Shown: positions 1 through 64,000 of the stretch, piece by piece
Position numbering within the stretch: position 1 is the stretch's first letter
How the letters are laid out: each line of letters starts with the position of its first letter
Notes under the pieces: model-generated
What the model saw: the letters and a program-made list of their open reading frames with translations, nothing else
Told to the model about the DNA's origin: nothing
The model's database searches: none
From: Candidatus Gorgyraea atricola
Lineage (GTDB): Bacteria; Omnitrophota; Gorgyraeia; Gorgyraeales; Gorgyraeaceae
NCBI GenBank assembly: GCA_030765235.1
Contig: JAVCCW010000029.1
Span: 76,939 to 140,938, forward strand
Direction of reading: 5' to 3'
DNA: 64,000 nt
Position numbers and translations under genes: made by a program

Positions 1-12
1 ATAATTGTTTCA

Positions 13-1149
13 TTGTTATCCTCGAATACCCTCCTGTACGCAGATACTATACATCTAAAAAACGGCAGTAAGGTCGAGGGTATTATCACAAAAGAAGACG
101 AGGAGTCTGTCCAGATAAAGATAAATATCGGGGCCACGGTCGCATTTTCAAAAGAAGACATAAAAAGCATAGAAAGAGATTCTGGCGACGCGCATTCTGA
201 AATGAAAAAATCCTGGGAGGATGAGAAGGCAGAAAGAAAAATCGTAGACGTTGATATAGAAAGAAATATAGAGAAAGGCCTTGTTGAATATGAAGGCAAG
301 TGGATCACGCCCGAGAAAAAAGAAAGACTCCAGGCGGCGGATATAGCCGGAGGCGTAAAAAAGGAAGAAAAAAAGAGAAGATTTTCATTTAACGAAGATA
401 ATGAAAAGAGGTCAGATTTCGCGACAAAGCTTCTTAAGAAAGGAAAATGGTTTCTTAAAGAAACAGAGCATTTTTCAATATTCTATACAGACCTGGCCCA
501 GGCAAAGATAGTGAGCGACAAGGCGGAATACTATTTTGAGAAGATAGCGTATGATTTAGGTTACGAGGGCCAGATAAAGTGGAAGACAAAATGCCAGGTA
601 TATATCGTCGAGAGCGTTGATAAATGGAAACCCTTTTTAAAAAAGATAGGGTTTAATCCAGAGTTAGTCGGAGGCTTTGTCCCAAATTATAAAGAAAGAG
701 AAATGTTTCTCTGTGTGCTTTCAGATGGATATCTCGCTGTTACATTTCCGCATGAATTGACTCATCTTATATTCAGGGACATAGCTGGTAAGAGCACTAT
801 CCCATTATGGCTAAATGAGGGGTTGGCGAATTATGAGGCCAGTGTTACCAGTGTTTCCAACGATCTTCTAGTGAAATACATAAAAGAAGGGACCCATATA
901 CTGCTTGGTGATTTATTGCGCATTGGAACTTATCCTGAAGGAAAAAAGATGAGAGAGCTTTTTTATGCCCAGTCAGAAAAATTAGTGGAATTTCTCATCA
1001 CTCAGCATGGCAGAAAGAAATTCAGAAAATTCTGCGATCTTATATTAAAGGACAAGTCCTTTAAGGATTCGCTTTTTAGCCCTTATAAGGGGGACTTTGA
1101 AGACCTGGAGGATTTTAATATACAACTTGTGGAGTATATTGTAAAGTAA
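13..1149 (+). CDS. Hypothetical Lys/Glu-rich protein with a gluzincin-type zinc-metallopeptidase motif (HELTH-x17-WLNEGLANY, M1/peptidase-MA-like). Probably 5'-partial, since the reading frame is open to the window edge.
   Basis: Long ORF. Contains HExxH followed about 18 residues later by the NEGxAxY glutamate signature typical of gluzincins. No stop codon upstream within the window. Confidence 0.5.
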   Translation: MLSSNTLLYADTIHLKNGSKVEGIITKEDEESVQIKINIGATVAFSKEDIKSIERDSGDAHSEMKKSWEDEKAERKIVDVDIERNIEKGLVEYEGKWITPEKKERLQAADIAGGVKKEEKKRRFSFNEDNEKRSDFATKLLKKGKWFLKETEHFSIFYTDLAQAKIVSDKAEYYFEKIAYDLGYEGQIKWKTKCQVYIVESVDKWKPFLKKIGFNPELVGGFVPNYKEREMFLCVLSDGYLAVTFPHELTHLIFRDIAGKSTIPLWLNEGLANYEASVTSVSNDLLVKYIKEGTHILLGDLLRIGTYPEGKKMRELFYAQSEKLVEFLITQHGRKKFRKFCDLILKDKSFKDSLFSPYKGDFEDLEDFNIQLVEYIVK

Positions 1150-1219
1150 TCGCCCCGAACCACTCACTTCGTTCGGGTACGGGGCACGCGGAACTTACGC
1201 GGAAGAAAAGGAGGAAAAT

Positions 1220-1576
1220 ATGTTTATAAGATTAATTTTATTGGTAGGAGTTGTTTTAATCTTTGCAGGCTGTGCGGATGTAAAAACGCCTACGGCGCAA
1301 TACGCATTGACACATCCCCTTAGCACAAAGACAATGGTCGTCTCTGGTACGAGCAAGGAAGAGGTGATCGAGAAGTGGGGAGAGCCCAATGACGTAATAG
1401 ACATGGGATTCGATGACACAGGACTCAAGAAAGAGGCATGGATATATGAGGCGTGGTTCCCGAACATGCCGCTTGACCACAGGCATTTCTCGAGAAGGAA
1501 GAAGATCTATTTTATAGGAGATCATGTTACAGGATATGAAGATATAGAAGACGTAAATGAGAAGGAGAAAGAATGA
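1220..1576 (+). CDS. Small putative lipoprotein (hypothetical)
   Basis: N-terminal signal peptide ending in the lipobox-like IFAGC. RBS aaaggagg about 8 nt upstream of the ATG. 118 aa. Confidence 0.5.
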   Translation: MFIRLILLVGVVLIFAGCADVKTPTAQYALTHPLSTKTMVVSGTSKEEVIEKWGEPNDVIDMGFDDTGLKKEAWIYEAWFPNMPLDHRHFSRRKKIYFIGDHVTGYEDIEDVNEKEKE

Positions 1577-2469
1577 AGAAGCTATTATTGATAGTTTTAG
1601 TTTGTTTTTTTATTATTCCAACAGTAGTATCTGCTAAGGAATCACAGGAGGAACTTAAGACATATTTAACTCAAATGCACAGGATAGTTATGGAGGTAGA
1701 GGCAGCAATACGGATGATCAGCCTTAATCCCTTAGTAAGTGAATCTGTGACAGGGCAGATATCCAGATCTATAGAGAAGTTTGAAAACCTGAAATCACCT
1801 GTGGTTTTTTCAACAGATCATAATTCCATGCTTACTTCATTTAAACTCATAAGAGACGGACTAACGTTTATATTAAAACCTAACAAGAAACAAGAATCAG
1901 TGGATCTTGTAAAAAAAGGGGCAGATCTTCTAAGGAAGGCAGCTATGAATATAAAGACAAGGGCCGAGCAAGAAGGCCTTATACCCGAGAAGACGACTTC
2001 CACGACGTCTAAAAAAACTAGCTTACCTTCGCAGGCTCCATCAATGATCGCAGGTACACCGCCTATGCCTTCACCTCATATTGCTTCTCCTCAGATAGAG
2101 ACTATACTGACAACTACTACGATTAAGCCTTCTGCCAGTATTAGTGTGTCAGATACTGCAGGTGTATCTGCTATCCCAGCTATTAAAGTAGATTCACAGG
2201 GGGGTTCGGATCAGCCTGCTGTCTTGGCTGCGATTGGTGAAATAGCATCTGTGAAGTCGCAGGAAGATTATTTTATTGTAGAAATTTTGGATAATAATGG
2301 AAATAGCTTAGAAGTTGATATCACGCCAGGGCAGTCTACTATATTAAAAAATCATATCAGCGCAAATCCTCTTGATATCACAACAGGGTCTTCTGTTCAC
2401 GTGCTTTATACCCAAAAAGACAATAGAAATCTTGCAGGATTTGTCAATATTTTGGGATCTACTGATTAG
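1573..2469 (+). CDS. Secreted hypothetical protein with a Ser/Thr/Pro-rich linker
   Basis: The ATGA start overlaps the previous stop. Hydrophobic signal peptide (LLLIVLVCFFIIPTVVSA). Low-complexity T/S/P stretch in the middle. Confidence 0.5.
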   Translation: MKKLLLIVLVCFFIIPTVVSAKESQEELKTYLTQMHRIVMEVEAAIRMISLNPLVSESVTGQISRSIEKFENLKSPVVFSTDHNSMLTSFKLIRDGLTFILKPNKKQESVDLVKKGADLLRKAAMNIKTRAEQEGLIPEKTTSTTSKKTSLPSQAPSMIAGTPPMPSPHIASPQIETILTTTTIKPSASISVSDTAGVSAIPAIKVDSQGGSDQPAVLAAIGEIASVKSQEDYFIVEILDNNGNSLEVDITPGQSTILKNHISANPLDITTGSSVHVLYTQKDNRNLAGFVNILGSTD

Positions 2470-2805
2470 ATGCTGGATATTTCAAGAACCGAGAGATCTA
2501 TTATTTTGGCATTTCTTGTCATGGGCCTGCTTTATGCAGGCCTTTCTTATTATGTAAAGACAAAGACTAACTCTGAGATTAAGACAGTTCACATTGACGA
2601 ATCCCGCTTTTTAATCAATATCAACACAGCTGATAAATTTGAGTTAGAACGCCTTCCTGGCATAGGCCCGGTCATGGCAGGAGATATTGTAGCGTATAGA
2701 GAGACAATAGGGGAATTTACAGGCATAGAACAGCTCAAGGACATAAAAGGCATAGGTGATAAGAAGTTCGAGAAGATGAAGGAGATAGTAACTATAAATG
2801 AATAA
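2470..2805 (+). CDS. comEA: Competence protein ComEA (helix-hairpin-helix DNA-binding protein, N-terminal TM anchor)
   Basis: The C-terminal sequence LININTADKFELERLPGIGPVMAGDIVAYRE...GIEQLKDIKGIGDKKFEKMKE is a classic ComEA tandem HhH. An N-terminal TM helix is present. Confidence 0.8.
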   Translation: MLDISRTERSIILAFLVMGLLYAGLSYYVKTKTNSEIKTVHIDESRFLININTADKFELERLPGIGPVMAGDIVAYRETIGEFTGIEQLKDIKGIGDKKFEKMKEIVTINE

Positions 2806-2840
2806 AGGAGTTATAGATACCTTTCCTCGATGAAAAATTA

Positions 2841-2869
2841 TTGACAAAAAGGTTTTTTTGTAGTATATT
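2841..2869 (+). promoter_or_regulatory. Sigma70-type promoter for the 709-aa AT-rich ORF
   Basis: TTGACA, 17-nt spacer, TATATT. Confidence 0.6.
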
Positions 2870-2930
2870 ATAAATAGATTATAAATATAATTAAGAATAG
2901 TCTTGCTGCTACAGGATGAGGAGGAAAATC

Positions 2931-5045
2931 GTGTATAAAAAGCTAAATAAAATCATAGCTGTAATGATCTTGGCAATGTTTGTTTTTACCAACACAAGTT
3001 CTGCAGCCCTAAATGCTGGTACTCTAAGGATTCCTCTGGAGCTAAAGAGAGAAGAATTAAAACCCGATCTTGATTCTCAAACTACATATTTTCTTAATAT
3101 CCTCACGGCCATAGAAAAAGTTATTGATAAGAACTCTTTCCTAAAAAAAACCATACCTGGTAATTTTATTGAGACAATAAAAAGTAATGCACAGCAGCAA
3201 TCTTTTACCATTAATATGCTCAGTTTATATGTACAAAAGTATGACTGGATAATAAATGATTATATTAAACGCAAAGGGGTGGACAAACAAGTGGTACTTA
3301 ATGAAGTACAAAATGATATATATAAACCAATAATCGGATGTTTAGTTAAAATATCCAAACGTATACAAAATGACGATCTCGTGCCTAATGCAGTAAGCGG
3401 GTTAAATTTATCTATGAAGGATAATTTCGAACCCGCAGTTAACATAAAGAGGGAAGCAAGACTTGAATTATTGGGTATGAAGGGTGATCCCTGGCATGAT
3501 GGACATGTGTGGATGATACTGAATCTATTGGCTGATGGCGCTGATTTTGTGTCAGTTATGTTAGATAACAGCGATCCGGAACGTAAAGTTAATTTAACAG
3601 GGTTGCCTATAAGAGAAGCGGATTTCAAAGCCCTATTAAATGCAATGCAACCATTTGTCGGATATACTACTGTACAACGCGAAGATAAAAACTTATTCGC
3701 TGCTGATGCAGAAACCATATTTCCTGGATTGATCTATTTAAGGCGTAAAATTGCAGAGCTCATTAGAAATGGCTATAATGCAGGATTTGACCATTTTAAC
3801 TGGTTAAACACTAAGCATGAATATGTTCAACTCGATGTCCCATCCAAACTATGTCATGTCGTAACTAAACTTTTCAATTTGGGAATTAATGCAAAAATTA
3901 ATGTTAGATTTCATCATCGCGAAGGCGATAAAGTGGATGATCCTGAAATTATGGGAAAAGATAGAATTTTTGCAATGGAGGCAACAGCCAATAGAAACAT
4001 TATAGAATTTTTATCTGAATCTGCAGGAAAATTAGTCGAAGAAAAAATAGGTAAGGGAAAAGATGTGGCGTCATGGCAAAAGATATCTGAAGAAGTTAAT
4101 TCATGGAAGGAGAGAAAGATAAAAGATCTGGAAAGTTCTTTGAATGTGTTACAAGAAAAATATTATAAAGAATGGTTTATGCAAGGGAGAGAATTACTTT
4201 CGGATCCGTCTAGAAGTCCAGATCTAAAAACATGGCTAGATAGACTTGATTTATCAATGGATTCGATGAAAGGCATGAATTCACTACAGACTCTTTTGGA
4301 TTCTAAAACAGAGTCTATGCAGCAAGAGGTAATCAATGCCCTTAATCACCACATAAAGGCTCTACACATGAGCTTCGAAGTAGTTGATCAGCCAATGGAT
4401 GCTTCTTCTACAGGGGTAAGAGAACGTGGCGAGAATTATGCAGTGCCGCTATCTATTGTGCCTACATTAGAAGCGTTACAACGTTATCCTGCTTATATTA
4501 AATCTGAAACAGTGGAGACTGATAAGAAAATAACAACTGATATATTGGCAGATCTGATTGATCTTGACATTTTAAGTCTTGATAGTAGCAAAGGGATAAG
4601 AAAAGGAGAAATAATAGCTCATCTTGGCAAGAGCTTACCAGATTATGTTGATATTGATGTTTTGTTGAATAAACTTAACGAGCGCCTATCAAAAGGTCAA
4701 GACAAAAGCGCATTTTTATTTGTCACAAACACAGCATATGATACTGCTTTAGAGAAGTTTCAACGTTTATTAAGTTCTGCATACGGAAATGCCCTGCATG
4801 CAGTAGATAGTTATATAGTTAAATGTATGAATGATAAAAAATTTACAGATGAATTTGCAGCAGCTCGTGAAATTCCATCAGTAGATCTGGCTATAGATAA
4901 GCTCGATTCATTACGCGATCTTCTCATTAAAAATAGAGCTGATGAAATCTGCGTAACAGCTCGTAAATCATGGAATCCTACTTCACTCATTGAGAGAGTT
5001 AAGAATATCAAAAAATCTGGAAACGAAATAGGCAATAAGATATAA
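2931..5045 (+). CDS. Large AT-rich secreted hypothetical protein (about 705 aa), no recognisable domain
   Basis: ORF 2916..5045. The better start is GTG at 2931, preceded by GAGGAGG 6 nt upstream. Signal peptide MILAMFVFTNTSSA. A consensus sigma70 promoter sits at 2841..2869. GC is much lower than in neighbouring genes. Confidence 0.55.
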   Translation: MYKKLNKIIAVMILAMFVFTNTSSAALNAGTLRIPLELKREELKPDLDSQTTYFLNILTAIEKVIDKNSFLKKTIPGNFIETIKSNAQQQSFTINMLSLYVQKYDWIINDYIKRKGVDKQVVLNEVQNDIYKPIIGCLVKISKRIQNDDLVPNAVSGLNLSMKDNFEPAVNIKREARLELLGMKGDPWHDGHVWMILNLLADGADFVSVMLDNSDPERKVNLTGLPIREADFKALLNAMQPFVGYTTVQREDKNLFAADAETIFPGLIYLRRKIAELIRNGYNAGFDHFNWLNTKHEYVQLDVPSKLCHVVTKLFNLGINAKINVRFHHREGDKVDDPEIMGKDRIFAMEATANRNIIEFLSESAGKLVEEKIGKGKDVASWQKISEEVNSWKERKIKDLESSLNVLQEKYYKEWFMQGRELLSDPSRSPDLKTWLDRLDLSMDSMKGMNSLQTLLDSKTESMQQEVINALNHHIKALHMSFEVVDQPMDASSTGVRERGENYAVPLSIVPTLEALQRYPAYIKSETVETDKKITTDILADLIDLDILSLDSSKGIRKGEIIAHLGKSLPDYVDIDVLLNKLNERLSKGQDKSAFLFVTNTAYDTALEKFQRLLSSAYGNALHAVDSYIVKCMNDKKFTDEFAAAREIPSVDLAIDKLDSLRDLLIKNRADEICVTARKSWNPTSLIERVKNIKKSGNEIGNKI

Positions 5046-5053
5046 TAGAGGGT

Positions 5054-6610
5054 GTGAATAAGCGTCCGCTTGCTGTAATTGCGATTTTCTTTGCATTAGG
5101 TATTGTCATTGCTAAGTTTTTGCCTGATTCTGTTCTATTTCCGCATGTATTCGTAGTTAGTTTAATCTTCATTTTATCGTCTTTACTTCTCACTCTACGT
5201 AGGCCAGGTTTAAACCTGGCCTACGGTGTAGATGGGGCGAGAAGAAAAGCCTCAAATATCCTTTTACTTTTATCAATAGCTTCATTCGCGATGCTTCTGT
5301 ATATCAATTCAAATATCTTTCCGAATAATCACATCAGCAATTTCTTAGGAGAGGAAAAACTCAAAACAGAGATAGTCGGCACTATCAAAAGCCCTGCATT
5401 GACGCGGAAGCCGTATTATGGGAAAATTAACTCGACGTATATATTCGACTTAGAAGCCATGCTGGTGAACGGTGAACGGTTTACGGTTAACGGATTAAGT
5501 CAGATAAGGATACAGACGGAAAAAGACTATCAATATGGCGATAGATTGCTTGTTAGAGGGACGATAAAAAGACCGTTCAATAGTGTCATTGCGAGCGAAG
5601 CGAAGCAATCTCAAGAAAAAGAGATTGCTTCGGCTGCTTCGCCCCGTTCCAAATCAGAGATTTGGAACGGGGCTTCGCAGCCTCGCAATGACAAGAGGAG
5701 TTTTGATTACCGAGGATTTCTCGAACGACAAAACATCTTTGCCCTTATAAACACAAGAGAGAATAATATTACTGTCCTATCTCACGATTACAAATCAAAT
5801 CCTATCCTGAGATATGCGTATTTACTCCGCGACAAACTGAAAAATCAAATCATTGATAAGATGCCTTTGGATAGCGGCGCTTTTTTAAGGGCGATTCTTC
5901 TGGGAGATCGCTCAGAATTGCCAAAACATGTTCGGGATTCATTTAAAAACTCAGGTACTATACATGTCCTGGCAATAAGCGGTCTGCATATTGGGATTAT
6001 TGCGCTTATGATCCTTTATCTTTTTAGGCTCTTGAGGGTCAGGAGGGAATTTTCTTACGGATTAACAATAATATTTTTGATATTTTTTGCGCTTCTTACG
6101 CTTTCAAGGCCATCAGTAGTAAGGGCAGTGGTTATGGCATCTATATTTCTTATAGGTATGCTTTTGGGGAAAAAGGTGGATGTGTATAATTCTTTGGGCG
6201 CAGCAGCGCTTTTTATATTGGTCAGGAATCCTAAGGATATTTCCAATATCGGGTTCCAGCTTTCTTTTGCGGCCGTTCTTTCTATATTGTTCTTTACGCC
6301 CAAATTCATGAGGCTTGTGAAGGAGGGGACGAATTTCTATATAAAGAGATTCTTGTATACACCTCTGGCAGTCTCAATATCAGCGTGGGCTGCAACAGCT
6401 CCTTTAATATGGTATTACTTCAAGATCACGACACCCATTGCCATTATCGCTAATCTCTTTATAATACCTGGCCTTTTTGCATTATTGATAGGCGGTCTGA
6501 GTTTTCTATTGCTGGGCTGGGTACCATTTATAGGAGATCTTCTGGCAGGCCTTAATGATTTTCTGTGTCAGGTGATCTTTTTTCTCACAACCTTCTTTGC
6601 ATCCTTTTAA
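5054..6610 (+). CDS. comEC: DNA internalization competence protein ComEC/Rec2 (core channel domain only, no C-terminal metallo-beta-lactamase domain). Contains two in-frame repeat-element insertions.
   Basis: HVLAISGLHIGIIALMILY and a multi-TM ComEC core. It follows comEA. The 26-bp palindrome at 5199..5224 and the 108-bp hairpin element at 5585..5692 are both read through in frame. Confidence 0.8.
   Translation: MNKRPLAVIAIFFALGIVIAKFLPDSVLFPHVFVVSLIFILSSLLLTLRRPGLNLAYGVDGARRKASNILLLLSIASFAMLLYINSNIFPNNHISNFLGEEKLKTEIVGTIKSPALTRKPYYGKINSTYIFDLEAMLVNGERFTVNGLSQIRIQTEKDYQYGDRLLVRGTIKRPFNSVIASEAKQSQEKEIASAASPRSKSEIWNGASQPRNDKRSFDYRGFLERQNIFALINTRENNITVLSHDYKSNPILRYAYLLRDKLKNQIIDKMPLDSGAFLRAILLGDRSELPKHVRDSFKNSGTIHVLAISGLHIGIIALMILYLFRLLRVRREFSYGLTIIFLIFFALLTLSRPSVVRAVVMASIFLIGMLLGKKVDVYNSLGAAALFILVRNPKDISNIGFQLSFAAVLSILFFTPKFMRLVKEGTNFYIKRFLYTPLAVSISAWAATAPLIWYYFKITTPIAIIANLFIIPGLFALLIGGLSFLLLGWVPFIGDLLAGLNDFLCQVIFFLTTFFASF
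5199..5224. repeat. 26-bp palindromic repeat GTAGGCCAGGTTTAAACCTGGCCTAC, copy 1 (in-frame inside comEC)
   Basis: Perfect palindrome containing GTTTAAAC. Seven copies in the window. Confidence 0.9.
5585..5692. repeat. 108-bp MITE-like double-hairpin element with GTCATTGCGAGCGAAGC terminal inverted repeats, inserted in-frame (36 codons) in comEC
   Basis: Termini GTCATTGCGAGCGAAGC...GCTTCGCAGCCTCGCAATGAC. Internal hairpins GAGATTGCTTCG and CCCCGTTCCAAATC/GATTTGGAACGGGG. Confidence 0.7.
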
Positions 6611-6613
6611 ACA

Positions 6614-6639
6614 GTAGGCCAGGTTTAAACCTGGCCTAC
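6614..6639. repeat. 26-bp palindromic repeat, copy 2 (intergenic, 4 nt after the comEC stop), followed by ACTACACTAC tandem
   Basis: Identical 26-mer. Confidence 0.9.
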
Positions 6640-6663
6640 ACTACACTACTGAACAGGTCTAAG

Positions 6664-6692
6664 TTGACATTGATATTGAGGTGTGGTAAGAT
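6664..6692 (+). promoter_or_regulatory. Candidate sigma70 promoter upstream of the bamD-like gene (the ATG is 7 nt after the -10, so possibly leaderless)
   Basis: TTGACA, 17 nt, TAAGAT. Confidence 0.4.
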
Positions 6693-6699
6693 TTAACAC

Positions 6700-7644
6700 A
6701 TGAAGAGACTAAGTATTATAGCTTTAATATTGCTTATATATCATATATTAGTGGCGCCGGCGTTTGCCTTCTGGGTGTGGACGCCTGAGAGCGGCAAGTG
6801 GGAGAACCCTAAGTACGCGGCCAAGGATACGCCTGAGGAGCAGCTGCAGCATGCCATAGGTTTCTACGAGGTCAAGAATTACAAGCTAGCCCTAAAGGAG
6901 TTCAAGAAGTTAATAAAGTATTACTCTCTTGCTAAAGAGGCACCCTCTGCGCAGTATTATGTAGGCCGCATCATGGAAGACCTGGATAAGCCATACGATG
7001 CATTTAAGGCATATCAAAAGGTAATAGACCTTTACCCTTATACAGATTTTGTGGATGAAGTTATCGAGAGACAATTTAAGATAGGTAATATGTTTTTGGC
7101 TGGCAAAAAAGTACAGATCCTGGGACCTCTAAAGATGCCGGCCAAGGATAAGGCAATAGAGATATTCAAGGCAGTGGCTGATACTTCTCCATATGGAAAG
7201 TACGCGGACCAGGCAGTGTTTAAGACGGGGCAGGCATATAAAGACATAGCTGATTATGACAGCGCTATAATGAGCTTCAAAGAGGTCATAGATAAATATC
7301 CTAATTCTGAACTTGTTGATACAGCGAGATATCAGCTGGCAGAGTGCTCAAAGTTATTGTCGTTAAGGCCTGAATATGATCAAACGCCTACAATAGCTGC
7401 CAGGGAGGAGTTCGAAGAGTTCATAGAGAAATATCCTGAAAGTGAGATGTCAGAGGATGCCAGGGAGATAGTTGATAAACTTAGAAATAGAGAGGCAGAG
7501 AACGGGTATAAGGTAGCGCAATTTTATGAATCAAGGCGCATGAATGAGAGCGCGGTTATATATTATGAGGATATAATTAGAAGTTATCCTGATACGCAGT
7601 GGGCCAAAAAAGCCCAGGAGAGATTAAATGAGATTAAGAAGTAG
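6700..7644 (+). CDS. BamD/YfiO-like TPR-repeat outer-membrane assembly protein (signal peptide, no lipobox Cys)
   Basis: Signal peptide ending APAFA. TPR-like repeats (YYVGRIMEDL..., FKTGQAYKDIADYDSA..., DTARYQLAECS...) resembling the BamD family. Candidate promoter at 6664..6692. Confidence 0.5.
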   Translation: MKRLSIIALILLIYHILVAPAFAFWVWTPESGKWENPKYAAKDTPEEQLQHAIGFYEVKNYKLALKEFKKLIKYYSLAKEAPSAQYYVGRIMEDLDKPYDAFKAYQKVIDLYPYTDFVDEVIERQFKIGNMFLAGKKVQILGPLKMPAKDKAIEIFKAVADTSPYGKYADQAVFKTGQAYKDIADYDSAIMSFKEVIDKYPNSELVDTARYQLAECSKLLSLRPEYDQTPTIAAREEFEEFIEKYPESEMSEDAREIVDKLRNREAENGYKVAQFYESRRMNESAVIYYEDIIRSYPDTQWAKKAQERLNEIKK

Positions 7645-8173
7645 TTTTTATCTCTTGTCCCTTGTCCCATGTCTCTTGTCCCTAACAAGCTGTGGCTACA
7701 CCACGAAAACCACCCTTCCGAACGATATAAAAACAATTCAGGTCGCTATATTCAAAAACAAGATCGATATAACAAAAGAGGTAAGCGCAAAGGATAAGTA
7801 TGAGGTCTACAGGCCAAATCTCGAAGTGGATCTCAGGGACGAGATCGTAAATAGAGTGTTTCTGGATGGACATTTAAAGGTGGCCTCAGGGAATGTCGCA
7901 AATGCTATTCTCTCAGGCGAGATCACGCAATACAGAAAAGACCCATTGAGATATCAAAATGAAGAAGTGCGTGAATACAGGATAAGCCTGGTATGTGATT
8001 TTAAATTAATAGATTCCAGGAATGGAGAAGTGTTGATAGAGGAAGATAGTATTACAGGAGATACGACTTATTTTACCACTGGCACGCTTCAGAAGAGCGA
8101 GACAGCTGCCTTAACCGATGCAATGCAGGATCTCGCTAGAAGAGTAGTTAATAGAGTAGTTGAGAACTGGTAA
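7628..8173 (+). CDS. lptE: LptE-like LPS-assembly lipoprotein
   Basis: Signal peptide plus the lipobox LTSCGY. Sits immediately upstream of holA, the conserved lptE-holA arrangement. The 5' end overlaps the bamD-like stop and is built from a CTTGTCCC tandem array. Confidence 0.5.
   Translation: MRLRSSFYLLSLVPCLLSLTSCGYTTKTTLPNDIKTIQVAIFKNKIDITKEVSAKDKYEVYRPNLEVDLRDEIVNRVFLDGHLKVASGNVANAILSGEITQYRKDPLRYQNEEVREYRISLVCDFKLIDSRNGEVLIEEDSITGDTTYFTTGTLQKSETAALTDAMQDLARRVVNRVVENW
7651..7683. repeat. Tandem 8-mer array (CTTGTCCC-like, x4, reverse complement of GGGACAAG). Encodes the hydrophobic core of the LptE-like signal peptide.
   Basis: TCTCTTGTCCCTTGTCCCATGTCTCTTGTCCC. Confidence 0.8.
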
Positions 8174-8179
8174 TAAAAA

Positions 8180-9139
8180 ATGCCCACCAAAATATTCCCC
8201 GCGTATCTTTTTCTTGGCGAAGAGGGTTTTTTAAAGCAAGAGGCGATCGAGAAACTGAAGTCGACTCTTTTGGATAAAAACACCCAGGATCTTAACTACA
8301 ATACATTTTACGCTAAGGACAAGAATTTTAACGTCAGTCAGATGCTTGACGATCTTGATACCATGCCGTTTTTATCAAAGAGGAGGCTGGTGATATTAAA
8401 GGAGGCTGATTCTGTAACCGTATCCGCAAAGACATCGATCCTTTCTTATCTGGAGAGTCCGAGGGAAAGCTCTGTTTTTGTTATTGAAAGCGATCTGCCT
8501 GCAATAAAGGGTGATTTTCTTTTAAAGGCCTCAAAGGCCGCGCACCTGATCTATCACAGGAAGCTGACAGACTCTAGCATCAATACATGGCTTGTTAAAA
8601 GAGCAGGCCTTGCCGGCAAAAAGATCTCCACAGAGGCCATTGACGCAATAAAAGAAAACCTGCCGAATGATCTCAGGGTGATCTCTTCCAATATGGATAA
8701 CATAATCCTCTATGTTGGCAAGAGGCCATTGATAAAAAAGCAGGATATTGAGAATATTGTAGGAGTGAGCCCTTCGCATACTGCCTTTGATCTTATAGAT
8801 GCTATAGGAGAGAAGGATGCTAAAAGAGCGCTGCGTATATTTTCTACTCTTAAGAGAGACAAGAAAAGGGAAACAGAGCTTTTAGGGCTTTTGGCATGGA
8901 ATGCGAGGATGCTTTTAAGGATAAAGGAGCTTTTCAGGATCAAGAATAATATGGAGATGCGTCAGGATCTTGACCTGAGCCCAAGGGTATTTGAGAGGAT
9001 CCTGCGTCACGCGTCTATGCTGAAGAAAAAAGAGATCCTCGCGCTGCTGGACGAGATACTCCGCTCAGACCTTGCTATAAAAACAGGCACTTCTCCTGGC
9101 GCTGTGATAGAGAGATTAATCGTAAGGATGTGTATCTAA
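8180..9139 (+). CDS. holA: DNA polymerase III delta subunit
   Basis: N-terminal ...PAYLFLGEEGFLKQEAIEKLK... is a typical HolA start. About 320 aa. Synteny with lptE. Confidence 0.75.
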   Translation: MPTKIFPAYLFLGEEGFLKQEAIEKLKSTLLDKNTQDLNYNTFYAKDKNFNVSQMLDDLDTMPFLSKRRLVILKEADSVTVSAKTSILSYLESPRESSVFVIESDLPAIKGDFLLKASKAAHLIYHRKLTDSSINTWLVKRAGLAGKKISTEAIDAIKENLPNDLRVISSNMDNIILYVGKRPLIKKQDIENIVGVSPSHTAFDLIDAIGEKDAKRALRIFSTLKRDKKRETELLGLLAWNARMLLRIKELFRIKNNMEMRQDLDLSPRVFERILRHASMLKKKEILALLDEILRSDLAIKTGTSPGAVIERLIVRMCI

Positions 9140-9209
9140 CTTTACTTGGCAAGGCTGGACCTCGGCTTTTTTTAAAAAAAGCCGAGGTCCAGCCTTGCCA
9201 AGTAAAGTT
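9139..9209. terminator. Long perfect hairpin (29-bp stem, A/T-tract loop) between convergent holA and rpsT. Bidirectional intrinsic terminator and member of a repeat family.
   Basis: AACTTTACTTGGCAAGGCTGGACCTCGGC-TTTTTTTTAAAAAAA-GCCGAGGTCCAGCCTTGCCAAGTAAAGTT. Confidence 0.75.
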
Positions 9210-9471
9210 AAGCGGTTTTTAGCTTTTTTGAGAGACGGGCAATTTTGCGCGAGGCAGTGTTCTTGTGGATAATGCCTTTTGAACTTGCCCTGTCGAGCGT
9301 TGAGATGAGGACATTGAGCTGTTTCTTTGCCTCATCCAGTTTTTTTGCAGACACAAGATCTATAAATTTCTTTGTCTCAGTCTTTAAAAGAGACTTTATA
9401 GACAGATTCCGCGCGGTCCTTCTTTTGGTTACCTTGATACTCTTGTAAGCAGCATGTAGTATTGGCATCAT
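9208..9471 (-). CDS. rpsT: 30S ribosomal protein S20
   Basis: An 87-aa basic protein reading MPILHAAYKSIKVTKRRTARNLSIKS... matches the S20 family. Convergent with holA and shares the bidirectional hairpin terminator. Confidence 0.85.
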   Translation of the reverse strand: MMPILHAAYKSIKVTKRRTARNLSIKSLLKTETKKFIDLVSAKKLDEAKKQLNVLISTLDRASSKGIIHKNTASRKIARLSKKLKTA

Positions 9472-9514
9472 TTCTCCTTTTTAGTGTAAGATAAGATAAC
9501 ATAATAGGACGCAT

Positions 9515-11038
9515 ATGTCAACGAAAAAGCATATACTTAAATCAGCCGGGATCATAGGGTTTGCTACTGTGGTGAGCCGCGTGCTGGGGTTTGCGCGCGA
9601 TATCTTGATCGCGCGATTCTTTGGCACCGGTAAATTTGCTCAAGCCTTTGTGGTGGCATTCCGCATACCAAATATGCTGAGGGATCTCATAGGCGAGGGA
9701 GCGACTAACGCGGCTGTAGTTCCGGTCTTGAGTGAGTATTCTGAGACAAAAAAGAAAGAGGAATTCTGGCATCTGGCCAATGTATTGCTGAACGTGGTCT
9801 TGATCGTGCTGACAGGTGTGACTTTGGCAGGTATTGTCTTTGCGCCAGTGATCGTGCGTCTTATAGCGCCTGGTTTTATAAGCGATCCTGAGAAGTTAAG
9901 GCTTACAGTGTATCTGACGCGTTTCATGTTTCCCTATGTATTACTCGTGGGACTCCTGGCTTACGGTATGGGCATACTTAATTCCTTGAAGCATTTCTCA
10001 GCGCCAGCGTTTGCGCCGGCGATATTGAACCTGACGATAATAATATGTGTGCTCGTGAGACAGGGAAGTGTTTCAGCGCTTGCAACAGGTGTTTTAATAG
10101 GCGGTGTTGTGCAGATGGCTGTGCAGATACCTGTTTTATTTGCCAAAGGATTCCGTTTTAATTTTAGGAGCGGCTTTCATCACCAGGCTGTAAGAAAGAT
10201 AGGCGCGCTTCTGGCTCCCAGGATACTCGGCTCGTGTGTATATCAGATAAATATTTTTGTCAATACAATGCTCGCGTCACTTTCGTCTATAGTAGGGCAG
10301 GGAGGCGTGGCAGCGCTTTATTATGCGAACAGGATCTTTCAGTTTCCGCTCGCAATATTTGGGATAGCTATTGCGCAGGCAGCATTGCCTACCATGTCCA
10401 GGGAGGCGCTTGAGCAGGGTCTTGAAAAGCTTAAAGATACACTTTCCTTTTCGCTCAGGGCAGTGAATTTTATAATGCTGCCTGCCTCTTTTGGCCTGAT
10501 AGTGCTTGCCAGGCCCATAACCAGTGTATTGTTTCAAAGAGGCATGTTTGGACAATATTCAACATCCATAACTGCGGGCGCGCTCGCGTTTTATTCAATA
10601 GGACTTTTTAGTTACGCGGGGATCAAGATACTGGTGTCGTGTTTTTATTCGCTGAAGGATACATTTACGCCTGTAAAGATCGCGAGTGTATCTTTGGTGT
10701 TAAATGTCGTGCTGGGAGTAATGCTTATGTTTTTTTTAAAGATAAGCGGCCTTGCGCTCGCCACTGCTATATCGGGGATATTTAATTTCTTCCTGCTGTT
10801 TTTTGCCTTAAGAAAAAAGATCGGCGCGTTTGATGATTCGAAGATAGTGACTTCATTTCTGAAGATGTTTGCATCGAGCGCAGTGATGGCAGGGTTGATA
10901 TATTTTAGCGCGTTCCGGATGGGGCTGAATCTTTTTATTGTCATATTAATAGGTATAGTGAGTTATATGTTAGCCGCGTTTGTATTTCGCGTGAAAGAGA
11001 CAAGGGAGTTTTTGAAATGGGCCTTAAGGAGAAATTAA
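9515..11038 (+). CDS. murJ: Lipid II flippase MurJ
   Basis: 507 aa, about 14 TM segments. N-terminal GFARDILIARFFGTGKFAQAFVVAFRIPNMLRDLIGEGA is diagnostic of MurJ/MviN. Confidence 0.85.
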   Translation: MSTKKHILKSAGIIGFATVVSRVLGFARDILIARFFGTGKFAQAFVVAFRIPNMLRDLIGEGATNAAVVPVLSEYSETKKKEEFWHLANVLLNVVLIVLTGVTLAGIVFAPVIVRLIAPGFISDPEKLRLTVYLTRFMFPYVLLVGLLAYGMGILNSLKHFSAPAFAPAILNLTIIICVLVRQGSVSALATGVLIGGVVQMAVQIPVLFAKGFRFNFRSGFHHQAVRKIGALLAPRILGSCVYQINIFVNTMLASLSSIVGQGGVAALYYANRIFQFPLAIFGIAIAQAALPTMSREALEQGLEKLKDTLSFSLRAVNFIMLPASFGLIVLARPITSVLFQRGMFGQYSTSITAGALAFYSIGLFSYAGIKILVSCFYSLKDTFTPVKIASVSLVLNVVLGVMLMFFLKISGLALATAISGIFNFFLLFFALRKKIGAFDDSKIVTSFLKMFASSAVMAGLIYFSAFRMGLNLFIVILIGIVSYMLAAFVFRVKETREFLKWALRRN

Positions 11039-12261
11039 AAAAGATACCGCGCTCGCCTGGTATTTACATGATGAAGGATGCCGGGGGTGAGGTGCTCTAT
11101 ATAGGTAAGGCAAAGGATCTTTCGAAAAGGGTCGCAAGTTATTTTCAGAAGAATCGGCCTGTGACTGCGAGGCGGATGCATTTATTGGAACGCGTGAAGG
11201 ACCTGGATTATATAACTACGACTTCTGAAGAAGAGGCGCTTATCTATGAGTCGAATCTCATAAAGGAGAAAAAGCCGAAGTATAATGTGGACCTCAAGGA
11301 CGACAAGAGTTTTCCTTTTTTGAAATTGACATCGGGTGAGCGGTTTCCGCGACTTGTTATTACGCGGAAAAAGAGTGACGATGGCTCGAGATATTTTGGG
11401 CCGTACACGCGCGTGAAGCTTTTGCGCAAGGCGATTGCGGTAATGAAGGCCATCTTCCCTCTACGCACGTGCAAGAAGATGCCGGATCACGTGTGCCTGT
11501 CATATCATATTGGCCAGTGCGCAGGACCGTGCGTTAAAAAAGTCAGCGAAAAGGAGTATGGCGAGATCGTGAGGCAGCTTGTATTGTTTCTAGAAGGAAA
11601 AAAGGCGACACTTTTAAGAGAATTGGAGCAAAGAATGGGGGACGCAGCAAAGAATGAGAGATTCGAGGATGCGTGCATGATCCGCGACAGGATCGCAGCG
11701 CTTTCAGAGGTGCCTGGAAAAAAGTTCAGGGAATATAGCGGGTATGGCGATGTCGCGGTAAAGCTAAAAAGGCTTTTGCGGCTGCCGAGACTGCCTTTAA
11801 AGGTCGAGGCGTTTGACGTGTCAAATATATCAGGCCAGGAGGCCACAGGGTCGATGGTATATTTCAAGAATGGCAAGCCTGATAAATCAAATTACAGGAA
11901 ATTCAAGATAAAAAGCGTAAAGGACATAGACGACTATGCAATGATCCAGGAAATCGTGAGACGCAGGTACAAGCGGCTCAAGGAGGAAGACAAGGAGTTT
12001 CCCGATCTTATCATAATAGACGGGGGCAAGGGTCATTTACAGGCGGCATACAGGGAGCTCATGAAGCTGAATCTCAGGTATGTACCTATAATATCCATTG
12101 CAAAGAAACAGGAAAAGATATACACGCTTGGCGCTAAAAGCCCGTTGGATGTGAACAGGGACTCGCAGATCGTGCACTTTATCCAGCAGATCCGTGACGA
12201 AGCCCACCGCTTCGCGCTCAAGTATCACCACAAGCTGCGGGATAGGAAAGCAAGCCTCTAA
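11017..12261 (+). CDS. uvrC: UvrC-like excinuclease (short form, 414 aa). Has GIY-YIG, UVR and a RDEAHRFA-containing segment but lacks the C-terminal (HhH)2 domain.
   Basis: GIYMMKDAGGEVLYIGKAKDLSKRVASYF (GIY-YIG). UVR-like segment LRELEQRMGDAAKNERFEDACMIRDRIAAL. IRDEAHRFALKYHH near the C-terminus. The first 22 nt overlap the end of murJ. Confidence 0.65.
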   Translation: MGLKEKLKKIPRSPGIYMMKDAGGEVLYIGKAKDLSKRVASYFQKNRPVTARRMHLLERVKDLDYITTTSEEEALIYESNLIKEKKPKYNVDLKDDKSFPFLKLTSGERFPRLVITRKKSDDGSRYFGPYTRVKLLRKAIAVMKAIFPLRTCKKMPDHVCLSYHIGQCAGPCVKKVSEKEYGEIVRQLVLFLEGKKATLLRELEQRMGDAAKNERFEDACMIRDRIAALSEVPGKKFREYSGYGDVAVKLKRLLRLPRLPLKVEAFDVSNISGQEATGSMVYFKNGKPDKSNYRKFKIKSVKDIDDYAMIQEIVRRRYKRLKEEDKEFPDLIIIDGGKGHLQAAYRELMKLNLRYVPIISIAKKQEKIYTLGAKSPLDVNRDSQIVHFIQQIRDEAHRFALKYHHKLRDRKASL

Positions 12262-12297
12262 CTTTACACTTTTGTGATACACAGAAAAGTGTAAAGT
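12261..12297. terminator. Hairpin ACTTTACACTTTTGTG...CACAGAAAAGTGTAAAGT after uvrC
   Basis: About 16-bp imperfect stem immediately after the stop codon. Confidence 0.55.
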
Positions 12298-12302
12298 AGT
12301 AA

Positions 12303-12328
12303 AGTAGGCCAGGTTTAAACCTGGCCTA
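12303..12328. repeat. 26-bp palindromic repeat, copy 3 (uvrC-prfB spacer), followed by CTACTGCTACTGCT
   Basis: Identical 26-mer. Preceded by the AACTTTACACTTTTGTG hairpin. Confidence 0.9.
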
Positions 12329-12365
12329 CTGCTACTGCTCGGGGTGGTTAGGTGATATGAAAGCG

Positions 12366-12395
12366 TTGACTTTGTTCGAGAAAAAGGTATATACT
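12366..12395 (+). promoter_or_regulatory. Sigma70-type promoter for prfB-secA
   Basis: TTGACT, 18 nt, TATACT. Confidence 0.55.
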
Positions 12396-12425
12396 GTTGT
12401 GAAAAGAAAATATCAGACATAGAAT

Positions 12426-13523
<1,098 letters not shown>

Positions 13524-13524
13524 T

Positions 13525-16272
13525 ATGGCTAACTGGATATTAAATAAAATCATCGGGTCGCAAAATCAGCGGGAGATCAAGAAGCTGCAGCCGCTCGTGG
13601 ATAAGATAAATTCTTTAGAGCCAGAGGTGCAGAAGCTTAGCGACGCTGAACTGCGCCAAAAAACAGACGAGTTTCGAAATCGCGTTTCAAACGGCGCAAA
13701 ACTCGACGAGATCCTACCTGAGGCATTTGCAGTAGTGCGCGAGGTCAGTCAGCGCACCATAGGCATGCGGCATTTTGATGTGCAGCTTATGGGTGGCGTA
13801 GCGCTTCATCAGGGAAAGATCGCTGAGATGACAACAGGTGAAGGAAAAACTCTTGTCGCGACATTGCCAGCATATCTGAACGCGCTGAGCGGCAAAGGCG
13901 TCCACATCATCACTGTGAATGATTATCTTGCCCGTCGCGACAGAGAATGGATGGGGCCAGTGTATGAGTTTCTTGGGCTTAGCGTAGGCGTTATCCAGCA
14001 CGACATGGACCCTGAGGCAAAACAGATCTCTTACAGAAGTGACATCGCCTATGGCACGAACAATGAATTTGGTTTTGATTATCTCAGGGATAACATGGTT
14101 GCGCGCGCTGAAAACATGGTGCAGGGTGAGCTAAATTACGCGATCGTCGACGAGGTGGATAGCATCCTAATAGATGAGGCGCGCACCCCGCTTATCATCT
14201 CAGGCCCGTCAGAAGAATCCACAGATAAATATTATACCTGCAATAAAATAGTGCCGAGTCTAAAAGGCCGCATAATCCTGGAAAAAGACGAGATCGACGC
14301 GAAATTCAAAGGCATAGACCTTTCAACAGGCTATGACTATATCGTGGACGAAAAGGCGCACACCGCGCATCTTACAGAAGATGGCGAGGCAAAGGTCGCT
14401 GAGATGCTCGGCATAACCAACATGCACGATATGTCCACCATGGAATACCGTCACCACATAATCCAGGCATTAAAGGCGCATAATCTTTTTGAAAAAGACG
14501 TGGACTATGTAGTGAAAGAAGGAGGGGTGCTCATAGTCGACGAATTTACTGGCAGGCTTATGCCTGGCAGGCGCTGGTCAGATGGCCTGCACCAGGCAGT
14601 AGAGGCAAAAGAGGGCCTGAAGATAGAAAGAGAAAACCAGACACTCGCCACCATTACATTTCAAAATTATTTCAGGATGTACAAAAAGCTCGCTGGCATG
14701 ACTGGCACCGCGATGACAGAGGCGCAGGAATTCAGCCACATCTATAAATTAGACACAATAGCAGTGCCTACGAATAAGACATTGATAAGGACGCATTATC
14801 CAGATGTCATCTATAAAACAGAAAAAGAAAAATTCAACGCAGTCTGCAATGAGATCGAAGAACTTTACAAAAAAGGCCGCCCGATCCTCGTCGGTACTAT
14901 TTCAATAGAAAAGTCAGAACGCCTGGGCTCGATGCTCAAGCGCCGCAACATCCCGCATAATGTCCTGAATGCGAAATATCACGAGATGGAGGCAGTCATT
15001 ATCGCGCAGGCAGGCAGGCTCAGGGCAGTCACGATCGCCACAAACATGGCTGGCCGCGGCACAGATATTTTGCTCGGCGGCAATCCTGAATCCACGGTGA
15101 GTGACTGGCTAAAGGCAAAAGGCCTGGGCCCGAAGAATGTGACTGAGGATGAAGTAAAAGGTATGCTGAGCGAGGCAAAAGAAAAGGTAAAGAAAGAACA
15201 TGAAGAGGTTGTCTCACTTGACGGCCTGCATATAATCGGTACAGAACGCCACGAATCCCGTCGCGTAGATAATCAGTTGCGCGGACGTTCAGGCAGGCAG
15301 GGCGATCCTGGCTCGTCGAAGTTTTACATATCTTTAGAGGATGACCTGATGCGGCTCTTTGGCTCTGGCAGGATCTCAGCTATATATGAGAAGCTCGGCA
15401 TAGAAGAGGGTCAGGATATACAGCACCCTCTTGTCTCACGCGCCATCGAGGTCGCGCAGAAAAGAGTGGAACAGCATAACTTTGACATACGAAAACACGT
15501 GCTCGAATATGACAATGTGATGAATAAGCAAAGAGAGGTCATATACGAGGAGCGGCGCAAGGTCTTAGCAGGTGAAAATATAAAACAGCATCTCCATGAG
15601 ATCATAAAGGAAGTCATTGATAGCGCAATGGGCCTTTATTTCAATGCTGAGGCGCATAAGAGTGACTGGCAGTATGCTGAGTTTTGCGAATGGTTCCGGT
15701 CAAAGTTTAATATCAGACTTCAGAATATAGAAGACATGGTCGAAGGCAAAGATAGCGACACAATTCTTAATGAACTGAGCACAATGGTAAAATCCGCGTA
15801 CGAAGAAAAAGAAAAAAAGATGGCGCCAGGGCTCTTGAGACATATCGAAAAGATGCTCATGCTCCAGGTCATTGATACAAAATGGAAAGATCATCTTCAT
15901 GCAATGGATAATCTGCGAGAAGGGATCGGCTTGCGCGCATATGGACAGCGTGATCCATTAGTGGAATATCAGCATGAAGGGTATGATATGTTTATGAGCA
16001 TGATAGATTCTATCAAGGATGAGACATTGGAATTTTTGTTCAAGGTCCAGGCTGTGCGCGAAGATACTTCTTCGCGAGGTGTGTTCCAGTCGCTCCCACA
16101 GCAGTTCGTACATGATGAGATCGCTCCTATGTCAGGGCCTCCTCCTTCACAGCCACCGCGAGATCTACCAGAGCCGCCTACTCAGCATAAAAGAGAAGAG
16201 CCTAAGGTCGGCAGAAATGACCCATGCCCATGCCATAGCGGCAGGAAGTATAAGAAGTGTTGTGGGAAATGA
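13525..16272 (+). CDS. secA: Preprotein translocase ATPase SecA
   Basis: 915 aa. [21 protein letters not shown] at the N-terminus. DEAD-like motor motifs. C-terminal zinc finger [14 protein letters not shown]. Confidence 0.95.
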
Positions 16273-16277
16273 GGTAT

Positions 16278-16412
16278 AGTTGTGAGTTATGGGGGTGTGT
16301 TGTGAGTTATGTGTCGAGTTATGAGTTGTGGGTTGTGAGTAAAAAAACACACAACTCATCCCCACAACCCGACCCACAACCCATAACCCATCCTCACTCT
16401 CACAACAACTAG
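16278..16412. repeat. About 130-bp imperfect palindrome (TGTGAGTTATG... / ...CATAACCCATCCTCAC, centre GAGTAAAAAAACACACAACTC) immediately after secA
   Basis: The left arm is GT-rich and the right arm is its AC-rich complement. Confidence 0.8.
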
Positions 16413-16416
16413 TTAT

Positions 16417-17811
16417 ATGCTACTCACCATCATCTCTGCCATACTACTAATACTCGCCTTCCCAAACTTTAATCAGAGTTATTTTGTTTTTATAGGTTTT
16501 GTCCCGCTCCTTTTTGCAATACAGAAAAAGTCGGCAAAAAAGGCATTTTGGAATTCGTACCTGTGCGGGTTTTTATTTTACCTCGGTGTCTTATACTGGC
16601 TTTACCATGTGACAGGTGTTGGACTTATTATTCTTTGTCTCTATCTTGCGCTGTATTTCGGGATCTTTGGATTTTTATTCAATCGCGCCACCTATTATAC
16701 TTCAGGTTTCAGCCTTTTATTTATACCGCTAATATGGATTTTTCTTGAATATGTACAGTCTCATCTTTTTTCAGGTTTTGGCTGGGCCTTGCTGGGCTAT
16801 TCGCAATACAAGAAGCTGCATCTAATCCAGATCGCGGATTTTGCAGGAGTCTATGGTGTTTCATTTCTTGTGATGATGGTGAATGTCGCAGTCTATAAGT
16901 TTTTCAAGAGATCAGCAAAACATCTTGTGATATCTGCTTTGGTTCTGGCAATGGTATTTTGGTATGGGAAAATGAGGGAGAATGAGGGGGAATGGGGGGA
17001 TGGTCTTAAAGTATCAGTTATACAGGGAAACATTCCGCAGGAGATTAAATGGGATCCTTTTGCGAGTGACGAGATAATGAAGTCATATTTTAATCTAACC
17101 AGGCTCGCAGCATTTGACGAACCTGATTTAATAATCTGGCCTGAGACGTCTTTCCCTGGATTTTTTATAAGCGATGAGGAAAAAACCAAACAGGTCCTTG
17201 ATCTGGCAAGAAAGATACAGATCCCGCTTTTAATAGGAGCAAATACTGTAGATGGTTTGGATATTTTAAATAGCGCAGTGCTTATCTCAAAAAAAGGCGA
17301 AGTGATAGACAAATACGATAAGCTCCACCTTGTGCCTTTTGGCGAATTCGTGCCATTTGGAGACAAAATCCCTTTTTTGCATAGACTGGTGCTCGGCGAA
17401 CTGGGTCATTTTACAGCAGGAGAAGAGTACAGGATATTTAAGATCGAATACCCTTCTCCGCAGAAAATCTTTGATTTTAGTACAGGCGAACAGCAAGCCG
17501 CAAACATCGAGCATAGATTTGCTACGCTGATCTGCTTCGAGGACATCTTTCCTGGCATTGCCAAGCGGTTTGTCCAGAAAGGCGCGCAGTTTCTAGTGGT
17601 AATCACGAACGATGCCTGGTATGGCAAAAGCGGCGCACCTTATCAACACACAGCCTGCTCAGTCTTCCGCGCAATCGAGAACCGCGTCCCAATCGTACGC
17701 TGCGCCAACACAGGCTTTTCCTGCTTCATAGACCCCTACGGCCGCATCCACGACCCCATAGAAGATATATTTACCTCTAAACACAAAACCTCCACTGTTA
17801 AACTGAGATAA
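16417..17811 (+). CDS. lnt: Apolipoprotein N-acyltransferase
   Basis: N-terminal multi-TM region plus a CN-hydrolase domain (LICFEDIFP, WPETSFPG). Confidence 0.8.
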   Translation: MLLTIISAILLILAFPNFNQSYFVFIGFVPLLFAIQKKSAKKAFWNSYLCGFLFYLGVLYWLYHVTGVGLIILCLYLALYFGIFGFLFNRATYYTSGFSLLFIPLIWIFLEYVQSHLFSGFGWALLGYSQYKKLHLIQIADFAGVYGVSFLVMMVNVAVYKFFKRSAKHLVISALVLAMVFWYGKMRENEGEWGDGLKVSVIQGNIPQEIKWDPFASDEIMKSYFNLTRLAAFDEPDLIIWPETSFPGFFISDEEKTKQVLDLARKIQIPLLIGANTVDGLDILNSAVLISKKGEVIDKYDKLHLVPFGEFVPFGDKIPFLHRLVLGELGHFTAGEEYRIFKIEYPSPQKIFDFSTGEQQAANIEHRFATLICFEDIFPGIAKRFVQKGAQFLVVITNDAWYGKSGAPYQHTACSVFRAIENRVPIVRCANTGFSCFIDPYGRIHDPIEDIFTSKHKTSTVKLR

Positions 17812-17845
17812 CTTGACACTTTTCTATGTGTCACAAAAGTGTAAA

Positions 17846-17871
17846 GTAGGCCAGGTTTAAACCTGGCCTAC
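17846..17871. repeat. 26-bp palindromic repeat, copy 4 (after lnt), flanked by two CACAAAAGTGTAAAGT motifs
   Basis: Identical 26-mer. Confidence 0.9.
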
Positions 17872-17898
17872 CGAGGGTCACAAAAGTGTAAAGTTACT

Positions 17899-17927
17899 TT
17901 GACAAGGAAGGGGCTTTTTGGTATAAT
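17899..17927 (+). promoter_or_regulatory. Consensus sigma70 promoter for the J-domain repeat protein gene
   Basis: TTGACA, 17 nt, TATAAT. Perfect consensus. Confidence 0.7.
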
Positions 17928-17956
17928 GGTAAGAAGTATTTAAAAGTCTTTAATTG

Positions 17957-19585
17957 ATGATCATGAAAAAAGTAATATTGATTTTAATAATATTGTCCCT
18001 CCTGACTCAAGGGCAGAGTTTTGCCTTGAGGCCGCGTTTGCGTTTTAATGAGCCAGAAATACTTAATTCAAATAAAGAAATTAATCCTGAAGACTATGCC
18101 ACAGGTGAAGAGATATCAATTACAAGTGGGCAGGTTATACCTATGCCAGACACAGACGGTATTTATGTGGTAGATTATCTACTAGAAAGATACGTTGATT
18201 CCGACGAGGCCAAGACAAGACTTTTTGCCATAGTCGAGAAAGAAGGAAAAGATATTATTGCCAAAATAATCTCCAAAGAAGATAATGGCACAATAAAACT
18301 TTGGGAAAAACATAAATTCATCAAAGGAAAATTTAAAAGTAAATACGGCAAATATGTTAGCGGCAAATGGAAACTTGTTTTCGTTAACATGGAAGCTTAT
18401 ATCACAGCTGAAGAAATGCCTCTTGTAAATAGATTTCCTACGTTTATTCCAAGAACCAATCAGGTACACTTACCGGATTACCTGATGAGATTATATCCCA
18501 ACATCAAGAGGATGATAGTAAAAGAAAAAGGCAATATTATTACTAAAATATTCTCTAGAGAAGATGGTAAAGTGATAGTCTGGGAAAGGTATAGGTTCAT
18601 TCCATGTGGGATTATAACGAGAGGCGGTGCATATTTTATTGGTAAATGGAAGCGCATTTTTTATCTAGAAAATTATACTGTCTCCAGAGAAATGCCTATT
18701 GCAGTAGTATCCCCGCGGTTGATACCAGAGGGAGAAAATAGACTCTATATACCACGTTATCTAATGGAAACCTATGTTAATCCTAACAAAGCCAAAACAA
18801 GACTTTTTGCTATGTTAAAAAAAGAAGAAGGCTATATTAACTGTAAAATAATTTCCAGAGAATCTGATGGAATAGTAAAATACTGGGGAAATCATAAGTT
18901 CATACTAGCCAAAATTAAAAAGCAGGGCGTAGAATTCGCTGGTAAATGGAAATTCGAATGGAGTAAAAGTTTTGTTGCTAAAAAGCCAAAAAGGGAAGTC
19001 GGTAAAAAAGAAGTCTCTAGAGAAAACTCTTCTAAAAAAATCTCTTTTTACCGCGAGCTCAAGAGGCAGTTGAAGATGGGAAATAAAATAAAAGACTATT
19101 ACAAGAGGTTAGGGCTAGGCATATATGCCACTACTGACGAGATAAAAAGGGCATATCGCATGTTAGTAATGCAGTTTCATCCTGATCAGGGTAAAGATTC
19201 AGATGCAAAGGTCTTTAAATTGATCAAAGAGGCATATGAAGTTTTAAAGGATCCCAAAAAAAGACAAAGTTATGACCGTTTCATGAGAAATAGTTTCAAA
19301 CCTACAGAGTTAAAGAAAATAAACAGTTACCTTGAGCGACCTGAGAATATAGGAGTAATTTTTCATTTTGACAAAAGGACGGGCAAGAGAGTATTCCTTA
19401 TTCCGCGTAAGGTTGTAGCTAAAGCTGTAAAGATAGATGTTGATCTAATCGACTGGGCTATTGAGAAACATAACTATCAACAACATAGAAAAACTGGAGG
19501 ATATTTCACCCCATTCTCCTTTCCACCTGAAAAGATGCTGAATAGTATATTAGAAACAGCAGACGCAGCACGGACAGATAATTAA
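17957..19585 (+). CDS. AT-rich membrane-anchored or secreted J-domain protein. Three ~100-aa tandem repeats are followed by a DnaJ (HPD) domain and a C-terminal domain.
   Basis: Signal or anchor peptide KKVILILIILSLLTQGQSFA. Three repeats share Y[LV].Y....KAKTRLFA....E....KIISRE.G.IK.W...KFI..K.K....F.GKWK. J domain YYKRLGLGIYATTDEIKRAYRMLVMQFHPDQ. Consensus promoter at 17899..17927. Confidence 0.6.
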   Translation: MIMKKVILILIILSLLTQGQSFALRPRLRFNEPEILNSNKEINPEDYATGEEISITSGQVIPMPDTDGIYVVDYLLERYVDSDEAKTRLFAIVEKEGKDIIAKIISKEDNGTIKLWEKHKFIKGKFKSKYGKYVSGKWKLVFVNMEAYITAEEMPLVNRFPTFIPRTNQVHLPDYLMRLYPNIKRMIVKEKGNIITKIFSREDGKVIVWERYRFIPCGIITRGGAYFIGKWKRIFYLENYTVSREMPIAVVSPRLIPEGENRLYIPRYLMETYVNPNKAKTRLFAMLKKEEGYINCKIISRESDGIVKYWGNHKFILAKIKKQGVEFAGKWKFEWSKSFVAKKPKREVGKKEVSRENSSKKISFYRELKRQLKMGNKIKDYYKRLGLGIYATTDEIKRAYRMLVMQFHPDQGKDSDAKVFKLIKEAYEVLKDPKKRQSYDRFMRNSFKPTELKKINSYLERPENIGVIFHFDKRTGKRVFLIPRKVVAKAVKIDVDLIDWAIEKHNYQQHRKTGGYFTPFSFPPEKMLNSILETADAARTDN

Positions 19586-19605
19586 AATCACACCTTAAGT
19601 CCCAC

Positions 19606-19637
19606 CCCCGTACCAGTCGCTTCGCTCCGGTACGGGG
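19606..19637. terminator. GC-rich hairpin CCCCGTACC...GGTACGGGG after the J-domain protein gene
   Basis: 9-bp GC-rich stem. A related CCCCG...GGTACGGGG motif occurs at 1150..1185. Confidence 0.5.
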
Positions 19638-19651
19638 CAAACCTATTTCTA

Positions 19652-19680
19652 TTGACACTATAATACATATAGGATATAAT
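19652..19680 (+). promoter_or_regulatory. Consensus sigma70 promoter for lysS
   Basis: TTGACA, 17 nt, TATAAT. Confidence 0.7.
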
Positions 19681-19706
19681 TGCCCAGAAGGAAGGGGTGT
19701 ATTTTT

Positions 19707-21149
19707 ATGCAGGATGTGAATGAGTTTGTAAAGCAGCGCATTGATAAGCTTAATGCCTTGAAAGAGATAGGTGTTGAAGTATATGGCAGGCATTTTAATA
19801 AGGCGCAGGGTATTGACGAGCTTGTTAAGGGGTTTAAAGAAGGGGATAAAGTCGAGACTGCTGGTCGCATTACTGCGCTTCGGGAGCACGGGAAGAGTGC
19901 TTTTATGGATTTAAGGGATGCCAGCGGAAGAGTGCAAATCTATGTAAAAGCGAACATAATCGGAGTCGAGACATTTAATAGTATATTTAAGAAATTAGAT
20001 ATAGGTGATATATTAGGGGTAAAAGGCGAGTTTTTTAAGACGCGCACTGAAGAGGTTACAATAAATGCCAGTGAGATAACTGTTCTTGCTAAGGGGCTGA
20101 GGCCGCTTCCTGAGAAATGGCATGGTCTAAAGGATGTTGAGATCAGGTATCGCCAGAGATATGTAGATCTGATAGTCAATGAAGATGTGCGCAAGGTCTT
20201 TCAGCTTCGCAGTAAGATCATATCAAAGATCAGGGAGCTTCTGGATAAAAAAGGATTCTTAGAAGTAGAGACTCCTATGATGCATTCGCTCGCAGGCGGC
20301 GCAGCAGGTGAGCCATTTAAGACGCACCATAAGGCTTTGGATACTGATTTATATTTGAGACTGGCGCCGGAATTACATTTAAAGAGATTGCTGGTGGGCG
20401 GTTTTGATAAGGTCTATGAACTCAATAGAAACTTCAGGAACGAGGGCATCTCTATCAGGCACAATCCTGAGTTTACAATGGTTGAGATCTACCAGGCTTA
20501 TTCTGACTGCGAAGGCATGATGCGGCTTACAGAAGAGATATTGAGCTTTGCCGCAAAAGAGGCTTTGGGGAGTCTAAAGATTAAATTTAAAGATCAGGAG
20601 ATCGATCTATCGACGCCATGGCCCAGGTGGTCTTTTGCCAGCGAGATCAAAAAGAAGTTTGATATAAATCCTGATGATCCTGCTGAAGAATGGATCAAGA
20701 AGCTCAAGAAAAAAGGCATGAATTTCAAGGGAAAGGATGTTACTCGCTCGCAGATCGTAAATATAATTTCAGAGATGCTCGAGCCCGAGACAAAGGATAA
20801 GCCGATGTTTGTCGTGGATCTATTTGCTGAGCTGTGCCCATTGGCAAAGAAGCAAAAGGATAATCCGTTACTGACTGACAGGTTTGAGCTTTTTATGGGC
20901 GGCATGGAAATAGCGAATGCATATTCAGAGCTGAATGACCCGATCGAACAGGAAAAGAGATTCAAGGAACAGCTTGTGGGACAGGAAGGCACTAAGAAGA
21001 TCGACGAGGACTTTGTCAGGGCCTTGGAATACGGCATGCCGCCAGCAGGCGGCCTGGGCATAGGCATAGACAGGCTCGTGATGTTACTCGCGAACCAGCC
21101 GTCGATCAGGGATGTCATATTGTTTCCGCAACTTAAGCCGGAGAAATAA
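19707..21149 (+). CDS. lysS: Lysyl-tRNA synthetase (class II)
   Basis: Class II motifs plus an OB anticodon-binding domain. ATG at 19707 with RBS GGAAGGGG. Consensus promoter at 19652..19680. The TTG at 19680 given in the ORF track is unlikely to be the start. Confidence 0.9.
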   Translation: MQDVNEFVKQRIDKLNALKEIGVEVYGRHFNKAQGIDELVKGFKEGDKVETAGRITALREHGKSAFMDLRDASGRVQIYVKANIIGVETFNSIFKKLDIGDILGVKGEFFKTRTEEVTINASEITVLAKGLRPLPEKWHGLKDVEIRYRQRYVDLIVNEDVRKVFQLRSKIISKIRELLDKKGFLEVETPMMHSLAGGAAGEPFKTHHKALDTDLYLRLAPELHLKRLLVGGFDKVYELNRNFRNEGISIRHNPEFTMVEIYQAYSDCEGMMRLTEEILSFAAKEALGSLKIKFKDQEIDLSTPWPRWSFASEIKKKFDINPDDPAEEWIKKLKKKGMNFKGKDVTRSQIVNIISEMLEPETKDKPMFVVDLFAELCPLAKKQKDNPLLTDRFELFMGGMEIANAYSELNDPIEQEKRFKEQLVGQEGTKKIDEDFVRALEYGMPPAGGLGIGIDRLVMLLANQPSIRDVILFPQLKPEK

Positions 21150-21150
21150 C

Positions 21151-22329
21151 TTGGTAGAAGCGTGGATCAGTTTTAGATATTTGGTTTCAAAGCGCAGGGA
21201 GAAGTTTATCTCCATTATTAGTCTTATCTCGATAATGGGTGTGGCTGTTGGTGTGATGGCGCTTATTGTGGTGCTGGCTGTTATGAGCGGGTTTGACAAT
21301 GATCTGCGCGAGAAGATCGTGGGCACGAATTCGCATATTGTAATAGAGAAAGACGGCGGGATCGCGAATTATAACCAACTTGTAGATGAAATAAACAAGA
21401 TGCCGCATGTAGTAGCTAGCGCGCCTTTTGTAAATGGCCAGGCGCTTATCAGGCAAAAAGATAAAGTCACTGGTGTGATCTTTAGAGGCATAGACCCTGA
21501 GAGAGAAAAACATGTAACTAATATAGGAAAGTATTTAGTCGTAGGTACGCTTGAGTTAGATAAAGACAGTGTAGTAATTGGCAGGGAGCTTGCGTGGAGA
21601 TTAAACTTAAGTATAGGCGATGAGATTTCTCTTGTTTCAGCTGCTACGCCAAAGCCGACACCTTTTAAAATAGCAGGCATATTTAACTCAGGCATGTTTG
21701 ACTATGACATGAATCTGGTTTTTACAAGCATTGAAGGCGCTCAGGAGTTTTACGCAGTTGAAGGATTGGCAGGCGGCATAGGCGTAAAGGTTGATGATCT
21801 ACACAAGGCTGATGCGATACGAGACCAGATCCAGGAAGCGATCGGGTTTGGCTATTGGGCAAGGAGCTGGTCAGATCTAAACAAGAATCTTTTCAGCGCA
21901 TTGAAGCTAGAAAAGATAACCATGTTTATAATACTTGCATTAATCGTGCTTGTCGCGTGTTTTAATATAATAAGCACTCTCATCATGATGGTAATGGAGA
22001 AGACAAAAGACATTGGCATATTAAAATCCATAGGCGCAACAAATGCCAAGATAAGAAACATCTTTATGCTGAATGGATTTTTCATAGGATTTACAGGCAC
22101 AGCACTTGGCGCAGCAGGTGGATTTATCCTGTGTTATTTGCTTAAGACGTACGAGTTTGTAAAATTACCAAGAGACATTTACTATATAGATAAGCTTCCT
22201 GTGAATTTAAATTTAGCGGACGCAGGGACTGTGATCATAGCAGCAATTGCAATAAGCCTGATCTCCACCTTGTACCCTGCATGGCAGGCAGCGAGGATGG
22301 AACCAGTAGAGGCGCTTAGGTACGAGTAA
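21151..22329 (+). CDS. Lipoprotein-releasing ABC transporter permease (LolC/LolE family, FtsX-like)
   Basis: N-terminal LVEAWISFRYLVSKRREKF matches the LolC/E start. Four TMs with a large periplasmic loop. Followed by lolD. Likely TTG start at 21151 after RBS gccggag. Confidence 0.8.
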   Translation: MVEAWISFRYLVSKRREKFISIISLISIMGVAVGVMALIVVLAVMSGFDNDLREKIVGTNSHIVIEKDGGIANYNQLVDEINKMPHVVASAPFVNGQALIRQKDKVTGVIFRGIDPEREKHVTNIGKYLVVGTLELDKDSVVIGRELAWRLNLSIGDEISLVSAATPKPTPFKIAGIFNSGMFDYDMNLVFTSIEGAQEFYAVEGLAGGIGVKVDDLHKADAIRDQIQEAIGFGYWARSWSDLNKNLFSALKLEKITMFIILALIVLVACFNIISTLIMMVMEKTKDIGILKSIGATNAKIRNIFMLNGFFIGFTGTALGAAGGFILCYLLKTYEFVKLPRDIYYIDKLPVNLNLADAGTVIIAAIAISLISTLYPAWQAARMEPVEALRYE

Positions 22330-22333
22330 TCCG

Positions 22334-22365
22334 AAAAAAAGCCGAGGCTGGACCTCGGCTTTTTC
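22334..22365. terminator. Short hairpin GCCGAGG-CTGGA-CCTCGGC flanked by A- and T-tracts after lolE. Related to the core of the 29-bp-stem family.
   Basis: AAAAAAAGCCGAGGCTGGACCTCGGCTTTTTCTG. Confidence 0.6.
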
Positions 22366-22369
22366 TGAT

Positions 22370-23038
22370 ATGTTGCGAGCTGAAAAGATTCAAAAAATAT
22401 ATAGAAACGGGAAGAAGGGCCTGCGGGTTTTGCAGGATGTTGATCTGGAGATCAAGAAGGGCGAGGCCTTGGCAATAGTAGGGCCGTCAGGCGCTGGCAA
22501 GTCAACGCTCTTGCATATATTAGGAGGCATAGACAGGCCCAGCTCAGGCAAGGTGGTTTTTGAAAATCAGGATTTATATGCATTGCCAGACAATAAGAGA
22601 GCTGAGATCAGAAATAAGAAAATAGGATTCGTATTTCAGTTTTATCACTTGTTGCCGGAATTTACGGCGCTTGAGAATGTGTTGATGCCGACCTTGCTGA
22701 CGGGCCAACGGGCCAACGGGCCAACGGGCAACGATAAGACAAAGAAGTTATTGCAAGAGTTGGGGCTTGGTGAGAGAATGCGTCACAGGCCGAGTGAGCT
22801 TTCTGGGGGCGAACAGCAGCGCGTAGCAATTGGCCGGGCGCTCATAAATGATCCAGATATACTTCTCTGTGACGAGCCCACAGGAAACCTGGATTCAAAG
22901 ATGGGCGAAGAGATACTTGATATTTTACTTGGACTTAATAAAAAGAATCGCACGACAATTGTCATTGTCACACATGATAAAGAAATCGCAAAAAGGGCAG
23001 ATAGAATAATTAAAATTCAAGACGGGAGGATATTATGA
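22370..23038 (+). CDS. lolD: Lipoprotein-releasing system ATP-binding protein LolD. Carries a (CGGGCCAA)x4 insertion in frame.
   Basis: Walker A GPSGAGKST, LSGGEQQRVAIGRAL and Walker B ILLCDEPTGNLD. The 32-bp 8-mer array at 22701..22732 encodes GQRANGPTGN. Confidence 0.85.
   Translation: MLRAEKIQKIYRNGKKGLRVLQDVDLEIKKGEALAIVGPSGAGKSTLLHILGGIDRPSSGKVVFENQDLYALPDNKRAEIRNKKIGFVFQFYHLLPEFTALENVLMPTLLTGQRANGPTGNDKTKKLLQELGLGERMRHRPSELSGGEQQRVAIGRALINDPDILLCDEPTGNLDSKMGEEILDILLGLNKKNRTTIVIVTHDKEIAKRADRIIKIQDGRIL
22701..22732. repeat. Tandem 8-mer array (CGGGCCAA)x3 plus a degenerate fourth unit, in-frame in lolD
   Basis: CGGGCCAACGGGCCAACGGGCCAACGGGCAAC. Confidence 0.85.
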
Positions 23039-23904
23039 CAAAGGTCTATATCAATGGCGAGTATTTTGACAAGAAGGATGCGAAGATCTCTGTTTTTGAC
23101 CATGGTCTCTTATACGGGGATGGTGTGTTTGAGGGTATTCGCTCCTATAACAGACTGGTTTTTAGATTAAACGAGCATATTGACAGACTCTACGAGTCTG
23201 CCCATGGGATCATGATGAAGATAAATCTTTCAAAGAAAGACATGACAAAGGCGGTCATTGATACATTGAAGCTTAACTCGCTTGATGACGCCTACATCAG
23301 ACTTATTGTCACAAGGGGCGTTGGCGACTTGGGTCTTGATCCAAGAAAGTGCAAAAATGCTTCGATCATTATTATCACAGACAAGATCCAGCTTTATCCA
23401 GAGAAGCTATATAAAGAGGGTTTGAAGATCATTACAGTGTCTACTCCCAGAAATATACCAGAGGCATTGAATCCGCAGATAAAATCATTAAACTATCTTA
23501 ATAACATCCTGGCTAAGATAGAGGCGGTGAATAACGGCTACGAAGAAGCGCTTATGTTTACTGCATCAGGCTATGTGGCAGAGTGTACAGGGGACAATAT
23601 TTTTATCGTAAAAGGCGATTCTCTTATTACGCCTCCTGCATATCTTGGGATCTTAAAAGGTATTACGCGGGACGCGGTAATGGGTATCGCAAAGAAACTC
23701 GGCTTTGACGCAAGAGAGGATGTGCTTACAAGGCACAATCTTTTTACCGCAGACGAGTGTTTCCTAACAGGCACAGCAGCTGAGATCATACCTGTTGTGA
23801 GTATTGAGAAGAGGACCATTGGCGCAGGAAAACCAGGGAAGATGACATTGAAGCTAATGAAAGAGTTTAGAGAGCTGACGAAGAAAGACGGAGTGAAATA
23901 TTAA
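23035..23904 (+). CDS. ilvE: Class IV aminotransferase (branched-chain amino-acid / D-amino-acid aminotransferase family)
   Basis: 289 aa with a fold-type IV PLP signature. The start overlaps the lolD stop (ATGA). Confidence 0.7.
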   Translation: MTKVYINGEYFDKKDAKISVFDHGLLYGDGVFEGIRSYNRLVFRLNEHIDRLYESAHGIMMKINLSKKDMTKAVIDTLKLNSLDDAYIRLIVTRGVGDLGLDPRKCKNASIIIITDKIQLYPEKLYKEGLKIITVSTPRNIPEALNPQIKSLNYLNNILAKIEAVNNGYEEALMFTASGYVAECTGDNIFIVKGDSLITPPAYLGILKGITRDAVMGIAKKLGFDAREDVLTRHNLFTADECFLTGTAAEIIPVVSIEKRTIGAGKPGKMTLKLMKEFRELTKKDGVKY

Positions 23905-23918
23905 TCGGAGGTTTACTC

Positions 23919-24431
23919 ATGTTATGTGATACATGCAAAAAGTCTCAGGCAACAGTGCATTTGACAGAGATCATAGACGATCAGATGACAGAGCTTCATC
24001 TGTGCGAGGAATGCGCGCAGAAAAAAGGCGCGCAGATGGAGAGTCACTTTGGCCTGGCAGATCTTTTAGCCGGCCTTGCAGACTTAGGTAGCGGCCAGTT
24101 TACCAAGGCAAAGAGTGAGACGCAGGTCAAGTGCCCGCGATGCGGCCTTACCTATGAGGATTTTAAAAAAGTAGGAAGATTAGGCTGCGGTGAATGTTAT
24201 TCCGCGTTCAAAGAGGCGCTTATGCCTCTTCTAAAAAGGATACACGGCTCTACGCAGCATTATGGCAAGTCTCCGAAAAAGATGACAAAGACAACAAAGT
24301 CAGTAAAGAGCAAAAATGAATTACAGGAACTAAAAGATAAGCTGCAAAAGGCAATACAGGTGGAGGAGTTTGAGGAAGCAGTTAAGGTGCGAGATAAAAT
24401 CCGTGATATAGAGAAACGCAGGAAGAAATGA
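23919..24431 (+). CDS. mcsA: Protein-arginine kinase activator McsA (zinc-finger plus UVR-domain protein)
   Basis: Two CxxC pairs at the N-terminus (CDTCKK...CEECAQ, CPRCG...CGECY). C-terminal UVR motif (EEFEEAVKVRDKI). Immediately upstream of mcsB-clpC. Confidence 0.75.
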   Translation: MLCDTCKKSQATVHLTEIIDDQMTELHLCEECAQKKGAQMESHFGLADLLAGLADLGSGQFTKAKSETQVKCPRCGLTYEDFKKVGRLGCGECYSAFKEALMPLLKRIHGSTQHYGKSPKKMTKTTKSVKSKNELQELKDKLQKAIQVEEFEEAVKVRDKIRDIEKRRKK

Positions 24432-24536
24432 CCAATGCCCAATTACCAATGACCAATAAATTCCCAATTACCCAATTTCCAATTGGTCATTGGACATTGG
24501 TCATTTATTGGTAATTGGGAATTGGTAATTGGAAAT
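24431..24536. repeat. About 106-bp imperfect palindrome built from CCAAT/ATTGG units (centre CCAATTGG), between mcsA and mcsB
   Basis: ACCAATGCCCAATTACCAATGACCAATAAATTCCCAATTACCCAATTTCCAATTGG... mirrored. Confidence 0.8.
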
Positions 24537-24554
24537 TTTAAGGGGGTTTTACAC

Positions 24555-25604
24555 ATGAAAATAGATGATTTAGTAGGTAACCAAGGCGAGTGGCTGAGGA
24601 GTACCGGGCCGAATTCTGACATCGTGATGTCTTCGCGCATACGGCTGGCAAGGAATCTGGCAAAATATCCTTTTGCGCACTGGGCGAGCAAAAAAGAACA
24701 GCAAGAAATATGGCAGACTGCAAGGGACACGATAAAAACTTCAAAGAAAGTCAAGGGGTCCCTGTGCCTGGATATAGGAAAGATAGATTCTACAGACAGA
24801 CAGTTTCTAGTGGAAAGACATCTGATGAGCAAGGAACATACTGTTGACGCAGAGAACAAGGGCCTTTGCGTGAGCGACAGGGAAATCGTAAGCATAATGG
24901 TGAATGAGGAAGATCATTTGCGCATCCAGGTCATGAAATCAGGTTTTGACCTTAGAGATGCCTGGCACATAATCAATGATATTGATAATGAACTCGGCAC
25001 TTCTTTAAATTACGCGTATTCTATGGATTTCGGATACTTGACAGCATGCCCGACAAATACCGGCACAGGCATGCGCGCGTCAGTGATGCTGCATCTTCCG
25101 TCGCTGGTGATGACAAAGCAGATCGCCAAGGTCTTACAGGCGATCACTAAACTCAGTCTTACCGCGAGAGGCCTGTACGGAGAAGGCACAGAGGCAAGTG
25201 GAAATTTTTTCCAGATATCGAATCAGGTCTCGCTGGGCCACGCGGAAGAGGATATCATTGATAATATAGAAAGAATCATCAAGCAGATCATAGGCCATGA
25301 GCAGAGCGCAAGGGAATCGCTTGTTTCACAAAATAAAAATGCCCTTGCAGACAGGGTCTGGCGGGCGTATGGGACATTGAAAAACGCGTATATCATATCG
25401 AGCAACGAGACTATCGATCTTCTCTCGCTTGTGAGGTTAGGCGTTGACCTTGATTTAATAAAGGAAGTGGATCGCGCGCTTATAAATGAATTATTTATAA
25501 TAATACAACCCGCGCATCTTCAAAAGTTAGAGAAGAAAAAACTAAATCCAAATGAGAGGGATGTCAGGCGAGCGCAGTTGATCAGGGAGAAACTGGGAAA
25601 ATAA
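24555..25604 (+). CDS. mcsB: Protein-arginine kinase McsB (ATP:guanido phosphotransferase)
   Basis: [18 protein letters not shown] is the phosphagen-kinase active-site motif. ATG at 24555 follows RBS AAGGGGG. The upstream part of the track ORF lies inside a large palindrome. Confidence 0.85.
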
Positions 25605-25618
25605 GGAGGGTACGCAAG

Positions 25619-28072
25619 ATGTTTAACAGATTCACGGAACGGGCACGCAAGGTGATCTTACTTGCAAAGGAAGAAGCAAAGAGATTCAATCATGATTACA
25701 TTGGCACTGAACATATTCTGCTTGGGCTTGTCAGAGAAGGCGAGGGTGTGGCCGCGGTGGTGCTCCAGAAGATGGGGCTCAGCCTTCAGCAGATACGCCT
25801 TGAGATAGAAAAGCTTGTAAAGCCAGGACCGAGCACAGTTATATCAGGCGATATACCTTTTACGCCAAAGGCAAAAAAGGCAGTAGAGTTTTCCGGCGAA
25901 GAGGCGCGCGCGCTTGGCCATAATTACATTGGCACAGAGCATCTTTTGTTAGGGCTTATACGAGAAGGAGAGGGTGTTGCTTCTCAGGTGCTTTTAAATA
26001 TGGGAGTGGATCTTGATAAAGTAAGAGGCGAGGTGGTCGAGCTTTTAGGCTCTGCAACGCCAGGTTTTAGCGCTGGACCGCAGCAGCAGAAGGGTCCTGG
26101 AGGCCGCGCACCAGGCGCAAAATCAAGTTCAAAGACGCCTGCGCTTGACGCATTTGGCAGAAACCTTTCGCAGCTCGCGCGTGATGATAAATTAGATCCT
26201 GTAATCGGAAGACAGAATGAGATCGAAAGGGTGATCCAGATACTTTCAAGGCGCACAAAGAATAATCCAGTACTGCTCGGCGAGGCAGGCGTGGGCAAGA
26301 CTGCTATTGTGGAGGGCCTTGCGCAGAAGATAATAAAAGGAGATATCCCGGAGCTATTGAAGAATAAAAAGGTTATTATCCTGGATCTTGCGCTCATGGT
26401 CGCTGGTACTAAATACAGAGGCCAGTTTGAAGAAAGAATAAAGGCGATCATGGATGAGATAAAGCGCTCGAACGATATAATCATCTTTATAGATGAGCTT
26501 CATACATTGGTAGGAGCAGGCGGCGCGGAAGGCGCTATAGACGCGTCAAATATCTTGAAGCCAGCGCTTTCACGAGGTGAGATTCAATGCATTGGAGCTA
26601 CCACCCTGGATGAATACCGTAAGCACATAGAAAAGGACGCGGCGCTTGAACGTAGATTCCAGACAATAATGGTGGATCCGCCAACAGTGGCTGAGACCAT
26701 AGAAATACTCAAGGGCTTAAGGGATAGATACGAGGCGCATCATAAAGTGGAGATCACAGATGATGCAGTCGAGGCAGCAAGTAAGTTTTCAGACAGATAT
26801 ATTGCTGGCAGGTTCCTGCCAGATAAGGCAATCGACCTTATAGATGAGGCTGGCGCAAAGGCAAGGCTCTCTATCATGACTGCTACTCCTGAGATAAAGG
26901 AGTTAGAGGAAAAGGCAGAGGAGATAAAAAAAGAAAAAGACGCCGCTATAAAGGACCAGGATTTTGAAAAGGCAGCGGGTCTAAGGGATAAAGAAAAAGA
27001 GAGCCGTAAAAAACTCGATAAGACCAAACAACAATGGAAAAAGGCCAGGATGGAGGCAAGACCAAAGGTCGACGAGGAACTAATAGCGGATATTGTTTCG
27101 AAATGGACAGGCATTCCTGTAGCGAGGATGGAGCAAAAAGAGGGTGAGAGGCTCTTGAGGATGGAAGACGAGCTTCACAAGAATATCATCGGACAGGATG
27201 AGGCAATAATTGCTATTGCCCGCGCAGTGAGGCGTTCACGCGCAGGCATAAAAAATCCCAAAAGGCCCATAGGCTCTTTTGTATTTCTCGGGCCGACTGG
27301 AGTGGGAAAGACGCATCTTGGAAGGGTCCTGGCAGAATTTATGTTCGGGGACGAGAACGCGCTTATACAGATTGACATGTCAGAGTACATGGAGAAGTTC
27401 AATGTCTCGCGTCTTATAGGCGCGCCTCCTGGATACGTTGGATACGAGGAGGGCGGGCAGCTTACTGAGAAGGTAAGGCGCAGGCCTTATTCTGTGGTGC
27501 TCCTGGATGAGATAGAAAAGGCGCATCCTGATGTATTTAATCTCCTTCTTCAGGTGCTGGAAGACGGGAGACTCACAGACAGCTTTGGAAGAAAAGTAGA
27601 TTTTAGGAATACGATACTCATCATGACTTCGAACGTGGGCGCTGAGATCTTCAGACGACAGGGCTCCATTGGTTTTAAGTCAGAGAAAAAGGAAATGACC
27701 TATAATGATACAAAGGAAAAGCTGCTTGAAGAAGTAAAAAAGACCTTCAAGCCTGAGTTTTTAAACAGGATCGACGATATTATCGTGTTCCATGGCCTTA
27801 CCAAACAGGATCTCTATAAGATCGTAGAGATAGAATTAAAGGAAGTCAAGGACAGGCTGAAGGAACAGGATATTGAGGTAGAATTAGATAAGTCTGCAAA
27901 GGAAATATTAGTGGAAAAGGGATTTGATCCGATCTTTGGCGCGCGGCCTCTTAAACGCACGATACAGAGACTGCTGGAAGATCCTCTGGCAGAGGAGATC
28001 ATTGCCAAAAACTTTGACAGGTCTAAACCTATCAAGATCAGCGCTAAGAACGGGAAATTAGTATTCAAATAA
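25619..28072 (+). CDS. clpC: ATP-dependent Clp protease ATP-binding subunit ClpC
   Basis: Double N-terminal Clp repeat, two AAA+ modules ([30 protein letters not shown]), a UVR-like middle domain. 817 aa. Confidence 0.9.
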
Positions 28073-29163
28073 TGCGCTATGTTATTGCAAGGCATAAATT
28101 CAGGGCGGTCCTGTTATTAATTTTATTAGGCCTGTCCATCGTCTCTATCGCACCTTGGGTTTATGAAAAGATATTCATACAGGAGGAGCCGTTCGGTAAC
28201 ATCGCGCATTATTTGCCGTTGGTGCCTGAGGATATAGAAACAAATAGCGGCACTTTTCTTGATGTAGATTTTTTGAACGATGGTTATGTATTTTCTAGAT
28301 TTAGATTAGAGGATCTTAAGATAAAGGATTTAGTAGTTTCAGCTACTGTTGTTACAAAGGGACAGATCATTAAGGATGAAAACGGAGAGGATGCTGGTTT
28401 TTCAGGAAAGCTTTCTTCCCGAGATATAACATTGGATTCAAATGAATTGCTGCCGCTTGATGTGTTTTATGAGATCAAGGGAGATGTATTAGAGATCAAA
28501 GAGCTGCGCCTGGGTAATTCATGTCGATTAAAAGGCACGATAGGCCTGGCAGAACCTTTTAAGACAGATCTACACCTTGACGTAATCAGGGCAGACATGA
28601 GAAGGATCTCTAAGTTCACGAAGATAAAAGGACATGGTCTTTCGCTTGGTATTGTGAGCGCCAGCTTTGATATTAAAGGAGATATGGCTGGTAATATCTT
28701 TTCAGAAGGGATAATTGAGAGCAGAAATGGAAAGATAGGGTCTATAGGATATAACTTTGTGACGCTTAAATTAGAGGGCTTTGGACCTGTGATAAATATA
28801 GTTGATTCCAGCCTGCATCAGGATAGCAGCAGCCTGACCATGGAAGGTTATATAGATCTGAGAAATATTGCGAAAGGCGGACTGCTTGACGGACTCAGAA
28901 TCAAGTCAGACATGAAGACGATAGCCTGGGATGGCTGGGATATAAGCAAGGATGGCACAGATGAGCTTACCATGTCAAAGGATGTTGGCGAAAATGTCCG
29001 CGTGGGGTTTAAGACAATGCGCAGGGAACCGATCACCACATATCAGGATAGAGAAAATCCAGAAGAGATGAGTCTGGAATATAAGATGGGACTGCAGAAT
29101 CTAAAGATGAAACTCAAGGAAGACGAGGAATTTCTTGGAGTAGAGCATAGCGTGAAGTTTTGA
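28072..29163 (+). CDS. Hypothetical membrane-anchored protein, translationally coupled to clpC (TAATG overlap)
   Basis: N-terminal TM helix. No recognisable motifs. Lies between clpC and mlaE. Confidence 0.5.
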   Translation: MRYVIARHKFRAVLLLILLGLSIVSIAPWVYEKIFIQEEPFGNIAHYLPLVPEDIETNSGTFLDVDFLNDGYVFSRFRLEDLKIKDLVVSATVVTKGQIIKDENGEDAGFSGKLSSRDITLDSNELLPLDVFYEIKGDVLEIKELRLGNSCRLKGTIGLAEPFKTDLHLDVIRADMRRISKFTKIKGHGLSLGIVSASFDIKGDMAGNIFSEGIIESRNGKIGSIGYNFVTLKLEGFGPVINIVDSSLHQDSSSLTMEGYIDLRNIAKGGLLDGLRIKSDMKTIAWDGWDISKDGTDELTMSKDVGENVRVGFKTMRREPITTYQDRENPEEMSLEYKMGLQNLKMKLKEDEEFLGVEHSVKF

Positions 29164-29173
29164 TGGAGACGAT

Positions 29174-29956
29174 ATGAAGAAAATGATAAAACGGCTCGGT
29201 CACAATACAGTGAACTTTTTCATATACATAGGCGGGGTGTTTCATCTTTTGGTCTCTACGCTCTTTCATTTATTCAGGCCGCCTTTTAGGAGGAAAGAGA
29301 TATTCGAACACATGTACAATATAGGTGTGCTGAGTTTTCCGATCGTGTTTCTAGTCTCTCTTTTTACTGGTATGGTGCTGGCGCTTCAAAGCGCGTACCA
29401 GCTTACCAAGATGGACGCGCAGATGTATATATCGAGCCTTGTGGCGCTTTCAGTAGTGAGGGAGCTGGGTCCGGTTTTGACAGCACTTGTGATCGCGGGC
29501 AGGGTCGGCGCGAGCATTACAGCTGAGCTTGGCACAATGAAGGTGACCGAGCAGATCGATGCGCTCGAGACACTTGCGGCAAATCCTGTGAAATATCTTG
29601 TTGTGCCGCGATTTCTGGCGCTCTGTATTATGCTGCCTATATTGACGATATATTCAGATTTTATAGGTATAGCGGGCGGATATCTTATAGGTGTGTATAA
29701 GCTGCTGATAGGCCCTACTATTTATGTAAAAATGACATTTGATCCGCTTATGTTTAAGGATGTGTTTTCAGGCCTTTTTAAGTCGCTGGTATTTGCGGTT
29801 ATTATATGCATAATTTCGTGTTACGAGGGTTTTAGGACAGAGGGTGGCGCTGAAGGCGTGGGTAAATCCACGACGCTTTCTGTTGTCACGTCATTCATTT
29901 TAATAATAGCAGCGGATTGCTTGTTTACAGCGCTGTTTTATTTCATGTTCCCATGA
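29174..29956 (+). CDS. mlaE: Phospholipid ABC transporter permease MlaE
   Basis: 260-aa multi-TM permease. Followed by the MlaF ATPase and MlaD (MCE). Confidence 0.8.
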   Translation: MKKMIKRLGHNTVNFFIYIGGVFHLLVSTLFHLFRPPFRRKEIFEHMYNIGVLSFPIVFLVSLFTGMVLALQSAYQLTKMDAQMYISSLVALSVVRELGPVLTALVIAGRVGASITAELGTMKVTEQIDALETLAANPVKYLVVPRFLALCIMLPILTIYSDFIGIAGGYLIGVYKLLIGPTIYVKMTFDPLMFKDVFSGLFKSLVFAVIICIISCYEGFRTEGGAEGVGKSTTLSVVTSFILIIAADCLFTALFYFMFP

Positions 29957-30702
29957 TAGAGATAATTAATTTAACAAAATCATTCGGCGGAAATAGAGTC
30001 CTTGATAATCTGAATCTTATTATCAAGTCTGGCGAGACCATGGTTATTATAGGCCGTTCTGGCTGCGGTAAGAGTGTTCTCTTAAAGCACATGATAGGGA
30101 TCCTTAAGCCCGAGTTTGGGCAGGTTATTATAGACGATAGTGATGTTTGCAAGATGGAAGCAAAGGAACTGGACAAGTTAAGGATGGATTTCGGTATGCT
30201 CTTTCAGGGCGCAGCGCTTTTTGATTCAATGACTGTGGGCGGGAATGTGGGCTTTGCCCTCAGGGAACACACTGACATGCCTGAGTATCAGGTGCGCGAA
30301 AAGGTTGCAAAGGCATTGCATTTAGTGGGCCTTTCCGGCATAGAGAATCTCATGCCTGCTGAGCTGAGCGGCGGCATGAAAAAACGTGTGGGCCTTGCAA
30401 GGGCTATATGCAATGAGCCTAAGATTATTCTATATGACGAACCTACAACGGGTCTGGATCCAGTAATGGCCGATGCCATAAATAATCTTATTATAGATCT
30501 GACCAATAAATTAAAGGTGACCTCTATCGTGGTCACTCATGACATGGTTAGCGCTTATAAGGTAGGGACCAGGGTCGCTATGTTATATCACGGAAAGATC
30601 GTTGAGGTAGGAACGCCTAAGGAGATTAAAAATACAAAAGATCCATTGGTAAAACAATTTATAACAGGCGCTTCAAAAGGGCCAATTACAGACGGAAGAT
30701 AA
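29953..30702 (+). CDS. mlaF: Phospholipid ABC transporter ATP-binding protein MlaF
   Basis: MIEIINLTKSFGG..., Walker A GRSGCGKS, LSGGMKKRVGLARA, ILYDEPTTGLD. The ATGA start overlaps the mlaE stop. Confidence 0.85.
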   Translation: MIEIINLTKSFGGNRVLDNLNLIIKSGETMVIIGRSGCGKSVLLKHMIGILKPEFGQVIIDDSDVCKMEAKELDKLRMDFGMLFQGAALFDSMTVGGNVGFALREHTDMPEYQVREKVAKALHLVGLSGIENLMPAELSGGMKKRVGLARAICNEPKIILYDEPTTGLDPVMADAINNLIIDLTNKLKVTSIVVTHDMVSAYKVGTRVAMLYHGKIVEVGTPKEIKNTKDPLVKQFITGASKGPITDGR

Positions 30703-30715
30703 TAAGGAGGTGGCG

Positions 30716-31441
30716 ATGTTCACTCGATCAAATTTTGAATTAAAGGTCGGTATATTTATTTTTATCGGAATAGTCATATTATCGATCATAGTATTTTCAA
30801 TAGGTAATTTTTACAGCATCAAACGCGGCTATACCATAGATATAGTTTTTAGTTTTGCCAATGGCATAAGCGTGGGCGCGCCTGTCAGGTATGCAGGCGT
30901 AGAGGTCGGCGAGGTGCAGGATATAGAGGTATATTATGACGAGATAGAGCAGAGTCCTATGGTAAAGGTCTTTGTGTGGGTGTCGCAGAATACCTGGATA
31001 AACGAGGATGCAAAGGCAGCCATAAATACGTTAGGCCTGTTAGGTGAGAAGTATCTTGAGATAGTACCAGGTTCAAAGGATAAAAGGCTTTTGAAAAAGG
31101 GAGATACATTAAGGGGGCAGGATCCTGTATCTACGGAGGAGCTTGCAAGGGATACCAAGGAACTGGTTGCAAAGATGGAGATCATGATAAAATCAATAGG
31201 AGAGGTCGTAGGTGACGAAGAATTTCAGAGTTCTGTAAAAAATACAGTCTCTAACCTGGAGGCCCTTACAGCGGACATGAGAGATTTTATTACTAAGGCA
31301 AAAGAAGGCGACGGAACCATAGGCCGCTTTATGTCAGACGACAGCTTGTATAAAAATATGGACGAGATGATCCTGGACATAAAGAAACATCCATGGAAAC
31401 TTTTATACAGGCCGAAAGAGAGTAGGAGGAAGAAGAAATGA
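30716..31441 (+). CDS. mlaD: MCE-domain protein MlaD
   Basis: N-terminal TM helix plus an MCE domain (GISVGAPVRYAGVEVGEV). RBS AAGGAGGTG, then ATG at 30716. Confidence 0.75.
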   Translation: MFTRSNFELKVGIFIFIGIVILSIIVFSIGNFYSIKRGYTIDIVFSFANGISVGAPVRYAGVEVGEVQDIEVYYDEIEQSPMVKVFVWVSQNTWINEDAKAAINTLGLLGEKYLEIVPGSKDKRLLKKGDTLRGQDPVSTEELARDTKELVAKMEIMIKSIGEVVGDEEFQSSVKNTVSNLEALTADMRDFITKAKEGDGTIGRFMSDDSLYKNMDEMILDIKKHPWKLLYRPKESRRKKK

Positions 31442-32454
31442 CTTTAATTTTCATACGCGTATTTTTCATGTTACTAAGTATCATAGTTGGTTTTCAAGTT
31501 GGTTCTTTTGTGCAGGCAGGTGAAATGGATTTTGCGCTTATTGGCGCAGCGATTGGTTTTATTGTAGCGGTATCGATAATCGCGTTCGAATTTGTAACGA
31601 GAAAGGCGTCTATAAGGGGACTCTCGTCTGCTGTATTCGGCCTTATATTCGGACTTATAATGGCAAAGCTTGTCTCTGATACGCTTTCGCTCATACCGCT
31701 TAACCCAACAGTCCTTTATTCTTCAAAGGTAATACTTACCCTGATCTTTTGTTACCTGGGTATGATAGTCGCTGTGCGCGGCAGGGATGAGTTCAATATT
31801 ATCGTGCCATACGTCAAGTTTTCACGGCAGGATCAGAAGGATGAACTCATTATCCTTGATACAAGTGTTATCATAGACGGCCGCATAGCAGATATTTGCA
31901 AGAGCAGATTCATGGAAGGCAAGTTTATTGTGCCGCGTTTTGTGCTAAAGGAACTGCAGGCCATAGCTGATTCCAGTGATTCATTGAAGCGGGCTCGCGG
32001 CAGGAGAGGCATGGATATCCTGAGCAAGCTACAGAAAAATTCAAATATAGACGTGAAGATCCATAATGAGGATTTTCACGACGTAAAGGAAGTAGATGCG
32101 AAGATCGTGAGGCTCGCCAAGATCTTGAGCGCAAAGGTCTTTACAAATGATTATAATCTCAATAAGATCGCAGAGATCCAGGGCGTGAAGGTCTTGAATA
32201 TAAATGAACTGGCAAACGCCTTGAGGCCAGTGGTATTGCCTGGCGAGACAATGGATATACGCCTTGTAAAAGAAGGCAAGGAATACAATCAGGCAGTGGG
32301 ATATCTTGAGGACGGTACCATGGTGGTCGTGGACAATGGAAGAAGATCAATAGGCCAGAGTGTACGTATAGTAGTGGGCAGTGTGCTCCAGACAGCAGCA
32401 GGAAGGATGATATTTGGGAAGTTACCCGAAGACATTAAGAAGAATAAACGTTAG
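31438..32454 (+). CDS. yacL: PIN/TRAM-domain membrane protein (YacL-like)
   Basis: N-terminal TM segments, a PIN-like core (ILDTSVIIDGRI) and a C-terminal TRAM-like barrel. Sits upstream of ispD-ispF as in Firmicutes. Confidence 0.7.
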   Translation: MTLIFIRVFFMLLSIIVGFQVGSFVQAGEMDFALIGAAIGFIVAVSIIAFEFVTRKASIRGLSSAVFGLIFGLIMAKLVSDTLSLIPLNPTVLYSSKVILTLIFCYLGMIVAVRGRDEFNIIVPYVKFSRQDQKDELIILDTSVIIDGRIADICKSRFMEGKFIVPRFVLKELQAIADSSDSLKRARGRRGMDILSKLQKNSNIDVKIHNEDFHDVKEVDAKIVRLAKILSAKVFTNDYNLNKIAEIQGVKVLNINELANALRPVVLPGETMDIRLVKEGKEYNQAVGYLEDGTMVVVDNGRRSIGQSVRIVVGSVLQTAAGRMIFGKLPEDIKKNKR

Positions 32455-32458
32455 TCAA

Positions 32459-33127
32459 ATGAATGTCGCAGCCATAGTTCCCGCCGCAGGTAAAGGTAGG
32501 CGCATAAAATCAAAGATAGCCAAGCCACATATAAAGCTTTGCGGCAAACCAATACTTGCGCATACGCTAGTCAGGCTTTCAAAGAATAAACACATAAAAG
32601 AGATCATTGTCAGCGTCGATAAAAAACATATAGCAAGGGTCAAGAGATTCAAGATCAAGAATGTAAAGGTAGTAGCTGGAGGAAGGGAAAGAAAGCACTC
32701 CGTGCTTAATGCATTGAAAAAGGTGTCTAGCAACATAGATTATGTATTGATCCACGATGGCGTGAGACCCTTTCTTACTGATAAATTAATAAACGCCTCT
32801 TTAAAGGCAGCTCGCTCTTTTGGCGCAAGTGTTGTCGCGGTACCTGTAAAACCTACCTTGAAATGCGCTGGGAGGAGAGGCTGTGTAGCATACACGCCTG
32901 ATAGGACAAAGTTTTGGGAGGCGCAGACACCTCAGGTATTCAAAAGAGATTTAATAGAGAAGGCATACAGGGCCATTGGCAAGAAAAACATAACAGATGA
33001 TTCCATGCTGGTCGAGCTCCTGGGCATAAAACCAAAACTAGTCATGGGCTCGTACAGAAATATAAAGATCACGACAGAAGAAGATTTGAAACTGGCAAAG
33101 ATGTTGTGTAGTTTACCTCCTCTGTAG
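32459..33127 (+). CDS. ispD: 2-C-methyl-D-erythritol 4-phosphate cytidylyltransferase
   Basis: MNVAAIVPAAGKGRR is a typical IspD start. The stop codon TAG lies inside the 26-bp palindrome at 33124..33149. Confidence 0.85.
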   Translation: MNVAAIVPAAGKGRRIKSKIAKPHIKLCGKPILAHTLVRLSKNKHIKEIIVSVDKKHIARVKRFKIKNVKVVAGGRERKHSVLNALKKVSSNIDYVLIHDGVRPFLTDKLINASLKAARSFGASVVAVPVKPTLKCAGRRGCVAYTPDRTKFWEAQTPQVFKRDLIEKAYRAIGKKNITDDSMLVELLGIKPKLVMGSYRNIKITTEEDLKLAKMLCSLPPL

Positions 33128-33157
33128 GCCAGGTTTAAACCTGGCCTACAGAGGAGG
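33116..33157. repeat. 26-bp palindromic repeat, copy 5, with an extended 42-bp palindrome CCTCCTCTG...CAGAGGAGG. Carries the ispD stop codon and the ispF RBS.
   Basis: Core at 33124..33149. The arms extend the palindrome to 42 bp. Confidence 0.9.
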
Positions 33158-33176
33158 AGGGAAATAGGAGGCACAT

Positions 33177-33647
33177 ATGCGTGTAGGAATAGGTTATGAC
33201 ATACATAGATTTGTTGATGATAAGCCTCTTATGTTGGGTGGGATCGAGATCCCGCATATCAAAGGGCTTTCCGGGCATTCAGATGGAGATTCACTCCTGC
33301 ATGCAATATGCGATGCAATACTTGGGGCCGCGGGCATGGACGATATAGGCCATCAGTTCCCTAACAATGATGATAGATACGCTGGTATAGCGAGTAGTGA
33401 ACTCTTAAAAATGGTTGCGGATAAGATAAATAAAAAAGGCTTTAAAGTCGACTATGTGGATTCTGTGATCATATTGGAGGAACCCAAGATAGCGCCTTTT
33501 AAAGATGCCATGAGGCAAGAGATAGCAAAGACACTAGGGATAGCTAAGGAGAGCGTCAATGTCAAGGCAACGACACAAGAGGGTATTGGCGCGCTTGGCA
33601 GAGGCGAGGCCATAGCGGCGTATGCCGTAGCTTCTTTAGTGAAATAA
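33177..33647 (+). CDS. ispF: 2-C-methyl-D-erythritol 2,4-cyclodiphosphate synthase
   Basis: MRVGIGYDIHRF..., HSDGD...HA..DA, 156 aa. The RBS GGAGG is supplied by the palindrome arm. Confidence 0.9.
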   Translation: MRVGIGYDIHRFVDDKPLMLGGIEIPHIKGLSGHSDGDSLLHAICDAILGAAGMDDIGHQFPNNDDRYAGIASSELLKMVADKINKKGFKVDYVDSVIILEEPKIAPFKDAMRQEIAKTLGIAKESVNVKATTQEGIGALGRGEAIAAYAVASLVK

Positions 33648-33649
33648 AA

Positions 33650-35011
33650 ATGAAGATATATAATACGCTTAAGAGAAAAAAGGAAAGTTTCGAGCCCAAG
33701 AGAAAAATCGGTATGTACGTATGCGGCCCAACGGTTTACGACGCGCCTCATATCGGTCACGCGAGAAGCGCTTATGCATTTGATGTGATACGCCGGTATT
33801 TTGAATATAAAAAACACAAGGTTACTTTTGTAAGAAATGTCACTGATGTCGACGATAAGATAATCAATAAAGCGAGAGATGAATTTAAGAAAGAGGATTT
33901 AAATAGCGCGGTAAAAAAGGTCTCAGATAAATACCTCAAGGTCTATCATAAATACATGGATGATCTGGGTATCAAGCGGCCTGATAAAGAGCCAAAGGCC
34001 ACAGAGTATATAGGTAAGATGAAGGATTTTATCGCTATATTGATAAAAAAAGGCGTAGCTTATGAATCAGATGGCGATGTGTATTTTAATATTAAAAAGG
34101 CAAAGAAATATGGCAAATTGTCAAATCAGAGCATTGAGAACCTGGAGGTTGGGGCGCGAGTTTCTCCAAAAGAACACAAAAAGGACCCACTTGATTTTGC
34201 TCTTTGGAAAAAGGCCAAGGATGGTGAGCCTTATTGGGAGAGTCCATGGGGAAAAGGCAGACCTGGCTGGCATATAGAATGCTCGGTGATGAGCTCGGAT
34301 ATTTTAGGAGACGAGTTTGACATACACGGCGGAGGCATAGATCTTATCTTTCCGCACCACGAGAACGAGATTGCGCAATCAGAGGGCGCAGGAAAAAAAT
34401 TCGCGCGTTTTTGGATACACAACGGACTTTTGACTATCAATAAAGAAAAGATGGCCAAGTCCCTGGGAAATTTTATTACAATAGAAGAGATCCTGAGTAA
34501 ATATTCAGCAGACGTACTTAAGATATTATTCTTACAGACGCATTATTCTCATCCAGTGGATTTTTCCTGGGAGAGGATGGAAGAGGCGAAGAGGGCGATG
34601 GAGAGGTTCAGTATCGTGTTGGGCAGCTCCGATAGCAACAAGCGACAAGCAACAAGGGACAAGGGGGTTGAAGAATTTCGCAAGAGGTTTGAGGAGGCTA
34701 TGGATGATGATTTTAATACTCCAAGTGCACTTGCGGCGCTGTTCGATTTAGTTACGTATGTTAATAAATTAGGGACAAGGGACAAGGGACAAGGGACAAG
34801 GGAGTTGTTGGATTTGGGTAGGGTGTTCGGGTTGTTTGAGAAAAGAAAAGTCCAGAAACTTAAGGTAGAGGTAAAAAAACTCATAGAGGAAAGAAATAAA
34901 GCCAGGAAGGAAAAGGATTTCAAGGCAGCGGATAAAATAAGAGAAAAATTAGATAAAATGGGCATTATACTCGAGGATCAAAAAGACGGCACCACCTGGC
35001 GAACGACCTAA
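33650..35011 (+). CDS. cysS: Cysteinyl-tRNA synthetase. An in-frame (GGGACAAG)x4 array lies in the linker region.
   Basis: HIGH (PHIGHARS) and KMSKS (KMAKSLGN) motifs. Zinc-binding Cys residues. Array at 34772..34803, with a degenerate copy at 34624..34656. Confidence 0.9.
   Translation: MKIYNTLKRKKESFEPKRKIGMYVCGPTVYDAPHIGHARSAYAFDVIRRYFEYKKHKVTFVRNVTDVDDKIINKARDEFKKEDLNSAVKKVSDKYLKVYHKYMDDLGIKRPDKEPKATEYIGKMKDFIAILIKKGVAYESDGDVYFNIKKAKKYGKLSNQSIENLEVGARVSPKEHKKDPLDFALWKKAKDGEPYWESPWGKGRPGWHIECSVMSSDILGDEFDIHGGGIDLIFPHHENEIAQSEGAGKKFARFWIHNGLLTINKEKMAKSLGNFITIEEILSKYSADVLKILFLQTHYSHPVDFSWERMEEAKRAMERFSIVLGSSDSNKRQATRDKGVEEFRKRFEEAMDDDFNTPSALAALFDLVTYVNKLGTRDKGQGTRELLDLGRVFGLFEKRKVQKLKVEVKKLIEERNKARKEKDFKAADKIREKLDKMGIILEDQKDGTTWRTT
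34772..34803. repeat. Tandem 8-mer array (GGGACAAG)x4 in-frame in cysS. A degenerate array lies upstream at 34624..34656.
   Basis: GGGACAAGGGACAAGGGACAAGGGACAAGGGA. Confidence 0.85.
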
Positions 35012-35077
35012 CTTTACTTGGCAAGGCTGGACCTCGGCTTTTTTAAAAAAGCCGAGGTCCAGCCTTGCCAAGTAAAG
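35009..35077. terminator. Second copy of the identical 29-bp-stem hairpin, between cysS and tmk (same strand)
   Basis: Same stem sequence as 9139..9209. The loop is TTTTTTAAAAAA. Confidence 0.7.
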
Positions 35078-35093
35078 TTAGGTTAAGGGGATC

Positions 35094-35714
35094 ATGAATA
35101 AGCGGGGATTGTTCATCACATTCGAAGGGCCGGAAGGGAGTGGTAAGAGTACACATTCTAAGCTCTTGTGTGATTTTTTGAGGGAAAAAGGTCATAAGGT
35201 TTTATATACCAGGGAGCCGGGCGGCACGCTTATCAGTGAAAAGATACGCAAGGTATTGCTGGACCCCAAGAATAAAGGCATGGATGTAGCATGTGAGATG
35301 CTTTTATATATTGCCGCGAGGGCGCAGATCATAAAGGAAAAGATCTTACCCGCGTTAAAGAGAGGCGAGATCGTAGTCTGTGATAGATTTACAGATGCTA
35401 CGCTTGTTTATCAGGGATATGCAGGAGGAATTGATTTAAAGACCATAAAGGACATAAATACGATTGCTACAAAGGGTATATCTCCTGAAGTTACTTTTTT
35501 ATTGGACATAGAGGCGAAAAAGGGACTTTTACGTTCAGGAAAAAATAAAGACAGGATGGAGAGAAAATCACTCCTCTTTCATAAAAAGGTCAGGCAGGGA
35601 TATCTGATGATCGCCCGCAAGGAACCGCGCAGGGTAAGGATACTTTCAGCGATAGGGGAGATTTCAGAAACGCAGGAGAAAATTAGAAAAATAGTTTTAA
35701 AGTTAATAGGTTAG
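35094..35714 (+). CDS. tmk: Thymidylate kinase
   Basis: FITFEGPEGSGKST P-loop, DRF motif. 206 aa. Confidence 0.85.
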   Translation: MNKRGLFITFEGPEGSGKSTHSKLLCDFLREKGHKVLYTREPGGTLISEKIRKVLLDPKNKGMDVACEMLLYIAARAQIIKEKILPALKRGEIVVCDRFTDATLVYQGYAGGIDLKTIKDINTIATKGISPEVTFLLDIEAKKGLLRSGKNKDRMERKSLLFHKKVRQGYLMIARKEPRRVRILSAIGEISETQEKIRKIVLKLIG

Positions 35715-35842
35715 TTGTGAGGGTGAGGATGAGTTATGGGTTGTGGGTCGAGTTGTGAGGTGTAGGTAGTGAGTAAAAACACACAACCCATCCTCACAAC
35801 CCGACACATAACTCACAACACACCCACACAACACACAACAAA
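35715..35842. repeat. Second copy of the TGTGAGT-type 130-bp imperfect palindrome, immediately after tmk
   Basis: Shares the GAGTAAAAACACACAAC centre and the CCCATCCTCACAACCCGAC motif with the 16278 copy. Confidence 0.8.
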
Positions 35843-35851
35843 ATAATAGAT

Positions 35852-36793
35852 ATGTCATTCGAAAATATAATCGGGCAAGACATAGCGGTTAATTCGCTTA
35901 AGGGCATAATCGCGCAGGATACAGCAAGGGGGAGCTATCTATTTTTCGGACCTGACGGCATTGGTAAGCGCACTGCGGCCATTGAGTTCGCAAAGGCCAT
36001 AAATCACGATGATATAGCGTCCAGAAAAATAGATTCTGGGAATCACCCGGATGTATTTATCGTATATCCAGAAGGAAAGTCCAGTTCTATAAAGATAGAG
36101 AAGATAAGAGAGATAATCTATCAGGCGAGCCTGAAGCCGTATGAGGCAAAGAAAAGGATCTTTATCATAAGCGATGCAGAGGCCATGACCCTGGAGGCGC
36201 AGAATGCGCTTTTAAAGCTTCTGGAGGAGCCGCCGCAGAATCATATATTGATATTGACCAGCTCTAATGCCGCAGCGCTACTCCCTACGGTTTTATCGAG
36301 ATGCAAGGTCGTGAAGTTTTATTCTCTTAGCCAGAGTAGAATTCAGGAATTTCTTGAGGCGCGGAACATGGAAGAAAAAGAGGCTGTGCTATTTTCGCAT
36401 ATGGCAATGGGTAGCCTTGGCAGGGCAATGGAGCTCAAGGAAGGGGATATTATTGCGCGACGCGACCAGGTCGTGAATGATTTTTTCTTGAGAAAGAGCG
36501 CGCTTTTAAAAGAAAATGTTTTATCAGGGGATTTGCTAAAGAATATCGGCCAGTCTCTATATATGCTTTTGTGCTGGTACAGGGATCTATTGGTGTCAAA
36601 ATTTACACAGGCACCTGACGAATTATTAAATGCGGATCGTTCACGCGAGATCTTTTCGTACGCGTCCAGGTTTTCAAGAGAGAAATTACAGAAAGATGTC
36701 TTGGCCATAATGAAGACAATAGGCCATGTGAGAGCGAATGTAAATCCAAAAATAGCGCTTTTCAATTTAGCAGTGGAACTGAAACGAGGTTAA
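35852..36793 (+). CDS. holB: DNA polymerase III delta-prime subunit
   Basis: AAA+-like YLFFGPDGIGKRT. Follows tmk, as is conserved. Confidence 0.7.
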   Translation: MSFENIIGQDIAVNSLKGIIAQDTARGSYLFFGPDGIGKRTAAIEFAKAINHDDIASRKIDSGNHPDVFIVYPEGKSSSIKIEKIREIIYQASLKPYEAKKRIFIISDAEAMTLEAQNALLKLLEEPPQNHILILTSSNAAALLPTVLSRCKVVKFYSLSQSRIQEFLEARNMEEKEAVLFSHMAMGSLGRAMELKEGDIIARRDQVVNDFFLRKSALLKENVLSGDLLKNIGQSLYMLLCWYRDLLVSKFTQAPDELLNADRSREIFSYASRFSREKLQKDVLAIMKTIGHVRANVNPKIALFNLAVELKRG

Positions 36794-36794
36794 C

Positions 36795-37580
36795 GTGAAG
36801 GAAGTGATTCAAGTCAGATTAAGAGAGGCAGGTATTACCTTATATTATGAACCCAATGATATGAAGCCGAAGGTGGGGGACTATGTGATCGTCGGAGTTG
36901 AAAGGGGTCAGGATTATGCTCAGGTGATAAGCGTGCCAGAGAGCATTTCAGAGGACAAGCTTAAAAAACCATTGAAGAAAATTGTGCGCATAGCTACAAA
37001 GGATGATATGGAGCGCATAAATGAAAACAAGAAGCGGATCAAGTACGCGTCCCAGACATGCACCAGAAAGATCCAGGAACGCAAGCTTGATATGAAGCTG
37101 ATCAATGTGGAATATTCCTTTGACAGGACAAAGCTTATTTTTTATTTTACCTCTGAAGGCAGGGTGGATTTCAGGGAGCTTGTAAAGGACCTGGCCCATA
37201 TATTTAAGGTAAGGATAGAGTTGAGGCAGGTAGGCGTCAGGGATGAGGCAAGGATGCTGGGCGGGTTCGGGCATTGCGGCCGGCCTCTGTGCTGCTCTAG
37301 TTTTTTAAAGGGTTTTGAGCCAGTGACGATAAGGATGGCAAAGGAACAGAATCTTCCGCTCAATCCTTCAAAGATCTCAGGCTGTTGCGGCAGGCTCATG
37401 TGTTGCCTGGGATATGAATATCAGAATTATAAGAAGTATCTAAAAGGACTCCCAAAAGAAGGCGAAAAGATAAAGACAAAGCATGGCAAGGGCAGGGTAG
37501 TAAGTGTAAACGCCTTAAGGCGCAAGGTAACTGTTGAACTGGAGGAAGGAAAGCATATAGAGTTAGATTACAATAAATGA
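36795..37580 (+). CDS. ricT: PSP1-domain protein (RicT/YaaT family)
   Basis: Conserved PSP1 C-terminal region with Cys-rich GHCGRPLCCSSFL...CCGRLMCCL. Firmicute-like tmk-holB-ricT synteny. Confidence 0.75.
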   Translation: MKEVIQVRLREAGITLYYEPNDMKPKVGDYVIVGVERGQDYAQVISVPESISEDKLKKPLKKIVRIATKDDMERINENKKRIKYASQTCTRKIQERKLDMKLINVEYSFDRTKLIFYFTSEGRVDFRELVKDLAHIFKVRIELRQVGVRDEARMLGGFGHCGRPLCCSSFLKGFEPVTIRMAKEQNLPLNPSKISGCCGRLMCCLGYEYQNYKKYLKGLPKEGEKIKTKHGKGRVVSVNALRRKVTVELEEGKHIELDYNK

Positions 37581-37702
37581 AATCCCAAATCCAAATACTA
37601 CCAAATCCCAAATAAATCCCAATTTCAAAATCCCAAAATTGGGATTTGGGATTTTGGATTTATTTGGTAGTATTGGTATTATTGGTAGTATTGGGATTTA
37701 TT
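37581..37702. repeat. About 120-bp imperfect palindrome of CCCAAAT/ATTTGGG units (centre CCCAAAATTGGG) between ricT and metG. Shares an identical 29-mer with the greA-upstream element.
   Basis: GATTTATTTGGTAGTATTGGTATTATTGG occurs at 37657..37685 and again at 47326..47354. Confidence 0.8.
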
Positions 37703-37708
37703 AAAATT

Positions 37709-39193
37709 ATGAGAAAATTTTATATCACCACCCCCCTATATTACGTAAACGGTAATCCGCACATCGGGCATTCCTATACTAACATTGCCTGTGATGTGCT
37801 TGCCAGGTTCAGACGACTGCAAGGCGACGAAGTATTATTTGCCACAGGTACTGATGAGCATGGTCAGAAGATACAGGACTCAGCCAGTGAAAAAGGCATG
37901 GAGCCGAGGGCGTTTGTGGATAGCGTGGTGCCAAGGTTCAAGGATCTGTGGAAGCAGCTTAATATCTCATACGATGATTTTATCCGGACTACAGAGCCCA
38001 GACACGAAGAGGTGGTCAAAAAGATACTCGAGATGTTGCATAAGAATGGGGATCTCTATGAAGGCGAGTACAGCGGGTGGTATTGCACCCCGTGCGAAAG
38101 TTTTTGGACAGGGGCGCAGCTCATAGAGGAGAAGTGCCCTGACTGCAAGCGTCAGGTAGAACACATAAAAGAGAAGAATTTCTTTTTCAAGCTCTCCAAG
38201 TATCAGGGTTGGCTCGTAGATTACATTAATTCGCACGAAGATTTTATATTACCTGTTATAAGACGCAATGAGGTCTTAAGTTTTTTAAAAAACCCTTTGA
38301 ATGACCTGTGTGTCTCAAGGCCAAAATCAAGGCTTTCATGGGGAGTGGCAATGCCTTTTAGCGAAGACCATGTCACATATGTGTGGTTTGACGCGCTCAT
38401 AAATTATATAAGCGTATGTGGCTATGGCGATGATCCAAAGAAATTTAAAAAATTCTGGCCGGCAGACATACACATGATAGGTAAGGATATTTTAAGGATG
38501 CATGCGGTTAACTGGCCCATAATGCTTCATGCTGCAGGCATAGAGATGCCAAAGACAGTGTTCGCGCACGGCTGGTGGAAGATAAACGAGGACAAGATGT
38601 CTAAGTCCAAGGGCAATATAATAGATCCAAAGGAAATGGTAGATAGATTTGGCATTGACGCATATAGATATTTTCTTTTAAGAGAAGTGCCGTTTGGCAT
38701 GGATGGCTCGTTTTCGGAAAAGGCCTTGATATCAAGGATCAACAGCGACCTTGCTAATGATCTTGGTAATCTCCTGCACAGGACGCTTTCAATGATAGAG
38801 AAATATTTTGAAGGAGCTGTGCCTAAAAGGACGCGGAATGTTGATGAGCTTAGTAAATCTCTTATTGATAAGGCAAAGGGTTTGGAATCCGAGATCAAAG
38901 TAGCCCTGGATACTATAAATTTCAGCAAGGCGCTTACAGCCATATGGGAATTGATAAACATGGCGAATAAATTCATAGAACAGAAGGCGCCATGGAAGCT
39001 TTCTAAGGAAAAAAAGACTGACCAGTTAAAAGATATGATGCGTGATCTCTATGATGTCTTGAGCATAGTTTGCAGCGCACTATACCCGTTTATGCCGACT
39101 ACATCAGAGAATATGGCGATTCAACTCGGCCTTGCAAAGCCAGGTACCAAGATCAATAAAGGTAAACCACTTTTTCCCAGAATAGAGAAGTAA
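37709..39193 (+). CDS. metG: Methionyl-tRNA synthetase (short form, no C-terminal tRNA-binding domain)
   Basis: MRKFYITTPLYYVNGNPHIGH (HIGH motif), KMSKS. Zinc knuckle CTPCESF...CPDC. The track ORF start at 37646 lies inside the upstream palindrome. Confidence 0.9.
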   Translation: MRKFYITTPLYYVNGNPHIGHSYTNIACDVLARFRRLQGDEVLFATGTDEHGQKIQDSASEKGMEPRAFVDSVVPRFKDLWKQLNISYDDFIRTTEPRHEEVVKKILEMLHKNGDLYEGEYSGWYCTPCESFWTGAQLIEEKCPDCKRQVEHIKEKNFFFKLSKYQGWLVDYINSHEDFILPVIRRNEVLSFLKNPLNDLCVSRPKSRLSWGVAMPFSEDHVTYVWFDALINYISVCGYGDDPKKFKKFWPADIHMIGKDILRMHAVNWPIMLHAAGIEMPKTVFAHGWWKINEDKMSKSKGNIIDPKEMVDRFGIDAYRYFLLREVPFGMDGSFSEKALISRINSDLANDLGNLLHRTLSMIEKYFEGAVPKRTRNVDELSKSLIDKAKGLESEIKVALDTINFSKALTAIWELINMANKFIEQKAPWKLSKEKKTDQLKDMMRDLYDVLSIVCSALYPFMPTTSENMAIQLGLAKPGTKINKGKPLFPRIEK

Positions 39194-39202
39194 GGAGTCA
39201 AC

Positions 39203-40360
39203 ATGCGACAAATTTATTTAGATCATAACGCCACTACACCGCTTCGCAAGGAAGTTTTAGATGCCATGATGCCGTATCTTACTAGCGATTATGGCAATGC
39301 CTCGAGCGTGCACTCTAAAGGTCAGTCTGCGCTTAAGGCAGTGGAATCCTCAAGAGAGATAATAGGTAATGCCATAGCTACAGAGCCAGTGGATATCGTC
39401 TTTACATCAGGCGGCACAGAATCTGATAATTTTGCGATAAAGGGCGTTGCGATCGCAAATCTTGATAAAGGCAGGCATCTCATAACTACACAGATAGAGC
39501 ATCACGCGGTCCTGGAGTCATGCAAATTTTTAGAAGAGCAGCTTGGGTTTGAAGTGACGTACCTGCCTGTTGACAAATATGGCGTGGTGGATTTAAACAG
39601 ATTAAAGGAAGCGATAAGAAAAGATACAGTTCTTGTTTCAGTTATGTTTGCCAATAACGAGATAGGTACTATCCAGCCAATAAAGGAGATCGCAAAGATC
39701 ACGAAAAAAAATGGCGTGTATTTTCACACAGACGCGGTTCAGGCCCTGGGCAAGGAATCTATAGATGTGGAAGATCTAGGCGTGGACCTCTGTTCATTTT
39801 CTGCCCATAAATTAAGTGGGCCAAAGGGTATAGGAGCGTCATACATCCGGAAGGGTGTTAAGATCGTACCTTTTCAGGCTGGCGGGTATCACGAGAGAAA
39901 GAGAAGGGCTGGGACATTGAATGTGCCTGGTATTGTTGGTTTCGCAAAGGCCATGGAGATAGCAAAGCGCGATATGAAGAAAAACAATAAACACATGAAA
40001 AGGTTGAATAAAAAATTACTGACTGGCCTCCAGAAAGAGCTCGATGAGATCTACCTGAATGGCCATCCGGATAACAGGCTCTCAAATACCCTTAATGTAA
40101 GTTTCAGGTATATTGAAGGAGAGTCATTGATATTGAATTTTGACATGAAGGGTATATTTGCCTCGACAGGTTCTGCCTGCACGTCTGGTTCGCTGGAAAC
40201 TTCTCATGTCCTTACCAGTATAGGAGTCCCGCCAGATCGCTCGCAAGGTTCTATAAGGTTCTCATTCGGTTACGAAAATAAAGACGAGGACGTAGATTAT
40301 TGCCTGATAGAGATCCCGCCTGTAGTAAAAAGACTCAGAGAAATGTCCCCTCTATGTTAA
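39203..40360 (+). CDS. iscS: Cysteine desulfurase (IscS/NifS family)
   Basis: PLP lysine motif FSAHKLSGPKGIG. Active-site Cys loop SACTSGS. Confidence 0.85.
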   Translation: MRQIYLDHNATTPLRKEVLDAMMPYLTSDYGNASSVHSKGQSALKAVESSREIIGNAIATEPVDIVFTSGGTESDNFAIKGVAIANLDKGRHLITTQIEHHAVLESCKFLEEQLGFEVTYLPVDKYGVVDLNRLKEAIRKDTVLVSVMFANNEIGTIQPIKEIAKITKKNGVYFHTDAVQALGKESIDVEDLGVDLCSFSAHKLSGPKGIGASYIRKGVKIVPFQAGGYHERKRRAGTLNVPGIVGFAKAMEIAKRDMKKNNKHMKRLNKKLLTGLQKELDEIYLNGHPDNRLSNTLNVSFRYIEGESLILNFDMKGIFASTGSACTSGSLETSHVLTSIGVPPDRSQGSIRFSFGYENKDEDVDYCLIEIPPVVKRLREMSPLC

Positions 40361-41121
40361 TAGACACACACTGCCATCTGGATTTTAAGAATTTTGACGA
40401 AGATAGGAGTGAAGTCATTGCTCGTTCAAAAGAACAGGGCATAGAATTTATCATCAATGTTGGTTCCAGTATGGAAGGTACTAAAAGGTCTCTGGAGCTC
40501 GCAGAGAAGCATGAATTTATATACGCCGCAGCAGGTATCCATCCGCACGACGCTGATCATGCAGGAGATGAGGATCTGGAATCATTCAGAAGATTTTTTG
40601 AGAGCAAAAAAGTCGTCGCGGTCGGGGAGATAGGCCTTGATTATTATAAAAATATCTCATCAAAAGAGAACCAGAAGAAATTATTTATAAAATTATTGCG
40701 CGAGGCAAAAGAAAGAGAATTACCTATTATTATCCATAATCGCGACGCCCATAAAGATACATTAGCTATTTTAAGAAAAGAGATAGGGAAGTCTATAAAG
40801 GGTGTTATGCATTGTTTTTCAGGAGACGAGGCCCTGCTTAGGGAGTGTCTGGACCTTGGCATGCATGTATCTTTTACCTGTAATCTTACATTTAAGAATG
40901 CTGGTAGGCTGCGCGATATAGCAAGGCTCGTGCCCATGGAGAGACTTCTGCTTGAGACAGACGCGCCTTTTTTAGCGCCGCAGGAGTTTAGGGGAAAGCG
41001 CAATGAACCCATGTATGTGAAGTATTTGGCTGAGGAGATCGCGAATATAAAAGGTCTAGACTTTAAAGAAGTCGCGAAGATTACAACGGAGAATGCAAAG
41101 AGGTTGTTTGGATTATGCTAG
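40354..41121 (+). CDS. tatD: TatD-family metal-dependent DNase
   Basis: MLIDTHCHLDF... with conserved His/Glu/Asp metal ligands. ATG at 40354 overlaps the iscS end by 7 nt. Confidence 0.85.
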   Translation: MLIDTHCHLDFKNFDEDRSEVIARSKEQGIEFIINVGSSMEGTKRSLELAEKHEFIYAAAGIHPHDADHAGDEDLESFRRFFESKKVVAVGEIGLDYYKNISSKENQKKLFIKLLREAKERELPIIIHNRDAHKDTLAILRKEIGKSIKGVMHCFSGDEALLRECLDLGMHVSFTCNLTFKNAGRLRDIARLVPMERLLLETDAPFLAPQEFRGKRNEPMYVKYLAEEIANIKGLDFKEVAKITTENAKRLFGLC

Positions 41122-42173
41122 AGTTCATCAGGCGTGAAAAGATATATTTCCTAATACTCTTTTTTATATTAGCTGTAAATTTGATGCAGGTAAAGACCGT
41201 AAAAAAAGAGACGCCTAGTGAAAAGTCTTTGTCTTCGATGAACTTTGAGGAACTGGGTGTTACAGAAGAAAAGGTTAAGGACTTTTTCGAGTCTGATAAG
41301 TTCAGCGCAAAATTCTTTAAGTATCTTGTATACTTTGGATTTTTTATATTTGCCCTGTCTTTGGTGCTGAATCTTGTTTTTATTTTTAGGGGAAAGCCCC
41401 GTCTCTGTAGGCCGGGTTTAAACCCGGCCTACAGAGACGGGGTGGAGATAGGGAGAAAGGGTGCGGGAGCACCATGGGAGATACTGGACATATTCAGGGC
41501 AGTCCTTATTATAATATTTGCAGGTTATGTGCTGGCGATCATCGAGGCGTATGTCGTGAAGTCCTTTCATCTTGAATTGACTATGAATCTACGCATGATA
41601 ATCAATACCTTTTTTATAGATATTGTTGCAGCGATGGTGATCTTGTATTTTGTCATGGTCAAATACAAAAAGAACATACAGGAGTTGGGACTAAAGACCT
41701 CTTCTTTTTTAAGAAATATTTTATCTGGCATAACTGCCTATATTTTTATGTTGCCGGTTTTGCTGGTAATATTGATCTTCTCTATATGGATCTTGAATGC
41801 GTTGGGATATACGCCGCCGCCTCAGCCTGTATTTGAGGTGTTCATGGAAGAGAAGAAGAGCCTGGTGCTTTTATTTCTGACAGTCTTTGTATCAGTGCTT
41901 GGGCCTATAGTAGAAGAGGTCTTTTTTAGAGGGTTTATGTACAGTGCTGTAAGAAAGCATACAGGTGTATTGGCCGCGGCATTTTTAAGTGGCGCTATTT
42001 TTAGTATGCTGCATACAAACATCGTTGGATTTTTACCCATAATGGCGCTGGGCGTGCTTTTGGCATATCTCTACGAGACTACAGGTTCGCTTGTGGCGTC
42101 GATAAGTGTTCATATATTGCATAATTCCATTATCGTGGCTTTTGTATTTTTTCTAAAAGAATTAATAGGTTAG
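41115..42173 (+). CDS. CPBP-family intramembrane metalloprotease (Abi/CAAX protease). Carries an in-frame 26-bp palindrome insertion.
   Basis: Conserved EE(V)xFRG (GPIVEEVFFRGFMY) and HxxxN/H motifs in TM helices. The palindrome at 41407..41432 encodes CRPGLNPAYRDG. Confidence 0.6.
   Translation: MLEFIRREKIYFLILFFILAVNLMQVKTVKKETPSEKSLSSMNFEELGVTEEKVKDFFESDKFSAKFFKYLVYFGFFIFALSLVLNLVFIFRGKPRLCRPGLNPAYRDGVEIGRKGAGAPWEILDIFRAVLIIIFAGYVLAIIEAYVVKSFHLELTMNLRMIINTFFIDIVAAMVILYFVMVKYKKNIQELGLKTSSFLRNILSGITAYIFMLPVLLVILIFSIWILNALGYTPPPQPVFEVFMEEKKSLVLLFLTVFVSVLGPIVEEVFFRGFMYSAVRKHTGVLAAAFLSGAIFSMLHTNIVGFLPIMALGVLLAYLYETTGSLVASISVHILHNSIIVAFVFFLKELIG
41397..41442. repeat. 26-bp palindromic repeat, variant copy 6 (GCCGGGTTTAAACCCGGC core), with extended CCCCGTCTCTG arms. 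In-frame inside the CPBP protease.
   Basis: Core at 41407..41432. The variant keeps the palindrome through a compensatory change. Confidence 0.85.
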
Positions 42174-42183
42174 GCCCAAATTA

Positions 42184-43275
42184 ATGAAGGCAAAGGTTTC
42201 TCTTGTAAAGTGTAAGACATATAGCGCTGAAGAGGTCGGCCCTGCAATTAAAAAGGCCTTTGGCCTTCTAGGCGGCCTGGAGCTTTTTGTAAAAAAAGGC
42301 GAAAAGGTACTTCTTAAGCCTAATATGCTTTCAAGAAAAACGCCAGAGCAGGGCGCTAACACGCACGTTGAGATCGTCAGGGCATGCGCGAGGCTGGTAA
42401 GGGATTGTGGCGCAGTGCCAATAGTAGGTGATAATCCAGGCGGCTCTTTGACCCCTAAAGAGGCATATGATGCTTCAGGATTCTTAAATATGGCAAAGGA
42501 AGAAGGTATTGAGCTTGGCCAGGGTAAGGATGTCAAGATGGTTCGCGGCATTCCGATATCTTCTTATTTTTTCGAGTGCGATAAGATAATTAATCTGCCT
42601 AAGATGAAGACGCATAGTCTGACGACCTTGACAGGTGCTATAAAAAATATGTATGGCGCTGTCTCTGGTCTTATAAAGACCGAGTACCACAAAAGATTTC
42701 CTAATCCCAGAGAGTTTGTTGGTACCTTGGTGGATGTCTACGAGATAGTTAAGCCGCATCTTGTTTTAATGGATGGGATTGTTTCAATGGATGGAGATGG
42801 GCCTAGCGCAGGCAGGCTGAGAGATACCGGGATTTTGATGGCAGGTAGTGATGGCGTGGCTATAGATAGTGTGTTTTCGCATTTGATCGGGGTCAGGCCT
42901 TCGGATATCCTGACGACCAAAGAAGCTAATAAAAGAGGTCTCGGAGAGATATCTTTAGAAAATATTGAGGTTGTAGGCGAAAGCGTTTCAGAGAATTTCA
43001 TAGAAGGGTTTAAGTTGCCACATTCTAAGAAGCTATTCATGCTGCCGGATCGCACCCTTAAGATGCTGGCAAGTTTTATCAGATTTGGACCGTATATAAA
43101 TAAAGATATTTGTAAAAAATGCGATATCTGTACTAAGAGTTGTCCTGTATCTGCAATTAAAGGATTCACTATAGATCATCATAGGTGTATCAGGTGCATG
43201 TGCTGTCATGAGGTGTGCCCGCATAATGCAATAGAATTAAGACGGAATTTCCTGGCCCGCGTCTTTGGCCTATAA
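42184..43275 (+). CDS. DUF362-domain protein with a C-terminal 2x[4Fe-4S] ferredoxin domain
   Basis: Two CxxCxxCxxxCP clusters (CKKCDICTKSCP, CIRCMCCHEVCP) at the C-terminus of a DUF362-like fold. Confidence 0.7.
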   Translation: MKAKVSLVKCKTYSAEEVGPAIKKAFGLLGGLELFVKKGEKVLLKPNMLSRKTPEQGANTHVEIVRACARLVRDCGAVPIVGDNPGGSLTPKEAYDASGFLNMAKEEGIELGQGKDVKMVRGIPISSYFFECDKIINLPKMKTHSLTTLTGAIKNMYGAVSGLIKTEYHKRFPNPREFVGTLVDVYEIVKPHLVLMDGIVSMDGDGPSAGRLRDTGILMAGSDGVAIDSVFSHLIGVRPSDILTTKEANKRGLGEISLENIEVVGESVSENFIEGFKLPHSKKLFMLPDRTLKMLASFIRFGPYINKDICKKCDICTKSCPVSAIKGFTIDHHRCIRCMCCHEVCPHNAIELRRNFLARVFGL

Positions 43276-43290
43276 ACGGAGGAAGAAGTT

Positions 43291-44316
43291 ATGCTGCTTG
43301 AACCTATCAAGTGGGAGAAGAATAAGATAGTTTTTATTGATCAGACAGAGTTGCCAGCGCGGCTAAAGTATGTGAGATGCGCTGATGTAGATACGCTGTG
43401 CGAGGCTGTAAAGAAGCTAAGGGTTCGCGGCGCGCCTTTAATAGGTGTATCTGTTGCATTAGGTTATGCCCTCGCAGCCATAAATTCAAAGGCAAAGACA
43501 TTAGCTGGACTTAAGAAGGATCTGAAGAGCGCTTATCTGAAACTTAAAAAGACTCGGCCAACTGCAGTGAATCTTTTCTGGGCGCTAAAAAGAATGGAGA
43601 ATTGCTTTTTGAATATTTCATCTTCTTCTAATCTTCACCAGATTAAAAAAGCAATTTTAAAAGAAGCGCTTTCTATAATGAACGAAGATAAACAAATGTG
43701 CCGCGCAATAGGAAAGAACGGCGCCAGATTGATAAAGAACAGAGACATTGTACTCACGCATTGCAATGCAGGCATGCTCGCAACAGCAGGCTATGGCACA
43801 GCGCTTTCTCCTCTTTATGAGGCAAAGAAACAGGGTAAGCGTTTTAAGGTGTACGTGGATGAGACACGGCCGCTCATGCAGGGGTCGCGGCTTACCATGT
43901 GGGAGCTTATGAAAAACAAGATCGATGCCATACTTATATGCGATGACATGGCAGCGTCTACCATTAAGAATAAGGGCGTCACAAAGATCATCGTCGGTGC
44001 TGACAGGATCGCGCGAAATGGAGATGCTGCGAATAAGATCGGCACATATGGACTCGCAGTGCTTGCCAAACATCACAAGATCCCTTTTTACGTGGCAGCA
44101 CCAAGTTCTACCATAGATAGAAATGCAGCCACAGGCGCTGACATCCCTATAGAAGAAAGAAAACCTGAAGAACTTATCTATGTGGGATCAAAACAGACAG
44201 CGCCAAATAAATCCAAGGTCTTTAATCCAGCATTTGATGTAACGCCAAGTGAACTCATAACAGCAATAATAACTGAATCAGGTGTATATGCGAATAAGAG
44301 ATTTGGGAGAATTTAA
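43291..44316 (+). CDS. mtnA: S-methyl-5-thioribose-1-phosphate isomerase (eIF-2B-like MtnA family)
   Basis: eIF-2B alpha/beta/delta-like fold, about 340 aa, with a typical Gly/Ala-rich Rossmann segment. Confidence 0.75.
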   Translation: MLLEPIKWEKNKIVFIDQTELPARLKYVRCADVDTLCEAVKKLRVRGAPLIGVSVALGYALAAINSKAKTLAGLKKDLKSAYLKLKKTRPTAVNLFWALKRMENCFLNISSSSNLHQIKKAILKEALSIMNEDKQMCRAIGKNGARLIKNRDIVLTHCNAGMLATAGYGTALSPLYEAKKQGKRFKVYVDETRPLMQGSRLTMWELMKNKIDAILICDDMAASTIKNKGVTKIIVGADRIARNGDAANKIGTYGLAVLAKHHKIPFYVAAPSSTIDRNAATGADIPIEERKPEELIYVGSKQTAPNKSKVFNPAFDVTPSELITAIITESGVYANKRFGRI

Positions 44317-45109
44317 ACTTATAAAAAGGATCACTAAGTCTACGAACTTAGATGATACAGCTGTTTTAAAATACAAAAAGGGTAAGTTTCTTTTGTTTAC
44401 AACTGATATGCTGCTTGAGGGAAGGCATTTCCGTAAGACTGCCTCGCCATACCTGATCGGTAAGAAAAGTCTGTCAGTAAACATAAGCGATATCGCGGCA
44501 ATGGGAGGGATTCCCAAGTGCGCAGTGATATCCCTGGGTATACCAGGTTCTTTAAAAGTAAAATATGTGGACGCTATATATAAAGGTATAAGGGATGTTG
44601 CGAGGAAGTTCAAAGTAGATCTAGTTGGTGGAGACACAATCGCCTCCAAAAAGATCATCATAAATATTGCGCTCCTCGGTGAGGTCGAAAAAAAGAACCT
44701 GGTTTTACGCAGCGGCGCCAAGAAAGGCGATGCGATATTGGTCACAGGCTCTATCGGAGGGTCGCTAAAAGGTAAGCATTTAAGATTTACTCCTCGTCTA
44801 AAAGAGGCGAGGTTTCTTACTAAAAATTTCAATATTCATTCAATGATAGATGTATCTGACGGTCTGTTAGCTGATCTTGGCCATATATTGGAAAGAAGCA
44901 ATGTCGGCGCAGTGATCAATGATAAGGATATACCGCTTACAGGATCCATAGAAGACGGGGAAGATTTTGAGCTGGTATTTACAGTTTCTAAAAAAGACAC
45001 AAAGAGATTAATAAAATCATGGCCTTTTAAGGCAAGGCTTTCAAGGATTGGCGCAATTACTGGCAAAAAGCACAAGCCACCAACAAAAGGCTACAACCAT
45101 TTTAAATAA
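44282..45109 (+). CDS. thiL: Thiamine-monophosphate kinase
   Basis: AIR-synthase-related fold. N-terminal GEFKLIKRI and the DDTAV motif are typical of ThiL. Confidence 0.75.
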   Translation: MYMRIRDLGEFKLIKRITKSTNLDDTAVLKYKKGKFLLFTTDMLLEGRHFRKTASPYLIGKKSLSVNISDIAAMGGIPKCAVISLGIPGSLKVKYVDAIYKGIRDVARKFKVDLVGGDTIASKKIIINIALLGEVEKKNLVLRSGAKKGDAILVTGSIGGSLKGKHLRFTPRLKEARFLTKNFNIHSMIDVSDGLLADLGHILERSNVGAVINDKDIPLTGSIEDGEDFELVFTVSKKDTKRLIKSWPFKARLSRIGAITGKKHKPPTKGYNHFK

Positions 45110-45111
45110 GC

Positions 45112-45531
45112 ATGCTGACACATAGTCCAGAAGAGACAATTAAGTTGGGTGAGGATTTGGCAAAGAGGTTGTCTAAGGGGAGCGTGGTGGCGCTTTTTGG
45201 TGATCTTGGCAGCGGTAAGACTACGTTTACAAAGGGCATTGGAAAAGGCCTTGGTGTAAAAAATGCCATGCATATAAATAGCCCCACATTTGTTCTTATA
45301 AAGGAATATAAAGGTAAGTTCCCCCTGTATCACCTGGATCTCTACAGGCTCGAAAATTTACAGAATATAGAAGACATAGCGGTCGAGGAGTATATATATG
45401 GTGATGGCGTAACTATTATAGAATGGGCAGGAAAGATGAAAAGACTTCTTCCAAAAAAACACATTGCTGTAAAATTTACCATTAAAGGCGAGAGCGAAAG
45501 AGAGATAAAGATTGAAGATCTTGGCGATTGA
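45112..45531 (+). CDS. tsaE: tRNA threonylcarbamoyladenosine biosynthesis protein TsaE (YjeE ATPase)
   Basis: P-loop GDLGSGKTTFTKG. About 140 aa. Followed by tsaB. Confidence 0.8.
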   Translation: MLTHSPEETIKLGEDLAKRLSKGSVVALFGDLGSGKTTFTKGIGKGLGVKNAMHINSPTFVLIKEYKGKFPLYHLDLYRLENLQNIEDIAVEEYIYGDGVTIIEWAGKMKRLLPKKHIAVKFTIKGESEREIKIEDLGD

Positions 45532-46168
45532 TACAAGTTCGAAATTTTTAAGCATTGCGCTGGGAAATGGCAAGGATATAATAAAGGAAGAGAATTATCT
45601 TCTTGATAGGAGGCATTCGAGTTTATTAGTGCCTAAGATCAAGGAGATGTTAGAGGGCTCAGGTCTTTCAATAAAAAAGATAGACGCGTTTGTCGTAGGA
45701 TTAGGCCCTGGCTCATTTACAGGTTTACGCATAGGTGTAAGCGCAGTAAAGGGACTTGGCCTTGCCTTGAAAAAACCCTGTATCGGCGTCGCGAGCATTG
45801 ACGCGATTGCAATGAATGCAGATTCTGGCATGATCGTTCCTATCATAGACGCGAAGAGGGAGAATGTCTATAGCGCTATCTATGAGAAAAAGAATGGCCG
45901 TGTTGTCAGGAAAACAGATTATTTATTGATAAAGATGAACGAGCTTTTAAAAAAAGTAAAGAAGGATGCTATTTTTTTAGGTGATGGCATTAGTATTTAT
46001 AAAGATAAGATAGGACGAGGAATCTTTTTGGAAGAAAAATATTGGTATCCAAAGGCAGGCAATCTAATAAAACTGGCACTACCAAAAATAAAACGAACCA
46101 AGAAGTGCAATTTAGCTAAACTCGAACCCATTTATCTATACCCTAAAGACTGCCAGGTGAAAAAATGA
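45512..46168 (+). CDS. tsaB: tRNA threonylcarbamoyladenosine biosynthesis protein TsaB (inactive Kae1/YgjD homolog)
   Basis: MKILAIDTSS... ASKHA-fold N-terminus. Adjacent to tsaE. Confidence 0.75.
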   Translation: MKILAIDTSSKFLSIALGNGKDIIKEENYLLDRRHSSLLVPKIKEMLEGSGLSIKKIDAFVVGLGPGSFTGLRIGVSAVKGLGLALKKPCIGVASIDAIAMNADSGMIVPIIDAKRENVYSAIYEKKNGRVVRKTDYLLIKMNELLKKVKKDAIFLGDGISIYKDKIGRGIFLEEKYWYPKAGNLIKLALPKIKRTKKCNLAKLEPIYLYPKDCQVKK

Positions 46169-47283
46169 AATTTTACAGGCCGACATATGCAGAGATAGAT
46201 CTGGGCGCGATGCGCCATAATCTGCGTGCGATAAAGAAGATCGTGGGTAAGGACATGGAGATACTTGGCATTGTAAAGGCAGATGCATATGGCCATGGCA
46301 TGCTCGAGGTCTCAAGGACGCTCATTAAGCAAGGAGTGAAATACTTAGGTGTTGCCTCTCTGGATGAAGCTGCGTTGCTGCGCGCAGCAGGCATAAAGGC
46401 AAAGATCATCGTGCTCGGTTCAATCTTGCCACAAGAGGCTGAAGGTGTATTGAAATTTAATGTAATACAGACGGTTTCAGATCTAGATATTGCAAAGACG
46501 CTCTCAAGACTTGCCCAGAGAAGAAAGAAAAAGATAAGGATCCACATAAAGATTGACACAGGCATGGGTAGGCTTGGTTTTTGGCATGAAGAGGCAATAG
46601 GTTTTGTTAAAAAGATAGCATTACTAAAAAACATTATTATAGACGGTATCTTTACGCATTTTCCCAGCGCGGAGAGTGACGCGCCTTTTACACAGAAACA
46701 GATAAAGGATTTTAATTTTCTTATGCGGTCTCTTTGGCGATGCGGTATTGAAATACCTATAAAGCATACCTCGAACAGCATGGCGCTTGTAGATTTTAAA
46801 GAGTCTCGCATGAATATGGTGAGGCCTGGTCTTATTATGTATGGCCTGCATCCTAGAGCCGATTTATTTAAGAGACTGGGCCTGAAGCCGGTCTTAAAGT
46901 TCAAGACAAAGATCGTGCATCTTAAATCAGTAGCGCGAGGAAGAAGTGTAAGTTATGGAAGGGCGTATATTGCAGGCGAAGACACAAAGATCGCTACGAT
47001 CCCAGTGGGATACGGAGATGGTTATTCGCGACATTTATCAAACAGGGCAGATGTTTTAATAAAAGGTAAACGCGCGCCAGTAGTGGGCAGGGTTTGCATG
47101 GATATGACCATGGTCTATGTAGGGCACATAAGAGGTGCGAAGGTCGGAGACGAGGTGGTGTTGATCGGTGCTCAGGGTAAAGATATTATAAGGGCTGAGG
47201 AACTCGCGAATCTCATATATACTATTCCGTACGAAATTGTGTGCAACATTGGCCGCCGAGTGCCAAGGGTATATAAAACATGA
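46165..47283 (+). CDS. alr: Alanine racemase
   Basis: PLP lysine motif GIVKADAYGHG. Conserved C-terminal beta domain. 372 aa. Confidence 0.9.
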   Translation: MKFYRPTYAEIDLGAMRHNLRAIKKIVGKDMEILGIVKADAYGHGMLEVSRTLIKQGVKYLGVASLDEAALLRAAGIKAKIIVLGSILPQEAEGVLKFNVIQTVSDLDIAKTLSRLAQRRKKKIRIHIKIDTGMGRLGFWHEEAIGFVKKIALLKNIIIDGIFTHFPSAESDAPFTQKQIKDFNFLMRSLWRCGIEIPIKHTSNSMALVDFKESRMNMVRPGLIMYGLHPRADLFKRLGLKPVLKFKTKIVHLKSVARGRSVSYGRAYIAGEDTKIATIPVGYGDGYSRHLSNRADVLIKGKRAPVVGRVCMDMTMVYVGHIRGAKVGDEVVLIGAQGKDIIRAEELANLIYTIPYEIVCNIGRRVPRVYKT

Positions 47284-47372
47284 AAAATCCCAAATCCCAA
47301 AACATGTTTGGGATTTTGAAATTGGGATTTATTTGGTAGTATTGGTATTATTGGAATTTGGGATTTATCGCG
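47284..47372. repeat. CCCAAAT/ATTTGGG hairpin element between alr and greA (same family as the metG-upstream element)
   Basis: AAATCCCAAATCCCAAAACATGTTTGGGATTTTGAAATTGGGATTT plus the shared 29-mer. Confidence 0.8.
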
Positions 47373-47395
47373 CAATATTAAGGAGGAAAGCCATT

Positions 47396-47869
47396 ATGTC
47401 AGAAACTATTTTTTTAACAAGAGAAGGTCACGCGAAGTTAGTAAAGCAGCTCAAGGTCCTTAAAGGCGCCAAGCGCAGGGAGATAGCAAATGCGCTTGCA
47501 AAGGCACGGGCCATGGGAGACCTGAGCGAGAACGCAGAATATGACGCAGCCAAGCAGGATCAGGCAATAAACGAAAAAAGGATATCTGAGCTCGAGCAAA
47601 AGCTCATAAATGCCAGGCTCATTGAAGAGGAGAACATCCCAAAAGATAAGGCCTATATAGGCGCTACTATTAAATTAGTAGATATTGAATCAAAAGAGGA
47701 AATTTCCTACACGCTTGTGTCAGAGGACGAAGCAGACTTTGCCCAGGGCAAGATCTCTACTTCCTCGCCTGTAGGCAAGGCACTGTTAGGCAAAAAAAAG
47801 GACGAGATCGTGCACATAAGAATCCCAGCCGGCACGCTAAAGTACAAGGTCACATCTATCACTAGATAA
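47396..47869 (+). CDS. greA: Transcription elongation factor GreA
   Basis: MSETIFLTREGHAKL...GDLSENAEYDAAK (acidic finger tip). RBS AGGAGG 9 nt upstream. The upstream part of the track ORF lies within a palindromic repeat. Confidence 0.9.
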   Translation: MSETIFLTREGHAKLVKQLKVLKGAKRREIANALAKARAMGDLSENAEYDAAKQDQAINEKRISELEQKLINARLIEEENIPKDKAYIGATIKLVDIESKEEISYTLVSEDEADFAQGKISTSSPVGKALLGKKKDEIVHIRIPAGTLKYKVTSITR

Positions 47870-47934
47870 CCTGGGCAACTTCGTAAGTTACCCATTGGGT
47901 AACTTACGAAGTTGCCCAGGGTGTTTCTTTTCTA
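47870..47934. terminator. Rho-independent terminator after greA (perfect 23-bp stem plus T-tract)
   Basis: CCTGGGCAACTTCGTAAGTTACCCA-TT-GGGTAACTTACGAAGTTGCCCAGG, followed by GTGTTTCTTTTCT. Confidence 0.8.
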
Positions 47935-48013
47935 TTGTAAGCACCTAATTTATGTAGTATAATATAGACAAACTAAGATTGAGTCAAAAAGGCTCTAATT
48001 TTTTGCCTTCGTT

Positions 48014-49057
48014 ATGATAAAGTTTAAAAAACTACCCTTTTTAAAAATTATTTCTCTATGTGTGAGCATTTGTTTTTTTGTACACACTATAGTATATGCT
48101 GCACCTAATTTAAGACCTAATTCTATCTTAGATAGAGTGGATAAAATAGATGATGAAAAAAGACTCAACATAACATTGTCTATTATTAGTTCAAACAGTA
48201 AGATCGAAAAAGAGATTAGGTTAATTCTTGAATCTTTAAGGCCAGTAGATTTTCAAATAAAAAACGAGCTTACTCTAGAAGAATTCGAGCAGCATATAAA
48301 AAGTGAACTAAAAAAACGCAATATAAAGTATAAAGATTCAAAAACTCAACCATGGAATACGTTTTTTTATCTTTCCAGAGATATAATAGTAAGTATTGTA
48401 TCTTTAAATCTTAAACGACTAGCTATAAATTTACCAGAATTGATTTTTATGACCTTTATACCCAGTGCTTATGGACATCAAAAATTTACTTTTAGTCGCG
48501 ATTCAAAATTGTCAAGTGTTCAGATAGTGACTACGGGACGATTTAATTTTACGACTCCTATATTGCATTATTCTGTTATTTTAGGAGCACTTGCGCCAAA
48601 GTTTTTAAATATGAATTTTGATAGGCCCTTTCTTCTATTTTTAGTATTATCAGCACTATTTTCTATGGTTATGTTTTCTTTTATGGGGGCATATTTTGAA
48701 AGGCAAAATTATAAATTTAGGAAGGGTATTAAGATGCATGAATTAATACATGGACAGACGTATTTGTCAGAAGATGTTCTAAAAGAAAAAGGAAAAATAA
48801 AAAAATACATCGGCATAGGTTTGTCAGATTATTTTGAAAAGAATAAAGAATCTCTAAAGAAAACCATTAGCAGAAATGACTTTTTTAAATTAGAAGAGGA
48901 AATTTTAGCTGCGATTAAACATGAGTTAAAAAAGAATGAATCAGATATTGATTTACAAAAGCGTACAAATCCTAGAAAAAGAAAAATTTTTAGAAGAGCC
49001 GTTTTTAATATAAAGAATATTTTAGGAACTACTGCTAAAATTACTCAAAATATATAG
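48014..49057 (+). CDS. AT-rich hypothetical membrane protein (347 aa)
   Basis: Several hydrophobic segments and a Lys-rich C-terminus. Very low GC. No recognisable motifs. Confidence 0.45.
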   Translation: MIKFKKLPFLKIISLCVSICFFVHTIVYAAPNLRPNSILDRVDKIDDEKRLNITLSIISSNSKIEKEIRLILESLRPVDFQIKNELTLEEFEQHIKSELKKRNIKYKDSKTQPWNTFFYLSRDIIVSIVSLNLKRLAINLPELIFMTFIPSAYGHQKFTFSRDSKLSSVQIVTTGRFNFTTPILHYSVILGALAPKFLNMNFDRPFLLFLVLSALFSMVMFSFMGAYFERQNYKFRKGIKMHELIHGQTYLSEDVLKEKGKIKKYIGIGLSDYFEKNKESLKKTISRNDFFKLEEEILAAIKHELKKNESDIDLQKRTNPRKRKIFRRAVFNIKNILGTTAKITQNI

Positions 49058-49119
49058 ACCTTTTATAATAGCCTCTCTAAAAAATCCAAAATTTTTTGAA
49101 AGAAAACCATCCTCCAGGC

Positions 49120-49256
49120 TGTTTGGGAGCGTCCGCCGCGTCCGAAGGTAGCCTTTTATGGGATAAGTGGGGCGTGGGGTGTTCTGTGAGTGGGAGGATC
49201 CACGCCGGGCGGAGGGGCCCACGAACAGAATACCCCGCGCCCCACAATATGCGATA
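49120..49256. ncRNA. GC-rich, highly structured non-coding segment (candidate small RNA or structured repeat) upstream of the PPIase gene
   Basis: 14-bp stem GTGGGGCGTGGGGT (49167..49180) pairs with ACCCCGCGCCCCAC (49232..49245). Nested TTCTGT/ACAGAA and GTGGG/CCCAC pairings. No long ORF. Abuts the MITE-like fragment. Confidence 0.25.
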
Positions 49257-49258
49257 AA

Positions 49259-49319
49259 GAGATTGCTTCGCTTCGCCCCGCCCTTTCTTCAGAAAGGGCG
49301 GGGCTTCGCTCGCAATGAC
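49259..49319. repeat. Partial or derivative copy of the GTCATTGCGAGCGAAGC-terminus element (intergenic)
   Basis: GAGATTGCTTCGCTTCGCCCCGCCCTTTCTTCAGAAAGGGCGGGGCTTCGCTCGCAATGAC. Its right end is a perfect reverse complement of the left terminus of the comEC copy. Confidence 0.6.
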
Positions 49320-49419
49320 AGTATGGTTGTAAAAAATATATTGTATTTTTCCATACTGGGTGGCATAATATATAGCTAATGATAATAGGTCCGGAAGGGC
49401 CATAACAAAAGGAGAGATA

Positions 49420-50382
49420 ATGCGTATGCGTAAGATTGGTATCTTCGTATCTCTGGTTTTAGTGTTGGCACTTGGTTTTGCTATATCTAGTAGTGCTGCT
49501 TCGAAATATGCAGCAAAGGTAAATGGCGTAAAGGTCAAGTCTATGACGCTTGAGGCCGCGGTCGATAATTTTATTGCAAATCAAAAGATGATGGGCATGC
49601 AGACCAATGAAGGGGATAGGGATAAGCTGCGCGCACAGATACTAGAGGAATTGATCTCTGCGGAGCTCTTGTATCAGGAGAGCAAAAAGGCTGGCCTGGA
49701 TAATTTAAATGATAAGGTAAAGGAACAGTTTGAAAATATTAAAAAGGGATTTGCCTCAAAGGATGAATTTAAGAAGGTTTTAAAAGAAAGAGGCGTGAGC
49801 GAAAAAGAGCTTAAGAACGACATAAAAAAGGGTCTTTACATAAAGGCATTTCTGGATAGGGACATCTATGCTGGTGTTACTGTAAGTGAGCAGGAGAAAC
49901 AAGCAGAGTATGAGAAAAATAAAGATAAGCTTAGCGTCCCTGAGCAGGTAAAGGCAAGCCACATATTGATTATGGCTAAGCCGGATGCAAGTGATGAGGA
50001 TAAAAATGCGGCAAAGGCAAAGATAGAGGATCTAAGAAGAAAGGCTTTATCAGGCGAGGATTTTGCAGAACTGGCAAAGGCGAATTCGCAGGATGGATCA
50101 GCTTCGAATGGTGGAGACCTGGGTTATTTTGGAAGAGGCGCAATGGTAAAACCGTTTGAGGATGCCGCGTTTAGTCTGGAAGCAGGACAGATAAGCCAGA
50201 TAGTTGAGACACAGTTTGGCTATCACATTCTAAAGGTTACGGACAAGCAGGAGCCCAGGACCTTGAGATATGAAGAGGTCGCGCCTGATATCGAGAGATT
50301 TTTATTAAATCAGCGCAGAGGAGAAGTACTGCAAAAATTTGTCACTGGATTAAGGAGTAAGGCGAAGATAGAGGTTTATTAG
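49420..50382 (+). CDS. Parvulin-type peptidyl-prolyl cis-trans isomerase (SurA/PrsA-like, secreted)
   Basis: Signal peptide plus a PpiC domain (SHILI...GGDLGYFGRGAMVKPFEDAAF...GYHILKV). Confidence 0.75.
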   Translation: MRMRKIGIFVSLVLVLALGFAISSSAASKYAAKVNGVKVKSMTLEAAVDNFIANQKMMGMQTNEGDRDKLRAQILEELISAELLYQESKKAGLDNLNDKVKEQFENIKKGFASKDEFKKVLKERGVSEKELKNDIKKGLYIKAFLDRDIYAGVTVSEQEKQAEYEKNKDKLSVPEQVKASHILIMAKPDASDEDKNAAKAKIEDLRRKALSGEDFAELAKANSQDGSASNGGDLGYFGRGAMVKPFEDAAFSLEAGQISQIVETQFGYHILKVTDKQEPRTLRYEEVAPDIERFLLNQRRGEVLQKFVTGLRSKAKIEVY

Positions 50383-50420
50383 TATAAAGGTATAAAAGTT
50401 TAAAGGTTAGGAGTTGGGTT

Positions 50421-52073
50421 ATGAAAAGCGACACGATAAAAAAAGGAATCTCAAGAGTTGGGAATAGAGCTTTATTGTATGCAACGGGCTGTTCTAAAAA
50501 AGATATGCAAAAGCCTTTTATAGGCATTGCGTCGAGCTTTACTGATCTTGTGCCTGGACACATACACATGAGAGGCCTTGAGCGCGCGATTGAAAATGGC
50601 GTTTATGCAGGTGGAGGGAAACCGTTCGTCTTTGGCGTGCCTGCTATCTGCGACGGCATTGCAATGGGCCACTTTGGCATGCGGTATTCGCTGGCATCAA
50701 GGGAGCTCATAGCAGATTCTATTGAGACAATGGCAGGGGCGTACGCTCTTGACGGACTAGTGCTTCTTACGAATTGCGATAAGATCACGCCTGGTATGCT
50801 CATGGCATGCGCGAGGGTTAATGTGCCTACCATTATCGTGACAGCAGGCCCTATGCTTACCGGGCATTACCAGGGCAAGAGATTAGATCTTGTGCACGAC
50901 GCATTTGAGGCAGTTGGCAGATACAAAAAGGGTGAGATCTCAAAGCATGACTTGAATGAACTGGAGACCAATGCGTGTCCTGGCCCAGGTTCATGCCAGG
51001 GACTTTTTACTGCCAATACAATGAGCTGTCTCACAGAGACAATGGGAATGTCGCTGCCTGGCTGCGCAACCTCTTTAGCTGTTTCAAGCAAAAAGGCAAG
51101 GATTGCATTCGAGAGCGGCGAACGCATAATTGAGTTAGTCAAAAAGAATGTGAAGCCGCGCCAGATTATTAATAGGAAATCCATCTTTAACGCGGTTATG
51201 GTGGATATGGCGTTGGGCGGATCTACAAATACGGTTTTGCATCTTGCGGCGATTGCAAAAGAGGCAGGAATCGATCTGCCGCTGGCTACTTTTGATAAGA
51301 TAAGCTGCAAGACTTCAAAGATATGTGATCTCAGGCCAAGCGGGGAATATTTCTTAGAGGATCTTGAGATCGCAGGCGGCATTCCAGCTGTTTTAAATAG
51401 ACTTCAGCTAAAGTTGAGCGACAATCCAACTGTTTGCGGAGCCTCGATTAAGAAAATTGCAAAAGCCGGCAAGATTTATGACGAGGATGTCATAAGGCCG
51501 CTGGATGATCCTTATAAAAAGGAAGGCGGCATTGCGATATTAAAGGGAAACATCGCGCCAGATGGTAGTGTTGTAAAACAGGGCGCTGTGGATGAAGAGG
51601 CAATGCTGTTTAAAGGCAAGGCAAAGGTCTTTGATTCTGAAGAAGCTGCAATGAGCGCTATCCTGAACAGCAAAGTGAAAAAGGGCGATGTTATTGTCAT
51701 ACGATACGAGGGTCCGAGCGGTGGCCCTGGCATGAGAGAGATGCTTTCTCCTACATCAACTATTGTGGGCATGGGTCTGTCCAATGACGTTGCGCTTATT
51801 ACAGATGGCAGGTTTTCAGGCGGTACTCGCGGGCCGTGCATAGGACATATTGCGCCTGAGGCTTATAAAGGCGGGCCGATTGCTATATTAAGGAATGGCG
51901 ACAGGATCAGGATTGACATAAAAAAGAGACGCTTGGACGTAGATCTGTCCAAGGCTGAGATAAAGCGACGCTTAAAGAGATGGCGCCAGCCCAGGCCAAA
52001 GGTCCAACATGGCTGGCTTTCCAGATACGCGAAGTTGGTAAGTTCCGCCTCCAAAGGCGCAATCCTAACCTAA
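50421..52073 (+). CDS. ilvD: Dihydroxy-acid dehydratase
   Basis: IlvD/EDD family. Cys ligands CDKITPG, CPGPGSC. 550 aa. Confidence 0.9.
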
Positions 52074-52110
52074 AGTAGACAAAACAGACAGTGTCTGTTT
52101 TGTCTACTTT
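52072..52110. terminator. Perfect 18-bp-stem hairpin between ilvD and ilvB (terminator or attenuator-like)
   Basis: AAAGTAGACAAAACAGACA-GTG-TCTGTTTTGTCTACTTT. Confidence 0.6.
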
Positions 52111-52134
52111 AGCTATTTTAGCAAGGGATATACT

Positions 52135-53805
52135 ATGAAAATGACAGGCGCAAGGATATTTATTGAATCGCTTAAGAAGCAGGGTGTCGAGGTTATGTTC
52201 GGCTATCCTGGCGGGGTAGTGCTGCCTATTTTTGACGCACTCTATGACAGCGATATCAAATTTATATTAACAAGACACGAGCAGGGCGCAGCGCATGCAG
52301 CAGATGGCTATGCACGCGCTACTGGAAAAGTCGGAGTCTGTCTCGCCACCTCTGGTCCTGGCGCGACAAATCTTGTCACAGGCCTTGCAACAGCTAACAT
52401 GGATTCTGTGCCAGTAGTAGCCTTTACAGGCCAGGTCAAGACCTCTCTCATAGGAAACGACGCGTTTCAGGAAGTAGATGTCAGCGGCATAACGCGACCT
52501 ATCTCAAAACACAACTACCTTGTAAAGGATGTCAAGAATCTGACGACTGTCATAAAGAACGCGTTTCACATAGCATCAACTGGCAGGCCAGGCGTAGTGG
52601 TCGTGGATCTACCAGTCGACGTTCAAATACAGGAGACAGATTTTCAATATCCTGAGAAGGCAGAGATAAGAGGCTATAAGCCGACGTGCAAAGGCCATAT
52701 CGGGCAGATAAAAAAGGCCTGTAAGCTGATCGCGAATAGCAAAAAACCTCTCCTATATGTTGGCGGCGGGGTGATCATCTCAGGCGCAGCAGATAATCTG
52801 GCAGAGTTTGTCAAAAAAACAAGCATACCTGTTACAATGACACTCATGGGTCTGGGCGCGTTTCCCGGCACTCACAAACTTTCTCTTGGCATGCTCGGTA
52901 TGCACGGCACTGCGTACGCGAATCACGCTGTACAGGACTCTGACCTTTTAATAGCAGTGGGCGCCCGGTTCGACGACAGGGTCACTGGCAAGATCGATGA
53001 ATTCGCGCCGCACGCAAAAATAATACACATCGACATAGACCCGTGCGCAATAAGTAAGAATGTAAAGGTGGACATACCTATTGTGGGTGACGCGAATAGT
53101 GTGCTGGCAGATTTCAATAAATATATAAAGGAACCAGATATCTCCAAATGGCACAAACAGATCGAGTCATGGAAGGAAAAATTTCCGCTAAGCTATAAGA
53201 ATGATTCAAAGCTCAGGCCGCAATATGTCGTGGAAGAGATCTATAATATTACAAAAGGCAAGGCTATTATTGCTACTGAAGTCGGGCAGAATCAGATGTG
53301 GGCCGCGCAATTTTATAAATATGAGAGACCCAGGCAGTTTATTTCAAGTGGTGGCCTTGGCACAATGGGCTATGGCTTCCCAGCCGCAATAGGCGCGCAG
53401 ATGGGCTGTCCCAAGAAGACGGTCTTTGACATCGCTGGCGACGGCAGTATCCAGATGAATATACAGGAGCTTACAACAGCAGTAGCGAATAAGCTGCCTG
53501 TTAAGATCGCTATATTGAATAATGGTTGTCTGGGTATGGTCAGACAGTGGCAGGAACTTTTTTACAAGAGAAGATATTCACATACTATATTGGAATCATG
53601 CCCTGATTTTGTGAAACTCGCGGAGGCGTATGGCGCAGCTGGCATGAGGATCACCAAAAAGTCAGAGGTCAAAAAGGCAATAAAAAAGGCATTGGACATA
53701 AAGGGCCCTGTTCTCATGGATTTTCGTGTTGAGCCAGAGGAGAATGTATTTCCAATGGTCCCAGCAGGACAACCTATTAACAAGATGATAGGAGCGCTCG
53801 CGTAA
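52135..53805 (+). CDS. ilvB: Acetolactate synthase large subunit
   Basis: ThDP-binding motif [15 protein letters not shown]-binding region. 556 aa. Confidence 0.9.
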
Positions 53806-53806
53806 T

Positions 53807-54280
53807 ATGAAAAAAACCATTTCTGTTTTAGTTGAAAATCACTTTGGTGTTTTAACACATGTATCTGGACTTTTTAGCGCGCGTGGATTTAATATCAATA
53901 GCCTTGCTGTGGGAGAGACAGAGGACCCGTCTATCTCGAGGATGACCATTGTTGTGGACGGGGATGAAAAGACACTGGAGCAGGTCAAGAAGCAGCTCAA
54001 TAGGCTCATAGATACTATAAAGATAATCGATCTTACAGAAGAGGATTTTATAGACAGGGAACTACTGCTTGTGAAGGTCAAGATGGATTCCAAGAATCGC
54101 TCTGAGATCTTGCAGATAGCAAACACATTTCAGGCAAAGATAGATGACGCAAAGAAAGACACGGCTGTTATAGAGGTAACAGGTGATGAGAATAAGATAA
54201 AGTCTTTCATAGAAATGATCAGGCCGTTCGGCATCGTTGAAGTAGTGCGCACCGGCCGTATCGCAATGGGGAGGAAATAA
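53807..54280 (+). CDS. ilvN: Acetolactate synthase small (regulatory) subunit
   Basis: ACT domain start ISVLVENHFGVL. 157 aa. Immediately after ilvB. Confidence 0.85.
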   Translation: MKKTISVLVENHFGVLTHVSGLFSARGFNINSLAVGETEDPSISRMTIVVDGDEKTLEQVKKQLNRLIDTIKIIDLTEEDFIDRELLLVKVKMDSKNRSEILQIANTFQAKIDDAKKDTAVIEVTGDENKIKSFIEMIRPFGIVEVVRTGRIAMGRK

Positions 54281-54283
54281 TCA

Positions 54284-55273
54284 ATGGCAAAGATTTATTA
54301 TGACAAGGATGCTGACTTAAATGTTTTAAAGGGAAAGAAGATCGCGATCATTGGCTATGGCATTCAGGGTCGTGGTCAGGCATTGAATCTGCGTGACAGC
54401 GGGCTTGATGTGATCGTAAGCGAATTAGAAGGAACAGAAAACTACAAGACCGCGCAGGCTGATGGTTTTACGCCAGTTGCCGCGATCGAGGCAGCCAAAG
54501 AGGGCGACATCATACAGATACTTACTCAGGACCATGTGCAGGCAAAGGTCTACAAAGAGTCTATAAGACCAAATCTTAAAAAGGGAAAGGCCATGGTTTT
54601 TTCTCATGGCTTTAACATACATTTTAAGCAGATCAAGCCGCCAAAAAAGGTAGACGTATTTATGGTGGCGCCCAAAGGTCCTGGCGCGCTCGTAAGGCAG
54701 ATGTATGAAGAGGGAAAAGGTGTTCCGTGTCTAGTGGCTGTATTCCAGGATGCAAGCGGTGACGCGCTTAAACAGGGTCTTGCATATGCAAAAGGCATAG
54801 GCGGCACAAGGGCAGGCGTTATCGAGACTACATTTGAGGAAGAGACAGAGACAGATCTTTTTGGCGAGCAGGTTGTGCTGTGCGGCGGTACCACTGAGCT
54901 TATCAAGGCAGGCTTTGATACATTGATAGAAGCTGGTTACCAGCCAGAGATAGCATATTTTGAATGCCTGCATGAATTGAAATTGATCACAGACCTAATT
55001 TACGCGACAGGCATTCAGGGCATGCGCAAACGAGTTTCAGATACAGCAGAATACGGGGATGTTACGCGAGGCAAGCGCATTATAACTGAGAGAACGCGCA
55101 AGGAAATGAAAAAGATCCTGAAACAGGTGCAGTCGGGCAGATTTGCCAGAGAGTGGATCAAGGAAAATGAAAACGGCAGGCCTGAATTCACTAAATTAAG
55201 AAAAGCAGACGACACCCATCCTGTTGAGGTAATTGGCAAGAAACTCCGCGGGATGATGGACTGGATTAAATAG
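54284..55273 (+). CDS. ilvC: Ketol-acid reductoisomerase
   Basis: NADP Rossmann motif [21 protein letters not shown]. 329-aa class I KARI. Confidence 0.9.
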
Positions 55274-55305
55274 GGACAAGTGACAAGAGACAAGGGACAA
55301 GGGTA
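55273..55305. repeat. Tandem 8-mer array (GACAAGNG-like, x4), filling the whole ilvC-leuA spacer
   Basis: GGACAAGTGACAAGAGACAAGGGACAAGGGTAG. Confidence 0.8.
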
Positions 55306-55306
55306 G

Positions 55307-56839
55307 ATGAAGAAAATCATTATTTTTGACACGACTTTAAGGGATGGCGAGCAGTCGCCTGGCGCTAGTTTGGACATAAAGGCAAAGATAGAGATCGCCA
55401 AACAGCTTGCGCGTCTTGGCGTTGACGTGATCGAGGCAGGATTTCCTGTTGCTTCAACTGGTGATTTCCAGGCAGTGAGCGAAGTCGCCTCTCTAGTCAA
55501 AGGCCCGTCCATATGCGGCCTTGCCAGAGCAAAAAAAGAGGACATAGACCGCTGCAGAGACGCGCTTAAGAACGCAGGCCGTTCGCGAATCCACGTATTT
55601 TTGGCCACTTCAAAGATCCACATGCAGTATAAATTAAAAAAGGCAGAGTCAGAGATATTGAAACAGGCAGGAGAATTCGTAAAATATGCCCGCAAATTTT
55701 CTGATGATATTGAATTTTCTCCAGAGGATGCCTCGCGCTCAGAAGTGGATTTTCTGTGCCGCGTCGTCGAGACAGTGATAAAAGCCGGCGCAAAGACAGT
55801 GAACATACCTGATACTGTCGGGTATGCAATACCAGCCGAATTCGGTAATCTCATAAAGACCATAAAAACAAAGGTCCCGAATTCAAACAAGGCGATAATA
55901 AGTGTACATTGTCATAATGATCTTGGGCTTGGTGTCAGTAATTCTCTCGTGGCGATTCAAAATGGAGCAGAGCAGATCGAATGCACGATAAACGGGCTTG
56001 GCGAACGCGCAGGCAATGCGTCACTAGAAGAAATAGTGATGACGCTTAAGACCAGGCAGGATATTTTTAAATGTACTACATCTATAAATACAGTCGAGCT
56101 TTACAATGCTAGCCGTCTTGTAAGCAAGCTCACAGGCATTGTTGTTCAGCCAAACAAGGCAATAGTTGGCCGCAATGCATTCAGTCACGAGGCAGGCATT
56201 CACCAGGACGGGATCCTGAAAAAGCGTACCACCTACGAGATCATGAAACCTGAGGACGTGGGTTTTGGTGCTACGCGGCTTGTATTGGGAAAACATTCTG
56301 GAAAGCATGCGTTCAGTGAGAGATTGAAAAAAATAGGAGTTGAATTAGAAAAAGAGGATCTGGTAAAGGCGTTCCAGCGTTTTAAGGATCTTGCAGATAA
56401 GAAAAAAGAGGTGTTTGACGAGGATCTCCTGGCAATAGTAGAGGACGAGATCATCTCTATACCTGAGACCTATAAGATAACAGGATTTGAATATAAAAGC
56501 GGTAAGACCATTGAACCGCATGCTACAGTAGAGATCGTAAAATCCGGCGTTACAAAGAAACAATCTTCTTCAGGAGACGGGCCTGTGGACGCGTGCTACA
56601 AGGCCATTGAAAAGATAACAGGCGTAAAACTAGAATTGCTGGATTATTCCTTAAAGGCTGCGACAGGCGGCAAGGACGCGCTGGGAGAAGTTTCTGTAAG
56701 AGCAAGATCATCAAAAGGCATCGAGGTATCTGGCCGGGGCGCATCTACTGACATAGTAGAGGCAAGCGCCAAGGCCTACGTAAACGCGGTAAACAAAGTA
56801 CTCTTTACCAAGACACGCAAAGCCACAGCTGAACTGTGA
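55307..56839 (+). CDS. leuA: 2-isopropylmalate synthase
   Basis: IFDTTLRDGEQSPG, HCHNDLGL. C-terminal LeuA dimerisation/regulatory domain. 510 aa. Confidence 0.85.
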   Translation: MKKIIIFDTTLRDGEQSPGASLDIKAKIEIAKQLARLGVDVIEAGFPVASTGDFQAVSEVASLVKGPSICGLARAKKEDIDRCRDALKNAGRSRIHVFLATSKIHMQYKLKKAESEILKQAGEFVKYARKFSDDIEFSPEDASRSEVDFLCRVVETVIKAGAKTVNIPDTVGYAIPAEFGNLIKTIKTKVPNSNKAIISVHCHNDLGLGVSNSLVAIQNGAEQIECTINGLGERAGNASLEEIVMTLKTRQDIFKCTTSINTVELYNASRLVSKLTGIVVQPNKAIVGRNAFSHEAGIHQDGILKKRTTYEIMKPEDVGFGATRLVLGKHSGKHAFSERLKKIGVELEKEDLVKAFQRFKDLADKKKEVFDEDLLAIVEDEIISIPETYKITGFEYKSGKTIEPHATVEIVKSGVTKKQSSSGDGPVDACYKAIEKITGVKLELLDYSLKAATGGKDALGEVSVRARSSKGIEVSGRGASTDIVEASAKAYVNAVNKVLFTKTRKATAEL

Positions 56840-56889
56840 AATCGCGGAACCTACGCAGAAGCTCAACTTTACACTTGAGCAAGGCTAAA

Positions 56890-56921
56890 GAAGTAGCCCA
56901 GGTTTAAACCTGGGCTACTTC
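56890..56921. repeat. 26-bp palindromic repeat, variant copy 7 (GTAGCCCAGGTTTAAACCTGGGCTAC) with GAAG/CTTC arm extension. leuA-aroE spacer.
   Basis: Core at 56893..56918. Compensatory G/C swap on both arms. Confidence 0.85.
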
Positions 56922-56930
56922 TTATACGAG

Positions 56931-57833
56931 ATGGACACATACGGCATAATAGGTTATCCAGTAAAACATAGTTTATCTCCAGCAATGCACAATGCTGCGT
57001 TCAAAAAACTCGGCATCGACGCAGAATACCGCAAATTCGAAGTAAAACCCACCGAGCTGGAAGGTTTCTTGCTTGGAAATATTTCAGTTAAAGATACAGA
57101 TGGAAATCCTATACATGCTGGACAAGTAAAGGGGTTTAACATAACTATTCCGCATAAGGTAAAAGCGAAAGAAATATTAGAGAAGAAATTTCCTAACGCT
57201 TCATCTGATTCTGATATTGCTTTATCAGGAGCAGTTAATACAGTTAAAAGAGTTGGAGATAAACTTGAATACAGAAATACAGATGTTTCAGGTTTTGGCG
57301 AATCTCTTGATAAAGATTTAAAATTTGGAGCATCAGAGCGTAAAGGAAGTAGCGTATTCATATTAGGATGCGGAGGAGTTGCTAGAGCAATTATAGCGGA
57401 TTTAGAGAATTCTCATGTTCGTAAGATATATGTTTATGATATAGATAAGAATGCCGTAGATTCGGCAGAGAATCATTTTTCAGGTCTTTCAGGTAAGCTT
57501 GAATTTGTTCGTCAGCAAAAGGAAATAAATAACAAGATAAAAGATTGTAAATTATTAGTCAATGCTACACCTATAGGCATGGAACAAGACGATGAGTCTC
57601 CTATAGACAAGAAATTGCTTCATAAAGATTTATATGTTTATGACGTTGTTTACAATAGACAGACTCAGCTTGTAAAGGACGCATTTGCATCAGGGGCTAA
57701 GGCTGTAACAGGAGAAGGCATGCTTGCTTGGCAAGGAGTATTAGCTTTTTTCTGCTGGATAGATAGATGTAAGCCTGTTGATGATGTTATAGGGGTAATG
57801 AGGCAGGCATTGGATAATGCCTTAGAAAGGTAA
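56931..57833 (+). CDS. aroE: Shikimate dehydrogenase (compositionally mosaic; the middle and C-terminal part is AT-rich)
   Basis: N-terminal GIIGYPVKHSLSPAMHNAAF, NTD motif, Rossmann motif LGCGGVARA. Confidence 0.75.
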   Translation: MDTYGIIGYPVKHSLSPAMHNAAFKKLGIDAEYRKFEVKPTELEGFLLGNISVKDTDGNPIHAGQVKGFNITIPHKVKAKEILEKKFPNASSDSDIALSGAVNTVKRVGDKLEYRNTDVSGFGESLDKDLKFGASERKGSSVFILGCGGVARAIIADLENSHVRKIYVYDIDKNAVDSAENHFSGLSGKLEFVRQQKEINNKIKDCKLLVNATPIGMEQDDESPIDKKLLHKDLYVYDVVYNRQTQLVKDAFASGAKAVTGEGMLAWQGVLAFFCWIDRCKPVDDVIGVMRQALDNALER

Positions 57834-57838
57834 GCTTT

Positions 57839-58016
57839 GCACTCCCCAGACCAGTAGGGCGAGAGGCATCGTTGGGCCGAGCGGGCACGGTGCCTAACCT
57901 GACACTTTAAGTATGACTTAAAGTGTCAGGTTAGGCGAGCGAGGAACAACAATGAGAAAAAATTTCCTCGCTGGGGAAATTTTTGCGCCCTCTCGACCTA
58001 CTGGTCTGGGGAGTGC
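57839..58016. repeat. Composite nested inverted-repeat element between aroE and pilD. 28-bp terminal inverted repeats (1 mismatch) enclose an inner 20-bp-stem hairpin.
   Basis: Terminal repeat GCACTCCCCAGACCAGTAGGGCGAGAGG at 57839..57866 pairs with CCCTCTCGACCTACTGGTCTGGGGAGTGC at 57988..58016. Inner hairpin CCTAACCTGACACTTTAAGT...ACTTAAAGTGTCAGGTTAGG at 57893..57935. Confidence 0.8.
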
Positions 58017-58027
58017 AGACATTTGAT

Positions 58028-58798
58028 ATGATACATTTAGTCGTTTTTATCTTTGGTTCAATGATCGGGAGTTTTTTGAATGTGTGCATATACAGGATAC
58101 CTAGGGAGGAGTCTATTGTTTCTCCTGGTTCAAGGTGTACCTCCTGCGAAAAGCCAATACTGTGGTATGATAATATCCCTTTATTAAGCTATGTTATTTT
58201 AATTGGCAAGTGCAGGCATTGCAAAAAAAGAATATCCTTTCGCTATTTCGCAGTTGAACTCATAAGCGCACTCGCGTTCTTAACACTGTTTTATTATTTT
58301 GGATTAACCGCGAAGTTCTGGATCTATAGCCTGGTGACATTCGCTCTTATCGTAACGACATTTGTCGACCTGGAATTCCAGATCATACCTGACAGGATCA
58401 GTCTTGGCGGCCTGGTCTTAGGAATCATTTTAAGTATCTTAATACCGCAGCTTCATAATAGTCTTACATGGGAAACAGGATTTATGAAATCTCTATTGGG
58501 TATGTTTGCGGGCGGCGGACTCATATATCTTACAGGTTATGTCGGCCAGATCATATTCAAGAAAGAGAGCATGGGCGGAGGAGATGTAAAACTTATGGCT
58601 ATGCTGGGCGCTTTTCTGGGTTGGAAAATGGCAATACTCATATTTTTTCTCGCGCCATTTTTCGGCACACCCGCGGGCCTGTATTTGAAATTTAAGAAAA
58701 AACAGGATATAATTCCCTATGGGCCCTATATAGCGTTGGCCAGCTTTGTCGCAATGATCTGGGGCCGCAAAATATTGAATATGTTATTTTTTTATTAA
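58028..58798 (+). CDS. pilD: Type IV prepilin leader peptidase (A24 family). No N-terminal zinc-finger or methyltransferase extension.
   Basis: MIHLVVFIFGSMIGSFLNVCIYRIP, tetracysteine CTSCEK...CRHCKK, a catalytic Asp-containing segment. The track start at 57983 lies inside an inverted repeat, so ATG at 58028 is preferred. Confidence 0.75.
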   Translation: MIHLVVFIFGSMIGSFLNVCIYRIPREESIVSPGSRCTSCEKPILWYDNIPLLSYVILIGKCRHCKKRISFRYFAVELISALAFLTLFYYFGLTAKFWIYSLVTFALIVTTFVDLEFQIIPDRISLGGLVLGIILSILIPQLHNSLTWETGFMKSLLGMFAGGGLIYLTGYVGQIIFKKESMGGGDVKLMAMLGAFLGWKMAILIFFLAPFFGTPAGLYLKFKKKQDIIPYGPYIALASFVAMIWGRKILNMLFFY

Positions 58799-58805
58799 AT
58801 GAGGA

Positions 58806-58976
58806 CATGACTTACGAAAATCAAAGATTTTCGTAAGTCATGTGTCCGAATTTAACCCCACACCCAGTTACTTCGAAGTGTTGCTTTGGTGTATCTGGGT
58901 GTGGGGTCCAATTCGTACAATCAAAGTAGTTGTTCAAGGGAGATTGGTTTACGAAAATCAGAGATTTTCGTAAACC
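58806..58976. repeat. Composite element between pilD and aroC. Two related hairpins flank a GC-rich hairpin.
   Basis: Hairpin 1: (TGACTTACGAAAATCAAAGATTTTCGTAAGTCA). Hairpin 2: (GGTTTACGAAAATCAGAGATTTTCGTAAACC). Central GC-rich hairpin: CCCCACACCCAG...CTGGGTGTGGGG at 58856..58906. Confidence 0.8.
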
Positions 58977-58998
58977 AAGTACTCATTGGAGGTGCAAG

Positions 58999-60042
58999 AT
59001 GCTAAGATTTTTAACTGCTGGTGAATCACATGGTGAAGCGCTTGTTGGTATTTTAGAAGGCATGCCTAGTGGGCTAAAGGTAGACAAGGTCTTTATAGAT
59101 AACGAACTCAAACGTCGTCAACAGGGCCATGGACGTGGTAACAGGATGAAGATAGAGAATGACCACGCAAAGATCCTGTCCGGATTAAAAACTAGCCTCA
59201 CTATTGGCAGCCCCATAGCCATTCTCATAGAAAATAAGGATTGTTCAATAGATAAACTGCCTGATGTAAAAAATGTGCGGCCTGGCCATGCAGACCTTGT
59301 AGGGATTTTAAAATATGGTTTCAAAGACGCCCGTCCTGTGCTTGAACGCTCATCTGCCAGAGAAACAGCCATGCGTGTTGCAATAGGTGCAATCTGTAAA
59401 CTGCTTTTGCAGGGATTCAAGATACGCCTGTCAAGCCACGTCACAATGATAGGCGGCGCTGAGTCAAAAGATAAGATGAAAGAAAGAATAGATAGCGCAA
59501 CTGCTAAAAAGGATACGCTCGGCGGGCAATTCGAGGTTGTAATAAAAGACGTGCCAGTAGGCCTGGGCAGCTACGCGCATAGTGACAGGCGGTTAGATGC
59601 AAGGCTCGCCGCAGCCATCATGTCCATCCCAGCTATCAAGGCAGTTGAAATCGGCAGCGGCATTGAATCCGCGAAAAAACTCGGCTCAAACGTGCACGAC
59701 GAGATATTTTACTCCAAGGCAAAAGGCATTTACAGAAAGACAAACAATGCCGGAGGCATTGAAGGCGGCGTATCAAATGGCGAAGACATAATCGTGCGCG
59801 GCTACATGAAGCCCATAAGCACCTTGATGAAAGGGCTAAACACAATAGATATCTCTACAAAAGAAGCAGTAAAGGCAGCCACAGAGCGTTCTGATGTATG
59901 CGCTGTTCCCGCGGCAGGAGTAATAGGTGAATCAGTTGCTGCATTCGTAATAGCTAATGCCTTGCTTGAAAAATTCGGCGGGGATAGTGTTCTAGAAATA
60001 AAAAGGAATTACGAGGGATATTTATCCAGCCTAAAATCTTAA
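58999..60042 (+). CDS. aroC: Chorismate synthase
   Basis: MLRFLTAGESHGEALVGI... is a typical AroC N-terminus. RBS GGAGG at 58988. Confidence 0.9.
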   Translation: MLRFLTAGESHGEALVGILEGMPSGLKVDKVFIDNELKRRQQGHGRGNRMKIENDHAKILSGLKTSLTIGSPIAILIENKDCSIDKLPDVKNVRPGHADLVGILKYGFKDARPVLERSSARETAMRVAIGAICKLLLQGFKIRLSSHVTMIGGAESKDKMKERIDSATAKKDTLGGQFEVVIKDVPVGLGSYAHSDRRLDARLAAAIMSIPAIKAVEIGSGIESAKKLGSNVHDEIFYSKAKGIYRKTNNAGGIEGGVSNGEDIIVRGYMKPISTLMKGLNTIDISTKEAVKAATERSDVCAVPAAGVIGESVAAFVIANALLEKFGGDSVLEIKRNYEGYLSSLKS

Positions 60043-60651
60043 GGTAAGGGACGTACTCACGTAGTCAGTGTCGAGTGCGTGAATCCTATCTGTGTGACGC
60101 CAGCCAATTCCAACTGAAAATAAATCAACAGGCGCGTAGAGTATTTCAGCTATTGACTCACAATATTCATCCCTTCCTTTTTCAAGATTAATCGAGTATT
60201 CTTCAAAGAGACGCAAGGAAAATACTTCTAAAAAAGGTACTTCCAGTCCGACTTTTGTAGTCGTATCAAAGGAATAACTGTCTGCATCAAAGACCAGATA
60301 ATCTAACATCTCGCCAGATATGAATTGAAAGGATTGACCTACATAAAAATAGTCTGAAAAAGATTTCCCTATCTCTAATCCAGATAAGAGCTTTTCCCAT
60401 TCGTCTGTTTCCATGTTCCACTGCGCTTCTCCAAAAAACGAAAGCTCTGTATCAGACGAATCCAATTTTTTATGAATGGAAAGCCGCTCCATGGCAATGT
60501 CGCCGTCATCCCTTCTTACATCCACGAGATAGTCAGTTCTACTCTCTACCTCGACGCTAAATCCAGGATTCGCAAACAGCACCAACATTAATAATACCAG
60601 AATTATCTTCATATTTTTGTAAAGCATATCATATAACATCATGACATTCAA
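60031..60651 (-). CDS. Secreted hypothetical protein (possible outer-membrane or periplasmic). The start may be an internal Met at 60612.
   Basis: Signal peptide MKIILVLLMLVLFANPGFS. Alternating hydrophobic pattern and a C-terminal F-ending segment suggest a beta-rich OM protein. Divergent from aroK. Confidence 0.45.
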   Translation of the reverse strand: MNVMMLYDMLYKNMKIILVLLMLVLFANPGFSVEVESRTDYLVDVRRDDGDIAMERLSIHKKLDSSDTELSFFGEAQWNMETDEWEKLLSGLEIGKSFSDYFYVGQSFQFISGEMLDYLVFDADSYSFDTTTKVGLEVPFLEVFSLRLFEEYSINLEKGRDEYCESIAEILYAPVDLFSVGIGWRHTDRIHALDTDYVSTSLTLRF

Positions 60652-60714
60652 CTATTAAGTTAACTTTACATTTAAGGTCTTGCTTCAAATGTAAAGTTAT
60701 GTTATAAGTTTAAT

Positions 60715-61215
60715 ATGAAGAATGTTGTGCTGGTTGGATTTATGGGGACTGGGAAGACTGTGGTGGCAAAGAGGCTTGCGGAGAAGCTGAAGAGGGAATT
60801 TCTGGAGCTGGATGCGATCATTGAGAAGAGAGAGGGCATGTCCATTAAGGATATATTCGAGAAAAAGGGTGAGCCATACTTCAGGGAGCTTGAGAAAGAG
60901 GTCGTGAAAGCATCGAGCCAGAAACAAGACCTTGTAATATCTGCAGGCGGCGGCGCAATAATAGATGAAGAGAATTTCAATACCCTTAAGCCAAATAGCA
61001 TTATAATCTGCCTCCAGGCCTCACCTGACACAATAATGCAGCGTACAAAAGGCAATGTCTGCCGCCCACTCCTAAACGTGTCAGACCCAAAGAAGAGAAT
61101 AGAAGAGCTCCTAGCAAAACGAGCCCCCTATTACAAAAAAGCAAACCACTGCGTCCCCACTGACAACCTCACCATAGACCAGGTAGTCGACCAGATCTCA
61201 AAACTCCTTGCATAG
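60715..61215 (+). CDS. aroK: Shikimate kinase
   Basis: P-loop GFMGTGKT, followed by the DxD and LID region. 166 aa. Confidence 0.85.
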   Translation: MKNVVLVGFMGTGKTVVAKRLAEKLKREFLELDAIIEKREGMSIKDIFEKKGEPYFRELEKEVVKASSQKQDLVISAGGGAIIDEENFNTLKPNSIIICLQASPDTIMQRTKGNVCRPLLNVSDPKKRIEELLAKRAPYYKKANHCVPTDNLTIDQVVDQISKLLA

Positions 61216-61323
61216 CCCCTATTTATATGCTATAATTACATAAGAATCAATAGACTGCTAACAAGCCTTAATAAAGGGCTATTTTTTGTCTGGATTATGA
61301 TTATGTTTAAAAAAGGGTATAAT

Positions 61324-61470
61324 GTGAAGATAATATTTATAGCAATAGGCCTAACTTTATTGCTTAATGGCATATGTTTTGCCCTGCGTATACCAATCGA
61401 TCCAGAAAATATAGAGAAACGTTTTAAGGGATTTAAGAATTTAAAAGCAGAAGCTGCATTCGAAACATAG
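61324..61470 (+). CDS. Possible small secreted peptide ORF (48 aa, GTG start). Very uncertain; may instead be the 5' leader of the downstream gene.
   Basis: Signal-like IIFIAIGLTLLLNGICFA. AAGGG 6 nt upstream of the GTG. A TATAAT hexamer at 61318..61323 overlaps it. Confidence 0.2.
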   Translation: MKIIFIAIGLTLLLNGICFALRIPIDPENIEKRFKGFKNLKAEAAFET

Positions 61471-61523
61471 GATTTTCTGGAAGGCGTGAACTAGGAATTG
61501 CAAGGGCGATTGATCAGACAGAG

Positions 61524-63437
61524 ATGGGGCTAGATGACGATGTTTTAATTGTAGGTCAAGGAGGTACGATTTATTTACCAATGGCTTGTGCTGTTAGAGC
61601 GAAAAGAGTAGACATAGTCCAGCCTGATAGATCCGAGAATGTTAAGCAGCGTAAACATTTGAAAGATAAATTTGATCATATGAGAATTTTTGAGGCTGGA
61701 ACATTGCAAGCTTATTTAGTCAATAAGATTGATATCGATAGCTATAGAGGCTTAATTGAAAATGTAAGAGTTCCCAAAGGACATTATCGTTATGTGTTTA
61801 TACCTGCTGTTTTGGATTATCTTAATCGTTTTGCACGTAGTAAAAAGGAAAAACTTGTCAAAGCTATTTTATCTACTCTTAAAGACGATGCAGTCGTACT
61901 CATATCTACACTAAGCGGAAATACGAAAATTACAGTGAAGCAGGAAGCTGATTTTTTTCAAGAATATGCAAAGAGTCATGGTTATGAGATTACAGGAAGA
62001 AGAGCGCTGAGGCCTGTTCATACTTTAGGCGGAAGCCCTACTATCGAGCTTAAGATAAGTCGAGAGACAAGGCATGATGCAGTCAAAAAAATTGCAGAAG
62101 AAGTTTTGGGAGATATCGAGAGAATGTGGCATAGGATGGTAAAAGATCAGGAGTTAATTTTTGAAATAGTTAGCGATAGGGATTTATTTGAGTCCATTCC
62201 AACAGATTTAAGGAAAGATATTCCTTATGCAGCGTTGCATCAAGTAGGCCTAAATATTACTTTAATTTATGGAGATCTCCAGTATCTGATGGAAAAAGGG
62301 CAACCATATGTGATTGAGAAGATGTATAAGAGCTTGTTGCTAATCGAACCAGATTTAAAGACGATGATAAAACTTAATCGAGATGAGATGATAGAGGTCT
62401 TAAACCGAGGTTTAAGACTTAAACTAGGAACGCTCAGTAATAAAAAAGATGATATTGGTCCTATTGATGAATTAGCGCGTCAAACTATTCAGGCTGTTTT
62501 GGATGGAATAGAGGTAGAAGAAGATAAGCTATTAGGGATTCGAGATGTTCTTCCAGAAACCATCAAAATTATTACTGAGCTCAGAAGAATGATTACTGAA
62601 GAAAAATTAATCATTAAAATAGAAGAAGATGAGTTTGTGATTCTGAAGGAGCTGTATACTAATGTGTATAAGGCTGATGATTCAAAAAGACAAAAGAAAG
62701 TAGTGCTTAAGTTTCAAGGAGATAGAAATAGCTCAGTATACGAAAAAGCCTTCTTCGAGCTAGTTCCTCCTCATGATAATATAGTTAAAGGATATGCTTT
62801 AGAAGATGAATCAGGAAAGATCTTGATTGTACAAGATTTTATTGAAGGCAAGACATTAGAAGACTATAGTGATTTAGAAGGGGTGGATCATAAACGTTAT
62901 TATAAGGAGTTATTCCCGATATTATTAGAGAAATTTGTAGAAGCAGTTAACGCGGAAAAACACGTATTAAAGAATGACCAAAGGATGTTTTATCATGAAT
63001 TTGATTTAGATCATATCATTATCGATGAAACTAGGGCAGGAAAACCTATCCTGATAGACTTTAATGAGCCCGCTCCTAGGCAAATTGAGAAAAAAGTTAT
63101 TTCAAATATTGGAAACTCATTATGTAAGTTAGTTATGGCGCAGTTATACAGCGATGACGAAGATGATCTTTCTGAATATGGTATAGATGATGACGATCTT
63201 AATAAGGATGATTATGCTGTTAACGCAAAAAAAATCTGTCCATATGTTTCTGATGAACTAAACCAGATACTAATGAGATTTGCAGCGAGTAGTACTAATC
63301 CTTATGAAGATATAGATGAATTAATCAATGATCTTGAAGTTGTGCTAGACTATCTCAAATCACAATTTTCTCCATCCGAGAGTATCGAGTCTTTGTTGAA
63401 TAACGGTAATCTCGAGACCTTGAGAAAGCAGTTATAA
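61524..63437 (+). CDS. AT-rich 637-aa hypothetical protein. N-terminal Rossmann-like segment and a C-terminal atypical protein-kinase-like (ePK-like) domain with an acidic tail.
   Basis: DVLIVGQGGTIY (Rossmann or MTase-like motif I). In the C-terminal half: VVLKF (VAIK-like Lys), HDNIVKGY (HPNIV-like), ILIVQDFIEG (hinge-like), HEFDLDHIIID (catalytic-loop-like), ILIDFNE (DFG-like). Confidence 0.5.
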   Translation: MGLDDDVLIVGQGGTIYLPMACAVRAKRVDIVQPDRSENVKQRKHLKDKFDHMRIFEAGTLQAYLVNKIDIDSYRGLIENVRVPKGHYRYVFIPAVLDYLNRFARSKKEKLVKAILSTLKDDAVVLISTLSGNTKITVKQEADFFQEYAKSHGYEITGRRALRPVHTLGGSPTIELKISRETRHDAVKKIAEEVLGDIERMWHRMVKDQELIFEIVSDRDLFESIPTDLRKDIPYAALHQVGLNITLIYGDLQYLMEKGQPYVIEKMYKSLLLIEPDLKTMIKLNRDEMIEVLNRGLRLKLGTLSNKKDDIGPIDELARQTIQAVLDGIEVEEDKLLGIRDVLPETIKIITELRRMITEEKLIIKIEEDEFVILKELYTNVYKADDSKRQKKVVLKFQGDRNSSVYEKAFFELVPPHDNIVKGYALEDESGKILIVQDFIEGKTLEDYSDLEGVDHKRYYKELFPILLEKFVEAVNAEKHVLKNDQRMFYHEFDLDHIIIDETRAGKPILIDFNEPAPRQIEKKVISNIGNSLCKLVMAQLYSDDEDDLSEYGIDDDDLNKDDYAVNAKKICPYVSDELNQILMRFAASSTNPYEDIDELINDLEVVLDYLKSQFSPSESIESLLNNGNLETLRKQL

Positions 63438-63541
63438 AGCCCTGGATATAAAGCCCTGGAGACGTCTACCAAGTTGTTCGGGAAGCTGTCTTCAAATCAA
63501 TCGGGAAACTGTCTGTAGTGTGGGTGGTTATTTTTAAGACT

Positions 63542-64000
63542 ATGACATTGTTTAAGAAAAAGTATAATTCAGGGATTAAGGGAGCATTGTCGACTTTTGT
63601 AGTGCTGTTTTTGCTTGCAGGATCTTTGCGCGCGGATGATTTTCTTAGAGTGAGAATAGATGACTCTACGCATACCCGTATACGTGAAATGTGTGGGATG
63701 TACTATAGTTTGGAGTCAACTGTAACAACACAAGTTGCTTTAATGGAGATAGGGAAAATTGAACAGATAGGAAGGCAGACAATCCCGTTCTATGAAAGTA
63801 AATACCAGAAGCCACTATTTGTTACTACGATGGTCGCAAGAGATTTTATAAATGACGGTAGGGCTGTTGGCGGCTATAAAAATCGAGATAAAAGTATCAA
63901 AGGGCTTTCGTTTGTTTTGGTGGCCACTGATCTTGCTGTATCTGAGGTAATAGGTTTTGAGCTCAACCCTAAAATCAGAGTTGGGCCAAAAGGCGAATTA
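63542..64000 (+). CDS. Secreted hypothetical protein, 3'-partial (runs off the window)
   Basis: ATG at 63542. Signal peptide ALSTFVVLFLLAGSLRA. Open frame to the end of the window. Confidence 0.4.
   Translation, partial: MTLFKKKYNSGIKGALSTFVVLFLLAGSLRADDFLRVRIDDSTHTRIREMCGMYYSLESTVTTQVALMEIGKIEQIGRQTIPFYESKYQKPLFVTTMVARDFINDGRAVGGYKNRDKSIKGLSFVLVATDLAVSEVIGFELNPKIRVGPKGEL

What the first reader, a model, noticed from the sequence alone, without database searches (positions are those of the whole stretch)
2841..5045. Foreign-looking 705-aa secreted protein inserted between comEA and comEC with its own promoter
Competence genes comEA and comEC are normally adjacent or separated only by comEB. 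Here a large AT-rich ORF sits between them, with a signal peptide and no recognisable domain. It is driven by a consensus-like sigma70 promoter at 2841..2869 and carries a strong GAGGAGG RBS. The composition suggests horizontal acquisition. Its position suggests either a novel competence or DNA-uptake accessory factor or an island that targeted the com locus.
Basis: partly seen in the sequence, partly recalled or inferred. Interest (0 to 1): 0.6.

Follow-up and report, generated by a model that had tools for sequence, protein, structure and literature searches.

The report
Leader-tagged NadD-like enzyme in swap slot
The gene between comEA and comEC is not a DNA-uptake factor: it is an unannotated, signal-peptide-bearing relative of the NAD-making enzyme NadD, found only in Omnitrophota, and it sits in a slot where related genomes carry different enzymes behind the same promoter and leader.

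Summary
A 704-aa ORF (GTG 2931..5045) lies between a ComEA-like and a ComEC-like gene. It has a TTGACA-17-TATATT promoter (2841..2869), a GAGGAGG RBS and a Sec-type N-terminal leader. It is AT-rich (GC3 0.28 against a window mean of 0.45). Pfam and NCBIfam give no direct hit.

It does have a recognisable fold. Residues ~175-340 plus 478-530 form a divergent NadD/NMNAT-like HIGH-motif nucleotidyltransferase (HDGH, SSTGVR), split by a ~140-aa helical insertion. The family profile hits NadD in the PDB at E 8e-5. The AlphaFold model (pLDDT 90) gives NadD as its top 24 structural matches.

The family is rare: 43 clusters among 1.84 billion. Every named member is from Omnitrophota. It occurs mostly as a module in giant signal-peptide proteins beside PGM/PMM, PGI, FBPase or PfkB domains.

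Most homologues are unlinked to com genes. An 83%-identical copy lies elsewhere with the same promoter. At the same slot, relatives carry a GT4 glycosyltransferase, a PGI-like gene, an unrelated 764-aa protein, a distant NadD-like protein with a kinase domain, or nothing. A 223-nt promoter-plus-leader module (2825..3047) is shared across different gene bodies.

Verdict: an accessory cargo gene in a variable slot, not a competence factor. The acceptor substrate and the protein's location are unresolved.

The parts
2470..2805 (+). ComEA-like gene (111 aa: N-terminal TM segment plus helix-hairpin-helix DNA-binding domain). Upstream flank of the slot.
   Evidence: Pfam HHH_3 E 2.3e-21; NCBIfam TIGR01259 and TIGR00426.
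2825..3047 (+). Conserved 5' module (223 nt): promoter, 5'UTR, RBS and codons 1-39 (signal peptide plus TLRIP). Two different gene bodies at two different loci share it.
   Evidence: Window vs L001 homology starts at 2825. Window vs L025 homology ends at 3047. L001 vs L025 share only this stretch (87% over 226 nt).
2841..2869 (+). Sigma-70-type promoter: -35 TTGACA (2841-2846), 17-nt spacer, -10 TATATT (2864-2869).
   Evidence: 11 of 12 match. The core TTGACAAAAAGG..GTAGTATATT is unique in the window. It also lies upstream of a different gene (GT4) at the same slot in L004. Variants lie upstream of the L001 and L025 genes.
2918..2924 (+). Shine-Dalgarno GAGGAGG, 6 nt upstream of the GTG start.
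   Evidence: Sequence. GGGAGG/GGGGAGG is kept in L001 and L025.
2931..5045 (+). 704-aa ORF (GTG start; stop at 5043-5045): leader, N-terminal helical domain, NadD-like nucleotidyltransferase core with a helical insertion, C-terminal helical domain.
   Evidence: dN/dS against the L001 copy is 0.385 overall.
2931..3008 (+). Sec-type signal peptide, aa 1-26 (MYKKLNK / IIAVMILAMFVFT / NTSSAA). It is the only hydrophobic segment in the protein.
   Evidence: Kyte-Doolittle scan. Conserved in P0002, P0037 and P0004. No signal-peptide predictor was available.
3021..3035 (+). TLRIP motif (aa 31-35). It is part of a recurrent post-signal motif (T/A/N/S)LR(V/I/L)P found on proteins with unrelated bodies.
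3453..3950 (+). Nucleotidyltransferase core, N-terminal part (aa ~175-340): beta1, the KGDPWHDGH (HxGH) loop at 3480-3506, DNSDPERK, AGFDH.
   Evidence: The family profile aligns it to NadD FDPpHnGH. The AF2 model has pLDDT ~90-97 here. dN/dS is 0.21.
3948..4361 (+). Helical insertion of ~138 aa (aa 340-477). It is absent from the compact family members and from NadD.
   Evidence: AF2 helices 181-318 of the model. The spacing between the two motifs is 308 aa here against ~175-200 aa in compact members. dN/dS is 0.76.
4362..4526 (+). Nucleotidyltransferase core, C-terminal part (aa 478-532), with QPMDASSTGVR. The SSTxxR motif lies at 4404-4421.
   Evidence: Aligned to NadD 'vSSTmIR'. dN/dS is 0.13.
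4527..5042 (+). C-terminal helical domain (aa 533-704). It is a separable module: P0039 carries it alone at its N-terminus.
   Evidence: P0039 matches query 565-681. One search gives secondary structure only, at low confidence.
5054..6610 (+). ComEC-like gene (518 aa; DUF4131 plus Competence domain; no metallo-beta-lactamase domain detected). It starts 8 nt after the ORF's stop. The scan found no terminator-like site between them, so co-transcription is likely.
   Evidence: The N-terminus is conserved in L003, L004 and L025.

Best explanation
The segment 2825..5045 is an accessory gene unit in the genome of the Omnitrophota bacterium Candidatus Gorgyraea atricola. It consists of a conserved 223-nt 5' module (sigma-70-type promoter, RBS, Sec-type signal peptide ending in TLRIP) joined to a 704-aa body.

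The catalytic core of the body (aa ~175-340 plus 478-532) is a highly divergent member of the HIGH-motif nucleotidyltransferase superfamily. It is closest to NadD/NMNAT, keeps the HxGH and SSTxxR motifs, and is interrupted by a ~140-aa helical insertion. By the chemistry of that superfamily it should transfer a nucleotidyl (most likely adenylyl) group from an NTP onto a phosphorylated acceptor, releasing pyrophosphate.

The acceptor is not established. A sugar phosphate (giving an NDP-sugar) is favoured by the domain fusions. NMN/NaMN (giving NAD or NaAD) is favoured by the closest structural relatives.

The gene is a stand-alone version of a module otherwise embedded in giant, signal-peptide-bearing multi-enzyme proteins of Omnitrophota. 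It lies between comEA and comEC because the position just upstream of comEC is a variable slot in this clade. The promoter-leader module and the flanking genes are retained there while the gene body is exchanged. The position does not reflect a role in DNA uptake.

Shown: the anatomy, the fold, the family distribution, the slot polymorphism, the module sharing, and purifying selection on the core. Inferred: catalytic activity, the acceptor, export, and co-transcription with comEC.
For: Fold. The profile of 25 family domain segments hits NadD in the PDB (1kam_A E 8e-5, 8aih_A 4e-4). Thirteen of the top 14 hits are NadD, NMNAT, PPAT or NadR, and both motifs align in register. The AF2 model of aa 160-532 has pLDDT 89.9 and pTM 0.89. 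Its top 24 Foldseek PDB hits are all NadD (E 3e-5, prob 1.0, target-TM ~0.55). Viral-library hits are also NadD or cytidylyltransferase-like. Pfam CTP_transf_like appears below threshold, in the right register, in 4 of 10 homologue segments.

Bridge to NadD. The distant member on L014 hits NCBIfam NadD TIGR00482 at E 2.8e-6 and the family profile at E 1.6e-11 and 1.4e-14.

Family. There are 43 clusters among 1.84e9 representatives. The two motifs lie 175-340 aa apart in nearly all of them. All named clusters are Omnitrophota 'hypothetical' proteins.

Fusions. PGM/PMM occurs in 5 of 8 giants scanned, plus PGI, PfkB and GlpX FBPase. This matches the modules reported for Omnitrophota giant proteins (bioRxiv 10.1101/2023.11.21.568195, section 8).

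Selection. dN/dS is 0.13-0.21 in the core and 0.76 in the insertion.

Slot. Synteny pepMA-orf1220-orf1573-(comEA-cargo)-comEC-bamD-lptE-holA is conserved. The cargo is a PGI-like gene (L003), GT4 plus RAYT (L004), P0037 (L025-27), a 365-aa protein (L013), a NadD-like protein with a kinase domain (L014), or none (L006, L008-L011, L015).

Module boundaries.
Against: The window protein itself scores nothing against Pfam CTP_transf_like or NCBIfam NadD. Profiles built only from close relatives (A1, A3) do not reach NadD. The sequence link therefore depends on the broad family alignment, which includes members found at E 1e-5 to 6.5e-4. The AF2 model used that same alignment.

A Sec-type leader predicts export to a compartment without ATP. 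This is hard to reconcile with an NTP-dependent enzyme unless the protein is delivered into another cell or the topology prediction is wrong.

Most family members have Q in place of the first His of HxGH, so activity is not guaranteed.

Two NadD-like genes (window and L014), and five leader-bearing genes in all, lie directly upstream of comEC. A functional tie to comEC is therefore not fully excluded.
Confidence: 0.6

Rival explanations
1. Competence accessory factor: the protein works with ComEA and ComEC in DNA binding or uptake, for example by processing incoming DNA or nucleotides in the periplasm.
For: It lies between comEA and comEC on the same strand, 8 nt from the comEC start, with no terminator-like site found between them. 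A distant NadD-like family member (L014) and three other leader-bearing genes also lie directly upstream of comEC.
Against: The 83%-identical copy, with the same promoter, sits beside a RAYT transposase, Smr, ORF6N and HTH genes, with no com genes on a 7-kb contig. P0004 lies in a cobalamin cluster. Five further family loci have no com genes within 6 kb. Relatives have unrelated enzymes or nothing at the slot, and six lack comEA there altogether. There is no similarity to ComEB or other competence proteins.
Confidence: 0.06
2. Genuine NMN/NaMN adenylyltransferase: an NAD-synthesising NadD paralogue that is exported or injected to alter NAD pools outside the cell or in a host or prey cell.
For: The nearest sequence and structure relatives are all NadD/NMNAT. 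The family member on L014 is fused to a uridine-kinase-like P-loop domain. From my own knowledge, not tested here, that layout resembles NadR (NMNAT plus ribosylnicotinamide kinase). P0004 lies in a cobalamin nucleotide-loop/salvage cluster; from my own knowledge, NaMN is a substrate in that pathway.
Against: Identity to NadD is only 13-18%. No NadD equivalog model is matched by the window protein. The family's invariant polar residues (K219, R228, D287, H288, D302, R330) are not obviously the NaMN-binding set. Most fusions are to hexose-phosphate enzymes.
Confidence: 0.15
3. Non-catalytic module: the NadD-like fold has been recruited as a binding or scaffolding domain of surface or secreted proteins, and the stand-alone protein is a structural or adhesive exoprotein.
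For: The predicted export removes access to ATP. Most homologues replace the first His of HxGH with Gln. The large helical insertion and the helical N- and C-terminal domains dominate the protein. The modules occur in giant proteins that the literature predicts to be extracellular.
Against: Both nucleotide-binding motifs, plus about ten further polar positions, are invariant or nearly so across the family. The core is under the strongest purifying selection in the protein. The window protein keeps both histidines.
Confidence: 0.15
4. Artefact: a mis-assembled or decaying foreign fragment, that is, a pseudogene or a chimeric contig.
For: The composition is deviant and there are only two close homologues.
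Against: The 704-codon frame is intact. dN/dS is 0.385 against the L001 copy. An independent assembly reproduces the junctions at 99.96% identity.
Confidence: 0.02

Closest known systems
NadD / NMNAT (nicotinate- or nicotinamide-mononucleotide adenylyltransferase), e.g. Bacillus subtilis NadD, PDB 1kam/1kaq
   Same: It has the same Rossmann-like HIGH-nucleotidyltransferase fold. It has the GxxxPxHxGH loop after beta1, a G-x-D-H strand motif and a C-terminal SSTxxR helix, all in the same order. NadD is the best sequence-profile hit and the best structural hit.
   Different: Identity is only 13-18%. It is below every curated family threshold. It has a ~140-aa helical insertion between the last strands, extra helical domains of ~130 aa (N-terminal) and ~170 aa (C-terminal), and a Sec-type signal peptide. 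It belongs to an Omnitrophota-restricted family fused mainly to hexose-phosphate enzymes. Activity and acceptor are untested.
HldE/RfaE (PfkB sugar kinase fused to a cytidylyltransferase-like ADP-heptose synthase) and NadR (NMNAT fused to a P-loop ribosylnicotinamide kinase); comparison drawn from my own knowledge of these proteins
   Same: The logic is the same: a kinase or mutase that makes a phosphorylated acceptor is fused to a HIGH-type nucleotidyltransferase that activates it. Family members are fused to PfkB (P0023), PGM/PMM (five giants) and a uridine-kinase-like P-loop domain (L014).
   Different: The window protein is stand-alone and has no kinase or mutase domain. It has no detectable sequence relationship to HldE domain II. 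Neither HldE nor NadR carries a signal peptide.
Modules of Omnitrophota giant proteins ('Archaeovorins', West-Roberts et al. 2023, bioRxiv 10.1101/2023.11.21.568195)
   Same: The window protein aligns over aa 59-681 with residues 742-1350 of a 2766-aa Omnitrophota protein (E 2e-130). The giants carry N-terminal signal peptides and PGI, FBPase and PGM/PMM modules, as that paper reports for regions it predicts to be extracellular.
   Different: The NadD-like module is not named in that paper, nor in the 2026 Omnitrophota giant-protein preprint: term searches for adenylyltransferase, NadD and cytidylyltransferase returned nothing. Here the module is a separate 704-aa gene with its own promoter.
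Polymorphic toxin/effector loci (constant N-terminal trafficking module, variable C-terminal domain); comparison drawn from my own knowledge of these loci
   Same: A constant 5' module (promoter plus signal peptide plus LRxP motif) is joined to unrelated bodies (NadD-like, P0037, GT4). The gene bodies at one locus are exchanged between genomes, and the units are AT-rich.
   Different: The constant part is only ~39 codons. The bodies are metabolic-type enzymes, not toxins. No immunity gene, Rhs/CDI or T6SS marker was seen.

Membership tests
HIGH-motif nucleotidyltransferase superfamily (Pfam CTP_transf_like PF01467; NadD/NMNAT branch) | (H/T)xGH motif in the loop after the first beta strand | tested here: met
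   KGDPWHDGH at aa 184-192. It aligns to NadD FDPpHnGH in the profile search. The second His is nearly invariant in the family.
HIGH-motif nucleotidyltransferase superfamily (Pfam CTP_transf_like PF01467; NadD/NMNAT branch) | C-terminal ISxxxxR / SSTxxR motif | tested here: met
   QPMDASSTGVR at aa 487-497. S492 and R497 are invariant in 25 family segments. It aligns to NadD vSSTmIR.
HIGH-motif nucleotidyltransferase superfamily (Pfam CTP_transf_like PF01467; NadD/NMNAT branch) | Rossmann-like alpha/beta fold superposable on solved members | tested here: met
   AF2 pLDDT 89.9. The top 24 Foldseek PDB hits are NadD, with E down to 3.1e-5, prob 1.00 and ~166 aligned columns. The model is predicted, not solved.
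HIGH-motif nucleotidyltransferase superfamily (Pfam CTP_transf_like PF01467; NadD/NMNAT branch) | Score above the curated threshold of PF01467, or of an NCBIfam NadD model | tested here: not met
   The window protein has no hit. The best homologue segment scores 20.8 bits against a cut-off of 21. L014 scores 27.5 bits against 112 for TIGR00482. This makes it a superfamily member by profile and fold, not a member of the curated families.
HIGH-motif nucleotidyltransferase superfamily (Pfam CTP_transf_like PF01467; NadD/NMNAT branch) | NTP-dependent nucleotidyl transfer to a phosphorylated acceptor (NaMN or NMN for NadD) | not testable with these tools
   This needs an enzyme assay.
Competence (com) operon component | Conserved linkage of homologues with comEA/comEC across genomes | tested here: not met
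   Of 7 independent homologue contexts, 5 have no com genes nearby: L001/L002, L023/L024 and L018-L022. Two lie upstream of comEC (window and L014). The slot holds unrelated genes or none in 10 other comEC loci.
Competence (com) operon component | Homology to a known competence protein (ComEB dCMP deaminase, ComF, DprA and so on) | tested here: not met
   No such Pfam or NCBIfam hit.
Mobile genetic element / genomic island | Terminal inverted or direct repeats (target-site duplication) at the boundaries | tested here: not met
   No repeat pair brackets 2806-2830 and 5031-5053.
Mobile genetic element / genomic island | Integrase or transposase within or beside the segment | tested here: inconclusive
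   There is none between comEA and comEC in the window. A RAYT-type Y1 transposase lies beside the cargo in L004 and beside the second copy in L001. A REP-like element lies inside the window's comEC.
Mobile genetic element / genomic island | Presence/absence or content polymorphism at one site among relatives, with deviant composition | tested here: met
Sec (SPase I) secreted protein | n-h-c signal peptide with small residues at -3 and -1, and no further TM segment | tested here: inconclusive
   Sequence and hydropathy fit: KK..K / 13 hydrophobic residues / S-A-A, with a single hydrophobic segment. No signal-peptide predictor or experiment was available. Cytoplasm-type enzyme bodies on the same leader make true export uncertain.
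   No such Pfam hit. The fold of the core is NadD-like.

The most novel reading that the evidence does not exclude
This Omnitrophota clade has a portable 'expression-and-export' module: a conserved promoter, a Sec-type signal peptide and an LR(V/I/L)P motif. Recombination places this module in front of diverse enzymes that normally work in the cytoplasm. Those seen here are the NadD-like nucleotidyltransferase, a GT4 glycosyltransferase and a protein combining a P-loop kinase with a NadD-like domain.

On this reading the enzymes form an exchangeable repertoire of secreted effectors or exo-enzymes for a host-dependent or predatory lifestyle. The position directly upstream of comEC would be a conserved expression site whose occupant is swapped between genomes.

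A stronger version is that the ComEC-like channel itself is functionally tied to these leader-tagged proteins.
Probability: 0.2. Interest if true: 0.75.

Novelty: new variant of a known kind. Interest (0 to 1): 0.5.

Why it matters
First, it assigns a fold and a likely chemistry to a protein family that every source labels 'hypothetical'. That family forms a recurring module of the giant proteins of Omnitrophota, a phylum with no cultured isolates and a suspected predatory or host-dependent lifestyle.

Second, if the leader truly exports these proteins, then NTP-dependent enzymes (a nucleotidyltransferase, a glycosyltransferase, a kinase) are being sent outside the cytoplasm. That points to delivery into other cells or to unusual envelope biochemistry. 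The question can be tested directly with one 704-aa protein rather than a giant one.

Third, the 223-nt promoter-leader module shared by different gene bodies, together with the swap slot upstream of comEC, gives a concrete handle on how this lineage shuffles its accessory enzymes.

For competence biology the result is negative: the position next to comEA and comEC is not evidence of a role in DNA uptake.

Tried and rejected
- AF2 on the full protein with the only two close sequences gave pLDDT 35.7 and was unusable.
- Direct scans of the ORF gave nothing: Pfam, NCBIfam, PHROGs, PADLOC, and the PDB with the A1 profile.
- The PDB search with the 5-sequence close-relative profile A3 found no NadD hit. 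The link needs the broad alignment A2.
- The word-indexed homologue search returned only P0001 and P0002 for the single protein and for the A2 profile. It returned nothing for the leader profile A6.
- The viral-contig scan found no relative.
It was repeated with A3.
- A search for flanking repeats or a target-site duplication found none.
- hhalign of the NT profile against the L013 protein and P0037 was negative, so those cargos are unrelated.
- No canonical NadD lies in the window or the fetched loci.
- S-layer, phage and defence-system readings were considered and dropped for lack of any hit.
Full report
1. WHAT IS IN THE SEQUENCE

The window comes from Candidatus Gorgyraea atricola (phylum Omnitrophota; MAGs from Ace Lake, Antarctica). 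The ORF's product is 100% identical to NCBI 'hypothetical protein P9L93_05965'.

The ORF listing gives an ORF at 2916..5045. The true start is GTG 2931, giving 704 aa. It is preceded by GAGGAGG (2918-2924) at a spacing of 6 nt. The ATG at 2916 is not conserved in the closest homologue.

Upstream lies a 111-aa ComEA-like gene (2470..2805; HHH_3 E 2e-21). Downstream, 8 nt after the stop, lies a 518-aa ComEC-like gene (5054..6610; Competence domain E 2e-54).

The promoter TTGACA-17-TATATT sits at 2841..2869 and matches 11 of 12 positions. On its own this is weak evidence, because 20 promoter-like sites were found against 16 expected in 5 kb. Its conservation in three other contexts makes it credible (see section 5).

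The ORF is AT-rich. GC is 0.352 and GC3 is 0.276, against means of 0.426 and 0.448 (sd 0.037 and 0.073) for 53 window ORFs.

The N-terminus (MYKKLNK-IIAVMILAMFVFT-NTSSAA) has the form of a Sec signal peptide. It is the only hydrophobic segment in the protein.

An independent JGI assembly (L017) reproduces 2307..5083 at 99.96% identity, so the arrangement is not a chimera.

2. HOMOLOGUES

The word-indexed search found only the protein itself and one 83%-identical protein, P0002.

The exhaustive HMMER search of 1.84 billion cluster representatives found 43 proteins at E <= 1e-3:
- Five align over nearly the whole length (P0003-P0007, E 1e-130 to 1e-88, 936-2766 aa).
- Most of the rest share only query residues ~120-340, inside proteins of 1000-3700 aa.

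All clusters that carry a source name are from Candidatus Omnitrophota. They are labelled 'hypothetical', or 'response regulator' after another domain.

Two motifs recur in order, 175-340 residues apart: PMKGDPW(H/Q)xGH and QPMDxSST(x)(V/I)R.

3. THE FOLD

The motifs resembled the HxGH and ISSTxxR signatures of HIGH-type nucleotidyltransferases. I treated that resemblance as a lead and tested it in four ways.

(a) Pfam on ten homologue domain segments gave CTP_transf_like below threshold, but in the right register, in four of them (E 4.8e-4, 5.7e-3, 0.07, 0.14).

(b) A profile of 25 family segments (A2) was searched against all PDB sequences. The top hits were NadD: 1kam_A at E 8e-5, 8aih_A at 4e-4, 4ymi at 5e-3. 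Thirteen of the first 14 hits were NadD, NMNAT, PPAT or NadR, and both motifs aligned.

(c) AlphaFold2 on window residues 160-532 with that alignment gave pLDDT 89.9 and pTM 0.89. Foldseek against the PDB returned NadD for the top 24 hits (E from 3.1e-5, prob 1.00, ~166 aligned columns, target-normalised TM ~0.55). The viral structure library also returned NadD and cytidylyltransferase-like proteins.

(d) A distant family member found later (L014; hhalign 97% probability, E 1.6e-11; A2 HMM E 1.4e-14) hits the NCBIfam NadD model TIGR00482 directly at E 2.8e-6.

Caveats:
- The window protein alone, and profiles of its close relatives only, do not reach NadD.
- Curated family thresholds are not met.

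The protein is therefore a member of the superfamily by profile and predicted fold, not of any curated family.

The model shows a Rossmann-like core. A six-helix insertion (aa 340-477) lies before the last strand and the SSTxxR helix.

Comparison with the L001 copy gives these dN/dS values:
- 0.21 and 0.13 in the two core parts
- 0.76 in the insertion
- 0.385 overall

The gene is thus functional, and the core is its most constrained part.

4. WHAT THE FAMILY IS FUSED TO

Pfam scans of eight giant homologues gave these domains:
- PGM/PMM domains in five
- PGI in one
- PfkB sugar kinase in one
- GlpX fructose-1,6-bisphosphatase in one
- response-regulator receivers in one

L014 carries a uridine-kinase-like P-loop domain after its NadD-like domain.

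West-Roberts et al. (bioRxiv 10.1101/2023.11.21.568195, section 8) report PGI, FBPase, PGM/PMM, TPI and aldolase modules, together with GT5 and GT1 domains, in Omnitrophota giant proteins. They predict these regions to be extracellular, with reservations. Term searches for adenylyltransferase, NadD and cytidylyltransferase found nothing in that paper or in a 2026 preprint on Omnitrophota long proteins.

The pairing of a mutase or kinase with a nucleotidyltransferase is the logic of HldE and NadR (my own knowledge of those proteins). It suggests two steps: make a phosphorylated acceptor, then adenylylate it.

The acceptor could be either of two kinds:
- A sugar-1-phosphate. The fusions favour this, as do the slot neighbours GT4 and PGI.
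- NMN or NaMN. The closest relatives favour this, as does L014's NadR-like layout.

The data here cannot decide between them.

5. WHY IT SITS BETWEEN comEA AND comEC

Fourteen loci encoding ComEC relatives were retrieved from species-representative genomes. The synteny Peptidase_MA - orf1220 - orf1573 - ... - comEC - bamD - lptE - holA is conserved.

What lies directly upstream of comEC varies:

| Locus | Gene directly upstream of comEC |
|---|---|
| L006, L008-L011, L015 | the orf1573-like gene abuts comEC; no comEA, no extra gene |
| L003 | comEA, then a 614-aa PGI-like gene |
| L004 | comEA, then a 570-aa GT4 glycosyltransferase with a similar leader, then a RAYT-type Y1 transposase |
| L025-L027 | comEA, then P0037 (764 aa, no known domain) |
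| L013 | a 365-aa leader-bearing protein |
| L014 | the NadD-like protein with a kinase domain |

Homologues of the window ORF, by contrast, are mostly elsewhere:
- P0002 lies beside a RAYT transposase and small Smr, ORF6N and HTH genes.
- P0004 lies in a cobalamin salvage/transport cluster.
- Five further family loci have no com genes within 6 kb.

The boundaries are sharp:
- Window vs L001: DNA homology (89%) runs from 2825 to 5031, which is the promoter plus the whole gene.
- Window vs L025: homology (81%) runs from 2467 to 3047, which is comEA, the promoter and codons 1-39. It resumes at 5054 in comEC. The bodies in between are unrelated.
- L001 vs L025: only the 226 nt equivalent to 2825..3047 are shared, at 87%.
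- L004 keeps the promoter core TTGACAAAAAGG..GTAGTATATT in front of its GT4 gene.

A 223-nt promoter-leader module is therefore shared by different genes at different loci, and the body behind it at the comEC-upstream slot has been exchanged.

No terminal repeats or mobility genes lie within the window segment. REP elements and RAYT transposases are nearby in the window, L001 and L004, but their involvement is conjecture.

6. MECHANISM, WITH STATUS OF EACH STEP

Shown:
- a discrete promoter-leader-ORF unit
- a NadD-like predicted fold with intact HxGH and SSTxxR motifs
- purifying selection on the core
- an Omnitrophota-restricted family fused to sugar-phosphate enzymes
- a variable slot with a shared 5' module

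Inferred:
- The protein is an active nucleotidyl (probably adenylyl) transferase acting on a phosphorylated acceptor (about 0.6).
- The acceptor is a sugar phosphate (about 0.35-0.4) rather than NMN or NaMN (about 0.15).
- The protein is exported. The leader fits, but export conflicts with the enzyme's need for NTPs.
- comEC is co-transcribed from the cassette promoter (8-nt gap, no terminator-like site found).

A competence role is unlikely (about 0.06).

7. NOVELTY AND VERDICT

The fold and chemistry are of a known kind. Three things are new:
- an unannotated, lineage-restricted NadD-like family with a large insertion
- its signal-peptide context
- the promoter-leader module with exchangeable enzyme bodies upstream of comEC

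I rate it a new variant of a known kind, with interest 0.5.

The most novel reading not excluded is that these leader-tagged, cytoplasm-type enzymes are a swappable secreted effector set of a host-dependent bacterium. I give that a probability of about 0.2.

Noticed in passing
window 5585..5692 (inside comEC): A 108-nt nested palindrome of REP type (GTCATTGCGAGCGAAGCGAAGCAATCTC ... CTCGCAATGAC) is inserted in frame in comEC. It adds ~36 codons (…VIASEAKQSQEKEIASAASPRS…PRND…) between the DUF4131 and Competence domains. The L003 and L004 ComECs lack it. The same 29-mer lies on L002, upstream of the P0002 gene; on L001, which overlaps L002, that region holds the RAYT transposase gene.
   Followed up: partly
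window 48014..49057 (+): This is the most AT-rich ORF in the window (GC 0.278, GC3 0.207; 348 aa, no Pfam hit). It carries the same kind of leader (MIKFKKLPFLKIISLCVSICFFVHTIVYAAPNLRP…) as the finding, which suggests a second leader-tagged accessory gene.
   Followed up: partly
window 17954..19585 (+): An AT-rich ORF (GC3 0.33) has an N-terminal signal-like segment followed by ALRPRL, and a DnaJ J-domain (E 1e-19) at aa 379-439. A J-domain behind a signal peptide is odd, since J-domains normally work with cytoplasmic Hsp70. The leader HMM did not score it.
   Followed up: partly
L014 2421..4427 (+), directly upstream of a comEC N-terminal fragment: A 668-aa protein has the leader (…SLRLP…), a NadD-like domain (NCBIfam TIGR00482 E 2.8e-6) and a uridine-kinase-like P-loop domain, a layout like NadR. 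The contig also holds a second comEC fragment (aa 195-306) at 81..401 and an AAA-type ATPase gene, so the locus is rearranged or comes from mixed strains.
   Followed up: partly
L023 950..3838 and L024 3450..6338 (P0004): A full-length homologue (962 aa, 32% identity) lies between a cob(I)alamin adenosyltransferase gene and a BtuF/FecCD/ABC transporter, followed by CobC-like and CobU genes. A NadD-like enzyme in a cobalamin nucleotide-loop/salvage cluster may hint at the acceptor, or may be another insertion.
   Followed up: no
L025 7049..7558, and L026/L027 equivalents: In the relative that carries P0037 at the slot, comEC appears interrupted. The first ORF stops after 169 aa in a REP-like translated sequence (…CHCEDEARNNL*), and the rest continues in another frame. 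It may be a pseudogene or a REP insertion.
   Followed up: no
window 5054..6610: The ComEC-like protein is only 518 aa (DUF4131 plus Competence domain), with no metallo-beta-lactamase domain detected. In six related genomes comEA is not next to comEC at all. The assumption that comEA and comEC are normally adjacent does not hold in this clade.
   Followed up: partly
whole window: Of 53 non-overlapping ORFs of at least 150 aa, 52 are on the + strand, and GC skew is positive throughout. Gene-strand bias is extreme over 64 kb.
   Followed up: no
window 61524..63437 (+) and 56931..57833 (+): Two further ORFs have low GC3 (0.28 and 0.26). The first (638 aa) has no Pfam hit. By eye the second resembles a shikimate dehydrogenase (not scanned). 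Low GC3 is therefore not confined to leader-tagged genes.
   Followed up: no

Follow-up and report, generated by a model that had tools for sequence, protein, structure and literature searches.

The GTAG-tagged REPs form a superfamily that takes in the REP/BIME elements of E. coli, the SMAG elements of Stenotrophomonas, and GTAG-17 to GTAG-20 of Opitutus terrae, and whose mobilisation is attributed to transposases of the RAYT (TnpA-REP) kind (Di Nocera, De Gregorio and Rocco 2013, PMC3733652). Stop-codon donation and intragenic copies read in frame have already been published for these elements, and RPE-4 and RPE-6 are classed as CGTC-type REPs (PMC3733652). RAYTs cut at a CT on either the 5' or the 3' side of the REP and use GTAG as a guide (PMC8266576).

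Here, we describe a 26-nt perfect palindrome, GTAGGCCAGGTTTAAACCTGGCCTAC, with GTAG at its start and CTAC at its end, found in a 64,000-nt stretch of DNA (the window) and in its relatives. Judged by its sequence features, it is a doubly tagged, fully paired variant of a GTAG-tagged REP. Members of this superfamily are stem-loops of 20 to 40 nt with a terminal GTAG, a stem of 5 to 13 bp, and a short loop, and the 26-mer in its folded form likewise has an 11-bp stem capped by a UUAA loop (13 bp when fully paired; -21.4 kcal/mol). Like them, it splits into subfamilies set apart by complementary stem changes, is dispersed in multiple copies that lie mainly in unidirectional or convergent spacers near the upstream stop, may use the TAG of GTAG as a stop codon, and has in-frame copies within genes; the superfamily also occurs in the PVC group, which is related to Omnitrophota. 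The classical tag, however, is single, unpaired, and confined to one end, whereas the 26-mer carries GTAG at both ends, paired with CTAC, and is a perfect palindrome without a loop, with outer flanks that are locus-specific but complementary. It differs further in that no RAYT was found for it in 1.07 Mb, and Omnitrophota are not among the phyla described as hosts.

REPINs, reported by Bertels and Rainey (2011) as REP doublets forming hairpins, resemble the 26-mer as symmetric hairpins with outward GTAG heads that act as a replicating unit. A REPIN, however, consists of two REP stem-loops and a spacer, whereas the 26-mer has no spacer, its 13-nt halves do not form hairpins of their own, and no lone half-site turned up among 155 half-site matches. 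The Rickettsia palindromic elements are also selfish palindromes found between genes and in frame in conserved proteins, at surface or loop regions, but RPE-1 spans ~100 to 150 bp rather than 26 nt, RPE-4 and RPE-6 carry CGTC rather than GTAG, and the host is an obligate intracellular alphaproteobacterium as opposed to the free-living or epibiotic Omnitrophota. With elements that move by IS200/IS605 single-strand transposition (IS608, ISDra2), the 26-mer shares the proposed mode of recognition, a DNA hairpin plus a tetranucleotide guide at the hairpin foot, as well as the lack of target duplication and a tetranucleotide kept at the junction; unlike them, the 26-mer, whose transposition we infer, has neither a linked transposase gene nor distinguishable left and right ends.

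Copies and variants of the palindrome

A scan of the window found five exact copies, starting at 5199, 6614, 12304, 17846, and 33124, and two copies with two mismatches each, at 41407 (GGCCGG/CCGGCC) and 56893 (GCCCAG/CTGGGC), both changes being complementary in each variant; against these seven copies per 64 kb, none appeared in 100 dinucleotide-preserving shuffles of the window. An earlier note on this DNA had counted the same seven copies, two of them with compensatory arm changes, although the range it gave, 5199-41442, was incomplete, as the copy at 56893 falls outside it. Its description of five intergenic copies that always lie a few nucleotides past a stop codon fits the copy at 6614 (3 nt) but not those with gaps of 42, 34, and 53 nt, nor the overlapping copy at 33124.

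The copy at 6614-6639 follows the ComEC stop and runs into ACTACACTACTG, which repeats the CTAC foot. That at 12304-12329, 42 nt past a UvrC-like ORF, lies directly 3' of a TAACTTTACA...TGTAAAG hairpin (12259-12299), with a combined fold of -45.3 kcal/mol (z = -7.6), and that at 17846-17871, 34 nt past the Lnt ORF, is nested between CACAAAAGTGTAAAG repeat arms. With its 8-bp complementary flanks, the copy at 33124-33149 forms a 42-bp perfect palindrome (33116-33157; fold -40.8 kcal/mol). The GCCCAG variant (56893-56918; 56888-56923 with 5-bp complementary flanks) lies 53 nt past the LeuA ORF. Another palindrome, GTAGACAAAACAGACAGTGTCTGTTTTGTCTAC (52075-52107; 52070-52112 with 5-bp complementary flanks), which represents a sister GTAG...CTAC family, begins 1 nt past the ilvD stop.

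The TAG at 33125-33127, within the fifth exact copy, is the stop codon of ispD, as the earlier note had stated. The same note had derived the ispF Shine-Dalgarno sequence from this copy, an assignment that fails, as the adjoining AGGAGG is part of the variable flank, ~20 nt from the ispF ATG, whereas a second AGGAGG (33166-33171), 5 nt 5' of the ATG at 33177, is likely to be the ribosome-binding site.

Among 78 non-redundant copies, GTAG is invariant (78 of 78), standing 5' on both strands and paired with CTAC, and 74 copies, distributed over six variants, are perfectly symmetric, leaving 4 asymmetric. Sister families share these feet and the apex but differ in their stems (GTAGGGGACGGTTTAAAACCGTCCCCTAC, GTAGGGAACGGTTTCAAACCGTTCCCTAC, GTAGGGGACCCTTAAGGGTCCCCTAC, GTAGACAAAAC...). 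The 26-mer is one of a wider set of palindromes that start with GTAGG and end with CCTAC, often have a GGTTT..AAACC apex, and change compensatorily in mid-stem. Directly 5' of GTAG, CT occurs on 38 of 150 flank sides (25%), about four times the 6% background and as a RAYT cleavage site would predict, and the CTAC foot is reiterated in the flanks in 23 of 154 cases, compared with 3.5%.

Copies persist in permissive protein loops

The product of the ORF at 5054-6610 (+) is of the ComEC type, has DUF4131 and Competence domains, and aligns with 19 homologues over residues 1-48. The copy at 5199-5224 encodes R50-Y57, RPGLNLAY, in a variable loop between predicted helices 2 and 3, and a structure model of low overall confidence places coil at residues 48-58 (pLDDT <50). 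None of the 19 homologues has the repeat in this loop; the in-frame site is also without it in L068, and P0016/L072 has the 26-mer in another loop. The comEC gene also holds a 108-nt composite palindrome in frame (5585-5692), which is more RPE-like.

The ORF at 41115-42173 (+) encodes an Rce1-like/CPBP protein with its first ~97 residues conserved. Here, the GGCCGG variant (41407-41432) encodes residues 99-106, RPGLNPAY, and its 10-bp complementary flanks extend it to a 46-bp perfect palindrome (41397-41442) with a fold of -49.5 kcal/mol (z = -10.7); the low-confidence structure model shows coil at residues 92-122. The RPGLN segment is present in an orthologue of 94% identity (P0121/L071) and absent from those of 81-89% identity (P0122-P0124; L069, L070, L074). 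Both in-frame readings had been proposed in the earlier note together with the expectation that orthologues would lack the inserted residues, and these alignments bear it out for the CPBP relatives and for ComEC loop 1.

Across the in-frame insertions compared, the relatives without the ComEC or CPBP copies are 75-89% identical. Other genomes carry the 26-mer in frame in Tgt, a GT2 glycosyltransferase, and an LpxL-Elm1 fusion (identities confirmed by Pfam), as well as in a second ComEC loop. The copies always occupy the only open frame, and this reads RPGLNLAY in either orientation.

Spread and turnover among relatives

Matches to the 26-mer were found in 67 stretches, drawn from 24 independent assemblies that nearly all belong to Candidatus Omnitrophota, with groundwater, lake, marine, and Black Sea sources and single-cell genomes among them, and the repeat is a dispersed multi-copy family common to many Omnitrophota genomes. 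GTTTAAAC is the PmeI site, and chimeric reads can yield perfect palindromes, so a sequencing adapter or assembly artefact was considered; its probability is practically nil, and we excluded it, as the 24 assemblies come from different projects and assemblers and include single-cell genomes, the copies sit within conserved synteny and reading frames that are still open, and the symmetric variants recur between genomes.

Density differs greatly between lineages, the window carrying 109 copies per Mb, ~20x the 5.5 per Mb counted over 181 kb from unselected relatives. This distribution bears on whether the palindrome could serve natural transformation as a DNA uptake signal, like the DUS of Neisseria or the USS of Haemophilus. 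DUS are often found as inverted pairs after genes, the 26-mer is identical between species, and the genome encodes ComEC, but representative assemblies hold no more than 20 copies each and unselected relatives 5.5 per Mb, a density far too low and uneven for an uptake sequence, which would number about one per kb genome-wide in both genes and spacers; in addition, many unrelated palindrome families occupy the same sites, and the comEC copy is one among many in-frame insertions. We regard an uptake function as exceedingly unlikely.

Copies are gained and lost at orthologous sites among close relatives, as judged from the aligned loci. The ispD-ispF junction, which holds the 26-mer in the window, is empty or holds other palindromes in 27 relatives; an unrelated palindrome takes its place in L075 (95% IspF identity), four other GTAG palindromes do so in L088, L094, L096, and L101, and eight relatives have nothing. 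The spacer after ComEC is without the repeat in L068 and has a different palindrome, GTAGGGGACCCTTAAGGGTCCCCTAC, in L072. Similarly, the GTAGACAAAACAGACAGTGTCTGTTTTGTCTAC family is absent from the orthologous ilvD site in L069 and present after ispF in L075, a position at which the window lacks it. CTAC is kept at the junction in two element-free sites (L068 ComEC and L091 ispD-ispF), a hint of RAYT-type movement; instead of marking a target, however, it could be what a deletion left behind. These differences in presence, together with the ~20x density of the window, support the earlier note's suggestion of an active or recently active element. Wherever sites were compared, the differences extended to the spacer or loop around them, and no clean filled/empty pair was obtained; for this reason, we infer the choice of target, the exact moving unit, and the origin of the mirrored flanks.

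By gene context, 33 copies lie between unidirectional genes, 6 between convergent ones, and 2 between divergent ones, and a further 12 lie inside ORFs. Most copies are 0 to 60 nt past a stop codon (median ~20 nt), and in four cases the TAG of GTAG is itself the stop. A few copies outside the window lie between A and T runs (L004, L010, L065).

The preponderance of copies between co-directional genes and near the upstream stop would also suit an immobile hairpin kept by selection for the host, whether as an mRNA 3'-end stabiliser, a processing site, a terminator, or a palindrome bound by a conserved protein. Such a reading accords with the identity of the 26-mer over 24 assemblies, with its stability (-21 kcal/mol for the core and as low as -49.5 kcal/mol with flanks), with the existence of compensatory variants, and with a slight excess of G-U over A-C in the sense-strand outer stem (64 versus 43, and 31 versus 12 at positions 7-9). 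We nonetheless consider it quite unlikely. Orthologous sites are variably occupied among close relatives, with unrelated palindromes as substitutes, copies lie within the coding sequences of at least seven unrelated proteins, and density differs ~20-fold between lineages. In addition, the five intergenic window copies are not followed by the T-run of an intrinsic terminator, and the 26-mer has no match in Rfam. The 26-mer may still have a secondary host role, as is usual for REPs.

Flanking symmetry and mode of spread

In most cases, the 26-mer forms the apex of a longer palindrome that is specific to its locus, with extensions of up to 12 bp that differ between loci. Watson-Crick pairing of the flanks declines with distance, being 77% for position 1, 68% for positions 2-4, and 26% for position 10. 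For the CPBP copy, 7 of 10 flank positions are paired in L071 as opposed to 10 of 10 in the window; the right flank of L025 mirrors the left flank common to L094 and L098; and in L075 and at window position 52075, coding or stop-codon sequence is copied in the mirrored flank. Some copies form the apex of another repeat family (GCAAAGGCC...GGCCTTTGC, TAACTTTACA...TGTAAAGTTA, GTAGATGC...GCATCTAC). Insertion into the apices of pre-existing hairpins, without template switching, could lie behind part of the flank symmetry.

The flanks are mutually reverse-complementary rather than direct repeats, and there are no target-site duplications. A DDE-type MITE would also be short, palindromic, multi-copy, and polymorphic among relatives, but the absence of direct duplications, a length of only 26 nt without internal sequence, GTAG/CTAC feet typical of REPs, and the lack of a related insertion sequence in the fetched loci make this origin very unlikely. 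The earlier note had suggested a selfish element, REP- or MITE-like, that can be inserted in frame into proteins in the manner of the Rickettsia palindromic elements; that description agrees with the orthologue alignments, with GTAG-tagged REPs being the closer comparison because target-site duplications are lacking.

We consider it likely that the 26-mer is a non-autonomous, hairpin-forming REP-type repeat that multiplied in one Candidatus Omnitrophota lineage. In this model, the element would be recognised as a single-stranded DNA hairpin via its GTAG foot and apex; cutting and pasting would fall to a RAYT/IS200-type HUH Y1 transposase, with cleavage at a CT beside the foot. GTAG or TAG-stop contexts would be the preferred junctions, a preference that would explain the frequent apparent supply of stop codons. 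After insertion, the perfect palindrome may provoke template switching during replication, by which a few bases of one flank are mirrored onto the other, giving rise to the locus-specific extended palindromes. Hairpin arms are known to be lengthened and made perfect in this way (PMC8794818, PMC3820800). The outer stem may in addition be under weak selection at the RNA level, and any host role, such as mRNA 3'-end stabilisation, would be secondary.

Searches of the window and the fetched loci (1.07 Mb) by tblastn, a motif scan, and an HMM built on 120 genuine RAYTs, with a validated search probe, revealed neither a PF01797/RAYT gene nor any Y1 transposase. Because this sample consists of fragments of ~100 genomes, the missing gene is weak evidence against a REP-type element, yet the defining partner is absent. 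Spread without a dedicated RAYT is conceivable if a seeded short GTAG-footed palindrome grows by template switching, mirroring adjacent sequence that may also be coding. We judge this unlikely, though it keeps some plausibility; if true, the genome's many perfect zero-loop palindromes (up to 78 nt) would be products of one mutational process, with a routine supply of new protein-loop sequence.

Our literature search found no description of REPs in Candidatus Omnitrophota. Location on the stop side of genes, stop donation, and survival in protein loops are known REP behaviours that are new for Omnitrophota, and a REP-type reading of the 26-mer extends GTAG-type elements to this uncultured phylum. 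There are practical consequences: many copies lie at contig ends, so these repeats break assemblies; the palindromes can mislead start and stop annotation; and they give rise to spurious database peptides (RPGLNLAY, VIASEAKQS, DSRFRGNDK, GFQTRPY). The paired double GTAG foot with its mirrored flanks offers a tractable case for studying REP recognition and the persistence and growth of perfect palindromes. For the organisms themselves, the finding depicts compact Omnitrophota genomes full of fast-turnover palindromes that rewrite gene ends, spacers, and the loops of essential membrane and tRNA-modification proteins.

Copies of the palindrome in the window and among Omnitrophota

The perfectly palindromic 26-mer GTAGGCCAGGTTTAAACCTGGCCTAC, which starts with a GTAG foot and ends with a CTAC foot, matches exactly seven places in the 64-kb window when up to three mismatches are allowed. 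Five copies are exact (5199, 6614, 12304, 17846, and 33124), and two variants at 41407 and 56893 carry two mismatches each, with changes that are complementary between the arms, as the earlier note had read them. The core GGTTTAAACC is confined to the same seven places, and 100 dinucleotide-preserving shuffles of the window yield no match to the 26-mer. All long open reading frames (ORFs) of the window lie on the forward strand, and GC skew is positive throughout. The neighbors identified by Pfam are ComEC, BamD, LptE, UvrC, PrfB, Lnt, IspD, IspF, TatD, a CPBP/Rce1-like protease, LeuA, and AroE, a set that marks the host as a diderm bacterium. Because these neighbors are syntenic housekeeping genes, an integron attC identity was rejected. 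No Rfam family matches anywhere in the window.

A scan with GTAGNCCNGGTTTAAACCNGGNCTAC, taking one genome per species, returns 67 stretches from 24 assemblies, nearly all labeled Candidatus Omnitrophota and originating from groundwater, lake sediment, marine samples, and the Black Sea; one carrier assembly holds 20 copies. The window's flanks occur in none of the 67 stretches, so that its own genome lies outside this set. The presence of the 26-mer in 24 assemblies, single-cell genomes among them, excludes an adapter or assembly artifact. A viral contig collection contains no copies, and a literature search returned nothing on the 26-mer sequence or on REPs (short palindromic bacterial repeats) in Omnitrophota. 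Density in the window is 109 copies per Mb, against 5.5 per Mb in an unselected 181 kb around ispF from relatives with at least 71% IspF identity and zero around ispF in more distant relatives. Presence or absence of the element also differs between loci at 87 to 95% flank identity. This density contrast and these differences point to a lineage-specific, fairly recent expansion.

Copies translated in frame within protein loops

ORF 5054-6610 aligns over its full length with 19 Omnitrophota ComEC homologs, its first 48 residues being conserved. The 26-mer follows as RPGLNLAY at residues 50 to 57, in a loop that varies in length and sequence among homologs and contains this motif in none of the 19, which bears out the in-frame comEC copy proposed from the sequence. 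The possibility that the copy at 6614, 3' of the ORF, cuts ComEC short was rejected, as all Omnitrophota homologs are 470 to 540 residues long and lack a lactamase domain. The homolog P0016 (from L072/L073, loci fetched from relatives) carries an identical 26-mer in frame in a second hypervariable loop; this other insertion into ComEC arose independently. The other proposed in-frame copy, RPGLNPAY in the CPBP protease (41407), likewise holds: it is shared by the 94% identical P0121 (L071), and the unrelated KKIDFKAPY stands in its place in P0122 to P0124 (L069, L070, and L074; 81 to 89% identical). A simple insertion was rejected at this site, since about 41 nt are replaced by 50 to 71 nt.

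A wider survey of 75 to 78 nonredundant copies from all loci finds further in-frame 26-mers in Tgt (L013), in a GT2 glycosyltransferase (L020 and L043, an orthologous site in two species with different symmetric variants), and in an LpxL-Elm1 fusion (L022), the Pfam matches running across the insert in each case. The N terminus of FtsQ (L007) is probably another such site. Only one of the three reading frames of the 26-mer is open, and both orientations give RPGLNLAY, the sequence being a palindrome. AlphaFold models of the window's CPBP and ComEC proteins have low confidence (mean pLDDT 57 and 59, respectively) and weakly suggest that the inserts sit in coils between helices.

Other repeats are also translated. 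In the orthologous Tgt gene of L058, the loop corresponding to the 26-mer site of L013 is occupied by an insert that is palindromic too but unrelated, and it appears that different elements repeatedly enter the same permissive loops. ComEC of the window has, in its second variable loop, a composite of nested palindromes 108 nt (36 codons) in length, GTCATTGCGAGCGAAGCGAAGCAATCTC...CGCAATGAC (5585-5692, with inner hairpins at 5601-5632 and 5641-5673), which is read in frame as VIASEAKQSQEKEIASAASPRSKSEIWNGASQPRNDK; across the 1.07 Mb of fetched loci, its end motif GTCATTGCG/CGCAATGAC is found 39 times. The same loops of ComEC homologs contain the translated repeats DSRFRGNDK, GFQTRPY, and SRLRPSLRSGLRSKN. 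An IF-2B/MtnA-like gene carries a different GTAG palindrome, GTAGGTGGAACAAAAGTTCCACCTAC, in frame with 12-bp mirrored flanks in L069 (8755), and a GTCATTGCGAG... element in the same loop in L071; neither is found in the window or L074. Within a cysteinyl-tRNA synthetase-like (CysS-like) ORF (33650-35011), 8-nt tandem repeats of the GGGACAAG type (34633-34815) are read in frame as SNKRQATRDKG and LGTRDKGQGTRE, and leuA is preceded at a short distance by a similar run (55271-55316). Repeats of 9-nt period, TTGGGATTT/GGTAGTATTGG, lie at 37639-37703 and 47308-47379, at or near the starts of ORFs 37646-39193 and 47237-47869.

Mirrored flanks and turnover at orthologous sites

Unlike classical REPs, the 26-mer most often forms the tip of a larger palindrome, the outer part of which is specific to the locus. 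Watson-Crick pairing of the flanks is 77% at position 1 and 68% at positions 2 to 4, falling to 26% at position 10, with perfect extensions of up to 12 bp. Perfect extended palindromes in the window start at 33116 (42 bp), 41397 (46 bp), and 56888 (36 bp), and predicted RNA folding energy is as low as −49.5 kcal/mol for a copy within coding sequence. For some copies, the surrounding palindrome belongs to another repeat family (GCAAAGGCC...GGCCTTTGC, TAACTTTACA...TGTAAAGTTA, or GTAGATGC...GCATCTAC), with the 26-mer at its apex; hence, nested insertion into the tips of hairpins would explain part of the symmetry. At several loci, a flank that is under constraint or ancestral is mirrored by the one opposite. 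GAAAA, coding for the IspF C terminus in L075, is mirrored by TTTTC on the right; CTAAA, which holds the ilvD stop codon at 52075, is mirrored by TTTAG; and the left flank GAGAATA... of L025, common to the orthologous L094 and L098, is mirrored on the right. Of 10 flank positions at the CPBP site, 7 pair in L071 and all 10 in the window. Single-step template switching in replication extends and perfects hairpin arms (PMC8794818, PMC3820800), and we infer that it would have produced the mirrored flanks of the 26-mer, as the most economical explanation. A slight excess of G-U over A-C pairs in the outer stem on the sense strand (64 versus 43) hints at some RNA-level selection.

At the window's 26-mer sites, relatives carry other palindromes that share the GTAG/CTAC feet and often the apex as well: the ComEC-BamD spacer of L072 has GTAGGGGACCCTTAAGGGTCCCCTAC, and the ispD-ispF junction has GTAGGGGACGGTTTAAAACCGTCCCCTAC (L088), GTAGGGAACGGTTTCAAACCGTTCCCTAC (L096), GTAGGGAACGGTTTTAAACCGTTCCCTAC (L101), or GTAGGGACAGGACAATGTCCTGTCCCTAC (L094). 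This junction is element-free in eight relatives and holds an unrelated palindrome in L075, the closest relative there (95% IspF identity); the ispD stop is the TAG of GTAGG in both L101 and the window. A 33-nt sister element, GTAGACAAAACAGACAGTGTCTGTTTTGTCTAC, is present at 52075 and absent from L069; L075 also has it 3' of ispF, a place at which the window lacks it. An automated comparison of filled and empty sites over 154 loci returned many pairs, and in every pair the neighboring spacer or loop is altered too.

Other palindromes are present as well. Near-identical, perfect, loop-less palindromes of 74 and 78 nt, TAACTTTACTTGGCAAGGCTGGACCTCGGCTTTTTTT|AAAAAAAGCCGAGG..., lie at 9137-9210 and 35006-35083; their single-hairpin version AAAAAGCCGAGGCTGGACCTCGGCTTTTT (22336-22364) resembles an intrinsic terminator acting in both directions. 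A second family of hairpins, whose feet are TAACTTTACA...TGTAAAGTTA, often adjoins or encloses the 26-mer (12259-12299, 17809-17849, and 56865-56885, as well as L015, L021, L027, and L060) and may be promoter-like (TTTACA/TTGACA) or another mobile palindrome. Two related hairpins, each about 105 nt long and pairing a GT-rich arm (TGGGGGTGTGTTGTGAGTTATG...) with an AC-rich one, occupy intergenic spacers at 16290-16397 and 35724-35829. The window contains 22 perfect hairpins with a stem of at least 10 bp and a loop of at most 8 nt, including 47870-47920 (51 nt), 57892-57936, 58805-58843, and 58944-58978. Such an abundance of long perfect palindromes is unusual and poses the question how the organism tolerates them.

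Relation to GTAG-tagged REPs

The GTAG-tagged REP superfamily spans eight phyla, with Planctomycetes and Verrucomicrobia among them (Di Nocera et al. 2013, PMC3733652). Its members have complementary stem subfamilies, sit just 3' of ORFs with unidirectional or convergent genes on either side, can supply a TAG stop codon from their terminus, and occur in frame within genes, most often in Opitutus terrae and Rickettsia conorii (PMC3733652). The three striking behaviors described in the earlier note are therefore known GTAG REP properties. The feature itself is real, and the note's reading of it as a selfish in-frame palindrome is supported. Among the 26-mer copies, 74 of 78 are perfectly symmetric, in six variants, and the 13-nt half is never found alone. 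Gene context is unidirectional for 33 copies, convergent for 6, and divergent for 2; most copies begin 0 to 60 nt past the upstream stop, and in 4 the TAG of GTAG is that stop. Two details of the note do not stand. The repeat was said to lie always a few nucleotides past a stop, and the gaps in the window are 3, 42, 34, overlapping, and 53 nt. It was also said to supply the ispF Shine-Dalgarno sequence, which is most likely AGGAGG at 33166-33171; the sequence adjoining the repeat is variable flank.

GTAG REPs are associated with RAYTs (PMC3733652), Y1/HUH transposases thought to move REPs. These cut REPs in single-stranded form at a CT on the 5' or 3' side of the hairpin, and GTAG serves them for recognition and guidance (Corneloup et al. 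2021, PMC8266576). Of 150 flank sides, 38 have a CT immediately 5' of GTAG, compared with a background of 6%, and the CTAC foot is repeated in the flanks in 23 of 154 cases (for example CTACACTACACTAC, CTACTGCTACTGCT, and CTACAGCTACAGCT), compared with 3.5% at random positions. CTAC is also kept at the junction of two element-free sites (ComEC loop 1 in L068 and ispD-ispF in L091). No RAYT gene was found for this family in 1.07 Mb (the window and loci, fragments of about 100 genomes) by tblastn with three Y1/RAYT queries, by a scan for the HUH-Y motif, or with an HMM trained on 120 genuine RAYTs (PF01797); a protein-database search returned proteobacterial RAYTs only and so did not reach Omnitrophota.

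In classical REPs, GTAG is an unpaired tag at one end, whereas in the 26-mer it is present on both strands and paired with CTAC. Because GTAG is doubled and base-paired, the 26-mer falls outside the strict definition of a GTAG REP. The most fitting description is that of a REP-type family of Omnitrophota, perfectly palindromic and with two GTAG feet, whose copies insert in frame into the loops of proteins, a behavior already known in other phyla.

Follow-up and report, generated by a model that had tools for sequence, protein, structure and literature searches.

Among the described systems closest to the element reported here are the Rickettsia palindromic elements (RPE), reportedly described by Ogata et al. 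They lie in frame within Rickettsia protein-coding genes (reference [13] of PMC3733652), and two of them, RPE-4 and RPE-6, are members of the CGTC-type REPs (PMC3733652). The CGTC REPs carry a CGTC or TGTC tag, an 8-9 bp stem that begins with an A-T and then a T-A pair, a 4-5 nt loop and a tail of three nucleotides, CCA; head-to-head dimers predominate and intragenic in-frame copies occur (Di Nocera, De Gregorio, Rocco 2013, PMC3733652). Four families have been published, and no dedicated transposase is known for them (PMC3733652). Another related system is built around Ssn (Chenal et al., Nat Commun 2025, PMC11893778), a small nuclease of the GIY-YIG type that acts on single-stranded DNA. Ssn binds hairpins as single-stranded DNA only and cuts a few nt to the 5' side of the tag, and the cytosine right after the palindrome is the base most important for binding; the binding and cutting results stem from the Neisseria and Wolbachia pairs only (PMC11893778). 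In Neisseria the architecture is NTS-ssnA-NTS, the NTS being CGTCATTCCCGCGMAVGCGGGAATCYRG, and the SRM are found with the degenerate search sequence HGTCWYN(0-2)YYVSBRHN(0-5)WNVSBRGN(0-2)RNCYNB (PMC11893778). Mobilisation of the repeats by Ssn has been raised as a hypothesis only (PMC11893778).

We describe here a 108-bp segment within comEC of a member of the Omnitrophota, which is probably a non-autonomous head-to-head dimer of hairpin units, belonging to the CGTC-tagged REP / SRM superfamily, that landed in the ComEC linker. The repeat structure, the insertion, its recurrence at the same site, the spread of the unit across phyla and the flanking of GIY-YIG genes by such units are direct observations.

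A hairpin dimer in frame within comEC

The window, that is the whole 64-kb stretch of DNA that was analysed, contains the following features.

5054..6610, plus strand: comEC, 518 aa, with DUF4131 and Competence domains (Pfam; orthologue alignment)
5585..5692, no strand assigned: head-to-head dimer of two hairpin units, 108 nt (sequence, folds, in-frame position in ORF 5054-6610)
5585..5612, plus strand: unit A, the minimal 28-nt unit (sequence; exact 28-mer matches in genome contigs)
5613..5620, no strand assigned: 8-nt spacer AAGAAAAA that separates the inverted units A and B (sequence)
5621..5692, minus strand: unit B, 72 nt, inverted, with tag, stem and tail as in unit A (sequence, fold)
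49259..49319, minus strand: unit C, a complete singleton unit of 61 nt, intergenic (sequence, 17-mer match, fold)

The element at 5585-5692 is 108 nt long and has the sequence GTCATTGCGAGCGAAGCGAAGCAATCTCAAGAAAAAGAGATTGCTTCGGCTGCTTCGCCCCGTTCCAAATCAGAGATTTGGAACGGGGCTTCGCAGCCTCGCAATGAC. Its termini form an 11-bp inverted repeat (GTCATTGCGAG / CTCGCAATGAC). Position 5585 lies on a codon boundary, 531 nt (177 codons) past the comEC start, and the element occupies codons 178-213 exactly, translated as VIASEAKQSQEKEIASAASPRSKSEIWNGASQPRND. An earlier note on this DNA had described an in-frame palindromic element of exactly 36 codons, and both the sequence with its reading frame and the folds agree with this description. 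As RNA the element folds at -71.3 kcal/mol, compared with -30.1 +/- 3.4 for shuffles (z = -12.1; 0/200 shuffles at least as stable), and as DNA at -45.8 kcal/mol (z = -12.2). The two perfect internal hairpins that the note had seen are present, one of 12 bp and one of 15 bp resting on a 5-bp base; the segment is nevertheless better described as two inverted copies of a unit of about 28 nt, the second of which is expanded.

Unit A is laid out as a GTC tag, an ATTGC arm, GAG, a GC-GAA-GC mini-hairpin, CGAA, a GCAAT arm, C and a TC tail. On its own it forms the ATTGC/GCAAT stem, yet its stability is that of shuffles (-2.7 kcal/mol, z = +0.37). Unit B has its inner hairpin expanded to 49 nt (5633-5681), in which a GAA/GAA internal loop separates a GCTGC/GCAGC stem from a perfect stem of 15 bp; its minus strand folds as a single unit (DNA -28.6 kcal/mol, z = -7.1). 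The tags read AGTC in unit A and TGTC in units B and C and are unpaired in the folds, and a cytosine directly 3' of the stem (GCAAT-C) is found in all three units of the window.

Two other structures were considered and rejected. The CTTCG direct repeats around the second hairpin could suggest a nested insertion with a 5-bp duplication; the arrangement of ga, stem, loop, stem and ga is family-wide and represents a symmetric GAA/GAA internal loop. A hammerhead or other three-way-junction ribozyme was discarded as well, since the conserved core is absent from the junction strands and Rfam gives no match.

Copies, variation and spread of the unit

The 17-mer GTCATTGCGAGCGAAGC is found twice in the window, at 5585-5601 (+) and 49303-49319 (-), with 0.15 occurrences expected, and GAGATTGCTTCG of the comEC element is found again at 49259. 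The earlier note had reported this return of the terminus as a reverse complement and the recurrence of sub-motifs beside it, in both cases correctly. Its view of 49259-49319 as a fragmentary copy has to be given up: unit C is a complete monomer on the minus strand that folds independently (DNA -21 kcal/mol, z = -5.1). The inner 13-bp hairpin of unit C has a sequence unlike that of the unit B inner hairpin, and the unit lies about 100 nt upstream of an ORF starting at 49420. The 64-kb window has only three units. The note was also right that ComEC carries two foreign elements; the second is an unrelated palindrome at 5198-5225, in the first loop of ComEC, and copies that match it are present at other places in the window.

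Further copies, for which the note had suggested a search of the genome with the termini, are abundant. The exact 28-mer has at least 120 matches in genome contigs from many phyla, three cultured isolates among them, and the 17-mer has at least 120 in viral contigs. Counts of dimers and singlets, of variants and of flanks refer to units in fetched loci, i.e. among the matches listed. The inner hairpin is free in sequence and keeps its hairpin form: 99 distinct variants were seen, 5 to about 70 nt long, and GNA triloops flanked by GA are frequent among them. Sibling families keep GTCAT...ATC, and their stem letters covary (TTGC/GCAA, TTCT/AGAA, TTCCC/GGGAA, TGGCC/GGCCA). The 3' tail is CTC in the window units and CCAG in many copies elsewhere.

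These data bear on the idea that the segment acts mainly as an RNA element, a stable hairpin of the comEC mRNA that governs translation, processing or decay. Such a role would be compatible with a mobile origin, and the RNA fold is indeed very stable, but we regard it as unlikely. The freedom of the inner hairpin sequence speaks against it, as do the GNA triloops with GA flanks, a combination typical of stable DNA hairpins such as d(GCGAAGC). Across the whole window, Rfam yields nothing at gathering scores, and permissive E-values return only generic hairpins (miRNA precursors etc.) far below threshold. Many REPs have been argued to be transcribed (Di Nocera et al., PMC3733652); however, RNA is not bound by Ssn (PMC11893778).

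The earlier note had called the element MITE-like. In the strict sense this would mean an internally deleted IS that relies on a DDE transposase acting in trans and leaves target-site duplications, and although terminal inverted repeats of 11-17 bp, small size and several copies are in line with such an origin, it is quite improbable here. No target-site duplication, for which the note had asked to check, is present at the window copies or, in viral contigs, at 51 complete dimers; the flanking bases are mostly Y...R, a simple extension of the palindrome. Single units are common: among the matches listed in viral contigs, a partner terminus lies within 170 nt in 51 of 155 occurrences, and 104 of 155 are single units. 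Moreover, neither a recurring transposase nor a parental IS of the DDE type accompanies the units at the 120 genome loci listed, where the recurring neighbour families look generic (ABC ATPase, response regulators) and small GIY-YIG genes occur at three loci. Among about 330 fetched loci no filled/empty polymorphism was seen as split HSPs or long alignment gaps. Literature searches by sequence strings returned primers and unrelated matches only, and those for Omnitrophota together with palindromes, or GIY-YIG together with MITE or REPIN, returned nothing.

The GIY-YIG partner gene

At one locus (L127) a unit, a GIY-YIG gene and an inverted unit follow each other, and another Omnitrophota MAG (L130) has a GIY-YIG gene with a sibling motif at its flanks. 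Among metagenomic GIY-YIG loci with enough flank, a sense unit head is present upstream in 50 of 66, an inverted head downstream in 57 of 66 and both in 44 of 66, the background density of unit heads being 1.14 per kb; the 80 GIY-YIG loci that were collected are those most closely related to a query that itself had this unit at its flanks, so that the 67% (44/66) is valid for that subfamily only. The flanked proteins have about 96 aa and a single domain, with Pfam PF01541 as the only match. Compared with NTS-flanked GIY-YIG proteins, the L127 protein is 42-47% identical, with HMM E-values of 1e-31 to 1e-35. Judged by this similarity, the unit-flanked protein is a member of the same family as Ssn. 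The unit-ssn-unit module measures about 0.43 kb, and the right unit often contains the stop codon. The 64-kb window itself contains no ssn gene; its sole GIY-YIG signal, at ~11044-11295, is weak and is probably UvrC.

The units share with SRM and NTS a hairpin given its orientation by an unpaired (H)GTC tag, a stem whose first letters are AT and a C directly after the stem, as well as the inverted orientation around a single-domain GIY-YIG gene of about 96 aa. Common to the TTGC unit and the NTS is GTCATT...AATC. In contrast to the NTS, the Omnitrophota unit has TTGC/GCAA as stem letters, and its stem, broken by a GA-rich loop, bears an inner hairpin. The comEC element lies within a gene and is translated; of the NTS copies in N. 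meningitidis only 2% are intragenic. The host of the comEC element, an Omnitrophota member, differs from those of the SRM/NTS described. The SRM search sequence matches the NTS but neither the three window units nor the units flanking the L127, L130 and L243 genes, and a match within 300 nt of the gene is found at one of the 80 GIY-YIG loci. The published SRM pattern misses, in other words, a very abundant cross-phylum TTGCGAG subfamily that flanks a GIY-YIG gene in two thirds of the loci examined.

With the CGTC REPs the comEC units have in common the GTC tag, the A-T/T-A first stem pairs, a short 3' tail and in-frame intragenic copies; the element is likewise a head-to-head dimer and has no tie to tyrosine transposases. 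It departs from them in its outer stem, which has 5 bp rather than 8-9 bp and leads into an internal loop and then an inner hairpin, and in its tail, CTC instead of CCA. The REPIN/RAYT system (Bertels and Rainey 2011) resembles it in that two inverted hairpin units are combined with a spacer, singlets arise by decay, units lie on both sides of a single partner gene and the substrate is single-stranded DNA. A REPIN proper, two inverted REPs for whose movement a RAYT (HUH tyrosine transposase, IS200/IS605 type) is responsible, would account for this architecture, for the common singlets and for a likely single-stranded DNA form. We nevertheless hold this to be very unlikely, because REPINs combine a GTAG tag with an HUH Y1 transposase, whereas the tag here is (H)GTC and the gene flanked by units encodes a GIY-YIG nuclease; nor did Di Nocera et al. 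find any RAYT flanked by CGTC-type units (PMC3733652).

The ComEC linker and the proposed origin of the insert

The insert is located in the ComEC linker, between the DUF4131 and Competence domains. Orthologues from Omnitrophota have 467-550 aa, and several of them contain in-frame copies. The linker of L327 is an empty site, while other orthologues hold other versions, and this comparison bears out the foreign insertion that the earlier note had proposed. In L001 a 72-nt dimer shares the right-hand junction of the 108-nt element and reads AAAAGAAA at the spacer position. The linker of L002 contains a related dimer of 83 nt that is translated in a different frame, L325 and L326 retain only the remnant CCTCGCAATGAC (RPRND), and L003 and L004 have an unrelated palindrome. 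Among 78 full-length ComEC homologues, PRND-type peptides (P/A/S-RND) occur in 15/78, LAMT in 3/78 and EIAS-type peptides in 14/78. The ComEC linker is a hot spot for insertions. In different Omnitrophota lineages this one linker has taken up palindromes belonging to five or more families, partial remnants included. The AlphaFold model of ComEC is of moderate quality, with a mean pLDDT of 65.7 and values of 35-47 in the insert region, which hints that the insert may be a loose loop.

In this respect the element behaves like an RPE. The repeat is palindromic and about 100 bp long, lies in frame, adds a translated loop to a conserved protein and is missing from an orthologue (L327); the likeness is one of behaviour and not of sequence membership, and host phylum, sequence family and host gene (comEC) are different.

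Variable linker length in all orthologues and the low AlphaFold confidence might be taken to indicate native coding sequence, a fast-evolving linker that became palindromic by chance, but this is hardly credible given the z of -12 against shuffles, the same 28-mer in intergenic DNA of unrelated phyla, the 17-mer in viral contigs and the L327 orthologue without any insert. Palindromic repeats are able to mis-join contigs, yet a repeat-induced chimeric join in the MAG is just as implausible, as the flanks are colinear with ComEC orthologues, the frame is kept and a related dimer occupies this site in L001, which was assembled independently.

For the insertion of a non-autonomous hairpin-unit dimer, we propose the following course of events. 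A unit consists of the unpaired 5' (H)GTC tag, the ATTGC...GCAAT stem, the GA-rich internal loop, an inner hairpin free in sequence and length and the C after the stem. The source genome would carry a cognate ssn gene, and we infer that Ssn mobilises the units: they would be copied by Ssn itself, or by host repair of nicks that Ssn would make beyond each of the two ends, one per strand. The comEC dimer would be an ORF-less derivative of a unit-ssn-unit module. A copy landed in a permissive ComEC linker between DUF4131 and Competence and is now translated as a 36-residue loop. It probably persisted in comEC because its 36-codon length and its phase avoid the TGA of one CAATGAC frame.

A more general scheme, in which the unit-ssn-unit module is self-mobilising with the GIY-YIG nuclease as its only protein, ORF-less dimers are its miniature derivatives and ComEC linkers are preferred landing sites, is offered here tentatively and is rather doubtful. 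If true, it would provide a mobilising enzyme for the orphan CGTC REPs and the Rickettsia-type palindromes, and one from a class not known to move bacterial repeats. ComEC is the channel that imports single-stranded DNA in transformation, a process modulated by Ssn in Neisseria; this may be coincidence. The element is of a known kind and a new example of it, an in-frame palindrome of the Omnitrophota tied to an enzyme identified only in 2025, and it joins three literatures, those on Rickettsia-type in-frame palindromes, on CGTC-tagged REPs 'without a transposase' and on Ssn/SRM.

A palindrome read through in comEC

A 108-nt palindrome with the ends GTCATTGCGAG and CTCGCAATGAC lies at 5585-5692 and is more stable than its shuffles both as RNA (-71.3 kcal/mol vs -30.1 +/- 3.4; z = -12.1) and as DNA (-45.8 kcal/mol; z = -12.2). 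The host reading frame (5054-6610, 518 aa) carries DUF4131 and Competence domains and is ComEC; the element starts exactly at codon 178 and is translated into 36 residues, VIASEAKQSQEKEIASAASPRSKSEIWNGASQPRND. Its 17-mer terminus occurs once more in the window, reverse-complemented at 49303-49319, where 0.15 copies are expected by chance. We show here that the element is foreign, repeated and structured DNA that is read through in comEC. The mobile-type insertion kept in frame and the recurring terminus, both described in the earlier note, are confirmed. The AlphaFold model of ComEC is mediocre (mean pLDDT 65.7), and values of 35-47 in the insert region are weakly consistent with a loose loop. 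The earlier note saw termini enclosing two internal hairpins and a fragmentary second copy; the best reading of the element is a pair of inverted copies of a single unit, and the copy at 49259-49319 is a complete monomer.

Hairpin units in the window
5585-5612, + strand: unit A, 28 nt, GTC-ATTGC-GAG-CGAAG-CGAA-GCAAT-C-TC
5613-5620: spacer AAGAAAAA, 8 nt
5621-5692, - strand: unit B, 72 nt; tag, stem and tail as in unit A, inner hairpin enlarged to 49 nt
49259-49319, - strand: unit C, 61 nt; complete, inner hairpin differs again

A loose scan of the window finds these three units only. Folded alone, units B and C are alike, with an unpaired tag, an ATTGC/GCAAT outer stem, an internal loop and an inner hairpin (z = -7.1 and -5.1); unit A also forms the outer stem, but its shuffles fold at least as stably. 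A long imperfect hairpin (49167-49245, GTGGGGCGTGGGGTGTTCTGT...ACAGAATACCCCGCGCCCCAC; DNA fold z = -6.1) directly adjoins unit C, so that two palindromes of different type lie side by side between these genes.

Linker states among ComEC orthologues

The best protein matches of the window ComEC are ComEC proteins of Candidatus Omnitrophota (467-550 aa, at most 75% identity by BLASTP). Two hypervariable loops stand out in an alignment of 36 ComEC matches; the second, which separates the DUF4131 and Competence domains, holds the element. Linker states were read from the DNA of seven orthologues, including one that lacks the insert.

Linker states in orthologous comEC loci
L327: site empty; 57 nt between anchors vs 168 nt in the window
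L001: 72-nt dimer; right-hand junction and reading frame as in the window
L002: 83-nt relative in another reading frame (LLAMT)
L325 and L326 (proteins P0012 and P0017): exactly CCTCGCAATGAC alone, equal to the unit's right terminus, read as RPRND
L003 and L004: unrelated palindrome; L004 is the closest relative found

Because these states differ (empty, dimer, remnant, other palindromes), the ComEC linker is an insertion hot spot that has been repeatedly colonised, remodelled and partly cleaned out. The short linkers of L325 and L326 suggest an older insertion that was partly deleted, rather than a site that was never occupied. As the sequence itself shows, CAATGAC is read into TGA in one frame, and therefore only length or phase variants avoiding this stop can survive in comEC. 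Among 78 full-length ComEC homologues, PRND-type peptides (P/A/S-RND) occur in 15, EIAS-type in 14 and LAMT in three, and the same loops also hold other repeat-derived peptide families. Loop 1 of the L003 protein contains a half-unit. The palindrome shared by L004 (10500-10620) and the L003 linker, TTCTCGACTTCGCTCGAAGAA...GTTCGAGCGAAGTCGAGAAC, is translated SRLRS...VRAKSRT and has the GCGAAG core without the GTCA tag.

That ComEC carries two foreign palindromes, as the earlier note had it, holds as well: the second is a GTAG-tagged, REP-like palindrome in loop 1 (5198-5225, CGTAGGCCAGGTTTAAACCTGGCCTACG, translated RRPGLNLAY). Its core is repeated in three intergenic palindromes (33116-33157, 41397-41442 and 56888-56923), and loops of other orthologues hold the similar peptides RRPGLNLAYG and GGFQTRPY. 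Two perfect palindromes (9137-9210, 74 nt; 35006-35083, 78 nt) form one family, TAACTTTACTTGGCAAGGCTGGACCTCGGCTTTTTTAAAAA..., unrelated to the comEC element. Inverted repeats rich in CCAAT/CCCAA lie at 24423-24538, 37588-37680 and 47282-47369, and sequence of this type is translated (NPKSQ, IPNKSQ) in the linkers of other Omnitrophota ComEC proteins (P0045, P0046, P0075). Two pairs of 29-39-nt inverted repeats (57838-58017 and 58798-58987), with arms 112-122 nt apart and further hairpins inside, may be other small palindromic elements.

Spread of the unit and its GIY-YIG partner

The exact 28-mer of unit A has at least 120 matches in genome contigs and the 17-mer at least 120 in viral contigs. 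Among the genome matches listed, record titles name Alpha- and Gammaproteobacteria, Planctomycetota, Omnitrophota, Chloroflexota, Bacteroidota, Nitrospirae, Fibrobacter, Treponema, Curtissbacteria and one Thermoplasmata MAG; three are cultured isolates. Of the 155 viral occurrences listed, 51 are dimers, mostly of 76-87 nt, and 104 have no partner terminus within 170 nt. Four viral contigs (L015, L024, L093, L114) carry the 28-nt unit in tandem arrays with a period of 37-45 nt, in many viral contigs single units immediately precede a ribosome-binding site with its ATG, and the same phage gene families are common to about 28 viral loci. The inner part is free in sequence (99 distinct variants of at least 14 nt) but keeps a hairpin, frequently one that has a GNA triloop flanked by GA; sibling families hold GTCAT...ATC constant while the stem letters co-vary. 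Since GNA triloops closed by C-G are classic extra-stable DNA mini-hairpins, they point to a single-stranded DNA form of the unit.

The earlier label of a MITE is not borne out, as the 120 genome loci listed show no recurring transposase and the units are of the SRM (Ssn-related motif) or CGTC-tagged REP kind. Small GIY-YIG genes lie near units in three of these loci. In L127 a unit precedes ATG...GIY-YIG...TGA by 11 nt and an inverted unit follows it after 4 nt; L130, from an Omnitrophota MAG, and L243 are arranged alike but with sibling units. The flanked proteins have about 96 aa and PF01541 as sole Pfam domain. A metagenome scan with their alignment gave 580 relatives, of which the best 80 were kept; 66 of these loci extend 150 nt or more beyond the gene in either direction. 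There, a sense-oriented unit head stands upstream in 50/66, an inverted head downstream in 57/66 and both in 44/66, against a background of 1.14 heads per kb outside the flanks; the sample is biased to L127 relatives and the fractions are valid for that subfamily only. The TGA of tGAGATTGC frequently serves as the GIY-YIG stop codon. The 64-kb window has no ssn gene; a weak GIY-YIG similarity at about 11044-11295 (tblastn E ~0.002), inside a long reading frame starting near 10909, probably reflects the UvrC N-terminal domain.

Relation to Ssn and CGTC-tagged repeats

CGTC-tagged REPs have a CGTC or TGTC tag, a stem starting A-T, T-A and a short tail, are mostly head-to-head dimers with some intragenic copies, and include Neisseria dRS3 and Rickettsia RPE-4 and RPE-6; the authors concluded that a dedicated transposase is absent (Di Nocera et al. 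2013, PMC3733652). SsnA, a 94-aa GIY-YIG protein, requires single-stranded DNA to bind the NTS hairpin CGTCATTCCCGCGMAVGCGGGAATCYRG, cleaves a few nucleotides upstream of it and reduces transformation by NTS-bearing DNA; its homologues are widespread and bordered by SRMs, and the NTS-ssnA-NTS arrangement was likened to an IS, with mobility not demonstrated there (Chenal et al. 2025, PMC11893778). Scanning viral contigs for NTS, we found five NTS - GIY-YIG - NTS loci. By sequence comparison the TTGCGAG-type unit appears to belong to the Ssn/SRM system as a variant of different specificity, because the NTS-flanked proteins match the L127 protein (42-47% identity) and nearly the full length of an HMM of the 80 metagenomic proteins (E = 1e-31 to 1e-35). 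The published degenerate SRM search sequence matches none of the units found here and occurs within 300 nt of the GIY-YIG gene at one of the best 80 of 580 loci.

According to the literature, Ssn recognises an oriented hairpin in single-stranded DNA and nicks 5' of it. In a head-to-head dimer we infer that the top strand has the cleavable orientation at the left end and the bottom strand has it at the right end, so that Ssn nicks would fall immediately beyond either end, one on each strand. The dimer may derive from a unit-ssn-unit module that lost its ORF.

The comEC element belongs to the SRM / CGTC REP kind, with units like those that flank Ssn-family genes, and is inserted in frame as Rickettsia palindromic elements (RPEs) are. 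Of moderate interest are the insertion hot spot in ComEC, the composite unit with its free inner hairpin and the failure of the published search sequence to capture this type of unit.
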